Assembly: GCA_964016885.1 (NCBI GenBank)
Contig: OZ024742.1
Coordinates: 126,294,001 to 126,358,000, forward strand
Reading direction: 5' to 3'
Length of the DNA: 64,000 nucleotides
Origin: Eledone cirrhosa
Lineage: Eukaryota
How positions within the stretch are numbered: position 1 is the stretch's first letter; each line of letters begins with the position of its first letter. Below, piece after piece: positions 1 through 64,000 of this stretch. A model generated the notes under the pieces. The model was not told the DNA's origin, did no database searches, and saw nothing but the letters and a program-made list of their open reading frames with translations. Both the position numbers and the translations under genes were made by a program.

Positions 1-427
1 AGATAACAAAAGAACACAATGAGTGGAGAGATGCAGTACAGCAAAGGACCTGTCCAACCCATGCAAACATGGAAAAACAGATGTCAAAACAGCGATGATG
101 TGTGTGTGGGTGTACATACATATGTATACACACACACACATATATATAAATATATATATATATTGTCCCACCCTTGCAAGCAGGGAAAATCAGATGTAAA
201 ATGATGATGATATCATCATCATCATCACTATTTATCATCCATCTTCCATGCTTGCATAGGTTAAACGAGTTGTCCAGTCAGGTGATCATATCCTTCTCAT
301 AAGTTGTCCAGTTTTTGGCATGGTTTCTATGGCTGTATGTCTTCCTAATGCTATTTTATATATATATATATACAGACGCATACATACATATAAATATACA
401 CACACAGACTGGCTGATTAGTCAGCAT

Positions 428-2400
428 CAGGGCTGCCAAAACCTCAATAACTTTGCTTAAAAAGTACCAAAATATACAAAACATACCAAATCCAATTACA
501 TCAATATGAAACCCCATAAATGTTAAAAAAGAAAATGCTTTACATTTTTACTTTATATATTTTAATAAAAAGAAATGTCTTCTTTTCCCACACTTTTCTT
601 GCTGTACCAGTTTCTTTCTTGCAGTTTAAGACAAAGTAGGTGTTGTGGATGCCACTTAGAGCAGTCAATTGTTTGCAGCAGAAACTTTGATCTTAGCAGG
701 GCATTAACTTAACTTTGATAGGTTTCGGCCAGTATTGGCCCAGGCCATGTCTAAACTAATAACACCACCTGGCATTGAATATTAATGTTTTAAAGCATTG
801 CAAGTTTTTGTTTTTATGTTGCTGAGAAGGAAAAAACTTTTTTCTGCAGAATGTGGCAATGAAAGAAGCTGCATTATGAGCTTAGATAGGAAGCGATATA
901 TGTAAACACATTTTTTTTGAGAAACCAGTATTTTTCAGGCTCATTTTGTGCATTAAGAGATGTATCTTGCAGAGTCAATTCCCACCATTCTCTATTTATT
1001 TGTTGATAGTGGTCTTCATGCACAAGGTTGGAAAATTTCATTGCCAATGGTATGATCGATTTTAGTTTACCTTCAATAACATTGGTCAGGTCTAAAGCTT
1101 CAAGTAACTCTAAATTTGTAAACATATCACATAAGAAGTATTGCATCATTTGCTTTGTAAGGCACACATAGAGACACAATATTTTTACTTGATATTCTTG
1201 TAACTCCTTTGGGAAATGGTAGCAGAGTTTTCTATCAAAATACTTCCTGCCGTGGCACCATAATAGATGTCTTTTATTTTAAGGTATGTAGAAGGATCAT
1301 TCACATTTATTTCACTGATATCATTCAGTTTCAATAACTATCTTTTGGTAAAGTTACTGAGAATAGCTTTCATTACGGTGTTAATGGACTTTTGTAACTT
1401 TTCTATATGTTTCAAATTGGAACTTGAAATTGAACTTATCAATGTCTGGTAAAATATAAGCAAGGAAAGCAAAATACATTTTGTAATTCCCTTAATATTT
1501 TGGAACTCATCATGGGGATACCATCTTCCTATGCTGCCATTGTGAAATTAACAAAAGTGCTGGCGACTGCACCAAAGTTCTTTGTAAAACATGTTTCAAA
1601 GAAAACCATCTTATGTGAAAAATTTTGTAAGGACTGATATTTGTAATTTTTTGAAATTCCTTATATTTAGCTAGGTGCTTTGAATTATTGTTCAGGTATG
1701 AAAAAATATTTCTTGCTAATTCTTCTAAATAATATGGTAGTTTATTGCAGGCTTTAGAAATGCACAGATATAGGAATGGCTAAACAAGGCTGTATGGATA
1801 TATCAGGATTTTTCTGCTTCAACATATGTTGAATTCCTCCTTTGCTTCCCATTCCCATCATAATACTAGCATTATCACTGGCAAATCCAATTAAGTTTTC
1901 AAGAGAGATATTATTTTCAATGAGAAATGATTGTAGACAATTATAAGTCCCAAGTGCACTACAGTCTTTAATTTCCATAAGCATCAAAAAAATCATCCAC
2001 AGTCTTTTGAATTTCGGAGTTGTAATATTTCGCTACTAGAATAAGTTGCTTGTTGATAGAAATGTCCATTGTTTCATCTACAATAAGGGGGAACTTTGCT
2101 GAATATAGCTTAGACAATAAATCATTGAAAGAATGGAGACTGATCACATTTGAAAAAAAATGCAAGTTCCTTTAGTTCTTGCACACTTGATGTCTTTGGC
2201 GATTTTTTAATCAGAGCGTATGTTGACAATAAGTCCAAGGAAATGATCCAAAATAACAATGAGTAGGTTGTGATCAGCAATAATTCCAGTTTCAGCTTAG
2301 TTGACGCTACTTTCGTGAAGTGAGCAGAACATTGAGCAGGCTTTATGAAATCTGTCACCTTCACTCTTTGTTTCGCTACTTTTGCATTCTTTTGGAGTTT
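428..2400 (-). mobile_element. Degenerate hAT-superfamily DNA transposon (fragmented transposase)
   Basis: Minus-strand ORF pieces 2122-2364, 1968-2165 (LIVDETMDISINKQL), 1754-1996 (IGFASDNASIMMG) and 874-1179 are collinear hAT transposase motifs. CAGGGCTGCCAA at 428 resembles a hAT TIR. The right boundary is approximate. Confidence 0.8.
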
Positions 2401-3364
2401 TTCTGTCTCTTTAGTACAGTTACAACTGTACTAATCAATCTTTCTCAACCAGGTTATCCTAGTCACCAACATCCTTCCTCATACAATTAAATAAAATAAC
2501 AACCCTCATCATATTCCCATGCAATCCTTCAAGATTTTCGAAGCACTAAATCTATGTTGATGTACTCCCCCAACACTGACCCCCAACCGCCCAAATATTT
2601 TCATTCTTTGTTGTCTTATATACTTTATATCAGTCCTAATCCAGTATCATCATCATCATCATTTTACGTCCGCTTTTCCCTGCTTGCAAGGGTGGGACGG
2701 GAACTGATTCTGGCTTGATTTCTACAGCTGGATGCCCTTCCTAACACCAACCTCATTTACAGTGAGTACTGGGTGCTTTTTTTCTGCGGCGCCTACACGT
2801 CCACTTTACGGTCTGAGAATTGAACTCACAACCTTTCGATTGCAAGGCCAGTGCTCTAACCACTAAGCCATGTATACCTTTCTTACCATGCATACCTTTC
2901 TTAATTCCAGCTATGACCATCCCATATTTTCTGTCAATTCATTCAGGACCACATCATCCAATGTTTCAATCTTTTCCTAGAAAGTCAGTTGGCATTTCAG
3001 GAAGATTTGGCTGCTATTTGTAGCACAACAGACGACCATATAGTGGTTTTATTGCTGCCTTGTAAACAGAGAGCAAATATTTTTAATAAACCTCTATGAT
3101 GCATCACATCACTGCTTTGTATAAACATGAGTCAATTTGGTTATAAAAGTCACAGATCTGTGTCTCCTTGACCCAAAGATCATGTTTTCATCTTCCTTAA
3201 CAATTTCCGTAATATATTTTTAATGAAAGATACTGGCTATGGTTTTCAAATAATTTTGAAAATAATCGAGAATTTGGGATGGGAGGGGAGAAGGGATATC
3301 TTGTGTAGGGCAGTATGTTGGTTGAGTCATTTGAATGTTGGGTAAATGCTTAGTAATATTTGTT

Positions 3365-3722
3365 CCGGTGGTAGTGATAGTGATGTTGATGATGGTGGTG
3401 GTGATGATGATGGTGGTGCTTATGATGGTAGTGGTGGTGGTGGTAGTGGTGATGGTGATGATGGTGATGGTGGTGATAGTAATGGTGGTCGTGATGATAG
3501 TGATGGTGGTCGTGGTTGTGGGGTGGAGGAGGAAGGGTGGGAGTAGAGATAATAGAAGTGGTGATGTTAATGATAGTAGTGGTGGTCATTATGGCAATGG
3601 TGAAAGTGGTGGAGGTGGTAGTGGCAGTGGTGATATGGGTAATGATAGGAGTAGCTGTGGTAGTTTAAATGGTGGAAATGATAGTGATGGTGGATGTGGT
3701 TGTGGTTGTGTTAGTGGTAGTA
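3365..3722. repeat. Degenerate (GGT/GAT/AGT)n trinucleotide microsatellite
   Basis: Directly visible. It produces spurious poly-V/G/H ORFs. Confidence 0.95.
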
Positions 3723-3759
3723 GTTTGGGACATGATGTGTTGCAACTCGTTCTTTGACT

Positions 3760-4030
3760 TTGGCCTTGTCACTACAGCCACAAACCCATGATGGAGAGAA
3801 GAGAAAGATAGTTAAATACTGTAGCCTGATCAACTGCTTCCTCTTTGTACCAGTCTCCGTCGAGACCTCTGGTGTCCTTGGTCCCCGCATTGCTGATTTC
3901 CTCGATAAAATCAGAAAGAAGGCAGCCAACTTGAAGAGGGAGCCTTGTGAGGTGAGGTGGCTGTTGCAGTGAGTATCTCTGGCCATTCTCTACAGTAATG
4001 CCATTGCTATTTTGTCCATGGGGCGTGGCT
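3760..4030 (+). mobile_element. 3' fragment of a CRE-like (restriction-like endonuclease) non-LTR retrotransposon
   Basis: FVPVSVETSGVLGP...FL...EVRWLLQ*VSLAI matches the C-terminus of the larger copy at 41581-42771. Confidence 0.75.
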
Positions 4031-6005
4031 GAGGCACCGCTCTGACTGGAGTGTAGTGTCTGTTCCTCCCCCATCTTGCTTTTGTTCCTTTTAATAATGT
4101 GTTTTGTTTTTGTATAAATAGAAGGCATTTAGTATTATGTAAAAACAAATGATGGGATATGGTGGTAGTAGTGATGATGACAGTGGATGTTGTTATATGT
4201 GATTGTGATGGTTGTGATGATGGTGGTGCTAGGAGTAGTAGTAGCTGTATTGGTGGTGCTGATCATAGGATTGACAACAATAGAAATGATGATATATAAG
4301 CATTTATTATGCACAATTAAGTTATAAGTATGTAACCCATTACATTGCAGATATCAATTATAACTACTCCATTCTCTCTAATTGCATCATTCATTAAAGC
4401 CTTCCTGTTATCATTTTCAACTGAGTGTACTGGAACATCATGAAATTAAGTGTTTTGCTCAAGAACTCACCACACAACTCAGTCCAGGAATTGAACCCAT
4501 GCCATTATGATCATAAGTCCAACACCCTTACCACTAGGCAAATTATTATATTAATGTGTAAGGGGTTAATATTCCAAAGGCAACTTGCAGGGCTTTGTAA
4601 TATTAAGTGACTTGAGAAAATAAACAGAAATACTTTTTATACTAACCCACTTGATACTACAACCTCATGCTCTGGCTCTAGGATACAAAACCTCAGATTT
4701 TTATTTTAAAACTTTTGTCATTATTTTATGTAAGAACAGGGCAATGGAATGACAGAATCCTTAGAACATTGAATAAAATGCCTTGTGGTATTTGTTCCAG
4801 TACTTTATGTTCTGAGTTGAAAGCCAACCAAAGTTAGAAATACTCTTGTCCTTCTATGATCAATAAATTAAAGAACCTGTCAAGTACTCTGGTCAATAAA
4901 GAAGGCATTTCAAAGAAAACATAATCACAGAAAGTTTAACAGTAGTTATTTTGTCTGTAGAAGAATTCTCATGGTTATAGTCACAGAGAGGTCAATGATA
5001 GTTGTTTAATCTGTGGAAGAATTCTTGTGGTTATTAATAAGTGTAGCAGTGTTCATTGCTATTATTCAGGATTCAACATAATGCTTACATACATTCTTAC
5101 ACTCTATAGAATAAACTGGGTGCATTTTATTATGCCGCCAACACTAGGGAGGTTGTCATGTTTTTGACAAAACTGAAGAGTCCTCCTGATCCTTTGTTTA
5201 GTAAGGTTCCTAAGGCTGGATGTCCTTTCAATTACTACTTTACAGAGTGTACCGGATGTGTTTATTGTGTCACCAACACTAGAGAGGTTGTCATGTCTTT
5301 AACACAACTAAAATGTCCTCTCAGTGCTTTGTTTGGGAAGTTTTCTATGGCTGTATGCTCTTCTTATCACCAACCTGTTTACAGAGTGTACTGGGTGTGT
5401 TTATTGTGTCACGAACACTAGTATGTATGTATAATTTAGTTGGTTCTGGTAAATACAAGTTTGTAAACAGACCTAGAAGCACCTAATGGTGACCAGCACG
5501 AAGAGGTCAAACAACAATTATACTACATATCCATGTATCCATAAGTTCAGCAAGAAAGCAAAATCCTTAAGGCCTATAAAATCTCTCCACTAACATTCTG
5601 TTGGTTACAACAGTAAGTGTTCCAGTCAATATGATCAATAGAATAGCTTGCTCATGAAATCACAGCCACTCATACCCTTAACATAGTTCTGAGGGAGATT
5701 CAGCATGATACAAAATGTTACAAGACTTGCCCTTCAAATTACAGGTACAATTCATTTTTGCCAGCTGAGTAGATTGGAGCAACATGAAATAAAGTGTCTT
5801 GCTCAAAGACACATGCCTCCAGGAATCAAAATCATGATCTGATGATTTTGAGCCAAATACCCTAACCTCAAAGCCGTGCACCTTCGTGCAAATCTCTCCA
5901 CTAAGTTTCATTCAGCTGCAGTGTAATTCTGTCAAACAAAAATTTTGACACCTCGTGAAATATATTAAAGTGACTTGTAGCAGTTTTGGGTGAACTTATT
6001 TTTAA

Positions 6006-6238
6006 CCCTTTCATGACCGTATTTCTAATGAAATACACTCTATTTCAATTAATTAATGAGGAATTTGGGGGGGATTTACTAAAATTATTAATTATTTCAT
6101 TATTAAGATAGAAACTTAATGTAAGGTTCTTATATAAAATTATGTCAGAAGATTTTAATTTAAATTGGAAACCTTTAAAATGGGTGCCCTTATTTCATAG
6201 AACCAGAGACGGTTTGGACCAGGCTGGTAACAAAAGAG
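6006..6238. mobile_element. TTAA-flanked MITE (piggyBac-like ends)
   Basis: ttaaCCCTTT...AAAAGAGttaa. Related copies occur near 53404-53657. Confidence 0.5.
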
Positions 6239-7873
6239 TTAAATAGCTAAAATGTTTTTTGTACCATGATGTAATTGCTTCAATTTCAGCATGCAGTCTC
6301 AAATCTAATCACTTGCCAAACTAGTACAACTTTAAAGTGCATGTGTGTATGATTAAACTCTTCACATATTAAGCATCCTTGTTTGTAAATTCAACCAAGC
6401 TTTTAGAATATGTAAACCATATGCCTTTGTGTCGTACGAGGCAATTGAAGAGGATAGCATCTTCTTCTTTGCCCACATATTTTTTTGGAAGGTTTTGGAG
6501 GCAGACTCCTCAAGCACTGTCCAGTGAGTCCTGTCAAAAGCAACTATCTCCAATTGATACAGCTAGATCCCCAAGTGAGACAATTCAAGCTCATGGATGT
6601 TATCCAATCATCTTGCTCAGCGTCTACTCCTGGATCTTCTGCCAGATGGTTTTGTTCACAAAATACAGCTTCAAATATCCAATTCCAACCTATGCCAAGG
6701 ATGATGATGACGATGATGATGATGATGCTGATGTTGATGATGACATCGATAATGGTGATGATGATAATAATGACATTGATGATGATGTATCCATATATAT
6801 ATTGTTTTTGTTTATTTTCTGCTACTTAAATATAAAAGTGTTTATGACACCATTATGTAAAAAATCTGATATAAGTTTGTCATATACAAGTAAACAAGAT
6901 GAGTAAACTACATGACCTAATAATTGTACAAAACCTTATAACATGATAAATATATGCTTGTATATATAATGTATATATGTATAATACATATCTATGTATG
7001 AATATATATATTTGTGAGTGCATGTGTCTATGTGTGTATGCGTGCGTGTAATATGATGGTCATAATTTTTACGTCTCATTTTCCATACTTGTAAGGTTTA
7101 AACAAATCCACTCTAGTGCAACATCCCTCCACTTGTCTCTTTCATTTATCATCTCCTTTTTAAGGTTCAATATTTTGACATCCAGTCTTACCCACTTCTG
7201 CCCAAGTCTTCCTTGGTTCTCCTCTTCCACAGATTCCTTCTACTTGTAAATTCTGGTACTTCTTCACTCTATGATCAACATTTATAAATCTTATATTTCT
7301 CTAGGACACTATATTGAGCAATGAATACTTGCAGTCACAACTAACCAGTTAGGACTCTGTAGTAAAAAACAACAACAAAAACTAACTAAAATACTTCCCC
7401 CACACAGTACAAGGGTGCATATCTCCCCACATCCACACCTCATTTTCTCTTTACTTCAGCACTAAAACAAATATCTCAGCCTCTGTGAAGGAAGAGGAGG
7501 AGGAAATCCCATTTGGTTATGGATAACCAAGGGTTTGAACCTAGAAAGTTCCTCTCCATGCCACTGATGTTGTCCAAGGGAATAGAAAAGGCTTATAGAG
7601 TGTGGCACCAGTGACATCACAACTCATTTTTTCTAGCTGAGTTGACAGGAGTAATGTGAAATAAAGTGTCTTACTCAAGAACACAACATTCCACACAGTC
7701 TGAGAATCAAACTCACAACATCACAATAGTGAGCCCAACACTTTAGCCACTAAATCATGCAGCTTCACTCATAAAGATGTTACACAAAAGGAAAATTTCT
7801 CCATCTAATAATTAAGCAAGTAAGTAGGTAAGAATCAAAGGACATTGTTTGATATAGAAGATAAAAGGAAAAT

Positions 7874-8067
7874 TGTGATGATATGATTTGTTTTATAGCA
7901 TCACTTTCTTCTCTTTGATTTGATTCCTTTTTATTCTTATTCGTTGTATTCGTTCTGTTCTTGTTTGTTGTATTGTTAACCCATGCTAATTTCTTCTCTT
8001 ATTGACTCTTTCTATATTATTCTTAGATTGAATAAAAACCTTTGATTTGGTACAAAATAATACAACA
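7874..8067 (+). repeat. Gypsy 5' LTR
   Basis: TG...CA termini. AATAAA at 8031. Matches 11938-12131. Confidence 0.93.
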
Positions 8068-8080
8068 ATTTTATTCAATC

Positions 8081-8760
8081 ATGGATCCGAAAATATTCAA
8101 GAAAATTCTCCCGGATGATCCTAGTGAATCCAATTATGCCTACTGGAAGAGAATGTTGGCGATCTATTTGGAAAACTTGTCTGTTCCTGACGAAAGTAAG
8201 CTGTCAGTCCTTCTGGTTCTTTGTGGAACCAATGCTTATACTCTCATTGAAGAAGCAACATCATTCGATGAGGCGTTATCCATTCTTGATAATAAATTTC
8301 AAAAGAAAGGCTCAGCAATAATGACCCGACATAAACTACGCAACCATCGTCAACAAGAAGGGCAATCATTGGAGGCCTACATGACTGAATTAAAGCCCTC
8401 GCAAAGAAATGCCCCACTAAACCCCTAACAGGGGAACAACATAGACAATTGTTGATTTGTGATGCGTTCGTGTCGGGTGTTTTATCCGCCACCATAAAAC
8501 AACGACTTCTGGAATCACCTGACGAAAATCTAGATAAAATATTCCAAACCGCTCTCACATTAGAACTGGCAATAGAAGAAACACAAAATCTGTTAACAAC
8601 AACAATACAACCGCCGTCACAACCCGTATTCGCTGCTTCTTCATCAAAATGTTTCTAGTGTGGTGGTTCATATCACCAAAAATCAGAATGCCCTGCAAAA
8701 AATTCAACTTGCAATTTCTGCCACAAGAAAGGCCACTGGGCAACAGTATGTTTTGTTAAA
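8081..8760 (+). pseudogene. Gypsy gag (frameshifted) with two Cys/His knuckles
   Basis: ATG at 8081 (MDPKIF...YWKRML...RQQEGQSLEAYMTELK). After the frameshift and a stop: C..CGGSYH...CPAKNSTCNFCHKKGHWATVC. Confidence 0.85.
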
Positions 8761-8902
8761 AATAAGAAGGTACTAAAGAAGATAAAACACGGAGCAGTCT
8801 TGAATAATAACGAGGGCCCCGATGAAGCCTATGATGGCAGTAATCTTGCTGCCTGTTATAAACTTGCTTCCGGAAATCATAATACAAATCTTTTAACAAT
8901 TT

Positions 8903-11900
8903 ATGTCAAATCACATAAAACTTGACACAGGCTCAGACAAGTCTTTCATTGACATGAACCTCTTGTCAAAATGGCAAAGTAAATTCAAGAAAACTAAGAA
9001 TAAGAGTGTAATTTTAGCCAACAACAGTAAACTCATAATACGAGGTACGTTTGAAACATCATTAGAATGGGAGGGCCGAGCATACCACATCGATCTAATG
9101 GTGGTTGACAAACTCATTGCTCCAGTAGTTATGGGTCTTGATATACTTAAAAGGCATAAGTCTTTAACAATAAAATATGCGGGGGACATGAGACCAGTCA
9201 CGATATGTATGTCAATGCAAACTCTGAAGTGTGAAGAATATGATTTAATGCCTGGTATTGATACTACAAAATTAAAACCATTATCTATACCTCCTCGAAA
9301 ATACAATAAAGATCAGCAATTCATTAAAACGGAAATCAACAGAATGCTTAAAGCTGGAATAATTCAACAGAGCAGAAGCCTATGGAGAGCGCAGTGCTTC
9401 GTAATAGATCAAGAAAACAAAAAACGTCTTGTCATAGACTACTCAGGCACTATAAATCGTTACACACCATTAGATTCATACCCTAATGCCATAATCGAAG
9501 ACCTACTCAACAAAATTTCAAAACACACGTATTTCTCGAAAATAGATCTAAAAGCAGCTTATCACCAAATACCCATCAAATCTTCTGACTTTAAGTTGAC
9601 TGCATTCGAGGCCTGTGGCCGACTATACAAATTTACCCGTCTTCCGTTTGGATGCACAAATGCCGTTCCAATTTTCCAACGAATAATGGACACTTTCATA
9701 GACAATTACAACTTACAAAATACCTACTCATACCTTGATGACATTATTATAGGACGGGATTGGCAGTATCGGTAGAGGGTCGGACGCCATGCTTTCCAGC
9801 ATAGTTACGTCCCTTTACGATCTGAGTTCAAATCCCGCCGAGGTTGACTTTGCCTTTCATCCTTACGGGGTCGATAAAATAAAGTACCAGCAATGCACTG
9901 GGTAATTGCTGGCCTTGTGCCTAAAGTAGAAACAATTATTATAGGACGAGGTTAACTTTGCCTTTCATCCTTACGGGGTCGATAAAGTAAAGTACCAGTA
10001 ATGCACTGGATAATTGCTGGCTTTGTGCCAAAAAAAGTAGAAACAATTATTATAGGAGGAGACAGTCGAAGAACATAACCATAACCTAAAGCAATTCATG
10101 AATGCAGCTAACAATGCAGGTATGCAATTGAATCAAGACAAATGCAGCTTTAATCAAAATAGAATACATTTCCTTGGACATGTCATAGAAAAAAGTGAAT
10201 TAAGACCGGACCCTGAAAGGTATAAAGCCCTTACTGACATGCCGTTCCCAAAGACATTAAAAGAGTTGAACCAGGTAATCGGTCTTTTTGCATACTATGC
10301 TAAATGGATTAAGAGCTCTTCTAACCTCTCAGTCGTTCTTACAAAGGCAAGAAACACCATTGATAAACAAGGTCTATCAAACGAAGAAAAATCTACTATT
10401 AATAAGATGAAGGAAGAACTCATAAAGGCATCACTGTGTTCACCCGATTTCACTGCACCATTTATAATCAAAACCGACGCATCACATATTGCCATTGGCG
10501 GAACTCTATCACAAAATGGTCGTCCAATTGCATTTCTTAGTAGAACCCTAAATAAGTCAGAAAAAGGACATTCCATCATCGAAAAGGAAGCTTGCGCAAT
10601 TATAGAAAAGTTGTAGAAAATGGAGGCATATGATCAGCGCTGTTCCACATTGTAATATCACAACAGACCAACGATCGGTTGCATTTGCGTTCAACAAAAA
10701 ACACACTTCCAAGATTAAAAACGAGAAGGTAGCCCGCTGGCGACTGGAGCTAAGCGATCTTAACCTTACCTTCTCATATAGACCTGGTTCATTAAACCAA
10801 GCCGCAGATGCACTATCGCGCTTCTGCTCTACTAAGATGGAATACGAATTATACAATATTCACTCACATCTATGTCATCCGGGGGTCACCAGCTTCTACA
10901 TTATTGTAAATCAATGAACTTGGCATATCCTATTAATGAAAGAAGAGAAGTCATCGCCAATTGTAAAATATGCCGTGAATGTAAACCACAATTCTATAAA
11001 CCACTCAAAGGAAGATTAATACATGCCACAAGAACCTGGGAAAGACTATCAATGGACTTTGTGGGTCCCATGGCTATCTCAAACGGTTTTCGATTTATGT
11101 TAACTATAGTTGACGGGTACTCACGTTTTCCATTCGCCATTCCCGGACATAGTAATTAAACATCTATTGGAGATATTCTCCATATTTGGAAAACCCAGTT
11201 CGATTCATACAGATATGGAGTAATAACATGTAAAAAGCCACACCACGCCATATCGACCCCAAGCCAACGGCCAATGCGAAAGAGTTAACGGCACAATATG
11301 CAAAGCGATAAGTCTGGCATTGAAGACAAATAATCTCAATAAAAATGGAGTAACATGATTCCAATCGCTCTGTCGTCTATCCGAGGATTGCTTTGCGCTG
11401 CTACAAACGCCACACCACATGAAAGAGTATTTTCATTCACCAGATCGACAAACAATGGCACAGAAATACCAGAGTTGCTAAATAAACCGGGCACAACCGT
11501 GCTACATCGACGTCACATAAGGAATAAAGGCGATGATCTCACGGAAAACGTTCAACTCATTGAGACGATCTCATCTCACTTTGCCAAGGTACAATTTAAT
11601 AGTGGAAGAATAGAGACAGTCTCAACCACAAATCTCGCACCAGAAGCATCACCACAAAACAATGGAAATTCAACAACATCGGAGTGTCAGAATAATAACT
11701 CCCCAAAAGGCGCCAATTTAACTCAATCAACAGCAATATCTACACCTGTGGTCATTGGGAACGAAAGTATGACATCTACCGCCGATAACAATCCTACAGA
11801 GAGTGCTGAATTCGACGACGATGAATCTTCTGACACATTCTTAACCTTGAATAACACACCCCAACAACAAAGAACACACCGAGGATGCTTAGTAGTGAGG

Positions 11901-11921
11901 CCAATGCGATACAACAATTAA
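8903..11921 (+). pseudogene. Gypsy pol (protease, RT, RNase H, integrase), disrupted
   Basis: LDTGS, SLWRAQ, RLVIDY, KIDLKAAYHQI, LPFG, YLDD (9731-9742), KTDAS and EKEA, HLCHPG..CKIC, SMDFVG, LLCAATNATPHER. Confidence 0.93.
9755..10045 (+). mobile_element. Two tandem copies (one full, one 5'-truncated) of a tRNA-derived SINE inside the Gypsy RT
   Basis: B-box-like GAGTTCAAATCC, core GCCTTTCATCCTTACGGGGTCGATAAAATAAAGTACCAG (resembles the Meta-SINE domain, from memory) and tail AGAAACAATTATT. Target ATTATTATAGGA appears three times. Confidence 0.88.
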
Positions 11922-11937
11922 CGCTAGAGGGAAAGAA

Positions 11938-12131
11938 TATGATGATATGATTTGTTTTATAGCATCACTTTCCTCTCTTTGATTTGATTCCTTTTTATTA
12001 TTATTCGTTGTATTCGTTCTGTTCTTGTTTGTTGTATTGTTAACCCATGCTAATTTCTTCTCTTATTGACTCTTTCTATATTATTCTTAGATTGAATAAA
12101 AACCTTTGATTTGGTACAAAATAATACAAAA
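11938..12131 (+). repeat. Gypsy 3' LTR
   Basis: Matches the 5' LTR, but the termini read TA...AA instead of TG...CA. Confidence 0.92.
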
Positions 12132-12319
12132 AAAATAATTAGGAGGGAAGAAAGTAAATGCTATGACATGTGATCTTTAGTTGTTTCAGTCAACAATCTC
12201 CATTATTATTAACTCTTAACATTCTGTATCACATGAAAACCACATTATAAGAATATTCTTGAAAAGTACAAAACATCACTATAACTGCATGACATTAAAA
12301 TTTGAAGTCTGAAGTCTGT

Positions 12320-12572
12320 GATGTGCTTCATTAGGCTACTACTTATCCTAGTTTCTGAGGCATGAAATGATTGAAAGTATAAGACTCCCTCTTGGACAGG
12401 ACACCAGTCTATTGCAGAATTAAACCTCCAGCTATAGCTGGTACTCATTCTCAGCTGATTATACTGGAACAACATGAAATGAATTGTTTTGCTCATGAAT
12501 ATAACATAACTCATTTATCAAACCCACAACATTATGATTGTAAGTCCAACACCCTTACCACTAGGCCATGTG
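12320..12572 (-). mobile_element. tRNA-derived SINE with V-domain-like core (degenerate)
   Basis: Reverse-complement similarity to 35448-35712. Confidence 0.7.
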
Positions 12573-12776
12573 CCTACACTTACACTAATATTGCAAATGT
12601 TACAATGATTTCTCAGTGTAAAGATACTGAAAATATTTGAATTACCAAACTCGTTTTTTTATATTATATCTAAATAATTATAGGATGTTAAAACTTAGGA
12701 ACAAGGAAATAGCCTTCGTCACAGTAAAAGATTCAGCCACCAAGAAAGTAGAACATATCCACGAAATGTAAACATC

Positions 12777-14838
12777 TATAACAAAATACTGGTGTGTATG
12801 AATATAACAAAAGTCTCAGTTGTGTATATAACGTTTAATTAACAATTTGCCATTATGTAGAATAGTATAGTTGACAAGTCAATGAAAGTAGATGAAAGAA
12901 TGAAGTAAAGTTATTTGTTACCGTTTTGAAGTTATCTCGCAAGAGACCATGTTAGGGTTGCCAGTCGAACGCGCCTGGCCGAAGGGCCAGGCAGGTTAGA
13001 AGGCCAGGAGCCGAAAGGCAAATGAGAGGTAGAGATCGCTCTGAGTATCCCTTTTATAGTCTCAAGATGGAAGTGACAAAAAGGGTTCTGCCACCCCAAC
13101 GGGAAGTAACTCCAGCTACTTCCTGTCTAGAGAGCGTTAATCTATTGGTGATACGAGTGTCACAACAAGGGAGGCAACTCTTGCTACATTATCCCCTGCC
13201 AGATTTTTAAAACATAAAAATCGAATGAAACATGTATGGAGTAAGATGGCGAGCATGTAACAGGCATGAAAATTACGAAAAAAATAATGTTTGTAATAAA
13301 AGGAAAACAGCAAAATATATGCATGCAAAAATCAATAATAGATATCAAGGTAGCCAACCGCTCTTGGCCAGAGAACTATCTATCCATCACTCAAAGATAC
13401 AATGTAATCAAAGTAAAAGAAGAGGTCAAAGTTCAAATGTTCAAAATACAGTTCACATGTGTGCAATCACATGACAGCAGGAAAGAAAGTGTGTTCCAGA
13501 GAATGAATGCAGGTGGTTTCTGGTCTGTGGTATAACGTGAAATTGCCAACCTCCGAAGGGATTTTCTCACAGGAAGAGTGCTGCAAAAATAAATTCTCTG
13601 GCTTGTTCTGCTGGTTTTAGTTGTTGATGAGGCTGTGTTGTTGTTGTCTCGCGGAGTGAGCGTATTCGATGTTTAAATTCACAGTAAAAATTTTCCCAGA
13701 AAAAACGAGTTGCGCAAAGTGCTAGAAATAACAGCCACAGTTGATGGTCGATGTTGAGAATGTGTTGACCTGGAAGGGTCAAGAGGCCAGCGACCAAAAA
13801 AATAAGCATTCTGAATAAATGCGCAGTTTTCAACGGCAAATTTACGAGGTAAATTTTTAAACCGGCAAATATGAGAATATAGCTTAAGGCTGGAGAATCC
13901 TTGGCAAGAAACATTATCTATGGCGTGTGTTATCTCAGTGAGTCAAGATGTGTGCTCCCCACACGTGCCGAAACAAGGTTAAAGTCAAGTTGAAAAAAAA
14001 ATATTTCTATTGCGCGAGAAAATGGCGCGAAAATGATAGTGCAACAGGTCGTTGGCAGCCATTTTGAAAAATGTGTGTGTGAACGTGACAATATGATGAA
14101 AAAGAAAGAAAGGCTTCACTTAGTATAACAAATATGGCGAGTTCAATTTTTTTGTGAATGATGAAAAAAAAAAAACTTGGAAAGAATAAGCAATAGTTGA
14201 GATTCAGCAAAAATAAATGTTCATGTTGAAAAAGAGTCTGTCTGAACAGAATTTCACATGTGCGTGTGTTCGTTTCTGTGTCTGCGAATTTTTCCTAGTT
14301 TGTTAATAAAGTTTGCTGCGTATTCGAAATGTTGGTCGAAAAATTCCAACGAAAATGGGGTACTGCTAATTAATTTTCTTTTTTCCACACTCACACAACA
14401 CCAGATTCTGTTCGGGGTCACCACTTATATTCATACAATCCAGTAATTTGTTATAACAAAAGTCTCAGTTGTGTATATAATGTTTAATTAACAATTTGCA
14501 GTTATGTAGAATAGTATAGTTGACAAGTCAATGAAAGTAGATGAAAGAATGAAGTAAAGTTATTTGTTACCGTTTTGAAGTTAGCTCGCAAGAGACCATG
14601 TTAGGGTTGCCAGTGGACGCGCCTGGCCGAAGGGCCAGGCAGGTTAGAAGGCCAGGAGCCGAAAGGCAAATGAGAGGTAGAGATCGCTCTGAGTATTCCT
14701 TTTATAGGGTCTCAAGACGGAAGTGACAAATAGGGTTCTACCACCCCAACGGGAAGTAACTCCAGCTACTTCCTGTCTAAAGAGCGTTAATCTATTGGTG
14801 ATGCAAGTGTCACAACAAGGGAGGCAACTCTTGCTACA
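12777..14838 (-). mobile_element. Non-autonomous LTR retroelement (~412-bp LTRs, no recognisable coding region)
   Basis: LTRs 12777-13188 and 14426-14838. 4-bp TSD CATC (12773-12776, 14839-14842). Minus-strand PBS TGGTGACCCCGA (14423-14412) is complementary to the tRNA-Trp 3' end. Purine tract GGCAGGGGA lies next to the left LTR. Confidence 0.9.
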
Positions 14839-15049
14839 CATCTTTTATATTTTAAATGGAAGGTCAACTTTGCCTTTCATATTTTTGAGGTCGATAAAAA
14901 AGTTGCAGTCAAATACTGGGGTTGATTCCTTCACTATATCTCCTTCTCCCAAAGAACCACCAACCAAACCCCCAAACCAAGAAAGAGCTCCCCCTCTCCA
15001 ACAAGGAACCTCTGGAAAAGTAGGATATGTGACAATTATACCCTATTAC

Positions 15050-15485
15050 TGACACGGTAACAGCTGCGACTACAGGGAATCAAATTGATGGATGAAATTC
15101 TGAAATTGGCACAGCTAATTAAGAAGAGAATTAATTTAGATGAGATGTAGTTTGGGTTTGCGCCACATTGAAGATCCACATGTGCTCTCTTCTTAGTGAG
15201 ACAGCCACAAAAATTCTTAGGTAAGAGAAAACCACCAGACTTATCATTTGCTGATTTGGAGAAGTACTTTGACAAAGTACCATGCTCCATACTCTGGCAT
15301 AGATAATGGTTTGTGATAGTCATGGAAGTCATCTTCAGCATGGTGAGAGTTATCAAACAGTTAAGTAAGGAATTTAACATGTCAGTAGGTGTACATCTGG
15401 GCTGGTTCTCAACTTCCATTTCTTTATTTTAGTTTTCCAGGGCATAAAAGAGGAATATAAGACTGGCTGTCCCTGGGAATTTATG
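15050..15485 (+). mobile_element. Decayed RTE RT fragment
   Basis: Nucleotide similarity to the RT region of 60338-63244 (RINLDEM.FGF, DLEK.FDKVP, GCPWE). Confidence 0.7.
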
Positions 15486-16329
15486 GAATTAAATTTTCAG
15501 CTTACACCTATGCAGGTTTAGCTGACCTCGTATGAAGTTAATTTCATATGTAGTTTCTCAGGTGTTTTAATTATAGGGGGCCTAAGTTTTATAATGAAAA
15601 GTAACATGAATTGAAATGTCTTGCTTAAGAATATGTGCCACTTGGTCCAGGAATTGAACTCTTGACTTTATGAACATGAGTTCAACAGCCTAACTACTAG
15701 GCCACAATTCTCCACTCATGTGAATTCCTGTATGCCAATTGTCTAACTCTCATAGCCAAATCAGTAAAAAAAATTGGAAGAAAAGATTCACACATAGAAG
15801 CAAAACCTGTGGTTGGTGATAGGAATGGTATCCAAGCAAAGCAAACAAAGGTATAGCAACTTCCATAGTGATGGTGTCATAATTAAATGCATTCGGTAAA
15901 GCACAGTCAAGGTCTCCAGTCCACCTGACAGTCAGTAGCTTTGCTAAAGCACTGCCTTGATCTGTGAACACCCATCGAACCTTAGCTAGCAGTGTAAACA
16001 GATGTTAAATGATGATGATGATGACATCTAAGAAGTGGCCATACTGAATACGAAAAAGGGTATGAGTGTAAACAAGAAATTTATACTGTAGATTTGGAAA
16101 AGAGTGGTGGAGAAATATGTTAACAAAAGGGTCACAATCTATAACCTGTCGGATTAATACAGTATTGAATACTACTATTAGAAATACTACCTACATGCAG
16201 TCAGTAGATATCATATACAGAAAGAAGTCTTACTCCTCAACTGATTAATGCTACATAATGAAACAACAGAGATAAGCACCAGCTCTATGGATTCTTGTGA
16301 TTCACAAAAGGATTACCTAAGTTACTTAA

Positions 16330-16470
16330 CATATCATATCATAATATAATATAACATAATATACACATATATATGCATATATATACATATATACATATAT
16401 ATACATATATACACATATCTGTGTGTGTGCGTGTGCATATATATTTATAGTGGTGGTGGTTGTAATAATG

Positions 16471-16502
<32 letters not shown>

Positions 16503-16612
16503 GGTGATGGTGGTGGTGGTGGTGGTGGTGGTGGTGGTAGTAGTGATGGTAGAAGTGGTGTTAGTAGTAGTAGTGCTGGTAGCAGTAGTAGCTGTATTAT
16601 TATTATTATTAT

Positions 16613-16689
<77 letters not shown>

Positions 16690-16712
16690 ATAGTAGTAGT
16701 GGTGGTAGTTGC
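16330..16712. repeat. Compound microsatellite (TA/CA)n then (GGT)n(AGT)n
   Basis: Directly visible. Confidence 0.95.
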
Positions 16713-16936
16713 AAACAATGTATATTTCAATAAACTTATTTTTTTACTACCACCACTTGTGCCATTTTGACCTAAATTCATATATATATATATTTAATAC
16801 ATTAACAGAGAAAGCTTTAAGCGATACTCTGACCAACTCCATCTCACTCAACAAACATTAGGATATACCTAAGTATAATCCCAATTTAGTGTTTGGGGTG
16901 CTAACTATACAGTATTCTGTGGATAGCTGGTTGTAT

Positions 16937-16978
<42 letters not shown>

Positions 16979-17051
16979 CCAAAATTAAATTAAGGATGTC
17001 ATGTCTGAGAAACATGTGCCATAACACCTGTACACCTGTTTGATGTGTTTA

Positions 17052-17590
17052 TCTATATACATAAATGGCAATTTCTGTTTGTTTGTTTGTGAACCTAAAA
17101 CTCAAAAACTACCAAACTGATCTTGATGAAACTTGACACGTGTGTGGGGTTCATGCCCATTTGATTTCTTACATATATTTCATTTAAATCAAAGGGTTCC
17201 CCGGGGGTTCAAACCCCTGCTGAAAATCCCCGCTTAATTTTTTCCCTTCGATTTATATGATATTTAAACCATAGGTTTAAATTTCATATAAATTTATGAT
17301 TATGATGCCTATTCATAACATTTCAGCAAATTTCAATAATATTAAGACACCCTAATGGGGGTTCTATTTTTTTCCTTATAGCAACACTCAACTTCTCTGA
17401 CAAACATTTTTTCGCCTGACTAATGCAATCAACAATATTTGTTTGTATTATTGTTTTTCGTAAATGAATTTTACTTCGCTTTTCATTATGTCCTATATTT
17501 TGATTTCATTTTTGGTCTGAGAGGTATTGGGCATTTTAATGGGAACTAGAAATACCCCCGCTCCCGGGTATTACCGGGTACCTCAGCTAG
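17052..17590 (+). mobile_element. Non-autonomous Helitron
   Basis: A|TCTATATACATAAA 5' end, (GTTT)n tract, subterminal GC hairpin (CCCGGGTATTACCGGG), CTAG|T 3' end, inserted between A and T. Confidence 0.85.
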
Positions 17591-18099
17591 TTTTATATAT
17601 ATATGTCAATCGATATTTAATTTAATGCTAAATAAACCCTATTGTACCATGTTATTTTTCATTCTTTTACTATATATATATATCATCCTTATCATCATCA
17701 TCATCATCACTATTTAATGTCCATTTTTATATGCTAGCATGGGTTAGACAAGGTGTCCCATTGTGAGATATGCCAGGTCAGATGACCACGTCATGCTCAT
17801 ACAGAACTGATTTTAGCTTGGTTTCTGTGGCTGGATGCCTTTCCTAACACCAACCACATTTACAGTGTGTACTGGGTGCTTTTTGTCGTGACACCTACAT
17901 GATCACTTTATATTGTGGACTGGATGCTTTTTGTTGTGGTACTTACACAATTACTTTACAGTGTGGAAGGGAGGATGGAGGTGAATGTGGTGCATACTAG
18001 ATGTATGCTTCAGCCTGTGCTCATGGAAAGGTGGGTCTTCTGTATTACTGCATAACGCCAGAAATCTTATTCCTGTGACTTCATCTTTGAGAGGTGCAA

Positions 18100-18805
18100 T
18101 TGTGCAAAGTCAGCTTTTATCACCTACCCCCAAATCTTCCTGGGTCTTCCTACTCCATAGCTCCCATCAATTTTTAATGCTTTGCATCATTTTATAAAGC
18201 TGTCATCTTTCATATGCATCACATGTTCATACTAACACAATCTCCTCTCCTGCATACTGCATCTGATCCCTCTTATACCTAGTTTCTCTCTCAGTTCATT
18301 TATGCTTTGTCATTCATGTATATTACTATTACACATCCATTGAAGCATGCAAGCTTCATCTCTTTCCAATCTTCGTAGGTCTTCTGCACAGTGCCCAGGC
18401 CTTACTACCATGTAACATTGCTGTTCATATACACGCATCATACAATTTCCCCTTCATTTTGAGGGAAATACCTTTTGTAGCTAGCAGCGGTAGTAGCTCC
18501 CTGAACTTCTTCCATTCTGTTCTCACGTTGGCTACTGTACTTTCAGAACACTCATCTCCACTGTTAATTTAGTCACCCAGATAGCAGAAGCTGTCTACTA
18601 TTTCCACAGAACATTCCCAGAATTTGATCGCATTTGTTTTCTGTGGTTGTATGCTGCTTACTGCTCCCATACAAAAGCCACATTGGAAATCTACATTCTT
18701 AGCTAAACTACCTGAAATCTCACAACATATCTTGTGTGACCATAGTTTCCATTTGGGATTGAATATGGGATTTCTACCTATGCCTTTCCTACAAACTGAG
18801 CAAAA
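18100..18805 (-). mobile_element. Decayed RTE 3' coding fragment
   Basis: ORF 18569-18811 (CSVCRKGIGRN...HKIC...VDSFCYLGD) matches the RTE at 60724-61500. Confidence 0.8.
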
Positions 18806-19717
18806 TAACACTACGACTACATCACATAAACTATTACATTTTTACAACAATCTGTCCAAACATTTAGTACAAACCAAAACTATGACTATATTACATTAAA
18901 TATTAAAGTCTTTACTCTAATACTGTAAATGTTTACAACAATGTGTTCACTAATAAATATACTATAAAAATTTAATATGAAATGTCACTATGACTACATC
19001 ACATTAACTATTAATACTGCAAATTTTTACAACAAACTGTCCATCATTAAAGATACTATAAATATTTAATACGAAACAACACTGACTACATCACATTAAA
19101 TATTAAAGTCTTTACTGTAATACCAATCTTTCTCCTTCCAACCCCCTTTTCTTAACCTTCACACACTACTCTTACATCTACCTGTTTTCTCATTATCTGA
19201 ACTTTCCCGATGAAGGACTTCTGTCTGAAACATTGAACCTTCCTCCACTTCCTCCAAGTGTGAACCTAATATAATTGTGTGTCTTTGTATTCCTGTGTTT
19301 GTTTTGTTTCATTTATTAACTTTGTATATGTATACATATATATGTATGTATATCATCATCATCATCATTTCATTTTACGTCCGCCTTTTCCCTGCTTGCA
19401 AGGGTGGGATGGGAACTGATTCTGGCTTGATTTCTACAGCTGGATGCCCTTCCTAACACCAACCTCATTACAGTGAGTGCTGGGTGCTTTTTTGCCGTGG
19501 CACCTCCACGACCACTTTGCAGTGGAATGATAGGGACCCTAGTCCTATCATCTCATTTCTACAGCTGAGTAAACTGGAGCAATGTGAAATAAAGTGTCTT
19601 GCTCAAGGACACAACACATCACCCGGTCTGAGAATTGAACTCACAACCTTTCGATTGTAAGGCCAATGTTCTAACCACTAAGCCACGTGCCTCCATTATA
19701 TGTATGAATATATGTAT

Positions 19718-20267
19718 GGCTTAGCTCTGTCCAGCTCAGCTTGGCTTAACTTAACTTTGTTCAGCTCGACTTGGTTTGGCTCAACTTAGCTCTGTCCAGC
19801 TCAGCTTGACTTGGCTTAGCTTAGCTCTGTCCAGCATACTCGTCTCAGATCTGGGATCCGGTATTTGATCAGATCTCTGGTATTAGATCAGGGATCTGAT
19901 ATCAGATTAGTGATACAGTATCGGATTGGAGGATCCAGTATCAGATCAAGGTTCCAGTATCAGATCGGGGATCCAGTATCAGATTGAGAGTCTGGCATCA
20001 GATCAGGGATCGGGTATTGAATCGGGGTTGGGTATCGGATTAGGGGTCTGGCATCGGGTATCAGATCGTGGATCCGGTATCTCATTGGTAATCCAGTATC
20101 AGATCATGGATTCAGTACTGGATAGGGGATCCAGTATCGGATCAGAAATCTGGTATCAGATTGATAATTCGATATCAGATCGCTGATCAGGTATTAGACC
20201 AGGGAATCCGGTATCGGATCAGGGGATCTGGGATCGGATTGGATCAGATGAACACAGCTCTGTCTAG

Positions 20268-20317
<50 letters not shown>
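19718..20317. repeat. Pentamer (CTYRG)n, then degenerate hexamer (GGATCR/GTATCR)n array, then (GA)n
   Basis: Periodicity directly visible. Confidence 0.85.
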
Positions 20318-20320
<3 letters not shown>

Positions 20321-21339
20321 CACACCTTGCACCAAGTGGGTTTTGGCTTGTGTGCTCAGCAAGCCTTTTCAAGGGTACAGGAATTTTTGTTGGGTGTGTA
20401 AAACTAGCTGACATGACAATCCTGTGGTCAAAATGGTGGTAAAATGGGATGAGAGAGAAGATGGGGGAGGAATGAGGAAAAGGTGGGGGGGGGGCAAAGA
20501 ATGGTAACTGTATCTAAACAGCCTATGGGTCAGGGGAAGGATATGTGGGGGGGGGGGTATGAGGGGGTAGTAGGTATGGGTGGAGTATGAGGAAAAGAGG
20601 TGTAATGGTCATAGGAATAGAGGTTGGAGGAGGTGAGGGTACAACTTTAGACAGGATGTAGAAGTTAAAGGAATATTTCTAAGAAAATATAAAATGGGTT
20701 ATATAGAAGTAAATTAGTAAATAGGGAAATGAATCAGTAAGTAAACTGGTGAATAGGAATAGGATAAAATAAAATAAAGTAAAGTAAAATTTATAGGGTT
20801 TAAAAATAGATAATTGAGAAATATAGGAGAATAACTTATGGTAAAGTGTGTATATTATGTATCGGTAGAGAGTCGGACAAAATGCTTTGCAGTATTTAGT
20901 TATGGCCCTTTACATTCTGAGTTTAAATCCCACCGAAGCTCACTTTACCTTTCATCCTTACAGGGCCGATAAAATAAAGTACCAGTAATGTACTGGGGTC
21001 AATTTAATTGACTTTACCCTTCTCTAAAATTGCTGGTCTTGTCACTTAACCAGAAATCATTATGTATGCATACTACATGAACACAAGCACACACAAGTAT
21101 AAGGAGTTTTAAAAGTATTTATCTTTCATCAGGGTTCAGTTCTCAGACCTCTGTTGCTCATGATAGTTCTTCAAGAATCAAACATAAGTTTAAGTCTAGT
21201 TGTGTATGTGAACTTCTCTATGCAGCTGATTTGGTCCTTATAGTTGAATCCATAAAAGAACTAGAGTACAAGTTCTGACAACTGAAACAGAATTTGGAAT
21301 CAAAATGTAAAACCTAAAGTGCTAGTATATGTATGCGCG

Positions 21340-21404
<65 letters not shown>

Positions 21405-21775
21405 TTCAGAGTGTACTGAGTGCTTTTATCATGTCACTAGCACTTTACAAAATGTACTGGGTGTACTTTATCATAGCACTAACACTTTACACAGAGTATT
21501 AGATGTATTTTGTTGTGACACTAAGATTAGTGACGTTATAAATGTACTCAGCACAACTGAAAAGTCATCTTCACTCTATCTTATCTTCATTTGATTATCA
21601 GCTACTTTACAGTGTATACTGGGTGTATTTTATCATGGCACCAACAATAGAGAGGTTGTCAAGCCCTCAACAGTTAATACAGAAATATATGTGTTACCAC
21701 AGCCACCATGTAAGTTGACCAACTGCAAGATTAAAGAATTGGTCTGTCACTCGTGTTGAGAAAATTTCCCATTAA

Positions 21776-21829
<54 letters not shown>

Positions 21830-21919
21830 ACCAAAGATTAATATGATTCATTGATTACTCAATTAATATAATTTTACAATAGATTAAAAGCACTCTACAG
21901 TGTTTTCTGGAGTTATTAT

Positions 21920-22248
21920 TATTCAGAATAATAATAAATGAAGACATTCACATAATTAAAATATATGTTTTATTATATATATTTCGAAGGTACTGTGCTG
22001 TTTTTTCAGTATGTCCTCGTCAGATAAAATACATGAATTGATGTATGACATACCTCAACTGTCTTGATAGTTCAATTCCAGTATTGGCAATACTGGAATT
22101 GAACTATCAAGACAGTTGAGGTATGTCATACATCAATTCATGTATTTTATCTGACGAGGACATACTGAAAAAACAGCACAGTACCTTCGAAATATATATA
22201 ATAAAACATATATTTTAATTATGTGAATGTCTTCATTTATTATTATTC

Positions 22249-22254
<6 letters not shown>
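21920..22254. repeat. Palindrome with 167-bp arms and 1-nt spacer (centre 22087), between (TA)n tracts
   Basis: Arms read as reverse complements by eye (...TTCCAGTATTG G CAATACTGGAA...). Confidence 0.93.
22145..22206 (+). ncRNA. Minimal type-I hammerhead ribozyme motif (mirror copy on - strand at 21968-22029)
   Basis: ttttat-CTGACGA-[gga..tactg..cagta..ttc]-GAAA-tatata-TA-ataaaa. Intact core, 6-bp stem I, palindromic stem III. Confidence 0.75.
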
Positions 22255-22302
<48 letters not shown>

Positions 22303-22556
22303 AAGTATTTCCGTGGAATAGGTAAAGGAAAGAAGAATGCTCTATCTATAGTACAGAGTCATTTAATTATGTAATAAACAACGCAATATAATCATTACAT
22401 TACCCAGGGTTTCACAAAGTTATATGATTCTAAACAGAAAAGCCTGATATCGCTCATCAGAAGGAATCTTTATTTGGATATCCAAATAAAGAATATAATA
22501 ATGGAATAATAATATTGTGTTGTTTATTACATAATTAAATATATATATATATATAT

Positions 22557-25555
22557 ACATCATCATCATCTTCGTTTAACGTCCATCTTCCACACTAGCA
22601 TGGGTTAGACGGGAGTTGTCGCACTTGAGGCAAAGTTGGTCTGGTGACCGTGTCTCGCTCATATAGGACTATCTGGCAGGTTTTCTACGGCTGGATGCCT
22701 TTCCTAACACCAACCACATTTACAGTGTGGAACAGGGAACTTTTTACCGTGTTACCTACACGACCACATTACAGCGTGGACTGTGTGTTTTTTTTGTTGT
22801 GACACCTACATGATCTCGATCTCATTATCTCATTTATTTGGACTGGATGTTTGGTACCAGCTTTACAGAAAGAGGGTGGTGTTGGTGGGAGTGGAAGGAT
22901 AGGGTAGGTGTAGTGGATTGGGGTGTATATTTGGTTAAGAGGTGCCTACCGACTGTAGGTTTCGCTTCGTACATAGGCAAGGCGGGTCTTCTGTATTACT
23001 GCATAGCACCAAAGATCTCGGTCCAGTGACATTGTCTTAGAGAGGTGCAAGTGTGTAAAGTCGGAATTTATCAGATCGTGACACTTCCAGGCTATCTTCT
23101 TATCAGTATCAGTGAGGGCAAGTACACCGTTATCATTACGGACACACTTCTCCCCGACAATATCACTGTTTTCCTTGACACATTGTCTAGCAATCCTGAA
23201 CTCCTTACGTTTTTCGTCCTCACGTTGTAGAACATGCTTGAACTTTCTATCCTCTGCCTCCTTTTTTGCAAGGTACACTTGTCTCCTAGCTTCTCTCCTG
23301 GCCACTTGATAGTGCTCTCTACTTCCTTCATCCTGCCATACTTTCCAAGCTTGCTTTTTGGCCTTGATTGTCTCTTCCGCCTTACTGTTCCAGCACCAAG
23401 TTACTCTCATCCTGTCAATAGGTCTGCTCCAGCCACAGATTTCATCCGTTGCTTTCAGCAGGTTCACTTTCAAGAATTGCCACTGTTCCTCTATATCGCA
23501 CGTCTCTAATTGCTCTTCCTTAGTGTCAAAGGCATCAAGTAATAAGCTTTTAAATTTGTCACTGGCTATGGGGTCCTTCAACTTTCATATTCTTCTCCTC
23601 AAGGTAGGCCTCCTCTGTCGTCGAGTACGTTTATTCCTGACTATGAGGTCACTAATTACTAGGCTATGTTGGGAGGTGCATTCTTCACGGGGGAGGGATT
23701 TAGTGTTTACAACATAGACTTTGTCCCATCTTCTAGTAAGGATATAATCTATCTGGCTGGCGTGTTCCCCTGATCTATAGGTGATCAAGTGGTTTTCACG
23801 TTTTTTGAAGTTTGTGTTACAGATATTTAGGTTATTTGCGTCACAGAATTCCAGGACTCTGAAGCCCTCCTCATTTCTATTTCCAACCCCATAGCCTCCA
23901 TGGATTCCATCATAGCCATCACTATGTTGTCCAGCAATAATTAAGTAGTCACTGTCGGTTATTTGGGAGGTAGTGTGCATTAGCATCTCATAGAACCTGT
24001 CCTTTATAACGTCAGGTAGACCAGATTGGGGTGCATAAGCGGATATTATTGTCACAGTAGTTCTATTTAGAACTAGTTTTATTTTAATTATTCTGTCATT
24101 CACTCTATTTACGTCAATTACCTTATCTACCCATTTTTCAGCTAACATAATTCCTACACCACCCAGTCTATTGTCATCTTATCCGGCCCTCACAATTTGG
24201 ATTTATCCCCAACTCCAGCTGCTGTGATCAACTTATAGAGTTTCTTGAGGACATCACCTGGATCACTGATGGCGGCTCATGGGTGGATGTTGTTTACCTT
24301 GACTTTGCGAAGGCTTTCAATTCTGTGCCACACAAAAGGCTTATGGCAAAACTCTCTGCAATGGGTGTGAAGGATGATCTTTTTAACTGGTTGAAGTCCT
24401 TCATTCTGGTTGAAGTCCTTCATTCTCCAACAATGGATCTCAGACTGGCAACTCAAGCTAGCTGTGGACAAGTGCACCACCATGCATTTTGGGAGTAAAA
24501 ACCCAGCGTCCACATACTCCCTCCACAGCACTAATATCAAGAAGTCTTCCTGTGAACGTGACCTGGGCATTACGGTCAGCAGCGATTTGCGTTGGACGAG
24601 GCACGTCTCTAAAATTGTCAAGAGGGCCGAGGGTGTCTTAGCATCACTCAGCAAGACCTTTGTCAGCCGCTCTCCAGATATCTATTTAAGGCTGTATACA
24701 GCTATGGTGCGACCACACTTAGAATTTGCATCACCAATCTGGAACCCCTATCTTGCTCAGGATATTGACCGCCTGGAAACTGTTCAGAGACGTGCAACCA
24801 AGCGAATACTCTCCATCAGGCATCTACCATACTCTGAGCGCCTTGCTTCCCTGAGCATGGATTCATTGAAGCTCCAACGTCTGGCAATGGACTTGGTAAA
24901 CACCCACAAAATTGTTAACCATGTTGCCAACAACAACCTTGAGTACCTTTTTGATTTCCATGTGTCTAACACACGTGGACATGCCCACAAAGTCAGAAAA
25001 CAGCACAGCTCCCATGACTTTCGGAAACATTTTTTCACGCTGAGTTGCTGAAGCATGGAACAAACTACCTGCATCAGTTGTTAGCTGTCGAGACACTGCA
25101 TCCTTTAAGGCCTCCATGCTTCCCGAGATCCGCCAACACTACAGCTAACACATATACACATGTACTTCCCTGACATTTGTGTATTATTCTATGTACTATA
25201 TTGACGAGTTGTAGTGCACCTGAACACTTTACACAATAATTTCATTATTATTATTATTATTTCCCACCCAGAAAAGTTTATAGCATCGGTTTTTACCCAC
25301 AATGGATCTGGCAGACCCCGCCTCTCCACCTAGTCTCTTGAATACAACAAGCATCAACTTCTTTACGTTCAAGCATCTCTACAACCTCATTTGAGCGACC
25401 TTTCAATGTGCCTACGTTCATGGTACCAACTCTGAAGTTCGGAGGGTGGGATGGATGTGTTGGAGGGGCAGGGAGGGGTGTGGGAGACGGAATTATGTTT
25501 GTCATCCGTGTCTGAAATAAAGAGGGGTCCTTGTATTCTCGTCCTGCAGCGGGAG
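22557..25555 (-). mobile_element. Internally deleted RTE LINE (5' end and APE endonuclease joined to the 3' end, RT absent), split by a CR1 insertion
   Basis: ORF 25293-25505 (RVGTMNVGTL..CCIQETRW), 23585-24148 (ISAYAPQ, SQIDYIL, SQHSLV) and 22946-23581 (AWKCHD joined directly to LINSDFTHL). (GAT)n tail near 22560. Confidence 0.88.
24189..25261 (+). mobile_element. 5'-truncated, internally deleted CR1-clade LINE
   Basis: VDVVYLDFAKAFNSVPH, KCTTMHFG, ERDLGI, VRPHLEFASPIWNP, VQRRATK, TRGH. (ATT)n tail at 25244-25261. Confidence 0.9.
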
Positions 25556-25580
25556 ATATATATATATATATATATATATG

Positions 25581-26102
25581 TAGGCAGACCGAGAAAAACC
25601 TGGGACGACTTGATAAATTCCGACCTCACACACTTACACCTCTCCAAGACAATGTCACTGGACCGAGATCTTTGGCACTACACAGTCATACAGAAGACCC
25701 GCCTTGCCTAAGTACAAAGCGAAACCTACAGTCAGTAGGCACCTAACAAAATACACCCCCATCCCACTACCCCCACCCCATCCACACCACCCCCTTAAAT
25801 GTGAAGTTATGTTGGTACCACAATATCCAGTCCAAAACAAATGAGGTCGTATAGGTGTCACGACAAAAAAACACAGTCCACGCTGTAATGTGGCCGTGTA
25901 GGTAACACGGTAAATACCTCCCAGTCTACACTGTAAACGTGGTTGGTGTTAGGAAGGGCATCCAGCCGTAAAAAACCTGCCAGACAGTTCTATACGAGCA
26001 GGACAACAAATCTTGCCTCAAGTGGGAAAACTCCCGTCCAAACCCATGCAACCGTGCAAGATGGACGTTAAACGATGATGGTGATGATGATGATGATGAT
26101 GA
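25581..26102 (+). mobile_element. RTE 3' end fragment
   Basis: GRPRKTWDDLINSDLTHL, 3' UTR and (GAT)n tail. Confidence 0.85.
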
Positions 26103-26624
26103 GTGTGTTTTGTGTATATACATATACACTTTTCCCTCATAAAATCATGTTGGTTAAAAGGAAGCGGATGAGGTGTTTACAACTCATCCGCTTCCTTTCT
26201 CCACAGTGTTTTTTCTCTTTCATAATTCCCCCCCCCCCCCCCCCAAAAATTGTTTTCCTCCATCATTCTCAACTCGTTTTACTTCTCCCCCCCCCTCTAT
26301 ACTTCTCTCATTTCTCATCATATGTTTTAGACTCTTCTTCTTTCATTCTCTCCCTCTCACTCCCTTCTCCGACAATCCTTCCACTCATATAAGGTTATAT
26401 TTTAATCTAACGTTTTGTTATGTTTAATATCAGTTGGTTGCTTTACAGCTACTTCCGCATTTGATATTTCTACAATTTTATGAAAAAAATGTATATGTAT
26501 CCATGCTAGCATAGAAAATGGACGTCAAACGATAATGATGATGATGACATATATATGTATGTAAAAGTTAAACAGAAATAAAAACACAATCGGTGCAGTA
26601 TATGGAAGGAATATATATAGTAAC

Positions 26625-27443
26625 AGGATACTAGCTCCTTCCATTGCCTAGATGGTTCTATAGAAATAGTGGACATCTTCCGTTACCTGGGTGACAAAAT
26701 CAGCAGTGGTGGAGGGTACTCTGAAAGTACAGTAGCTAGAGTCAGAACGGCATGGAAAAAGTTCAGAGAGCTTATACCGCTAAAGGTTTCTCCCTAAAAA
26801 TGAAAGGCAGACTGTATGATGCCTGCATACGAACAGCAATGTTACATGGCAGTGAGACATGGGCATTATGTGCAGAGGACCTGCGCAGACTGGAAAGGAA
26901 CGAAGCATGCATGCTCCGTTGGATGTGTAATAGTAATATATGTGAACGGCAAAGCATAAATGAACTAATTGAGAAATTAGGAATAAGAGGGATCAGATGC
27001 TGTTTACTTGAGAGAAGACTACGTTGGTATGGTCACATGATGCGCATGAAAGACGACAGCTGTATAAAAAAAATGCAGGGCGATCAAAATAGATGGTAGC
27101 TACGGAGTAGGCAGACCCAGAAAAACCTGGGACGATTTGATAAATTCCGACCTTACACACTTACACATCTGCAAGACAATGTCACTGGACTAAGATCTTT
27201 GGCGCTACGCAGTAATACAGAAGACCCGCCTTGCGTAAGTACAAAGCGAAACCTAGTCAGTAGGCACCTCTTAACCAAAAATACACAGCCTACACTGTAA
27301 ATTTGGTTGGTGTTAGGAAGGGCATCCAACCGTAGAAAAACTGCCAGACAGTCCTATATGAGTGAGACAACCAATCCTGCCTCACGTGGGACAATTCCCG
27401 TCTAAACCCATGCTAGCGTGGAAGATAGACGTTAAACGATGAT
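26625..27443 (+). mobile_element. 5'-truncated RTE
   Basis: ORF 26752-27099 (LYDACIRTAMLHGSETW...RRLRWYGH) plus 3' UTR and tail. Confidence 0.9.
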
Positions 27444-29555
27444 TATATATATATATATATATGTATTAGATGACAAAAGGGTGGACTGGTGAAGTTCCCT
27501 TAAAATTTTATTCTTGCAAAAACACTATATATGACCAGGTTATGTAAAATCCTGGCAACATCATCAGGTGCATATTGCATAATTTGTTAATCAATAAAGG
27601 AATTACGGCAAACACAAACAGAGAAAATATTTGATTCGGAGATGTCCTATGAAATAGGTGTTATTGTTGCCATTGACCATCTCCAGTCGACCTCAGCTGT
27701 GATACAATGACTTCATAAAGAGAGACATGAAGACCCTTGATATCAACTCAGAGTCCTGAGAGGGCCCCACAGCTGACTAGACAAAATGGAGAAGAAACCT
27801 GAATCGTGTCAAAGGCATGACAACCTCCATAGTGTTGATGATTTACACGATAAACACCCACATGCTGTAAAGTGGTTGGTGATAGGAAGGGCACCAAGCT
27901 ATAGGAATCTTGCTAAACAAAGGGTTGGGAAACCCTTAGTTGTATCAAAGGCATGACAACCTTTCAGGTGAAAGACCAGCCCTGAGTGTAGTGTTAATAG
28001 TATTGGGAGAGAAAGGGATAATAATGATAACAATAATAGTAATAGGTGATGACAGAAGGATCAAATACCTTAGCTTCTCTTTTACAATTGGCCTGATGTA
28101 TCAGGTACAGGTTCAAGTGTCATAGTAACAGTTATTGAAGAGTGGGTTCTGGATAAATCACTTCACATCAAGGAAATTGGGATAAATACCGGCCCGATGA
28201 GCCTCTGGGCTTGAGACTTTGGACTTTAGATACATACCACCAATGCACACCCAACAGAGCATACATGCTTCATTCTTTTCCAGCAATCACACAAATGCTT
28301 TGCATTCAAAGCCCATGTATGGCTGCTATGCAGCATAGCCGTCTAAACACAAGCATCCTACAATCTGCTCTTCAAGCTGAGAGAGAGAGAAACCCTTTAT
28401 TGCCAGCTGAACATGTTCAACCTTATTGTCCATATGGTAACTATGCTTTCAGTACGTCCACCTCTACTACTAATAAGGTCACTTAAGTAGCAAAAGCCAT
28501 TTACTTCTTCTAGTGAACCTTCTAAACATTATTTCACATCCCCTTTCCAAACCCTCACCCCTGATACACCTCACCCTCCCAACCAATGCATACAAGCTTG
28601 AAAGCTGGACACGCTGTACATCTGATTTCCCACAATGCTATTACCATGACAAAAAGCACTAAGTCCACCCTGTATGCTGATCTAGTGCCACAACAACAAG
28701 CTGGCTGTTTTGGTGCCACGATAAAAAGCACCCAGTTCACACAGTAACATGGTTGGCATTAGGAAGAGCATTCATCTGTAGAAAGCAAGCCAAGATACAG
28801 ATCCATATGAGCATAGTGTTGTCTCCAAACCTGACTTGTCTCATAACGTGACAACTGGTCTAACCAATGCAAGCATGGAAAATGAACATTAAATGATGAT
28901 GATGTTAGTGTTGACTACTCCCTTGACATGTCACATGCAAGGTCTACTTTCTCTGTCAGATTTTCTGTGATCTTGCTACACTTAGTATGTGTCCATTGTA
29001 CACACTGGGTACATCATATGAAGTTTCTATCTATTCCTTTTTGGCATATTGAAAATGACCATTTACCTGATAGAAGCAGAGTTTTATTTTCAAAGACTTT
29101 ATAAGCCATTCATCTATCTCTAGCTTCTATAGCAACCGTCGAATTACCAATATACAGAGTATGCAACTCTTTCAAAGGCGCTTTCAAGGTAAAATAAATG
29201 CTAGATATAATGGTTTACACTTAGCTAAGTACTTCTTTCTCCTTCTTTCTCTATGTATGTGTGATTGTATATGTATGTGTAAAATTCTCAATTACTAGAA
29301 TAATTCCTCTGTGTCACCAACGAAAAACAAAACCCAACAGAATAACTACCAAGGAAATTTCTAAACCCATGCTAGCGTGAAAGATAGACATTAAACGATG
29401 ATGAGGATGAAATAGAGAGATAATTTCAAGAAAATAAGAATTAAGTTTATTTTTGTTTAGAGACAAGGGTCAATAATGGAGATGTTTCAATCTATTAAAT
29501 TTCATAACCCTGCTTTGCAACTCATGTAGATATTTATCTACATTATTAAGTACTT

Positions 29556-29915
29556 GGATTGGCAGTATCGGTAGGGGGTCGGACGCCATGCTTTCCAGCA
29601 TAGTTACGTCCCTTTACGATCTGAGTTCAAATCCCGCTGAGGTTGACTTTGCCTTTCATCCTTACGGGGTCGATAAAATAAAGTACCAGTAATGCACTGG
29701 GTAATTGCTGGCCTTGTGCCTAAAGTAGAAACAATTATTAAGTACTATACTTGGGTTGGATGCCATGCTTTCTAGCATAGTTACGTCCCTTTACGGTTTG
29801 AGTTCAAATCCCGTCGAGGTTAACTTTGCCTTTCATCCTTACGGGGTCGATAAAATAAAGTACCAGTAATGTACTGGGTAATTACTGGCCTTGTGCCAAA
29901 AGTAGAAACAATTAT
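29556..29915 (+). mobile_element. Two tandem SINE copies (same family as 9755-10045)
   Basis: Same core and tail. ATTATTAAGTACT is repeated three times around them. Confidence 0.88.
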
Positions 29916-31568
29916 TAAGTACTATATTTAAAAGTGCTGTAATATCAGAAAGATATCAGTTATAGCTATATATCTATATATTAACTATATAGTTATATAT
30001 CTATATATTATCAAGAGTTGGTTTGATAATAACACAAATATTTGAGTGAATCTTTACAACACACTCTATTCAAAACAAACATATGACAGCAAGCAGTGCT
30101 TCACTCAACATACTACAACTACTATCTTGTAAGCCTCTATGCCGAGTGTGGAGGCATCTGTTAAGTACCCAGTTAAAATTACAAATGCATAAGAAGCTAT
30201 TGGTGTGTATGTGTGGTAAGAAAAATTTTACAAATTCAGCAGTAGACCATATATTAAATTACTGTCTTTATTTGAAAATTTGGCCTATTATTTTTTCTGG
30301 GTGAAATTATGTTCACGTGGAAGAGTTGCTCTATGTGGTTGCTTGGCCTGCTAGAAATAGCAACAAAATCCCCCTCAAACCACCCTCTGCTGTCTCAAAA
30401 ATCGGATTATATAGTGATAAACTCCTTTTAAAGGACAGGAGAGTCACAGTTAGAGAACCTTTGATCATAGTTCTGCTGGATCAAGACTCACTTAGAACTA
30501 AACAATAACAACTGATATTGAGATGAGCCAATGTGGGAGCTGCTATGGAGTAGCAAAAAACAGCAGCAAAATCTCCCTCTAATCACAACCTAATCTTAAG
30601 CAAAACACATTGGATAATTTAATCCTTAACCCTTTAGAATTTAAACAGGCCATATCCGGCCAGAATTCTCTCACCCCTTTCTATTCAAACTGGTTGTAAC
30701 TGGCCACTCATACCGATGTTAATGTATTGTTCTTAAAATAAATATCAAAATCTCATAGACTCGATATGTGAGATAATTATATGAAAAAAGCCTTTCCATT
30801 GATCTTAAAAGTGTTTGTTCATGACTAATTTGGGACTAAATTACAAAAACAATCAATATTAAGACACGTAGCCATAGCCAAATTTCCTCAAATCACACCC
30901 TACTTTCTTAAAGTAATAGGACACAGAATAATGTAGTCCTCGACACATTTAGTCAGAAAATATATAAGATGGAAGTGTTTGTGTCATAAATCAGTTTGAT
31001 GATGGCTGACCTGGACTTCTTCTTCTTGAGTCGTCCCTCCATTGCAGGTGAAGCAAAATGACCTGGACCAAACAAAACGAAAAACTGAAAATTCTAGCTT
31101 TTTCTTAAAAAATAGTTTTGTTGTTGTTTAACCCCCAGATTAACCTTTATCAAGCAAACCTATGATCAAAAGCATTTCAGCTTTGGTTATTCAAGATGGA
31201 TTAAGGATTGGGTGGTCATTTTTAGCAGATCAAACAATCACATGGAAACATCCCAATTCACTCAAAACCCGTTTGGTCAGTTTTTATTGAGTAAATTCTT
31301 CTGCATTATAGATAGAAAGAAACCTGAAACCATAAAAACAGCATATCGGTGTGTATCCCAGGTTTCAGAATAAGTACATTGTATGCCTGAATGTTATAAG
31401 ATGTGACTAAAACAATTGGTGTTAGGAAAAACATTTACTTCTTCAAAACATCCATCCAACCCATGCCAAGATGGAAAGGTAAACACAAAATTGATGACAA
31501 CTAACATCTTCAATGTTTTAAAGAATTGTTAACAACCAGTACCTATACCTCCAGATTCATAGAATTAA

Positions 31569-31790
31569 CCATTTAGCATTTAAAATGGCCATATCTGGCC
31601 AGAACTCTCTTACCTCATTCTGTTCAAACCAGCTGTAATCGGCTGCTCACACTAATGTTAAGGTATTGTTCTCAAAATAAATGGTATCAAAATCTCATAG
31701 ATTCGATATTATGTGGGATAATTCTGTGAGATGAAAGTTTACCAGGAAAATACAATAGTATATATATAAAATAATGTAAATGCTAAAGAG
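31569..31790. mobile_element. TTAA-flanked MITE
   Basis: ttaa CCATTTAGCATTTA ... TAAATGCTAAAGAG ttaa. Related partial copy at ~30630-30780. Confidence 0.7.
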
Positions 31791-32139
31791 TTAAGTAGAT
31801 CACAAACATATTTCATCCCACTTTAAGCAGGATAGTAATCAAACCTTTTGATACCAACCTGCCCAAAACTACTCCAGTTTCTATGAAACAAACCCACCAA
31901 TTTTAAAGTGTTGCTACTTAAATTAAAATCTTCCAACATATTTTGATATAAGAACCTTTGCTAGATATTAAACGATGATGGCAATGATGATGATGATGGT
32001 GGTGGTGGTGGTGGTGATGTAGACGAGGATGAAGAACTTTCTATTAACTTATGTTACAAATATCATCTTACTAGTAAATCCCTCTAAATTTTTCATTAAT
32101 TAATTCTCTAGTGTGGAAATCTAGACTTCCAGACAACAT

Positions 32140-32560
32140 GAAAAGAAGCCTCTTTCAAGCAACTGTTACTTCTGTTCTATTGTATAGCTGCTCAATATGG
32201 ACCCTTACCTCAAAACTGGAAAAAGAAGATTAGATGGAGCTTATACTCACATGCTAAGAGTGGCTCTGAATATCACTTGGAGAGATCGTTAGAATAATGA
32301 GAAACTATATGGGAACCTTCATCCAGTATCAGACATCAACAAAGAGCATAAAGTCGGATTCACAGGGCATTGCTGAGCTAAAGACAAAATTGTGAGAGGA
32401 GTTCTTTTGTGGAAGCCTATACAAAGAAGAGCTAGCAGAGGACAACAAGCCAAGACCTATATCAAGCAGATTTATGATGATATAAACAGCAGTCCTTCTG
32501 TCCTGCTGAATATGATGAACAATGAATGACAACAGAGATTCAAGGGAGTTCATGCAAGCA
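32140..32560 (+). mobile_element. Decayed RTE-X-like LINE 3' fragment
   Basis: Conceptual translation with frameshifts gives WTLT...RLDGAYTHMLRVALNITW. Similar pieces at ~36060-36320 and ~49270-49690. Confidence 0.6.
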
Positions 32561-33387
32561 GTGTTACCTATTAATTGATTGTATATCATTAGAAATCTGA
32601 TTACAAAAAGGTTAAAAGAGGAATAGGGATTGTGTTAAATGCCAGGAGATTGTGTTAAATGCCAAGGATTGGCATTAACCTGGTCTACCTAAGAACGTGA
32701 ATAATTCATTCCAGTAAGCTTCAACATAGTTTTAAGAACGTATATCAAATATCACATTCAAGAATTTGGCTGATCCCAGACTATAGTGAAAATACTTGCC
32801 GAAAGTGTTGGGTAGTGAGATCAAACCTAAAACTAGGTAGTTTGCAAAGTGAACTTCTCAACCATACTGCCACCATACATGAACTTGTGAAAACACATCA
32901 CTAAACCTGCACCTATGACTACACAGTCATTCTTATAGCCTGAGGATCTAATAAATATTCTTGGAGAGTTAGAGGGAATAAATTTTAATGAAAATCTTTG
33001 AGTTGATAGTTCAATATCATACACACTCAGTTATTTTCTCCTAACACATTTTCAAGTTATTCTCAATAATGATTCTTACATATATGAGAAGTTATTGTTT
33101 AGATCCAGATCAGATTTTATTGATCAGACATATGAACAAAAGCATTCCAGCCATCATGATCATATCTATTTTTTCTTTTCAGGTAATATACATTTTTTCT
33201 AGATGGATATTTTCTACATGTACCCTTAACATAATTCTCAAGGATATACAACATGACATGTGTTCCAGTTGTCTGGTTAACAGAGCAGCCTCCTCATGAA
33301 ATTAGTAAGTGGCTGAGTATTCCAGAGACATGTGTATCATCATCATCATCGTTTAACGTCTATCTTCCACGCTAGCATGGGTTAGAC

Positions 33388-33465
33388 AAAAAAATATGGA
33401 ACACTTCACGAATTTGCGTGACATCCTTGCGCAGGGGCCATGCTAATCTACTCTGTATTGTTCCA
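33388..33465 (-). pseudogene. U6: 5'-truncated U6 snRNA retrocopy
   Basis: Minus strand reads TGGAACAATACAGAGTAGATTAGCATGGCCCCTGCGCAAGGATGTCACGCAAATTCGTGAAGTGTTCCATATTTTT, the conserved 3' ~75 nt of U6 with a few substitutions. Confidence 0.95.
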
Positions 33466-33834
33466 TGCAGAGAGGGATTGAAACTGGAATCTCATGAATG
33501 TGAGGCAAACGCAGGACCAAACTTTCACTTCCTGAGTCCCTAAGGTATAAGAAATTTTAGGCCCTTCTCTATTATTTTTTATATTAACGTTAATGATTTA
33601 TATATATATATATATATCATCATCTTCGTTTAACGTCCATTTTCCACGCTAGCATGGGTTTATACAATAGAATTAGGATTTAGCTTCAAGCATAGCTGTA
33701 TACAGATATGTATTGGAATTTCATATTTCTAAAGAAATACGGTATGTTTATAGATAAACATTTAGAAAGCTGTAGCTATGCAAAACACGAGGGCTACCGC
33801 CATCTGGCGGTGTCCAGCAGAAGCAAAGGCGACA

Positions 33835-33878
33835 ATTGTCGATGCATTTCGAACTTAACTGGTTCTCATCAGGATGAT
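33835..33878 (-). ncRNA. Minimal type-I hammerhead ribozyme motif
   Basis: atcatc-CTGATGA-gaac cagttaa gttc-GAAA-tgca-TC-gacaat. Intact core, perfect stem II, palindromic stem III. Stem I has two mismatches. Confidence 0.75.
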
Positions 33879-34225
33879 CCCTCCCACTCTTGTAACTGCT
33901 GGACTTGAAAACAGATGAGAATATATAGTTTTCTTGTCTGTGTAAATGAGGCGATTAATCTCATTTGCATATGAAGCTGCATAAGTTGGCTCAACTTATA
34001 ATAGAATAGAATTAGAATTTAGCTTCATGCATAGCTGAATACAGATATTTTTTGATGATCTAATGTTAAAGAATAAAAACTAATGATAGAATAAAATTTT
34101 TTTTTTTTTATTAAGCCCCCAGAAGGTGTATGGCCCTAAGCTATAGCTTATTTAGCTTATAGGTAAGTCCAGCGCTGGGCAAACTTCTTAACCATTCAAC
34201 AATGCTTGTGTAAAAAAAAATAAAT

Positions 34226-34405
34226 AATAATTGTTTCTACTTTTGGCACAAGGCCAGCAATTAACCAGTGCATTACTGGTACTTTATTTTATCGACCCTG
34301 CAAGGAGGAAAGGCAAAGTTAACCTCGGCGGGATTTGAACTCAGAATGGAAAGGCCCGTAACTCTATGCTGCAAAGCATGGTGTCCGACCCTCTACCGAT
34401 ACTGT
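34226..34405 (-). mobile_element. SINE (family of 9755-10045)
   Basis: Reverse complement of the head, core and tail. Confidence 0.85.
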
Positions 34406-35149
34406 CAATTCCCCCCCCCCCCCCAAAAAAAAATAAGGATTATAAAAAAATTATCTCATATTGTTACAATAACAAAATCTACTGTATTACATTATTGTTA
34501 CTTATTTTATTGAATATAGGGAACTTAGAGATGAAACTATTCAGTGGGTTTGAACTTAGAGATCAAACTATCAGGGATTTAGAGAGGAAACTACTAGATG
34601 TTTAGTCAAGTAATTAAGAGAGGGCTAACATATGTAGTGAACTAATGAATATTGATTAATTAAATTTATATTCGTAATGAGGAGAAAACAATCAGCTGTT
34701 TAAAAGAGAGGGAGTAAAAGGGGGAGAGAGGGTGAGGGTGAGTCAGAGAGAGAGAGAATGGGAATACAGAGGGAGTGAAAGTTGTGAGAGAGGGAAAGAG
34801 AGAGAGGTTGATGGAAGAGGAATTTATCTCAGTATTTAATTAATTCTATATTTTATTGAGTCCAGTAAGCATGAAAAGCAAAACTGATCTTGACGATATT
34901 TGAACCGAGAACGATCCTGCCTGACAGGGGGCCACAATTATGTAAGGGGGGTGGATCGGGGTGTAGTTGGTTAAATAGATCCTTATATAATGAACAGTAA
35001 TTTTACTGATCCTCACCACTCCGCAAAATGATGAAAACAGTCGACCGTAACGAGTTTGAACTTAGAACTTTTGAGACGTCACAAAACATTAGGCAACGCA
35101 TTTATTTCGCCGGTACTCTACTGTTTCAATTTTGGATAAAAATAAAAGA

Positions 35150-35340
35150 AACATGGAGACTTCTAGTGTCCTTAGCCCTAGGACCACCTTCCTACTCACC
35201 ACCATCGGCATGGAGTTGGCTACCTGTAGTTGTGAGCTTCGCGAGCTGGAATGGCTCTTCCAGCGCGTCTCCCTCACCACCCTCCGAGGAAACGCCTTCT
35301 CTATTTTGTCCGCCGGGCGGTCAGCGTGTGGGTCCACATA
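35150..35340 (+). mobile_element. CRE-like LINE 3' fragment
   Basis: ETSSVLSPRT...ELEWLFQRVSLTTLRGNA. Confidence 0.75.
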
Positions 35341-35447
35341 TGCTTATAATAGTGACAGTGAGAGAGCGGGAGAGACGGAGGCAGTGACAGTCGGACCTGA
35401 TGTATATGTATATATTTATTTACCACACCACATATATATATATAGAG

Positions 35448-35712
35448 GTACGTAGCCTAGTGGTAAGGGTATTGGACTTACATGGGTTCGAGTCCTGGGT
35501 TGCGTGTTGTGTTCTTGAGCAAAACACTTCATTTCACGTTGCCCCAGTATTCTCAGCTGAAAATGAGTACCAGCAATATCTGGAGGTTTAACCCTGCGAT
35601 GGACTGGCGTCCTGTCCAGGAGGAAGTCTTGTACTCGCAGTCGCTTCATGCCATGAAACCAGGATAAGCACCTGCCAAATGAGCCTTCTGGCTTAAGACA
35701 GACTTTAGACTT
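35448..35712 (+). mobile_element. tRNA-derived SINE with V-domain-like core
   Basis: A-box TAGCCTAGTGG, B-box GGTTCGAGTCC, and CCTGCGATGGACTGGCGTCCTGTCCAGG, which resembles the V-SINE domain. Confidence 0.8.
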
Positions 35713-35726
35713 TTTATAAATATATA

Positions 35727-35891
35727 TAGTGTCGGATTTAGGACAAATGAGGCCCTGTGCTAGTTATGATATGAGGCCCATTACTTGGGCCCCTTAGAAG
35801 AATGAAAACATTTGTTGGCAGGAAGATGTCCCCCTCCCCACTGCGGCCAACGGGGGCCCTGTGCTTAAGCACAATGGTAAATCTGGCACTG
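35727..35891. mobile_element. hAT-like MITE
   Basis: Imperfect TIRs TAGTGTCGGATTTA / TAAATCTGGCACTG with TATATA flanks. Confidence 0.65.
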
Positions 35892-36407
35892 TATATAGTC
35901 ATACATATATACACACGTGATTTTATTAAGAATTACATCTACTGTCTTCTTATCAATGAATACAATATCCAGTTTGTTGTGTTACATTCTCTTTTCAGAA
36001 TGCTAAGAATTATAAGAAAAGAAAAAAAACATGAAACCTCTTGACCTTACAAACAAAAATTCTCTACGGCAACTTCCCACCTGTTAGCCATACCATCCGT
36101 ATAAAGTGTCTTCAATTTGCAGGGCATGTCATGAGAGGTAAACGAACTTGCAACAAAACTTTTTTTATGGAAGCCCACTAATGTGAAGTGCAAATGTAGA
36201 AGACCTCTCAAGACATTAAAAAGAGTGATTGAGGAAGATATAGAATTATCCGTTGAAAAACTGAGCCAGTTAATGCTTGATTGAGTGAGATGGAAAGGTT
36301 TCATCTTGTTACCACAAAGTAGTGCATGAATTTAGTAGTAGTAGTTATTTATATTTCTTACGGAATGAAAATATACACGCAAATAATATATACCATACTT
36401 AATTACA

Positions 36408-36752
36408 TTAGTGGTTAGAGCGTCGGGCTTACAATCGCGAGGTTGTGAGTTCGATTTTCGGGCCGGGCTTTGCGTTGTGTTCTTGAGGAAGACACTTGAT
36501 TTCACGTTGCTCCAGTTTATTCAGCTGTAGAAATGAGTTGCGATGTCACTGGTGCCAAGCTATATCGACATTTGCCTTTGTCTTTCCCTTGGACAACATC
36601 AGTAAGCATAGAGAGGTGAAACTGGTATGCATTGGCAACTACTGGTCTTCCACAAACAACCTTGCCACGACTTGTGCTTGGGAGGGGAACTTTCTAGGTG
36701 CAAATCCCATGGTCATTAGTGACCGAAGGGAGTCTTTACTCTTTACCCTTAC
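36408..36752 (+). mobile_element. tRNA-derived SINE (third family)
   Basis: GTGGTTAGAGCG...GAGTTCGATT head. ACTTAATTACAT occurs on both flanks (TSD). Decayed minus-strand relative at ~7510-7770. Confidence 0.8.
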
Positions 36753-36849
36753 TTAATTACATAAATATTTCACATAAATATATAGTATTAAAACGAAAGA
36801 AAATATTAATTCAACACTGTGTATATCGGTCACATACAACAAGGAGTGC

Positions 36850-37300
36850 CAGAGCCTCCTTCTAATACGTTTTGAGGCAAGCCAACACGCTGGCAGCATT
36901 AGCGGATGTGATAGCGAGGCTAAGGCGCTGTAATGACCAAGCACCCTCACCAAGAGCAGCATCTGATACCTCGCTAATGCTCGGTGATAGTGAGGCTAAG
37001 GTGCTGGAACAACCAAGTAGTCCTACGGGCATCACTTGACACCTTGGTTACGCGAGCCGCCAATGATGACAAGAACTTTGTTGTCAGCGTCCCAGCCCCA
37101 CCACACCAAACGTCTAAAACTCCACTAGCTGGAAAAAAATAGTGTGCAGATAATTCCTGGTATTTTAGAATGTTATCCCGTTCGGCTACGGGAGCACTGA
37201 GCCTCACTTTTACCTCAGCATCCAAGATGTGGGAGGGAGCAAAGGGGTCACTAACTGTGACGTCCCAAATAAGACATCTACCCCTTACCAAGGGGCAAAG
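36850..37300 (-). mobile_element. CRE-like LINE 3' fragment
   Basis: RGRCLIWDVTVSDPFAPSH...WLFQHLSLTIT. Confidence 0.8.
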
Positions 37301-39100
37301 GTTTTGCAGACCTCCGAGACGGGTAGGGGAAAGGGTAGAAAGAAACTGTAAACCCTGTCCGAATGTTTACAATAGAAAGGATTCCATTAAAGATATTCGA
37401 TAAAAAAGCAAATGGAAAGTTGTTTTGACAGTGACGATGACATTGGTGATGAATTATTTTGGTTAGTCACAGTGTCAATTTTTATTGCAAAGATACGTGG
37501 TTATAGTTCATTATTTCAGACTATTACGTTCCTTTACGGACTGAGTTCAAATCCCGCCGAGGTTAACTTTGCCTTTCATCCTTATGGGGTCGATAAAATA
37601 AAGTACCAGTAATACACTGAAATAATTGCTGGCCTTGTGCCAAAAGTAGAAACAATTATTTCAGATTATTACAAGTATTTCTTTAAGGAAATCTGAATGA
37701 ATAAAATATAAAACCGAATAATAGATTGATTTTTAATATAGAAAGTAGAGAAGAGAAACGAAGGCTTTTAGACAAAAAAGTATGTTTGTTCCAATCAAAT
37801 GTAAACAAGTATAGTTGATATAGCACGCATCTATACACACACGCATGTGATAGCATCAGCGAAGTAAAGAGGAAAGACAAAAGATTTCTTCAATAAGAAC
37901 TTCTATTCGTGGTACAAAATAAAAACACAGATTTTGACCTGTGAAATATAACGCATGTTCACAAGCTGTCATATTTAAAATCTAACTAGAGATTATGAGC
38001 ATCAGAGGTCGTTTAATAAGGTCTTTCTCAACAATTCATCAGTTTGACTAGCAGTAAAAAAAACAACAATGTTTTAATTGGGGTGGATACAATAAAATAA
38101 TAAACTAGAAGGCCTCGAAACTCAACTAGTTGTTGACGTGAAGATGCAAGACTTCATCAAAAGTTCGCTTGGTTGTTATTTAGCCCAAGGTTAGTCCTGA
38201 TCAACTTGACCTATGATGAATAAAGACATTAAAGCTGCGATCATTCCATGAGATTTGAGGAAAATTTGGCTGCTATCTGTGGCAGGTGAAATGACTACAA
38301 GGAATATGATATAACTAAGGTGAATGTCTTTATATTTAATGACGACGGGTGACTCTAAAAGTAGGTATATGAAGCTGTGTAGTTATTGTGAAAGATATAT
38401 AATTAATTGCATTATAAGCTATAGGTGATAAGGTCTATTCCTATATACTTATATATATATATATATATATTCTTCTTATATATATATATATATATAAGGA
38501 GAATCTTGAGATCGTTAATTTAAGATTTACGCTAACGTAACTTTGAAAGTGAAACCCGTGAATTAATGGGTTTCTTTTTCAGAGTCAGCTTGTAATTATT
38601 ATTGGTTTCGTAGATTACACATAACTACATGGAAGTTACCGTAGTAGTAAAAGTGAAATGGATTTTCAAAAATAATCCCTTAAAGAACCACAGAGATTCA
38701 TTTCGTAATGTAGGAGAGAATTATAGTGGAGGAGAATCGTAAACAAACGAAACGAAAAATGAAGAAAACAAAATCTCGGTTGAAAAATTTAGTTTAGAAA
38801 TAAGAAAAAAAATTTGTCACTAACCATAAATAATTTTTTCGCATATCCAATGTCTGTGATTTTGGTAACTTTTCCATGCTTTAATGCAATGTGTGGTGTG
38901 ATGGAAAGCTTCGTATATTTGCTCGTGTCTGTAGTTGCGTGTTTACAATTGTTGCTGTGACTGAAGGAAGCGGTCGGGAGGTGGTTGAGTAAAGAGACAG
39001 TTAAACAACAACAGCAGCAGCAGCAGACCACCGAACAACCTTCTACAACCGCTGCCTCCACCTTTATATTAATAACTGCCATCACTACCATCATTATCAT

Positions 39101-39430
39101 GGCAGTATCGGTAGAGGGTTGAACGCCATGCTTTCCAGCATAGATACGTCCCTTTGCGGTCTGAGTTCAAATCCCGCCGAGGTTAACTTTACCTTTCATC
39201 CTTACGGGATCGATAAAATAAAGTACCAGTAATGTACTGAGTAATTTGATGGCCTTGTGCCAAAAGTAGAAACAATTATCATGGCAGTATCGTTAGAGGG
39301 TCGGACGCCATTCTGAGTTCAAATCCCGCCGAGGTTAACTTTGCCTTTCATCCTTACTATGTCGATAAAATAAAGTACCAGCAATGCACTGGGTAATTGC
39401 TGTCCTTGTGCCAAAAGTAGAAACAATTAT
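39101..39430 (+). mobile_element. Two tandem SINE copies (family of 9755-10045)
   Basis: Same head, core and tail. ATTATCAT appears at all three junctions. Confidence 0.85.
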
Positions 39431-41420
39431 CATCCCTATCAACGTCTACAAATATCGCCATCACCAACCTATGGAGGTGCTTCTCTGTGATCATCCGCCT
39501 TGTTAGAATTAGCACCAAATTCTCCCTCAAATCACGCACTATCATCTTTACAAAATATAAATTATCGCCACCGTCAACATACGAAGGTGCTTCTACGTGA
39601 TCACCCGACCTGCTAGAATTAACACCAAATTCTTCCTCAAATCATGCACTGTTGTCTTTAGAAAGGATAAATATCGCCACCTCCAACCTATGGTGGTGCC
39701 TCTATATAATCACTCAACCTGCTACAATTAGCCCCAAATTCTCCCTCAAATCACACACTATCGTTTTTACAAACTACACGTTGGACAATGCTGTCCTGGG
39801 TTCTATGTAAACGAAAAAAAGATGGGTTGATTCTAGCTGGAACGTCTTTGGTCTACTCAAACTGTTTTAACCTGGGGCTTAACAACAACGATAACAACAA
39901 CAACTTCTACACATGCTATTAAACAATTATCATCATCATCATTTCAACTAACCTCAACAATATCATCCCCACCTTCTATTCTGCCACTACCCCCCCCCCT
40001 CCGACTCCACAGCATAACTGTTGTCATTACCAAACCATTATTATCAACATCAACATCATCAGATATACTGCCACCAACACCACAAGCGTCACACGCGTCA
40101 CAGTATGTTACTATTATCACCACTGCCACCGCTACTACACATACACATAATCCTTACTGTTCTTACACTATTACCTCTAAATCTCCTCCCACTTATTTTT
40201 TACACGACCTTAGTCGACGGAAGAAGATCTTTTGCAGGGGAGCCGAGACAGATGGGAGTAATTGCACTCTTCCGTCGAAAAAAAATAGAAGAGAAGGTAA
40301 AAAACGAAGAAAATATTGGATATTGTCCATGAATATATGTATAGAAGAAAACAAAAACATGGATGGTCACGACTGGAATATCCTTTATTATAGATCTGCT
40401 AATCAAGGGTTAAACAGGGCGAAACATCATCGAAAACACAACTACCTTCACCAATATAGAGATATACCATTATCAACATAACTGTTACAACCATCACCAC
40501 CACCATTCACACCCGCCGTCGCCACCATCATCTTTTATTGATTTTTTGTTTTGTTTGTTTATTTTTAATAACGTCGTATGTAACTTCTCGCTACTAGTCA
40601 TAAAGCGTTGTCTCTATCCGTTAATCTCCATCTAACTATCTGTTCATCTCTATCTGTCTATCATCTGCCTGTCCACTTATATAATTCTTCTTACCTATTT
40701 TCTTTCTTTCTATCGGTCGGTCTTCTTCTCAATATTCCTATCCCCCCCCCCCCCCCCCCGTCCATGTGTACACAGATATTCCCTCACACCCTACAGCAAT
40801 CTATGTATATGTAATAAACACGACCTGATAGATAAAGCAACAAAAAAAAAAAAAGTGGTGGGGGTGGAGGGATACAGTGCACACAATGAGAAAACACTAA
40901 GTCTCAGCTGGAATGCCTTAGATCAGGATTAAACTGGTGTAAACAACAAAAATACCCTCTACATAGTTACTCGAACTGCGAGAAATAGTAACCACATTTT
41001 CTTTATATCACACTCAACTGCAAGGTTCCAACCTGTTACAACGTAACCCATATAGCAATAACAAATAATAATAATAATAATAATAATAATAATTTACATT
41101 TGATTTAAATGATTGACTTTCGATACTTTTCTTGAGTTTTGTTGACACAGCACATAACTGAGTGGAGTGGCATCTTAACTTTCTTAATACATTTTTTAAA
41201 TGAAATTTTATTGAGAAACTTTTTCGAAAAGCTATATAAGGAATAGACCTTATCACCTATAGCTTGTAATGCAATTAATTATATATATATATATATATAC
41301 ATACATATATATACATATATATATAATTAATTGCATTACAAGCTATAGGTGATAAGGTCTATTCCTTATATACTTATATACCTATATATATATATAACAA
41401 ATATGTTTTAATATATAATG

Positions 41421-42897
41421 TGAGCTCTGGATCCTCAGCCAGCCGGCTTCTCAACACCAACAGCTAATCAACCTGTTTGCAGAGTCCTTCCCTTCCACCA
41501 CGGTCCCTCCCCCGTCAGCTTGGTGCTCCTTAGGAGCCCCAATCACAGACCTGGTCTTCGAGTCAACCTTCCAATCAAAGATGGTTGGCCTTGAGCAGCT
41601 GCTGAGGAATATCGAAGTTATCGAACCCTATCAAGGTTTCTTCATACTCAGGAACTACCTGTCTATTCCTAAGCTTCTGTATCTGCTCAGGGTCAGCCCC
41701 TCTCACAGATTTCCGTCCTGCCTCCAACGCTTCGACGACCTAATCTTCGAGAAACTCGAGTGCCTGGTCAATGTTAGACTCTCTCCAGAGACCCGCGATC
41801 AGGCTGCGTTGCCCAAGCGATTTGGGGGTCTTGGTCTTCGTAAGTGTTCGTCCCTCTCTCTCCCCTGCTTCCTTTCCTCCACCCATGCTTGCTCCACCCA
41901 CGCTTGCTCCACCCTGGTGAGCAGCATCCTCTCCTCTCCAACAGGAAGTTGGGTGAAGCTCTCCATCAATGGAGTGAGTTGGGCTTGTCTCTTCCTGAGA
42001 AGGTGGAGGACAGTCGAAGTCAGAACTTGGGACAGCATAAGTTTGAAGGCCACCTTCAACTCCCTCTTCGTCCAGTCAGATGCGATTGCAAGGTGCCGCT
42101 TACTATCTGCCAGCACCAAATACTCAGGCGACTGGGTTGATGCCCTACCCGTGGCCAACATTGGTGGCCTGGACAAACTTCGTGTCTCCATCACCCTCAG
42201 AGTGGGAGCTGATGTCTGCATGGGTTTGAGGTGCCGATGTAGCAAACTCCTCGACTCCACAGGTCTTTCCTGCCGCCTGAATGTCGGCTGCTTCGCGCGT
42301 CACACGGAGCTAAACCCCATTCTGAAGAGAGCTTTGGCCCGGGCTAATATCCCCTCAGTCTTGGAACCATCTGGGTTGTCCAGAAGTGACGGCAAAAGAA
42401 CTGACGGTCTTCCCCTGTGCCCCTGGTCGAGAGGCAGGAGCCTTGTCTGGGACGTCACTGTTAGTGACTCTTTTGCTCTTTCCCACACCCTGGATGCTGC
42501 GGTTAGGACGAGAGCCACAGCTTCTGCAGCTGAGCGGAGTAAGACCCTCAAATACTCTGATCTGTCGGCCAGCTACATTTTTCAGCCTGTGGCTTTCGGG
42601 ACTTTTGGGGGAGTCGGGCCGCTGACTGCGGAATTCCTCTGTTCACTGGCGGCTCTCCTAATAGAGGTAGCTGGCGAATCTCGTGAGGGCGCTTGGCTGT
42701 TTCAGCGCATCAGCCTCGCCATCACCCAAGGCAACGTTGCGAGTGCGATGGCTTGCCTCAAAAATCATTAGAGAGGTTGCCCAGTACTCCTCGCGACGTT
42801 GCTGTCTTTTGCTCTGGTGTTGGCTCGGTTGTTCACCCCTTCCTTGACATTTTCTTTAATATTGCAACATTAAAAGAATATATCCTTCTGAATAAAT
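41421..42897 (+). mobile_element. 5'-truncated CRE-clade non-LTR retrotransposon (end of RT/thumb, zinc knuckle, restriction-like endonuclease)
   Basis: ORF 41581-42771: PKLLYLLR, LPKRFGGLG, CRC..LSC, RHTELN..KRTDG..LVWDVTV..E..KTLKY, FQRISLAITQGN. AATAAA at the 3' end. Confidence 0.9.
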
Positions 42898-43140
42898 CGC
42901 GAACTATTTATAATGTTATCGAAGCATTTGTAATGTTATTTATGTATATATTTAAAACATATTTGTTATGTTATTCCATTATATATATATACATACATAT
43001 AAACAATGAGTTATTTGGTTTGTTGATTATTCAACAAAGTTAATTTACAACAGATTAGAAGCACTCAACGTTTTTATCCGGAGTATCATTAATATCAATA
43101 ATATTAATAAATGGAAAATATCTTTTATAAAACCATATTT

Positions 43141-43199
43141 ATTTTATTATACGTATTTCAAGGGTACTAATATTTTAGTACGCTTTCGTGAGATAAAAT
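43141..43199 (-). ncRNA. Hammerhead motif, same family as 22145-22206, with a core mutation
   Basis: attttat-CTCACGA-aagcgtactaa aata ttagtaccctt-GAAA-tacgta-TA-ataaaat. Flank 43015-43140 is similar to 21840-21965. Confidence 0.7.
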
Positions 43200-43267
43200 A
43201 TAATAATTGGTGTAAAGATAGTGACATATCTTCATGTGAACTTCATGTTATAAGTTCAGTGAAGATA

Positions 43268-43307
<40 letters not shown>

Positions 43308-43505
43308 TACATATAGTCACTACTTTAAAACTGATAGCGTATGGTCTTCTAAATGTTTTTAATTAAACATACGGTATATTGCCAAATATACTATACATAC
43401 ATTCATGTATACATCGCAATCACTCTGTATAATCAGCTCCTGATTATTACTGGAATTCTATAAGAATCCAGATCTGTAATTTTCGGCAGAAGCAGGGGAG
43501 TGTGT

Positions 43506-43547
43506 GGTTCTGATGAACGCCAACCAGCATGAAACAGACTGTCAACC
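43506..43547 (+). ncRNA. Minimal type-I hammerhead ribozyme motif with GUC cleavage site
   Basis: ggtt-CTGATGA-acgc caacca gcat-GAAA-cagactg-TC-aacc. Flanks ATTTTCGGC / GCCGAAAAT can extend stem I. Confidence 0.8.
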
Positions 43548-44113
43548 TCTCTGCCTCTTTCGCCGAAAATAAGTGACATAATCACTACTTTAAAACTGAT
43601 AGCGTATGGTCTTCTAAATATTTTTAATTAAATATACTATACGTAAAATGATGATGATGATGATGATACATACATACATTCATATATATATATATATATA
43701 TAAAAAACACACAGTCCACGTTGTAATGTGGCCGTGTAGGTAACACGGTAAAAAGTTCCCAGTTCCACACTGTAAATGTGGTTAGTGTTAGGAAGGGCAT
43801 CCAGCCGTAGAAAACCTGCCAGAAAGTCCTATATGAGCGAGACATGGTCATCCGATCAGCCTTGCCTCAAGTGGGACAACTCCCGTCTAATCCATGCTAG
43901 CGCGGAAAACGGACGTTAAATGAAGATGATGATGATATATAAAATAAGTTATTCCAGGTTGAATCGGAGCTAACCACAGTAAGGTACTCAATACATAGCA
44001 GAGTATAAATGTTTTAATACAGAAGAGCTTCTACAGGACTAGAACTGTTTCATTCGTGATGATTTCTCACGGATGAAACAGTTCTAGTCCTGTAGAAACT
44101 CTTTGCTCAAAAC

Positions 44114-44466
44114 CAGTGGTTCTTAATGTCTATTTTTTACCTTCTTTACTCCAGTGGATCCCCTATGCCAGCCAAAGTAACCCAGGAAAATAAACTAGAG
44201 ACAATATTCTTGTGTGTGTGTATATAAATTTATTTACATTCCACTACTGATTCTGGTTGACAGTATAATTTCTTTTGATTTCTATTAATTCCTTGGTGAT
44301 TTTTTAAAACCAACTGCTTTGGCTCATTGTTTTATTTGTGTTTTTTATTTGTTTTCTCTCTCTAAGGCTTAAGATATTTTCTTTGAAAGCAAATTTTCTC
44401 ATGGATCCTTAAAATACTACCGTGAACCCCCAAAATTCTTATATGGTCTCTTGTTGAGAGTCGCTG
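44114..44466. mobile_element. hAT/Charlie-like MITE
   Basis: CAGTGGTTCTTAA...TTGAGAGTCGCTG. 8-bp TSD CTCAAAAC / CTCTAAAC. Confidence 0.75.
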
Positions 44467-44773
44467 CTCTAAACTGTAGTTGTTGTTGGATATCTGTCGA
44501 ACCTGACGACTGTTCCAGTTAATTTGATCAATGGAACAGCCTGACTGAGAAACTAACGTGTAAGTACAACTCATTTTTGCCAGCAGAGCAACATGAAATA
44601 TAATGTTTTGCTCAAGGACACAATGCGCCTCTGGGAATTCAACACCCAACCTTACAACTGTGAGCCGAAGGCCTTAACCAGGATCAGGGATCAGACTTTC
44701 ACCTACTGAGGCCTTAAGATATATGAAATTTGTGACCCTTCTCTAAAAAAAGAGAATAATATATATATATATA

Positions 44774-45212
44774 TAATGTGGCCGTGTACGCAACACGGTA
44801 AAAACCTCCCAGTCCCACACTGTAAATGTGATTGGTGTTAGGAAGGGCATCCAGCTGTAGAAAACACGCCAGACAGTCCACGCTGTAATGTGGCCGTGTA
44901 GGCAACACGGTAAAAACCTCCCAGCCCCACACTGTAAATGTGATTGGTGTTAGGAAGGGCATCCAGCTGTAGAAAACACGCCAGACAGTCCACGCTGTAA
45001 TGTGGCCGTGTAGGCAACACGGTAAAAACCTCCCAGCCCCACACTGTAAATGTGGTTGGTGTTAGGAAGGGCATCCAGCTGTAGAAAACCCGCCAGACAG
45101 TCCTATGCGAGCAAGACAACCATTCTTACCTCAAGTGGGAAAACTCCCGTCCAAACCCATGCAAGCGTGGAACATGGACGTTAAACGATGATGATGATGA
45201 TGATGATGATGA
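44774..45212 (+). repeat. RTE 3' UTR with a 112-bp unit in three tandem copies
   Basis: Unit starts at 44774, 44886 and 44998, followed by the normal tail and (GAT)n. Confidence 0.9.
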
Positions 45213-45284
45213 TATATCATCATCATTTCATTTTACGCCCACTTTTCCCTGCTTGCAAGGGTGGGACATATATATATTAAAATA

Positions 45285-45960
45285 ACAGATTGAACTTGAT
45301 AGCTTTGATCGTGAGTACTGCAAAAACTGAGACACTTGTCCTCTCGAGGATTCTTGTGCAGTTCATATTACATGTGAATGGAGTTCCACTGAAGCAGATG
45401 GAGAATTTCAAGAATCTTGGGGCTGTGTTCACAAGTAATGGAAGGCAGGAGGCTGAATTAATTGCAAGAGCTTGTGCAGTAATGTGCCAGCTTCAGCATT
45501 CGGTAACCAGAAGGGAGGTTGGTGTAAAAGCTAAACTCGCTGTCTTCAATTCGGTTTTGTGTCATGAATCTTGGGTAATGACCAAAAGAATATTATCACA
45601 AATACAAACAGCCAAAATGGGGTTCCTTCGAAGGTCTTTGGAGTAATGTTACTCAATAGAGTGCGTAGCTCAGAGATCAGAGAGTCACTGCAAGTAGAAC
45701 CTCCACTTCTCAGAATTGAGAGACCACAGCTCCTATACTATGGACATGTGGTTAGAATGTTACAGGAAAGAATTGCTGGACAAATTTTACAGGCAAAACC
45801 AACCAGCAGGAGACCCAGGAGCAGACCCCAAATAGAATAGTTGGATAACATGCATGAGCTTGGCTGGTCTCGCTTAGGGATCCAGCCGGACCTACTGGAA
45901 GGAGTGTTTGAGTACATTGCTCCTACAACCCTCCCAGGAATAAGTGGGTGAAAAAGAAGA
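45285..45960 (+). mobile_element. Second RTE family, 3' fragment
   Basis: STAKTETLVLSR..FKNLG..ESWVMT..YGHVVRM..RPRSRP. Minus-strand relatives at ~6460-6690, 53830-54370 and 57258-57905. Confidence 0.8.
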
Positions 45961-47805
45961 GGATCCCGAAGGTATGTGGCCCTAAGCTACAGCTTATTTA
46001 GTTTATATGTAAGCCCTCCATTGGCCCTATCCCCTAAGCCATGCGTCTTCGTATATTGCGAAATAAAAAAAAAAACATATAACACTTTCATTATCTGCTA
46101 ATGTTTTCATTTCATTCAATCTTTAATTGTTGATAACTCAGAAATCTTATTAACACGTTATCCTATTTCATGTTGATAATGAAAAATATCAGTTAAAATA
46201 ATTTTCTAATGTCATTTCTACAAATATGAATTGTCTTCTTCTTCACCCACTTATCCTGGGAGGGTCGTATAGAGCAGAGTCCTCAAGCACACCTTTCAGC
46301 AGATCCTGTCAGAAATAACCACCTTCTATTGATCCAGATGGATCCCCAACCAGCTGAGTTCATAGATTATAAGATATGAATTGAGAACCAAAGAAAAACA
46401 ACAATCTTGTATTAAAATTTCATTATCATACGTGTTACCTATATTTTCGAAAATGTATCACTGCAAAATTTCATTAGGAAATATGTATGGTATGGCCCCC
46501 GTTACTCATAAGGGAGTCGTAGGGGCGATGCATTGACAGTTGGCGTTTATTGGGCAGTTTTAAATCTGGCAGTACCCATCTCCCCAGGTCTCAATGCAGC
46601 AGATTTCTTTCAGAGAAGGGTAGAAAGTGAGAAAGAATCAACTCCAGTACTAGACTGGTACATTTTTATCAATCTCAAAAGGTTGAAAGGCAAAGTTGTC
46701 CTCAGCGGGATTTGAACTCAGAGAGCAGGAATGCATACCATAAAGCACTCTATCCTACGTTCTAACAACTCTGCCAATTTTCTGCCTTATAGAGGATAAG
46801 GGGACATTCAACTCAGGTTACATCATTTTGTTTACAGTAAATATTTTTGTAGTTTCTCTTATATGGAATGGGCCTCCATTGGTTTTGATGAGGGTTCAAG
46901 TCATTCAAACAAGGACGCAACCTGTTGATGAAATTAGCAAGAAGTGGCTGAGCATTCCACAGACACGTGTACTTTCAGTGCAATTCATAGGGAGATTTAA
47001 TGTGACATGACTGGCCCTTAGAATTACAACTACCATCAATCTATATCAATCCAAAGCTATGGTAAATGCCACATTCCCAAGATTCCATGTTATAGAACTG
47101 AACCCGAAACCCAACGATTGTGAAGCAAACTTCTTACTCATTTGACCATGCTGCGTCCATTATCATATCTATGGCTTATTGTATAACATTAACCCGGGCT
47201 TCATTGCTTGTTAGGCCAAAGAAGGCACACTGTCGAAATATCAGTTGCATTCTGATGTTTGGGGTTGAGCCTGTGGCTGTGGAGACTTCTGGTATTCTTA
47301 GCCCTTGGACCACATCCCTACTCACTACTATAGGGGAAGAGTTACCTACCTTTAGGAGTGAGCTCCACGAATTGGAATGGCTATTCCAACACATCTCCTT
47401 CACCATCCAGGTAGCTGAATTGTCAGTGGTAGTTGCTGAGATGTTGAAAGCATTGGGGATGATAGGCCACAAGTTTGTCACACAGATAGTAAATCAGGAA
47501 TTACAAGATGGAGTCATACCCAATGACTGGCATACAATATTTGATAAAAATAAAGTACCAGTGTCAATATAATTGACTTTCCCCAATGTTAGAAAGAACT
47601 ATGAAGATTATGATATGAAAATGTAGACATTAAAATGATGATGATTATGACATGGGCAATATGTATAAATGCAGAAGTTATGATGATGATAATTATATGG
47701 AAAATGCATGTAAATGTAGATGTTATGATGATGGTCATGATGTTTATGTACATCATTTACATAGACTTCAGAACAAAAGAAAGAAATGGAAAATATTTAC
47801 AATAT

Positions 47806-47811
47806 TTTATT
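47806..47811 (-). promoter_or_regulatory. Candidate polyadenylation signal of the ZRSR2-like gene
   Basis: AATAAA on the - strand about 420 nt downstream of the stop, in a T-rich context. Confidence 0.35.
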
Positions 47812-48229
47812 ATCAAATTAATAATTTAACAGAATTGAAAAAAAAAACATTACAACAAACCTATAAAACTAAAGTTGGCATTGCAATAACACCTTTTTGA
47901 AAAACAAACCAAAAATGAAAATGCTTCTTTAGCCCCCAGGGTTTATAAAGGCTGGCACTCAGCTCCAGTATTATGGTATTAAGCAGATGAAATATTGAAT
48001 CTCCTCTTCGATAGTACACAAGTCTATCACAGGTAAGCACAGCAGATTATCTGCTACTTAATCCCTTGAGCAGCTAAGTGTATCAAGGTAATGGAGAATT
48101 AACTTTACTAACCCACTCAGCAGACAGCATGACAATCAAATGACAGTAGTAGATCTGAACTGAAGATCTATGAGTTTATAGTCACATGCCATATCCATTT
48201 TTGTTCAACAGGGTAATAAGTTTAGTTCT

Positions 48230-48939
48230 TTATGATGATGAAGATGATGATGATGTTTGCCTGAGTACTTTCTTTCTTTTGTGAGACCTAGAGTATGTTT
48301 TCTTACTAATTCTGCCCTTTCCTTGTCTATGATGATTCAATGACTTTTGTTTCAAATTTTTGCTATCAGGAGAAAGAGAATTGTGACAAGACTTCTCAGA
48401 AGATTTTGATCGGGAACGAGATTGTGATCTGAAGTGTTTTCTTGAAGGAGAATGTGATCTGGAGCGTTTTCTCGAAGGGGAACGTGATTTGGAGTGTTTT
48501 CTTGAAGGAGAACGTGATTTGGAGTGTTTTCTTGAAGGAGAACGAGATCTGGACTGTTTTCTTGAATGAGGACGTGATCTGGAGTGTTTTCTTGAACGTG
48601 AACGTGATCTGGAGTGTTTTCTCAAAGGAGTATGTCTGCTACTTCTTCGACTGTAAGAAGAGGAGGGACTAGAATCACGGTGTCGATTGTGACGAGAGCG
48701 GCTGGAACTGTGCCTTGTAGGTGAAAGAGACTGTCGCCAAAATGACCGATGATGTCTTGAGGAATTGCTTCGATAAGAACTTCTTGAATGAGATCGATAA
48801 TCATCATGGTTGTTATAGTAGCGAATATTATCTGAACGTAAATTTCGATCGGTTTGTTGAAATTCCCTGGTTGGATTTTTAAAAACATGTAGAAAATTGC
48901 AGGCTTTTCCTTTGTGGCACCGATTCTCACTATAAAGAC
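48230..48939 (-). CDS. ZRSR2: Terminal coding exon of a U2AF35-related splicing factor (end of second CCCH finger plus RS domain)
   Basis: GLYSENRCHKGKACNFLHVFKNPTREF matches the ZRSR2 motif CGL....CPRGKHCNFLHVFRNP, followed by a long RS tail and a stop. Acceptor ttcctattttcttcaag at 48940. Upstream exons were not found in the window. Confidence 0.9.
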
Positions 48940-50191
48940 CTTGAAGAAAATAGGAAGTTTTTAAACATAAAAACATTGAAACAAATATTTTTAACTGTAA
49001 ATCATTTAACCCTTTTATTATATGAAAGAAAGTCTATTATTTTCAAATAATTAAAGGTTTACAAATATAATTAGCTTTAACACTATCAAGCTGGTGTTTG
49101 GAGTTAACTTAACAAATATTCTTAAATAAAATTATAAGGTTTATAGATAAATATGAACTGAAAATATCTCAGAACCAAGGGCAATTTCAGGCAAGGAATA
49201 TTCAGTGTGAAATATCAAAAATGACATGCAAATATTTATGCTTGCGCGCGTGTGTGTGTGGTTGTGTGAACAGATGTCATAGATATCAGCAAGCTAAGCC
49301 ATCACTACTTCAAACTTAGAACAAAAGCAGAGCCTATCCTTCATTATGGTTCTGAGACTTGGACCTTGCATTCTCATCTACAAAGCCATTTAGCTGGATG
49401 TTACACTACCCTTCTGAGAAAAGCTCAAAACATTCCTTGGCAGACCCATCCCATGATTAATCTGATATTTGGAAAAATCCCAAAAGTAAGTGCATGACTG
49501 ATTGAACATCGTACAAGGTTTGCTGGTCACTGCTTCCATACAAAAGATGAGATGGATTCAGACCTGACCTCTTGTGGGGGATCTCCTTTATCAGAGAGCT
49601 CAGATACCAGGATACAATAGCAAGAGACACTGGAATTGAAAAGGAAGACCTACAATTGATGGGAGACAGAGACTGTTGGTGTGAAGTGAAGTTGTGCTTG
49701 CTATCTCGCCAAAAGGTGAGGGATAAGATATGATAAGAAGACTTCAAAGATATTAGCCTGGATGGAGTGAGAGAACATTCTCTGGCATTCAGAACCTCAG
49801 GTTTAAACCACTCATGGTTCCAATGGAGAGAACAGAAAACATTACCCTGGAGGATAATGAAGGAGATGCATTGAAATAGCCATTCCAATTCACGGGGATC
49901 ACTCCTGTCAGAGGCCAACTCTGTTCTCTGATAGCAATAGGTAAGGAGGTGGTTTGCGGACCAAGAATGCCAGATGTATCCACCACTTACAGGTTCAACA
50001 ATCAGCCTAATAGTAAGCGGCCAATACTTCAACAACTTCTGATCTTCAGTTTGTCAGGCAATGAGACCAGAATCTGTCTCTGAATGCTGCTGGAGAAAGT
50101 GTTGTTACAAGTTGTGTCTCGGATGTGAAGTAGATTTGGGACCAGACAGCTCCTGTGTACATTCAAAACATATTCTTCAAACCATAACTAA

Positions 50192-50794
50192 TCTAAACTA
50201 TAATAAAGTAAGGAGCGCAGGACTGTGTACGGTTTATAATTTTTTATCCCATTAGTAAAATAAGTTGGATTAGTTTGAATAAATAATTGTTTCTACTTTT
50301 GGCACAAGGCCAGCGATTACCCAGTACATTACTGGTACTTTATTTTATCGACCCCGTAAGGATGAAAGGCAAAGTTAACCTCGGCGGGATTTGAACTCAG
50401 AATGATAAGTTTGAATAAATAATGAATGAATATTACATAATTTATCTACTAAATTTCGTGGCTGTTGATTAAATATATTTTGTTTATTTAAAGATTCACT
50501 TCTTTAAAATTTCTGAAATGTCAACACTTCCGGTTGGCCATTGCTTAAATAAACATACTAATTTTCTCCTAATGCAGTTTATATATAATGTCTTTTTTAA
50601 TGTATCATGGATTATGTTACTGATTAAATAAGACAGTGTAACGCAGTTTTCGTTCAATTTCCATGTATTATATATTGTCAATTACGATTTTATTTGATGT
50701 ATCATATCTACATGTATATATACCTGCATATAATATCAATATACACACTACATATGCCAGCAGAAAACCACCCGAAGGGTGGTTTTTCTGCTAG
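50192..50794 (+). mobile_element. Non-autonomous Helitron containing a SINE (50282-50402, -)
   Basis: A|TCTAAACTATAATAAAG start. Hairpin AGCAGAAAACCACCCGAAGGGTGGTTTTTCTGCT ending in CTAG|T. Confidence 0.85.
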
Positions 50795-53700
50795 TATGAT
50801 TAAATCAGCAAGATACACACACAAAAGTTGACCTCTCGCTCAGAAAAGGAAATAAACCCAATTTACATAGACTAACACAACTACAAACACGCACTAAACT
50901 ACATGCCCCCCACCCCCTCCAACAGCTATATTGCTGAAAAAGAAAAACAACTAAACAATTCTATATAATAAATAATCTGGCGTTACGCAGTAATATAGAA
51001 GACCCAACTTCCCACAGGTAAAGTCGAAGCTGAAGCATATAGACAGTATGCCCCACCCCCTCCCACAGTAGTGGTCATGTAGGTGCCACGGTAAAAAAGG
51101 AGGTTGGTGTTAGGAAGGGCATCCAGTTGTAGAAATCAAGCCAAAATCAGTTCCATATGAGCAAGACAAGGTCACCTGACTTGGCATTGCCCACAACAGG
51201 ACAACCCATGTAACCCATGCTAGCATGGAAGAATGGACGTAAAATGGTGATGATGATATATATCTTGTCCATTGAAACAGACACATAAATCTATAACCAC
51301 GTATAGACATAAACATAAAAAGACTATACCACACAAACGAAAATAGACTATATATATATATATATAACCCGTGCTAGCGTGGAAGATAGACATTAAACGA
51401 TGATTATATATATATATATATATCTTGTCAATTAAACACAAATTTATAATCATGTGTAGACATAGACATAAAAAGACTATACCATACAAATAAAAACAGA
51501 CTATTGACATTAGGAAGGGCATCCAGCCGTAGAAAGTAAACCCAAAATAGTTCTGTATGAACAAGACATGGTCACCTGACCTGACATGCCTCAAATGGGA
51601 TAACATGTCTAACCCATGATAGCATGGAAAATGGGCATTAAACAATGATGATGATGATTATATATATATACAAACAATCTATTTTTAGAATTGTTAAGCA
51701 ATAGGAAATTTGTGAATTTGACAGAAGCTCCTACATTGTTTGAATATGAAATATAGTCTTTAAGTTGGGCATAGAAACCCTGAAGACAGAAAAAAATGTT
51801 TACAGCACAACTTGTGTATACATGTGTGATGTGTATGGAAGTAGCTGTGTAAAGAAATACAGGTAAATCCCAGTGGCTGGAACCTGTGGAAAAGACAGGC
51901 AGATCCAGAAAGACTTGGGGCAAGGTTGTGAAGAGCAACCATAAGAAACTAAGCCTCACAATTGAGATGACAAAGGATTGAGAGGGCTGGCACTATGCTG
52001 AGATGATGCAGACCCAGACACAAACATGCAATACAATATGACCTGACCCATCTATATGTCCCAGCTTCCCTTCCACTAACACTTCCCACCACCACCACCC
52101 TTTGGCCCCTCCAGAACCACTCCCCACATCTAAAGTTCTTAGATACTGTCACTAACCCCTTGTACATTCCCTCCACCACCACACATCTCTCCTTCACTTC
52201 CAACCCCACACTCTGTTGACCACATTGCCTACATAACTACATCCCCTCTCCCCATACATTATCAGCCACCCCTTCCCCTTACTCATCGCTCTGCTAAATC
52301 ATATACACCTATAACTTGATACCTATCTTCCCTCTCCTCAGAGCAGAGATGGCTCTTCAGTTGGAAGTATGATCAGCAAACTCTTTGGTGATGGTGCCTT
52401 GAAAAAGCAACCAGTACACCTGGTAAGCGTTATTGGCAGTAGGAAGGGCATCCACTACAGAAACTATACCTAAAAGGGTTGAGAGGACCCTTCAGTTGTG
52501 CCAATGACACAACAACCTCTCTAGTGTTGGTGATCTATATGATAAATGCACCCCATCCATGCTGTAAAGTGGCTGGCGATAGGAAGGGCATCCAACTGTA
52601 GAAAGCTTGCCAAATAAAGGGTTGGGAGGACCCTTCAGTTGTGTCAAGAACATGACAACCTCCCTAGTGTTGGCGTTCAACATAATAATTGCACCCAGTA
52701 CATGCTGTGAAGTAATTGGTCATAGGAAGGGCATTCAGTCTCTGGTGCTGGTGCAATGATAGAATGCACTTGGTAAAATGCGAAACTGTATGTAAGCAAG
52801 ATGCAAATCCCCAGCCTGATTGAAAGGTCAGTGGCCCCGCTTCAATATAGACTCAGTCTTTGAAAACCAGTCCAACTCTTGCTAGCAGGGAAAATGGATG
52901 TTAAATGAGGATGATGATATATATGCATATTTATTGTATATATATAGACACGTTTCATTTGGAAGATAGAGTTATTGTTGTCTGTTAAAAGGAAGTAAAC
53001 AAAAATTCGAGAAACTTGGAACTTTATAAAATGAATGAATTAATAAGAAATCATTATGTAATGTAGCTGTGAAACAAAAACTTTACACTAAGTGACACTT
53101 AAGAACATTTTACATATTAAAATATTAAAACTTCATAGAATACCATGCTGTAAGATTGAAGCTAGGACCATATGATTATAAAGGAAACTCATAAGCCATG
53201 TCTGTACCTATAAACCTATCATCTAATTAGATTGTGATTATGAATGTAATGACACATAATGAAATTAATGCTAATGACATGGTATGTTTTTAATTGATGC
53301 CAGATGTTTTCTCACATAAACTCAAAAACAAGACAAATAGGTCAAATAAATAAAGAATTAAGAAAATATAATACTCACAGCTCAGATAAAACTAACTTTT
53401 AATAATCCTTTCATTACTATATTTCTAATGAAAGACACTGCATAAGATTATAAAATAATTTTGAAAGTAACCATGAATTTAGAGGAATTTAGTAATATAA
53501 CAAACTTCCTCATTATTAAGCTGGTGTTTGGAACATAACTTTCCTATATAAAATTTAAATGAAAGATTTAACAAAAATAAATATAAACACTTTAAAACAA
53601 ATAGTTTTGTAGTGTTGAATGAGGGGCAGTTTCAATTGGTTCAGTATGAAAAGGGTTAGCACAATTTAATATGATTCCTTAACACTTTTGTTACCTTATT

Positions 53701-53829
53701 TCTAATGAAAGACATTACCTAGGATTTTCAAATAATTTTGAAAATCAAGAGTTTAGAGGGATTCAGTAATATAACTAACTTTCCCATAATTAATCTGGTC
53801 TTTGGAATATAACAATTCTTTTTACCCTT

Positions 53830-54370
53830 CTCCTCCTCCTTCGCCCACTTATTCCTGATTGGAGGCAGAGTCCTCAAACACTCCTTCCAGCAAGTCTTAT
53901 CAGAAGCAACCGTCTCCACAAGTGAGACCACATGGATGTTATCCAACCATCTTGCTCAGGGTCTACAGATAAGGGTTGGCATGAATATCAAATTGAAGAT
54001 AGCGAGTTTGGCTTTTATGCCTACCTCCGTTCTTCTGATTACCGAATGCTGAAGCTGGCGCATTAATGCACAAGCTTCTGTAATTCTTGCACTTAATTGA
54101 GCCTCCTGCCTTCCACCACTGATGAACATGGTACCAAGATACTTGAACTTCTCTACCTGCTTCAGTGGAACTCCATTCACATGTAGAGTGCACTGCGCAG
54201 GCTTCCTTGAGAGGACGAGTGTCTCAGTTTTCGCAGTACTGATTTTCATTCCAGCGGTGCAACACTTGGTATTAAACCTATCAAGTGTAAGTCGGAGATC
54301 AGCTTCTGTTGAGTTAAGTAACACAATTTCGTCAGCAAATTCCAGCTGACTGATTTTACAGTCAGGTTGG
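53830..54370 (-). mobile_element. Second RTE family fragment (end of RT)
   Basis: EFADEIVLL...GMKISTAKTE...VEKFKYLG. Confidence 0.8.
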
Positions 54371-54959
54371 AAGTGTATGACACATGTTCTTACATAAAAT
54401 TATGGTATATTTTTAGATAAATATAAACATTTATTAAACAAACCATTCAGTATGATAGAACTAGGGATGATGTTCTTACATAAAATTATCAAACAGGGCC
54501 CCATGACCTGGTTGTGGACTGATTTGAAGAAATTCAAATTGTTTCCTCTCTATTCAGTTTCTGCTGTCTTTCTTTCTCCCTCTCTCTCTTCCTTTCTTCC
54601 TGCTTGTGTGTATATATGTGTGTGTGTGTGTTATATGAGGGGTACACCAAACCTGAATTGCCCCAGGTACCCCAAGGTCAAAATCTGGTCATGCCAATAT
54701 ATTTTTTAAATTATTCATATGCATGACTTATGCAAAGAAATAGGGAAAACCTGATGAATGGATTAAAATGGGAGAGGAGGGGAGGTCCTAGATGAATGGA
54801 TAACTGGTTATTGGAATGCTTCTAAAAATGTAGTTAGGAAATTACTTAAATAATCCTCATTGTTCTAGTTTTACCCACCCAGATTTCTCTTTCCTTGTAT
54901 CTGTCTATCCGTGTCTCTATATTCCCCTTGCATCTCTCTCTCTCTTACCATATATCTCT

Positions 54960-55400
54960 ACAGTAATACAGTACCCCACACTCACAGCTGCTATACCCTA
55001 CACTCACATCTACAATACCCCACACTGAGAGCTACACAACCCTACACTACCCCACACTGAGAGCTACACAACCCTCACACTCACAGCTACAAAACCTCAC
55101 AGTTATAGTACCCCACACTGAGCCCTACATCACCCCACACTTACAGCTACACTACCTCACACTGAGAGCTACACCACCCTACACTACCTCACTCACAGCT
55201 ACTGTACCCCAGACAGCTACACTACCTCACACATACACATAGCTACAGTATCCCACACTTACAGCTACTGTACCTCACACACACACATAGCTACAGTATC
55301 TCACACTCATAGCTACACTACCTCACACTCACAGCTGCTGTACCTCACACACACACATAGCTACAGTCTCCCACACTCACAGCTACACAACCCCACACTT
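54960..55400. repeat. C/A-rich minisatellite of ~20-25-bp units (ACAGCTAC..CCYCACACT)
   Basis: Directly visible. Confidence 0.85.
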
Positions 55401-57139
55401 TCACCAACAGTAGTTCACAAAACGATATCTAACATCATCATCATCATCATCATCAATATACTAGACCACAAACATCTGTTGAAAGATAATTAACTAATTA
55501 ACCTATCAAGTGTTATTTTCTAAGATAGGGTCAAATTTCTTATATATTGATTTTTTTTCTTCTTCTAATCAGTCAAACCACTTGACATTATTTATCACTT
55601 TAAATGCACTAAATTAACTTGATATCTTTACTGAAAACTTAAACTAGGCCTTTATATTTCTTTTATTATCACCATTTAACATCAGTTCTCTCTGCCAGCA
55701 AAGGTTGGACAGGTCATCACTATTAACCTCTCTCCACATTCTACAGAGTGCACCAAGTGCATTCTATTATGATACTAGCACAAGGGAGTTGTTATGTCTT
55801 TGACTCAATTAAAGGGACTTCCTGACCTTTTGTCAAATTTTGTATGGCTGGATACCCTTCCTATTGACAACCAATTTCCAGAGTGTACTGGGTGCATTTA
55901 TCATGTCTCCAACACTAAGGTGGTTATCATGTTCTTAACACTACTGAAAAATCCTCCCAAATTTTCTACAGCCAGATGCCCTTCCTTTCACCAACCACTT
56001 TACAAAATTAACTTAGTGAGTTTTCTTTTGTTATGTACACACCAAGCCTAGAGATGTGTTCTTGATACATTTGAAGAGTTCTTTCAAACCCTTTTAGCAA
56101 GGTTTCTACAACTAGATGCCCTACCTATCACCAACCACCTTACAGGGTGTATTTTTCATAGCACCAGCACTAGAGAGGTTGTCAGTCATTGACTCAACTG
56201 AAGAACATCTCTAATGTTTAATAATTTTTATTCAATTTTGTTGTTTTGTTTTACATCTGTTCCACCAGGAATTATGAAAGATGTCACTCATTTTGCTGTT
56301 TAGTTCTAAGTCTGCCCTGATCAAAGCTATTCCATCATTTATTATCCCATCTTTTTGTATATCTAGAACAATAATATTCGATGTGTCTTTAGTCTTTTTT
56401 TTAAAATGGTATTATGTCATTTTGGCTTTTCTGAAATTACACGATGCCATCTTAAAAAAGAAACAATCACAACCATTTCAAGAGATAATAATGGGGTGAT
56501 GGTTCTGCCTGGCTGGCCACATCCTCCATCTAGTTGATCACTGGCACATAAAAATGGCAATGACTTGGGACCCTCACCATTTAACATCCATTTTTCTATG
56601 ATAGGATGGGTTAGATGATATATATCATCATGATCATTATTCTACGCCTGCTTTTCCTTGCTTGCAAGGGTGGGATGGGTCCTCTTCAGCACAGCATCTC
56701 TCCATTTCGTCATCTCCTCTGAAGTCAGCTCTCATCACCTCCGCCCATACTTTGCCTGGTCTTTCTCTACTGTATCTTATTCCACTGGGATTACTTGGCA
56801 CACACACATATATATATATGTATATAAAGCAGCTGTGAAAGATGAGACTAGCCAACCTGTATTTTGAATTAACTTTTGAAACTTTCTCTCTCTTTTTTTA
56901 ATGCTTTTAAATGCTTCTGACTCTCTCAAAGTAAAACCCAGCACATGGCTCTATCGTTTTTGTATCCCTCCCATCTGCCGCTATTCCCCCACTTTCCAGT
57001 TAGCTGTTTTGGCAGACATGGTTTTCATTCTCCACCTCAGTTCTCAGGGGTACCCTGTTACACTGTATGTTATATGTATGTGTATGTATTGTAGTGCATG
57101 TGTATATACTGTATATGGACTATACTGTATATATATATA

Positions 57140-59516
57140 CTAGCAGAAAAACCGCCCATCGGGCGGTTTTCTGCTAGCATATGTAGTGTGCATATTGGTA
57201 TTATACGCAAATATATGTGCATATAGATATATGTAAATTGAAAAGTAAATTGACAATATCTTCTTCACCCACTTATTTCTGAGAGGGTCATGGGGGCAGA
57301 GTCCTTCTCAAACACTCCTTCCAGTGAGTCTGTCAGTAGCAAACATCTCTAACTGATCCAGCTGGATCCTAAAGCGTGACCAGCCAAGCTCATGGATGTT
57401 ATCCAACTATCTTGCTCAGGGTCTACCTCTGGGTCTCTTGATGGTTAGTTTTGCCTGTAAAATGTGTCCAGCGATTCTTTACTGAGACATTCTAACCACA
57501 TGCTCATAATATCGGAGTTGTGATCTCTCAATTCGGAGAAGTAGCCGCTCTGCTAGGAGTGACTCTCTGGTCTCTGAGCTATGCACTTTATCGAGTAACG
57601 TTACTCCAAAGACCCTTCGGAGGAATCTCATTTCTGCCACTTTTATTTGCAATTGTATTCTTTTGGTCATTATTCAAGATTCATGATCCTCGGTAAGAGT
57701 TGGCAGGAATACCAGGAAGACAAAACGTTTGGCTTTTACACCTACCCCCTTTCTTCAGGTTGCTGAATGCTGAAGCTGGCGCTTTACTGCATCAGCTTTT
57801 GCAATTCTTGCACTTAATTCAGTCTCCTGCATTCCATCACTCGTGAACACGGCTCCAAGATACTTGAACTTCTCTATCTGCTTCAGTAGAACTCCATTCA
57901 CATGTATATAAATTTGAGGGACTTCTGTCCACCCGTCCATCACACAATGTGTATGGGTGTTTGTGTGAATGTATGTGTGTAAAACAAAGGAAAGGCATAC
58001 ACACATATGTCTCTAACTTAAAAACAGTGACACACACACACGTGTCTCTAATTTAAGAACGCCGACAAACTCACACGCGTGCACATACACACACTGCCCT
58101 ATTACCGCTCAAGAGCTTTGGCCCGGGCAAACATCCCCTCAATTTTGGAACCGTTTGGGTTGTCCTGAATTGATGAGAAACTTGGCGGTCTTACTCCATG
58201 TGCCTGGTCAAGAAGCAGGTGCCTTACTTGGGAGTCACAGTTAGTGACTCTTTTGCTTCTTCCCACATCCTGGATGCAGCAGTAAGGGCGAGAGCCACAG
58301 CATCCACAGCTGAACAGAACAAAATCCTAAAATATGTTCTGTCAGCTAAATACATTATCCAGCCTGTGGCGTTCAAGATGTTTGGGGGAGTCAGGCTACA
58401 GACAGCGAGGTTCTTATCTTCACTGGCGGCTCGCCAAACAGAGGTAACTGGTGATGCTCGTGAGGGCACTTGGTTGTTCCAGCACCTCAGCCTCGCCATC
58501 ACCCCCAGGTAATGCTGCGAGCGTGTTGGCCTGCCTGAAAAATTATTAGAGAGGTTTCCCAGCGCTCCTCACTATATTGCTATCTTTTGCTCTGGTAGCG
58601 GCTCGTTTTTCTACCCCTTTAGTCTGCATTTTGTTCTATGGGGTCTAAGATGTGGGTATTACGTGCTTGTGTATTTTTTCTTTCTTTTTTTCCTTTCCCT
58701 TTCCTTTGTATATATCATATTTGTTAGTGTTTTCATTCTGTAACCATTATATTAAATGAGTTAAAAAAAGAGTTAATAAATAAAAAAGAGTTAATAAATA
58801 AATAAAGAGTTAATAAATAAATAAAACGTTATACTTGTTTTACTCTCCCATTTTCAATTAAACCTAATGCTATCATGACTGTATGTGTGTATTTGTGTAA
58901 ATGTATATGTGTGAATGTATGTATGTTTGTGTAAATGTATGTATATTTGTGTGAAAGTATGTGTGAATGTATGTATGTTTGTATGAAAGTATGTGTATTT
59001 GTGTGAAAGAATGTGTATTTGTGTGAATTATGTCCATGGGAGTGTATTTTTATAAGTTTGTGTTTGCGCGATTATAGTTATTATAGTTTAGATATACTGA
59101 TACATATAGATGTCAGTGCGTAGAAAGTCATAATCTCTCTATCTCTCTCATCACATACTCTCTCTTTCTATATATATGGTAGTTGAAGTGATGGTGGTGG
59201 CAATGATATACCGGAAGTGCAACTTTGAATAGAAGTCAATTTGAAATTATTTATTTTTACAAAATTATTTTTGTTTACGAAATTGAGTAGATAAATTATG
59301 TAATATTCATTCATTATTTTCTGCCGAGGTTAACTTTGCCTTTCATACTTACGGGGTCGATAAAATAAAGTACCAGTAATGTACTGGGTAATTTGCTGGC
59401 CTTGTGCCAAAAGTAGAAACAATTATTTATTCAAATTAATCCAACTTATTTTACAAACGGAATAAAAGAAAAAAAACGTACGCAATCCCGCAGACCTTCC
59501 TTTATCATAGTTTAGA
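57140..59516 (-). mobile_element. Second copy of the 50192-50794 Helitron family, expanded by nested RTE, CRE and SINE pieces
   Basis: CTAG plus hairpin at 57140-57177 and TC start at 59516. Both ends and segment 59210-59460 are reverse-complement similar to 50192-50794. Confidence 0.75.
58098..58620 (+). mobile_element. CRE-like LINE 3' fragment
   Basis: VTVSDSFASSHILDAAVR...WLFQHLSLAIT. Similar to 42320-42840. Confidence 0.85.
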
Positions 59517-60298
59517 TGTCAACTAGGAATTGATAGATATATATATAAAATAAACATATGAAACAATCACAGGGAATAATTTGTAAAGTGTGTAAGCTCA
59601 CACAGCTTTACAAATTATTCCCTATGATTGTTTCATATCTTTATTTTAGATATATATATATGTCAATCAATTTCTAGTTGATATAAAATGCTTGGATCTA
59701 TTCATTGGAATCTTTGAGCATATTCTACAGTGGATATGGCGCATACCTCTCGGACATGACACCCTTAATTTAATTTTGGATATATATATATTATGTACTC
59801 ACATGTATGTGTGATATGTGGTTGCTCCTCTATACATGGCCCGAACTGCCCTGACAAGCCAATCATCTAGATCTAATTACCTAAGTGCCCACCAGATTAT
59901 AGAGCATGGAACCCAGTCAAAGACCTTCTTTGACAGTGGCTTACTCTTAGCTAAGTATCTCTCCTGTAGTTATCTCACCAGAAAGAGGGCATCTGTAGTA
60001 CCCCTACCTGGCATACATCTGAACTGCATCTTATCTAACTTGATTCTGTCCCTAATTAGTTATGCTATAACCCTTTCAGTAACTTTCATGACCTGGTCCA
60101 CTAACTTGATGCCTCTAGTTACTTCTCTCACGTGCATACCCTTTGCCCTTATAGCAATTTACAATGACACTGCTGCACCAGTTGTTGGGTATGACACCAT
60201 CATGTACTACTTGATTAACTATGTGTCACAAGCTTGTATCCTGCCATGCCATGGGCCAAGTGCTTTCTCTATATGTGTGCATGTGTGTGTGTGTTTGC

Positions 60299-60337
<39 letters not shown>

Positions 60338-60340
<3 letters not shown>

Positions 60341-63244
60341 TCATCATCATCATCGTTTAACGTCCATCTTCCACGCTTGCATGGGTTTGGACGGGAATTT
60401 TCCCACTTGAGGCAAGATGAGGTAAGATTGGTTGTCTTGCTCGTATAGGACTGTCTGGCGGGTTTTCTACAGCTAGATGCCCTTCCTAACACCCACCACG
60501 TTTACAGTGTAGACTGGGAGGTTTTTACTGTGTTACCTACACGGCCACATTACAGCGTGAACTGTGTGTTTTTTTTGTCGTGACACCTACACGACCTCAT
60601 TTGTTTCGGCCTGTATGTTGTGGTACCAACATAACTTTACATCGAAAGGGGTGGGTGGGGGGTAGTGGGACGGGGCTGTATTTTTGTTAGAGGTGCCTAC
60701 TGACTGTAGGTTTCGCTTTGTACTTAGGCAAGGCGGGTCTTCTGTGTTACTGTGTAGCGCCAAAGATCTCGGTCCAATGACATTGTCTTGGAGAGGTGTA
60801 AGTGCGTGAGGTCGGAATTTATCAAGTCGTCCCAGGTTTTTCTGGGTCTGCCTACTCCGTGGCTACCGTCTATTTTTATCGCCCTGCACTTTTTTATACA
60901 GCTGTCGTCTTTCATGCACATCACGTGACCGTACCAACGTAGTCTTCTCTCAAGTAAACAACAACTGATCCCTCTTATTCCTAATTTCTCCTTTAGTTCA
61001 TTTATGCTTTGCCGTTCACGTATATTACTATTACACATCCAGCGGAGCATGCAAGCTTCGTTCCTCTCCAGTCTGCGTATATCCTCTGCACACAATGCCC
61101 AAGTCTCACTGCCATGTAACATTGCTGTTCGTATGCAGGCATCATACAGCCTGCCTTTCATTTTTAGAGAGAACCCTTTAGCGGCCAATAGTGGTATAAG
61201 CTCTCTGAACTTTTTCCATCCCGTTCTGACTCTAGCTACTGTACTTTCACAGCACCCTCCACCACTGCTGATTTTGTCACCCAGGTAACGGAAGCTGTCC
61301 ACGATTTCTATAGAACCATCTGTGCAATGGAATGAGCTAGTATTCTGTGGGCACTTGCTGCTACTTATTGCACCTGAGCACCGGCCACATATAAAATCTA
61401 TATTCTTAGTTAGCTTACCTGTGATCCCACTACATCTTTTATGCACCCATACTTTGCATTTGGGACATAAAAAAGTTTCTGCCTACTCCTTTCCTACACA
61501 CTGAGCATGGCCATTTCCCAGATGGGACCGGTGCCCTATTTTCCTTCCTACAAACTAGAACTTTAGTCTTAGACAGGTTAATTTTAAGGCCTTTTGATTC
61601 TAGGCTATGCTTCCATGTTTGGAATTTCTTATCTAGTTCAGCCATTGATTCAGCTATGAGCGTTAGATCATCTGCGTATAGGAGTTTCCATGGGCAGCCG
61701 GTCTTGAACTCCTCTGTTATAGCCTGAAGGGCAATAATAAATAGTAGGGGGCTAAGAACGGAGCCCTGATGAACACCAACTTTTACGCTAAACTCTTCAC
61801 TATATTCGTTGTTAATTCTAACCTTGCTGATTGTTTCTTTATACATGGCTTGTATAGCTCTCACAAGCCATTCATCAACACCTAGTTTTCTAAGAGCCCA
61901 CCAGATAATGGAGCGGGGGACTCTGTCAAAGGCTTTCTCCAAGTTAACAAAAGCTAAGTATAGGGGCTTACTTTTAGCTAGGTACTTCTGTAGTTGTCGT
62001 ACAATGAAAAGAGCGTCTGTGGTACTTTTACCTGACACAAACCCGAACTGCATTTCATCTAGATCAATTCGCTCTCTGATTAGTTGCACTATTACTTTTC
62101 TGTGACCTTCATGACCTGGTCGATTAATTTAATACCTCTATAGTTACCCCTATCTAGGGCATCTCCTTTACCCTTGTAGCAGTTAATGATAATGCTGCTA
62201 CGCCAGTCCTTCGGAATGATCCCATTACTATCCGGGTGACCATAGTGTGTCCCACTGTTCCAGATGCTTTCAGCATTTCAGCAACTATTTCCGAAGGCCC
62301 AGCTGCCTTACCCGTCTTCATATCTTTGATTGCCTTACTTATTATACTACCTTCAACTTGCACTGCTGGTCCCTCTATTGGATCGATGTGGAGGAGACTG
62401 TTTTTCTCCCATTTATTCTCCTCATTTAGTAGCCTTTCGTAGTGATACTTTCAAGCTACCTTCTTATCAGCGTTAGTGATGGCAAGTACACCATCATCAT
62501 TAAGGACACACTTCTCCCCGACAATATCACTGTTTTCCTTGACACATTGCCTAGCAATCCTGAACACCTCACGTTTTTGGTCCTCGCGTTGTAGAACATG
62601 CTTGAACTTTCTTTCCTCTGCTTCCCTTCTTGTGAAGTACACTTGTCTCCTAGCTTCTCTCCTGGCCACTTGATAGTTTTCTCTACTTCCCCCATCCCGC
62701 CATGCTTTCCAAGCCTGCTTTTTGGCCTTGATTGACTCCTCCACCTTACTGTTCCACCACCATGTTACTCTCCTCCTGCCTATAGGTCTGCTCCAGCCAC
62801 AGACTTCATCTACCACCTTCAGCAGGTTAGCTTTCAGGAATTCCCACTGTTCCTCTATATTGTACGACTCTAATTGCTCTTCCTTACTGTCAAAAGCATC
62901 AAGTAATATGCTTTTAAATTTATTACTGGCTGTGGGGTCCTTTAGCTTCCATATTTTTCTCCTGAGGATAATCCTCCTCTGTTGTCGAGTACGTCTTGAC
63001 CTGACTATGAGGTCGCTAACTATGAGTCTATGTTGGGAGGTGCATTCTTCATGGGGAAGGGATTTAGTGTTTACAACAGACACTCTATCACGTCTTCTGG
63101 TAAGGATATAATCTATCTGACTGGCGTGTTCCCCTGATCTATAGGTGATCAAGTGATTGTCTCGTTTTTTGAAGTTAGTGTTACAGATAGTTAGGTTATT
63201 TGCATCACAGAATTCCAGGATTCTGGAGCCTTCCTCATTTCTAG
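60338..63244 (-). mobile_element. RTE LINE, 5'-truncated within the endonuclease, frameshifted
   Basis: SQIDYIL, KAAGPSEI, QFGF, LEKAFDRVPR, GVHQGSVLSPLLF, LLYADD, FRYLG, HGSETW, RLRWYGH, GRPRKTW, 3' UTR, (GAT)n tail. Confidence 0.95.
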
Positions 63245-63247
63245 TAC

Positions 63248-64000
63248 AATGGGCTGGGTGGAGTAGGAATCATGGTAGCAGAAAAGTGGGCAGATAAGAT
63301 AATAGACGTAAATAGAGTGAACGACAGAATAATTAAAATAAGACTTGTCCTCAATAGAACTACTGTGACAATAATATCTGCATATGCACCACAATCCGGA
63401 CTGCCTGACGTTATAAAAGACAGATTCTATGAGACGTTAATGCTCACTACCTCCCAAATAACCGACAGTGACTACATAGTTATCGCTGGCGACCTAAATG
63501 GTCACGTTGGACAACATTGTGACGGCTATGATGGAATCCATGGAGGCTATGGGTTTGGTACTAGAAATGAGGAAGGCTCCAGAATCCTGAAATTCTGTGA
63601 CTCAAATAACCTAACTATCTGTAACACTAACTTCAAAAAACGAGACAATCACTTGATCACCTATAGATCGGGGGAACACACAAGCCAGGTAGATTATATC
63701 CTTACGAGGAGACGTGACAGAGTGTTTGTTGTAAACACTAAATCCCTCCCCCATGAAGAATGCACTTCTCAACATAAACTCATAATTAGCGACCTCATAG
63801 TCAGGACGAGACGTACTCGACAGCAAAAGAGGACTATCCTCAGGAGAAAAATATGGAAGTTAAAAGACCCCACAGCCAGTAATAAATTTAAAATCATATT
63901 ACTTGATGCTTTTGACAGTAAGGAAGAGCAATTAGAGTCGTACAATATAGAGGAACAGTGGGAATTCCTGAAAGCTAACCTGCTGAAGGTGGTAGATGAA
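63248..64000 (+). mobile_element. RTE LINE endonuclease region, running off the window end
   Basis: GLGGVGIM, ISAYAPQ, AGDLNGHVG, SQVDYIL. Head-to-head with the previous copy. Confidence 0.9.

Follow-up and report, generated by a model that had tools for sequence, protein, structure and literature searches.

Complementarity between the primer-binding site and the LTR points to self-primed reverse transcription in an animal Gypsy lineage

Introduction

How does an LTR retrotransposon start reverse transcription when the letters at its primer-binding site match its own LTR? The question is raised by a 4.26-kb element in the window (the whole 64,000-nt stretch of the Eledone cirrhosa assembly analysed here), a decayed member of a compact lineage of Gypsy elements. 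A sequence-only reading had described it as lacking the tRNA-type TGG site, with LTR-complementary letters in that place and the gag ATG at 8081, and all three points stand. Self-priming has so far been regarded as a mark of the Tf1/sushi chromoviruses, with additional predictions in two plant groups. From the comparative evidence below, we consider it probable that this Gypsy lineage, in which no chromodomain was detected, primes reverse transcription from the 5′ end of its own RNA, in the manner of Tf1.

Results and Discussion

Architecture of the element

LTRs, TSD and polypurine tract of a Ty3/Gypsy LTR retrotransposon are all present, and the order gag-PR-RT-RH-IN is found with Pfam in the window pieces taken together with the single ORF of a sister family. 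The features, all on the forward strand, are as follows.

7869–7873 (+): 5′ TSD, AAAAT, the same letters as 12132–12136
7874–8067 (+): 5′ LTR, 194 nt, TG..CA, with a T-rich U3; contig loose ends at both borders
8026–8037 (+): predicted self-primer, candidate first 12 (up to 13–14) nt of the genomic RNA; exact complement of 8069–8080, with the register kept in 23 families and with breakpoints of broken copies
8031–8036 (+): AATAAA poly(A) signal within the predicted primer, from the sequence
8038–8051 (+): weak 3-bp stem (ACC/GGT) from the first base after the duplex onward, by RNAfold; predicted cut at 8037/8038
8068 (+): one-base spacer (A8068) between LTR end and primer site
8069–8080 (+): primer-binding site without TGG, complementary to the element's own LTR
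8081–11921 (+): broken gag-PR-RT-RH-IN region, no chromodomain detected, from ORF pieces and Pfam
9754–10057 (+): SINE-like interspersed repeat of the host, internally duplicated, that sits in RT directly after the YLDD motif, with a 12-nt flanking duplication; copies in at least 8 other places in the window
11926–11937 (+): polypurine tract adjoining the 3′ LTR
11938–12131 (+): 3′ LTR, in which the primer segment and its AATAAA recur, unpaired, at 12090–12101
12132–12136 (+): 3′ TSD, AAAAT

The two LTRs differ at 4 of 194 positions, two of them in the termini. The ATG at 8081, directly after the primer site, opens a gag-like frame with a weak Pfam match (Retrotrans_gag/PNMA). The coding region is disrupted by frameshifts, stops and the host repeat in RT, with the first break near 8390–8430; an RNase H domain is present in the lineage (Pfam). 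Contig loose ends at 7872–7874 and 8066–8068 match the LTR ends (two runs of one sample; contigs cannot show the RNA start).

The SINE-like repeat at 9754–10057 is abundant in the host, with further copies at 20859, 29556, 34224, 37524, 39100, 46655, 50282 and 59313. Its 3′ part of about 105 nt is tandemly repeated, and several related loci are broken up or bordered by it. The minus strand carries another LTR element, a short one, at 12802–14838; it has direct repeats of about 387 nt (12802–13188 and 14451–14838; 96% identical) separated by about 1.26 kb, and carries a tRNA-type primer site, TGGTGACCCC, near 14405–14422. It has no ORF of at least 150 aa and is, therefore, probably non-autonomous. 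At 21920–22254 there is a perfect inverted repeat with two 167-nt arms 1 nt apart, the product of a fold-back that happened very recently or else an error of assembly. No tRNA genes were found in the 64-kb window, and the sole Rfam match over 7800–8250 was below threshold and due to chance.

Pairing in the window copy and its own family

The segment TTTTATTCAATC at 8069–8080 is the exact reverse complement of GATTGAATAAAA at 8026–8037 in the 5′ LTR, at precisely the coordinates that the sequence-only reading had given. The duplex stops at 12 bp, and the neighbouring base on either side is unpaired. When the match was required to start 0–5 nt after the LTR, a mononucleotide-shuffled LTR reached 12 nt once in 20,000 trials; with dinucleotide shuffling and a looser search region of 45 nt, the window match was reached in 5 of 300. 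The folding z-score is −3.6 for a 58-nt segment trimmed to the hairpin and −1.3 in a context of 95–121 nt. The copy of the primer segment in the 3′ LTR does not form this fold. Taken alone, the single window copy is suggestive, in that its pairing is unlikely to have arisen by chance, though not overwhelmingly so, and it is the relatives that carry the case.

Searched at the DNA level, the 3.0-Gb host assembly gave 44 matches, 30 of which were examined. The perfect 12-bp match is kept in 15 of the 18 copies that span the LTR into gag, and the other three carry one-sided changes; the 18 copies show no compensatory changes. Since the pairing is kept in 15 of 18, it belongs to the family and not just to the window copy.

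Related and control families in the host genome

An RT search of the host genome gave 150 scored matches, 20 of which were examined. They include a sister family (family B), whose RT is 55–58% identical to that of the window copy and whose LTR measures 171 nt. Its duplex has an 11-nt core in common with the window family and is extended to 13 nt by other letters, which are still paired. Among the family B copies with both LTRs, 13–15 nt are paired in five of seven; the other two pair over 9–10 nt because of a single change. A third, decayed family was seen at L041 (G000:C5:104462300-104471800), with an RT 51% identical to the window copy, a 12-nt primer/PBS pair identical to the window's and a different loop.

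Gypsy families of the tRNA type in the same genome served as controls; we take them to be CsRN1-like elements that use tRNA-Trp. All five control loci have TGG sites (TGGTGACCC), with RTs 35–38% identical to that of the window copy. Their sites match their LTRs over only 6–7 nt, which is chance level (reached by 140–290 of 300 shuffles). At G000:C3:346967387-347036868, a tRNA-type Gypsy family forms a tandem element array, with about 14 RT matches spaced 5.3 kb apart.

Relatives in other genomes

A protein search returned 856 homologues at E ≤ 1e-40. Among the 120 homologues listed, 13 rows carry a species name, and all are animals (nematode, isopod, insects, spider, ray and catshark), given as proteins with no DNA context. 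An alignment of 57 proteins was used as the query against metagenomes, and 80 of 514 confirmed loci were examined. Anchoring on the gag start made 38 of the 80 testable; another 38 had no match to the gag N-terminus and four had too little upstream DNA. A blind scan detected an inverted repeat of 10–17 nt before gag in 30 of the 38 testable loci (rows that are not independent), and no match of at least 10 nt in the other eight. Control stretches from pol reached 10 nt in 1 of 31. Five of 22 apparent metagenome LTR pairs proved to be contig-end overlaps or cut LTRs and scored 4–7 nt; anchored on gag, all five give 13–16 nt. Two scans of viral contigs found no relative.

We chose 23 family representatives by hand, 3 from the host (including the window family) and 20 from metagenomes, with RTs 42–58% identical to the window copy. 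The sequence right after the LTR pairs with the family's own LTR over 11–17 nt in all 23 (in two with one mismatch allowed), so that the arrangement used elsewhere to predict self-priming, at least 10 nt of LTR complementarity starting 0–5 nt after the LTR, is found. Relative to the CA that ends the LTR, pairing starts at +1 nt in 18 families and at +2 nt in three. The duplexes comprise 21 different 11-mers, and when a family's LTR segment is set against the site of another family, a mean of 6.4 of 11 positions pair. Own-pair counts are high by construction, because the duplexes were located as the longest inverted repeat; the independent part of the family evidence is the position of the duplex at the LTR end, together with the controls.

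Closely related loci also change both sides of the duplex at once. A G-C pair is replaced by T-A between L058 and L066 (RT 99% identical), and a C-G pair by T-A between L062 and L064 (RT 94% identical). The check proposed by the sequence-only reading, whether relatives with a SPWRAQ-type RT keep the complementarity, has thus come out in its favour: they keep it in different letters and with compensatory changes, and a TGG primer site is present in none of the 23 families.

No chromodomain was detected in 13 proteins of the lineage at E ≤ 0.05, nor in the precomputed Pfam lists of the 120 homologues listed. A search of the host genome for the chromovirus-type SH3 domain gave no signal in either the lineage or the controls and is, hence, uninformative. 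The pairing in 23 families, their lack of TGG and the 13 proteins together support the earlier proposal of self-priming in an animal Gypsy lineage with no obvious chromodomain.

A model for self-priming

Transcription of the window element would start at about 8025–8026, and the first 12 nt of the RNA would fold onto 8069–8080 across a 31-nt loop. Cleavage after 8037 (carried out by RNase H in Tf1) would leave a 3′-OH facing the LTR, from which reverse transcriptase would copy 31 nt, made up of the spacer, U5 and what remains of R, before jumping to the 3′ R. The plus-strand strong-stop DNA would then copy the still-attached primer, so that the primer site would be rewritten from the LTR. Such rewriting would explain the one-step compensatory changes, the pairing beyond the 11-nt core and the LTR-type letters found at the junctions of broken copies.

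Junctions of broken copies

In family B, the primer site is followed by GA in the internal sequence, while continued complementarity to the LTR would read CTAG. Among its exact junctions genome-wide, 19 read the internal G and six differ; all six read C, the LTR complement. These six include one duplicated event (two junctions), and two copies (L038 and L182) were added that the junction pattern had missed through a single change. The resulting seven independent events extend the site by C, CT, CT, CT, CTA, CTA and CTAG before passing into foreign DNA, with the LTR-type letter in the first position in 7/7 and in the first two positions in 6/7. One insertion (L031) contains both junction forms, internal and LTR-type. 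Listed beside this junction evidence are seven matches that end exactly at query base 184. Two further family B matches, which apparently continued beyond the LTR (to query 177 and 191), turned out to be LTR plus chance flank.

These junctions are likely the footprint of plus-strand strong-stop DNA copied from an LTR-derived primer of 14–17 nt, left where the second strand transfer failed. The same letters could be written by fold-back of the plus-strand DNA on its own LTR, but a fold-back would not be expected to stop after 1–4 bases.

The window family gives a less specific picture, and the junction and truncation lists are lower bounds (40 candidates scored). Five loci break 0–2 nt from the duplex end, with an LTR-type letter in one (L023), internal-type A or AT in three and neither type in one. 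Breakpoints of this kind (12–14 nt copied, 8024–8026) would fit a 12-nt primer from 8026 and are non-discriminating. Nine of ten 5′-truncated copies begin at query 164–199 and none at 67–163, which is merely consistent with the predicted cut at 164/165. Of 44 junctions in a tRNA-primed control family, 2 deviate at base 19, both departing from the family sequence directly after the 18-nt site, a weak comparison for which a single position was queried.

Copies rearranged at the 5′ end are common (L031, L038, L153, L155/156, L158, L182, L023, L028, L030). They show a full LTR and primer site, then a few hundred bp of foreign DNA, after which the internal sequence starts again, in some cases with segments inverted. 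This form makes up about a quarter of the family B junctions. The second strand transfer may frequently fail given such a short A/T-rich primer site. A tRNA-primed copy, L196, matches one family in its LTR end and primer site and resembles the leader of another downstream; from its sequence, this is likely a template switch at the shared primer site.

Position of the RNA start

An A lies at −11 from the duplex end in 18 of the 23 families, and the adjacent G at −10 in 16. This A is in register with the 11-nt Tf1 primer, as given in the accessible part of its description (PMC7175516), and the AG letters resemble the initiator TCAKTY, as given in the accessible part of PMC3601003. A fixed start of the Tf1 type predicts that pairing should end there, but in 22 of the 23 it goes 1–6 nt further upstream than the 11-nt core, extending to 17 nt in L068 and to 18 of the first 19 nt in L055. 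Pairing beyond 11 nt in so many families suggests that starts are probably spread across a few bases upstream.

The same overhang could be read as a sign that the primer is the 3′ LTR copy, at the U3-R end of the same or a partner RNA, and not the 5′ end. In many families, L068 and L055 among them, pairing runs several bases upstream of the AG/initiator-like motif into U3, and the 3′ end of the RNA does include U3. We regard this source of the primer as improbable. If the primer carried a long tail of U3, plus-strand copying could go far into U3, while the broken copies end after 14–17 nt, and a cut at that place would remove the 3′ R that strand transfer requires.

The poly(A) signal and the gag start

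In 14 of the 23 families, an AATAAA or ATTAAA lies at the end of the duplex, a near variant is found in six more, and three have nothing signal-like in the duplex; in L062, AATAAA lies outside it, 27 nt downstream in the loop. The duplex is followed immediately by a 4-bp stem in 13 of 23 families, where 6.2 would be expected; the window copy, with 3 bp, is not among the 13. In most families an ATG starts within 12–26 nt of the primer-site start, and in family B the first Met of the long ORF is farther downstream.

These features bear on the alternative raised by the sequence-only reading, that the hairpin hides the poly(A) signal in the 5′ LTR only. A stricter version has the hairpin do nothing else, with priming left to a host RNA such as a tRNA fragment or another small RNA. 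The hexamers at the duplex end in 14 families, with the six near variants, speak for it, as does the different folding of the 3′ LTR copy. It would, however, demand as many host primers as there are different 11-mers, namely 21, none of which begins with TGG; the three families without a signal-like hexamer in the duplex and the loop position in L062 have no place in it, and the junction letters match the LTR. We therefore consider masking with a host primer very unlikely. Masking survives as a possible second role, given the signal in the duplex of 14 families, but it cannot replace priming, because three families lack the signal, one has it outside the duplex, and a primer would still be required. 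A speculative combination is that the duplex over the 5′ AATAAA, ending at the gag AUG, doubles as a poly(A) mask and as a switch between translation and replication.

Least probable of all is that the pairing has no role in priming, having arisen as a side effect when DNA folded back or the template was switched, or as an A/T-rich coincidence. The duplex is A/T-rich, its z-score falls to only −1.3 in the longer context, and fold-back could write the junction letters. The position of the pairing, however, is fixed at the LTR end across RT divergence down to 42% identity; it is absent from tRNA-primed families of the same genome, and no alternative candidate primer site is seen. A primer formed across a splice junction was ruled out, as the paired letters run on without a gap in the unspliced LTR, the AG among them.

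Implications

Should self-priming from the RNA 5′ end hold for a chromodomain-less lineage with nematode, arthropod and cartilaginous fish relatives, tRNA-independent priming would have been invented repeatedly and would be common in animals. tRNA fragments could not block such elements via the primer site, and PBS-based annotation would rate them as incomplete. The junctions of broken copies offer a handle on primer length that needs only sequence. To a wider proposal we would give an even chance: that self-priming arose independently in a large Gypsy clade of animals that is not related to Tf1/sushi and whose leader of 55–100 nt folds RNA start, primer, poly(A) signal, primer site and gag start together. 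Its primer site would be rewritten in each cycle, and failed integrations would record the 5′ end of the primer, so that the starts of extinct elements could be read from DNA.

Comparison with known systems

Cigr-1 of Ciona is about 4.2 kb long, with short LTRs and one ORF of about 1,200 aa. The window lineage is similar in size and also has short LTRs and a single ORF, and we assume that it may belong to the Cigr clade. Cigr is listed among the clades of annelids in PMC8556966, the accessible part of which does not mention its primer. For two other clade names, 'Selfy' and 'Smaug', no relevant literature was found.

An RT tree with 42 rows splits at 100/100 into the lineage, with 39 rows of which 10 are named animal proteins, and three tRNA-type rows. 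The tree holds no chromovirus and no outgroup beyond the tRNA-type rows, and placement among the Gypsy clades is outside its scope. The RT-RH of the window lineage reaches 164 bits with Ty3 and 154 with a caulimovirus enzyme, compared with 276 and 149 for a tRNA-primed control, a difference that a long branch could also produce.

In titles, abstract openings and accessible parts of the literature, self-priming is linked to Tf1/sushi, Tcn1 and TAR (PMC7175516, PMC6317226, PMC4600332, PMC5006619, PMC6934838, PMC3601003, PMC5443660, PMC8556966, PMC10965091, PMC7472051, PMC5408684, PMC13383693, bioRxiv 2022.12.06.519325). At the level of titles and abstract openings, no self-priming animal Gypsy element other than a chromovirus was found; Repbase Reports, GyDB, subscription journals and supplements, which are outside this scope, may already note one. 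The chromovirus Skipper of Dictyostelium is a Gypsy element without TGG, pyrimidine-rich after the LTR and with no complementary LTR region reported in the accessible part of PMC5006619. It shares the missing TGG with the window element.

Self-priming has already been predicted outside Tf1/sushi, for Tcn1 (Gypsy) and for TAR/Houba/Osr-1 (Copia) of plants, from at least 10 nt of LTR complementarity beginning 0–5 nt after the 5′ LTR (accessible part of PMC6317226). The window element shows the same arrangement, but Tcn1 is a chromovirus and TAR a Copia element, and both belong to other lineages and hosts.

The closest parallels are Tf1/Tf2 of Schizosaccharomyces pombe, Tj1 and the other Tf1/sushi chromoviruses, which also have a primer site complementary to a segment of the LTR and the Ty3/Gypsy gene order. 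In Tf1, the first 11 nt pair and RNase H cuts between 11 and 12 (accessible part of PMC7175516). A chromodomain is present in all fission-yeast elements, according to the accessible part of bioRxiv 2022.12.06.519325. Tf1 forms a 'pretzel' of three duplexes, while in the window lineage, where the local region alone was examined, a weak local stem is seen. Unlike in Tf1, the poly(A) signal of the window lineage often lies within the predicted primer, and the gag AUG adjoins the duplex.

What the first reader, a model, noticed from the sequence alone, without database searches (positions are those of the whole stretch)
21830..44103. Several distinct short hammerhead-ribozyme retroelements clustered at (TA)n tracts
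Seen: four CTGAnGA...GAAA...TH motifs with pairable stems (22145+, 33835-, 43141- with one core mutation, 43506+) and three degenerate or partial ones (19205+, just left of this span; 22396-22465-; 44023-44103). They fall into at least three different sequence contexts. None is linked to an ORF, most lie next to (TA)n, and they are arranged as direct or inverted repeats. Known: minimal type-I hammerheads with very short palindromic stem III occur in Penelope-like element pseudo-LTRs and in metazoan retrozymes, which can cleave as dimers and yield circular RNAs. Inference: this genome holds a diverse population of non-coding self-cleaving retroelements that favour TA microsatellites. I cannot tell whether these families are already described.
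Basis: partly seen in the sequence, partly recalled or inferred. Interest (0 to 1): 0.8.

Follow-up and report, generated by a model that had tools for sequence, protein, structure and literature searches.

The report
Hammerhead-tipped Penelope ends and retrozymes
The motifs are real hammerhead-ribozyme sequences at the tail ends of broken Penelope-like jumping genes and in two short non-coding repeats that likely hitch-hike on them; these are known kinds of element, but this animal genome carries at least 81,000 copies of one motif clan and likely over 200,000 in all.

Summary
Confirmed: all seven flagged motifs are type-I hammerhead (HHR) sequences of repeat families; an eighth (21968-22029, minus) was missed. 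They are not one class and not a special cluster. Three (A 22145, A-like 43141, E 44053) are 5'-truncated 3' ends of coding Hydra-clade Penelope-like elements (PLEs); D (22398) is tied to Hydra by end similarity only; F (19204) is a Neptune-type end. Only B (43506, ~315 nt) and C (33837, ~341 nt) behave as non-coding head-to-tail retrozymes. Copies end at fixed sites against (TA)n, often with an inverted arm. The genome holds intact Hydra ORFs with 99%-identical end repeats, 81,486 exact matches to one HHR clan (reversed control 0), and about 90 HHRs/Mb in a blind sample (55 vs 2 shuffled); the window is not enriched. Both element kinds, and a Hydra family in octopus, are published; this scan also met PLE-end hammerheads on other genomes. 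New here: the families, the very large load, and end anatomy that fits internal priming on circular or multimeric RNA. Cleavage and circles were not shown.

The parts
21830..22087 (-). Family A, long arm: 3' end (pseudo-LTR) of a Hydra-clade PLE, ending at the long terminus against (TA)n 21786-21829; HHR at 21968-22029
   Evidence: 2090 first-look candidates, best 40 at 94-96% identity
22088..22254 (+). Family A, inverted short arm, 167 of 167 identical to the long arm, ending at the short terminus against (AT)24; HHR at 22145-22206, palindromic stem III TATATA
22300..22490 (-). Family D, long arm: HHR at 22398-22464 with intact core and long stem II; sister of the end repeat of the intact Hydra element H1
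   Evidence: H1-D local alignment, p=0.003 by shuffles; 1862 candidates; no D-linked ORF in 4 loci extended by 5 kb
22499..22541 (+). Family D, inverted short arm ending at the short terminus against (TA)9
19148..19327 (+). Family F: Neptune-type PLE 3' end; minimal HHR at 19204-19237 with U4-to-C damage
   Evidence: 1545 candidates; Neptune-type GIY-YIG about 2 kb upstream in 1 of 5 extended loci; sister family N1 has the same end layout behind long ORFs
33666..34054 (-). Family C retrozyme-like insert, about 1.15 head-to-tail units of 341 nt; HHR at 33837-33876 (stem III TGCA, one stem-I mismatch); 3' end abuts a SINE
   Evidence: 3705 candidates
42991..43260 (-). A-clan subfamily end (Hydra-type); HHR at 43142-43198 with G5-to-C core damage; ends against (TA)6
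43316..43637 (+). Family B retrozyme-like insert, about 1.2 head-to-tail units (unit about 315 nt, 38-nt deletion here); canonical-type HHR at 43506-43547 with one stem-II mismatch
   Evidence: 3052 candidates
43944..44055 (-). Family E, long arm: Hydra-type 3' end truncated inside the HHR, ending against a short TA tract
44052..44101 (+). Family E, inverted arm carrying the HHR 44053-44097 (C3 lost at the junction; 4-bp stem III with 8-nt loop)

Best explanation
The motifs are hammerhead sequences left by Penelope-like retrotransposition into TA repeats: five inserts are 5'-truncated 3' ends of coding PLEs (A, A-like and E Hydra, D likely Hydra, F likely Neptune) and two (B, C) are non-coding head-to-tail repeats that are likely retrozymes moved in trans by a PLE enzyme. 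Shown: family membership, linkage of A-clan ends to RT plus GIY-YIG ORFs, fixed 3' termini at TA, inverted arms, wrap-around units in B and C. Inferred: a full element is transcribed across two end repeats, the two HHRs (as dimers where stem III is a short palindrome) cut out a unit RNA, the RNA is closed to a circle or stays multimeric, the endonuclease nicks (TA)n, and reverse transcription starts internally at one of two AT-rich sites roughly 40-190 nt downstream of the ribozyme and runs back across the ribozyme junction. Early stops give the short inserts seen here; a second priming or fold-back gives the inverted arm. The window copies are probably dead passengers.
For: A: 24 of 25 loci found with the upstream sequence run into the A end, 16 of 25 also have GIY-YIG homology on the same strand; four loci are colinear over up to 3.1 kb at 85-92% with RT and EN; A-clan HHRs flank sister ORFs of 750, 554 and 515 aa. 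E: one Hydra endonuclease family was seen at L205, L247 and L248, all E loci (output partly cut). Hydra motifs RWK, DKT, CxCX5C, CxxC/CxH, no CCHH in H1 and H2. Intact 719-aa frames at 6 loci, end repeats 99% identical. In full-length H1 and H2 both termini lie inside the 5' leader, at short AT/TA matches. Inverted arms end at the short terminus in 14 of 17 A loci and at the long one in 0. B, C: direct wrap in 17 of 30 and 18 of 25, TA within 420 nt in 27 of 30 and 18 of 25, inverted arms in 9 of 30 and 4 of 25; no shared non-unit upstream sequence except one duplicated locus pair and no colinear ORF; related arrays of 311-312 nt period; B and C share a 3' segment. Compensatory stem-I pairs in B (CG 18, UA 7) and E (CG 9, AU 6); 7 of 9 A-clan subfamilies fold different stems II.
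Against: No cleavage, circle or RNA end was observed. No autonomous element with the B or C 3' end was found (best link C-H1, p=0.02 among 45 pairs). The B and C queries began with the wrapped segment, so a coding parent would be under-sampled, most of all for C. D has no ORF in 4 extended loci; F rests on 1 of 5 loci plus a sister family. No intact frame of family A proper among the best 150 hits. Compensatory changes are single inherited events, counted many times. Published minimal PLE hammerheads cleave weakly in vitro (PMC4209133) and only 1 of 9 Xenopus retrozyme dimers cleaved (bioRxiv 10.64898/2026.07.22.740005).
Confidence: 0.8

Rival explanations
1. All inserts, B and C included, are truncated ends of coding PLEs copied from linear read-through transcripts of tandem copies; no circle and no separate retrozyme class is needed.
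For: PLEs form partial tandems (PMC8557442, section 6 passage); B and C share the TA target, two termini and inverted arms with PLE ends; my B and C queries favour wrapped copies.
Against: No B or C locus (30 and 25) has shared non-unit upstream sequence or a colinear ORF; the 16 B hits that were not forced to wrap still lead into the unit or unrelated flank; pure arrays of 311-312 nt exist; B has an extended, canonical-type stem I.
Confidence: 0.12
2. All seven are non-coding self-cleaving retroelements.
For: No ORF is attached to any copy inside the window; short copies far outnumber long ones.
Against: A, A-clan and E ends are joined to Hydra RT/EN elsewhere, F-type ends to Neptune ORFs. 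Short truncated copies could in part have become independent non-autonomous families; this was not tested.
Confidence: 0.04
3. B and C are satellites that spread by DNA-level unequal crossover or as foldback DNA transposons (MITE-like), and the perfect palindrome is an assembly artefact.
For: Tandem arrays exist; D and A inserts look like terminal inverted repeats flanked by TA; the window's arms are 100% identical while other loci average 97%.
Against: Thousands of dispersed copies on many chromosomes with fixed 3' and ragged 5' ends; the two arms end at two different, family-defined termini, which neither a DNA transposon nor a chimeric read would give.
Confidence: 0.04

Closest known systems
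Hydra-clade Penelope-like elements (Craig et al. 2021, PMC8557442), incl. Hydra-1_Obim of Octopus bimaculoides
   Same: Single ORF with RWK, DKT, CxCX5C linker, C-terminal GIY-YIG without CCHH; HHR near the 3' end; (TA)n target; inverted 5'-truncated copies; a tail at one end only.
   Different: [quoted passage not shown] This genome has several families, some with 0.6-2 kb 3' UTRs, intact frames and tens of thousands of candidate fragments; the A-clan tail is 87 nt, not 30-40.
Minimal hammerheads of metazoan PLE end repeats (Cervera and de la Pena 2014, PMC4209133)
   Same: Type I, short palindromic stem III, many consensus families, mostly single motifs from truncated PLEs, pairs on opposite strands, U3-A8 core variant.
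   Different: Counts there are about 2,000-9,000 per genome; here one clan alone has 81,486 exact matches.
Metazoan non-LTR retrozymes (Cervera and de la Pena 2020, PMC7229834; Li, Clavereau and Pollet 2026 preprint)
   Same: Non-coding 300-350 nt units with one type-I HHR, head-to-tail, AT-rich, highly self-paired, in genomes with PLEs.
   Different: B and C are new sequences, mostly dispersed 1.1-1.6-mers with PLE-type fixed ends, TA target and inverted arms; cleavage and circles, shown for coral, mussel and axolotl, are not shown here.
Neptune-clade PLEs
   Same: DKG motif, CX4CxxC linker, C-terminal GIY-YIG, minimal HHR about 100 nt from a (TA)n-linked end (sister family N1).
   Different: F's own ORF is known from one truncated locus; Neptune versus Nematis was not resolved by a tree.

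Membership tests
Type-I hammerhead ribozyme | Core CUGANGA / GAAA / UH with three stems | tested here: met
   Intact core in 28 of 30 A, 22 of 30 B, 17 of 25 C, 11 of 15 D, 17 of 20 E, 14 of 20 F copies; three window copies have a core change
Type-I hammerhead ribozyme | Stem covariation | tested here: met
   B 94.5% paired, double changes 10 vs 4.8 shuffled (0 of 500); E 91.8%, 7 vs 3.2 (1 of 500); A-clan stems II differ yet fold in 7 of 9 representatives. Few independent events
Type-I hammerhead ribozyme | Rfam hammerhead model at gathering score | tested here: not met
   No hit in the window; HH9 at 25.5 bits for B copy L032 and 37.7 for the L153 array, gathering 52
Type-I hammerhead ribozyme | Self-cleavage | not testable with these tools
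   No assay; only contigs were available
Hydra-clade PLE (A, A-like, E) | HHR end joined to an RT plus C-terminal GIY-YIG ORF | tested here: met
   for the A clan; for E (three loci)
Hydra-clade PLE (A, A-like, E) | RWK, DKT, CxCX5C linker, no CCHH, CxxC and CxH | tested here: met
   All seen in H1 and H2; DKT and CxH in the A-sister L376, whose two other Cys motifs are damaged; RW and intact linker in L378; linker in A
Hydra-clade PLE (A, A-like, E) | (TA)n target, 5' truncation, inverted copies | tested here: met
   A: TA 30 of 30, inverted 18 of 30; E: 17 of 20, 7 of 20
Hydra-clade PLE (A, A-like, E) | Placement in the Hydra clade by RT phylogeny with named references | not tested
   No named reference proteins were fetched; database relatives are unnamed
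Hydra-clade PLE (D) | Own ORF upstream | tested here: inconclusive
   None in 4 loci extended by 5 kb; end is homologous to the H1 end
Neptune-type PLE (F) | End joined to a GIY-YIG with CX2-5CxxC linker | tested here: inconclusive
   1 of 5 extended loci; none of the 29 other EN hits led to an F end, they belong to sister family N1
Non-LTR retrozyme (B, C) | Non-coding 150-450 nt unit, head-to-tail, one HHR per unit | tested here: met
   Units about 315 and 341 nt; query bias noted
Non-LTR retrozyme (B, C) | Expressed as linear and circular monomers | tested here: inconclusive
Non-LTR retrozyme (B, C) | Identified mobilising PLE | tested here: inconclusive
   Shared insertion pattern but no matching autonomous 3' end

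The most novel reading that the evidence does not exclude
This genome carries one of the largest hammerhead loads yet seen (about 230,000-270,000 intact-core motifs, about 90 per Mb, above the 126,247 reported for axolotl), driven by still-active Hydra PLEs that copy ribozyme-cut circular RNA by internal priming at TA microhomology, and the same machinery moves small retrozyme circles; intact enzyme and candidate cargo RNAs sit side by side, so the circular-template model of PLE transposition can be tested directly.
Probability: 0.4. Interest if true: 0.65.

Novelty: new member of a known kind. Interest (0 to 1): 0.42.

Why it matters
The element kinds are published, so the window itself is ordinary for this genome. 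What deserves a look is the scale and the test material. One HHR clan has 81,486 exact copies and Hydra coding remnants fill about 2% of a blind sample, for a clade described from some two dozen families. Young intact Hydra ORFs coexist with retrozyme-like units that share their insertion pattern. The role of PLE hammerheads and the mobiliser of animal retrozymes are stated as open in the papers read. The many inverted arms would also form long double-stranded RNA when transcribed (inference), which may matter for RNA editing in this host.

Tried and rejected
Rfam: no hammerhead in the window. Pfam: no family for H1, H2 or the RS-rich ORF; PDB none for the latter. My first lead, a Naiad RT beside family A (L005, L006), was wrong twice: the RT is DKT-type (Hydra), and in L005 it is another family (H1) that A merely abuts. 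Two apparent E links were dropped: the Neptune ORF in L244 and the Hydra EN in L246 have their own HHR ends. A strict descriptor (4 of 4 stem-II pairs) found 0 hits in the window; the relaxed one is the one reported. The endonuclease search for F returned sister family N1, not F. No autonomous partner for B or C among about 1.2 Mb of fetched loci. Sequencing runs: no RNA holder listed; contigs gave no RNA ends. 'Local cluster' rejected. Arms are on average no more alike (0.971) than family members (0.967), so general concerted evolution of arms is not supported. Literature searches: octopus + Penelope + hammerhead ribozyme, retrozyme + octopus, cephalopod + PLE + Hydra + Neptune, hammerhead ribozyme + cephalopod, octopus genome + Penelope, circular RNA or internal priming, microhomology + TPRT: no paper on cephalopod retrozymes or on a hammerhead count in a cephalopod; subscription journals, Repbase and Dfam were not searched, so these families may be catalogued there.
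Full report
Setting. The window is G000:C3:126,294,001-126,358,000 of a 3.0-Gb animal assembly. It is mostly repeats. The host looks like an octopus-type cephalopod from its SINEs; that is recalled, not tested by a call.

Observation. All seven motifs are present, and an eighth, the mirror of 22145, lies at 21968-22029 in a perfect 167-nt palindrome. A descriptor requiring the CUGANGA/GAAA/UH core and 3 of 4 pairs in stems I and II gives 3 hits in the window (shuffled mean 0.33; 2 of 200 shuffles reach 3) and 55 hits in 59 blind 10-kb regions (shuffled mean 2.05, maximum 5 of 20); 47 of 55 lie within 300 nt upstream of (TA)5, background 24% (one of 60 requested regions did not exist). A stricter version found none in the window. 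The window is therefore real but not enriched. Bootstrap over regions gives 61-122 per Mb, 183,000-366,000 in the genome, point value 269,000. A direct whole-genome count of one clan pattern gives 81,486 with 0 for the reversed control; the blind sample predicted 96,000 for that pattern, so a calibrated total is about 230,000 (inference). U3-A8 core variants add 17 hits against 5.35.

Families. Each motif belongs to a repeat family: first-look candidates were 2090 (A), 3052 (B), 3705 (C), 1862 (D), 1545 (F) and 65 (E, queried with a non-window copy; the blind sample shows E-like ends at 9 places in 590 kb, so 65 is far too low). Only the best 40 were scored and 15-30 fetched per family, so these samples favour long, well-preserved copies and include the window's own copy (not for E).

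Coding parents. Four A copies share upstream sequence. Searching with it gave 25 loci, of which 24 run into the A end and 16 also show GIY-YIG homology on the same strand. Four extended loci are colinear over up to 3.1 kb with RT and endonuclease. No intact frame of A proper was among the best 150 hits, but sister frames of 750, 554 and 515 aa carry A-clan hammerheads downstream, upstream or both. Two other families, H1 (719 aa, 6 loci) and H2, have intact frames and end repeats 99% identical. H1 and H2 show the Hydra diagnostics of PMC8557442 section 11. RT and EN searches gave 20,921 and 50,989 candidates, and Hydra coding homology covers 12,079 of 590,000 blind bases. For E, one Hydra EN family was seen at three loci, all E loci, twice upstream on the same strand and once in the inverted arm (the output of 63 was partly cut); two other apparent links were rejected. 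D's end aligns with the H1 end, but no ORF was found in 4 extended D loci. F has a Neptune-type EN about 2 kb upstream in 1 of 5 extended loci, and sister family N1 has the same end layout behind long DKG-type frames.

Non-coding units. B and C differ: upstream of the hammerhead lies the 3' part of the same unit (17 of 30 and 18 of 25, against 1 of 30 for A and 0 for D, E, F). No shared non-unit upstream sequence or colinear Hydra or Neptune ORF was found in 55 loci, apart from one duplicated pair. Related arrays have periods of 311-312 nt; single periods fold strongly as circles (z -7.5 for B, -3.9 for C, -6.0 for B-prime, mononucleotide shuffles). B and C share a 3' segment. Caveat: both queries began with the wrapped segment. 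Run X4 behaves as RNA, since its contig leaves the ZRSR2-like exon at 48940 and continues in the upstream exon (compare), and it holds 74 B-clan contigs.

Structure. B pairs at 94.5% with a CG/UA switch in stem I, E at 91.8% with a CG/AU switch; these are few inherited events. In the A clan, picked without any stem-II or stem-III pairing rule, 7 of 9 subfamily representatives fold different stems II (z -1.9 to -6.6) and all 9 have a self-complementary stem III. Window copies are worn: core changes at 19204, 43142 and 44053, stem mismatches in B and C; A's hammerhead would be buried in the palindrome's hairpin in a read-through transcript (inference).

Mechanism. Shown: A, B, D, E, H1 and H2 each have two fixed 3' termini against TA (C by eye; F one). 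In full-length H1 and H2 these termini lie inside the 5' leader at short AT/TA matches, about 40 and 110 nt past the cleavage site. Inverted arms of A end at the short terminus in 14 of 17 loci and never at the long one (the query selected long main arms). Inferred: an RNA cut at both hammerheads and primed 40-110 nt from its 5' end could not copy the ORF unless it is circular or multimeric, which is the model proposed in PMC4209133; it also explains why long ends are not lost. A linear read-through template is not excluded. B and C would use such an enzyme in trans; the partner was not identified.

Comparison. Hydra PLEs with hammerheads and TA targeting, including one octopus family, are in PMC8557442 (read: abstract, passages, section 11, supplement part 2). 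Minimal PLE hammerheads, opposite-strand pairs and U3-A8 are in PMC4209133 (read: parts 1-2 of 4). Retrozymes and the 126,247 axolotl motifs are in PMC7229834 (passages, section 15); the PLE origin of retrozymes in bioRxiv 10.64898/2026.07.22.740005 (parts 1-3 of 5; supplements closed, and they may hold relevant counts). PMC13282606 (passages) reports recently active PLE families in Octopus vulgaris and does not mention ribozymes in its main text. My searches found no cephalopod retrozyme or hammerhead count; Repbase, Dfam and closed journals were not covered. Descriptors differ between studies, so the comparison of counts is rough. Earlier notes of this scan describe PLE-end hammerheads on other genomes, none on this one; they are unchecked.

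Verdict. New members of known kinds. Interest 0.42, for the scale and for the testable pairing of intact Hydra enzymes with retrozyme-like cargo.

Noticed in passing
window 48230-48940 (-): Last exon of a ZRSR2-like gene (66% to P0121, named U2AF35-related protein 2); splice junction at 48940 seen in run X4; the upstream exons lie outside the window.
   Followed up: yes
window 33390-33495 (-): U6 snRNA copy (Rfam 83 bits) with an atypical 5' end, followed by a SINE tail; probably a retrocopy or U6-LINE chimera.
   Followed up: no
window 8036-11921 (+): Broken Ty3/Gypsy gag-pol remnant with a SINE inside.
   Followed up: no
L153 5379-7001 and L160 4778-6238: Tandem arrays of 469-475 nt units with a compact hammerhead, 99-100% identical units; a further retrozyme-like family.
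   Followed up: partly
L315, L335, L054: B-clan units whose hammerheads use the U3-A8 core instead of C3-G8, one locus a dimer of two different variants.
   Followed up: partly
L154 1871-2135; L244 3250-3350 (read on the minus strand): The intact Hydra family H2 and a Neptune-type family both carry U3-A8 hammerheads.
   Followed up: partly
window 41419-42771 (+), also 36974-37366 and 58177-58512: 450-aa frame and fragments of a non-LTR retrotransposon with a restriction-like endonuclease-type C-terminus (label from recall).
   Followed up: no
window 22946-24178, 26740-27099, 60724-63269: RTE/CR1-type LINE remnants, several in inverted orientation to each other (labels from recall).
   Followed up: no
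window 19845-20224, 29576-29926, 39450-39773, 44774-45103: Tandem repeats of 19, 177, 110 and 112 nt, the longer ones made of SINE parts.
   Followed up: no
blind sample L312-L370: Many further hammerhead families absent from the window (for example stem III GTAC, CTAG, GATC), each near TA; parents not traced.
   Followed up: partly
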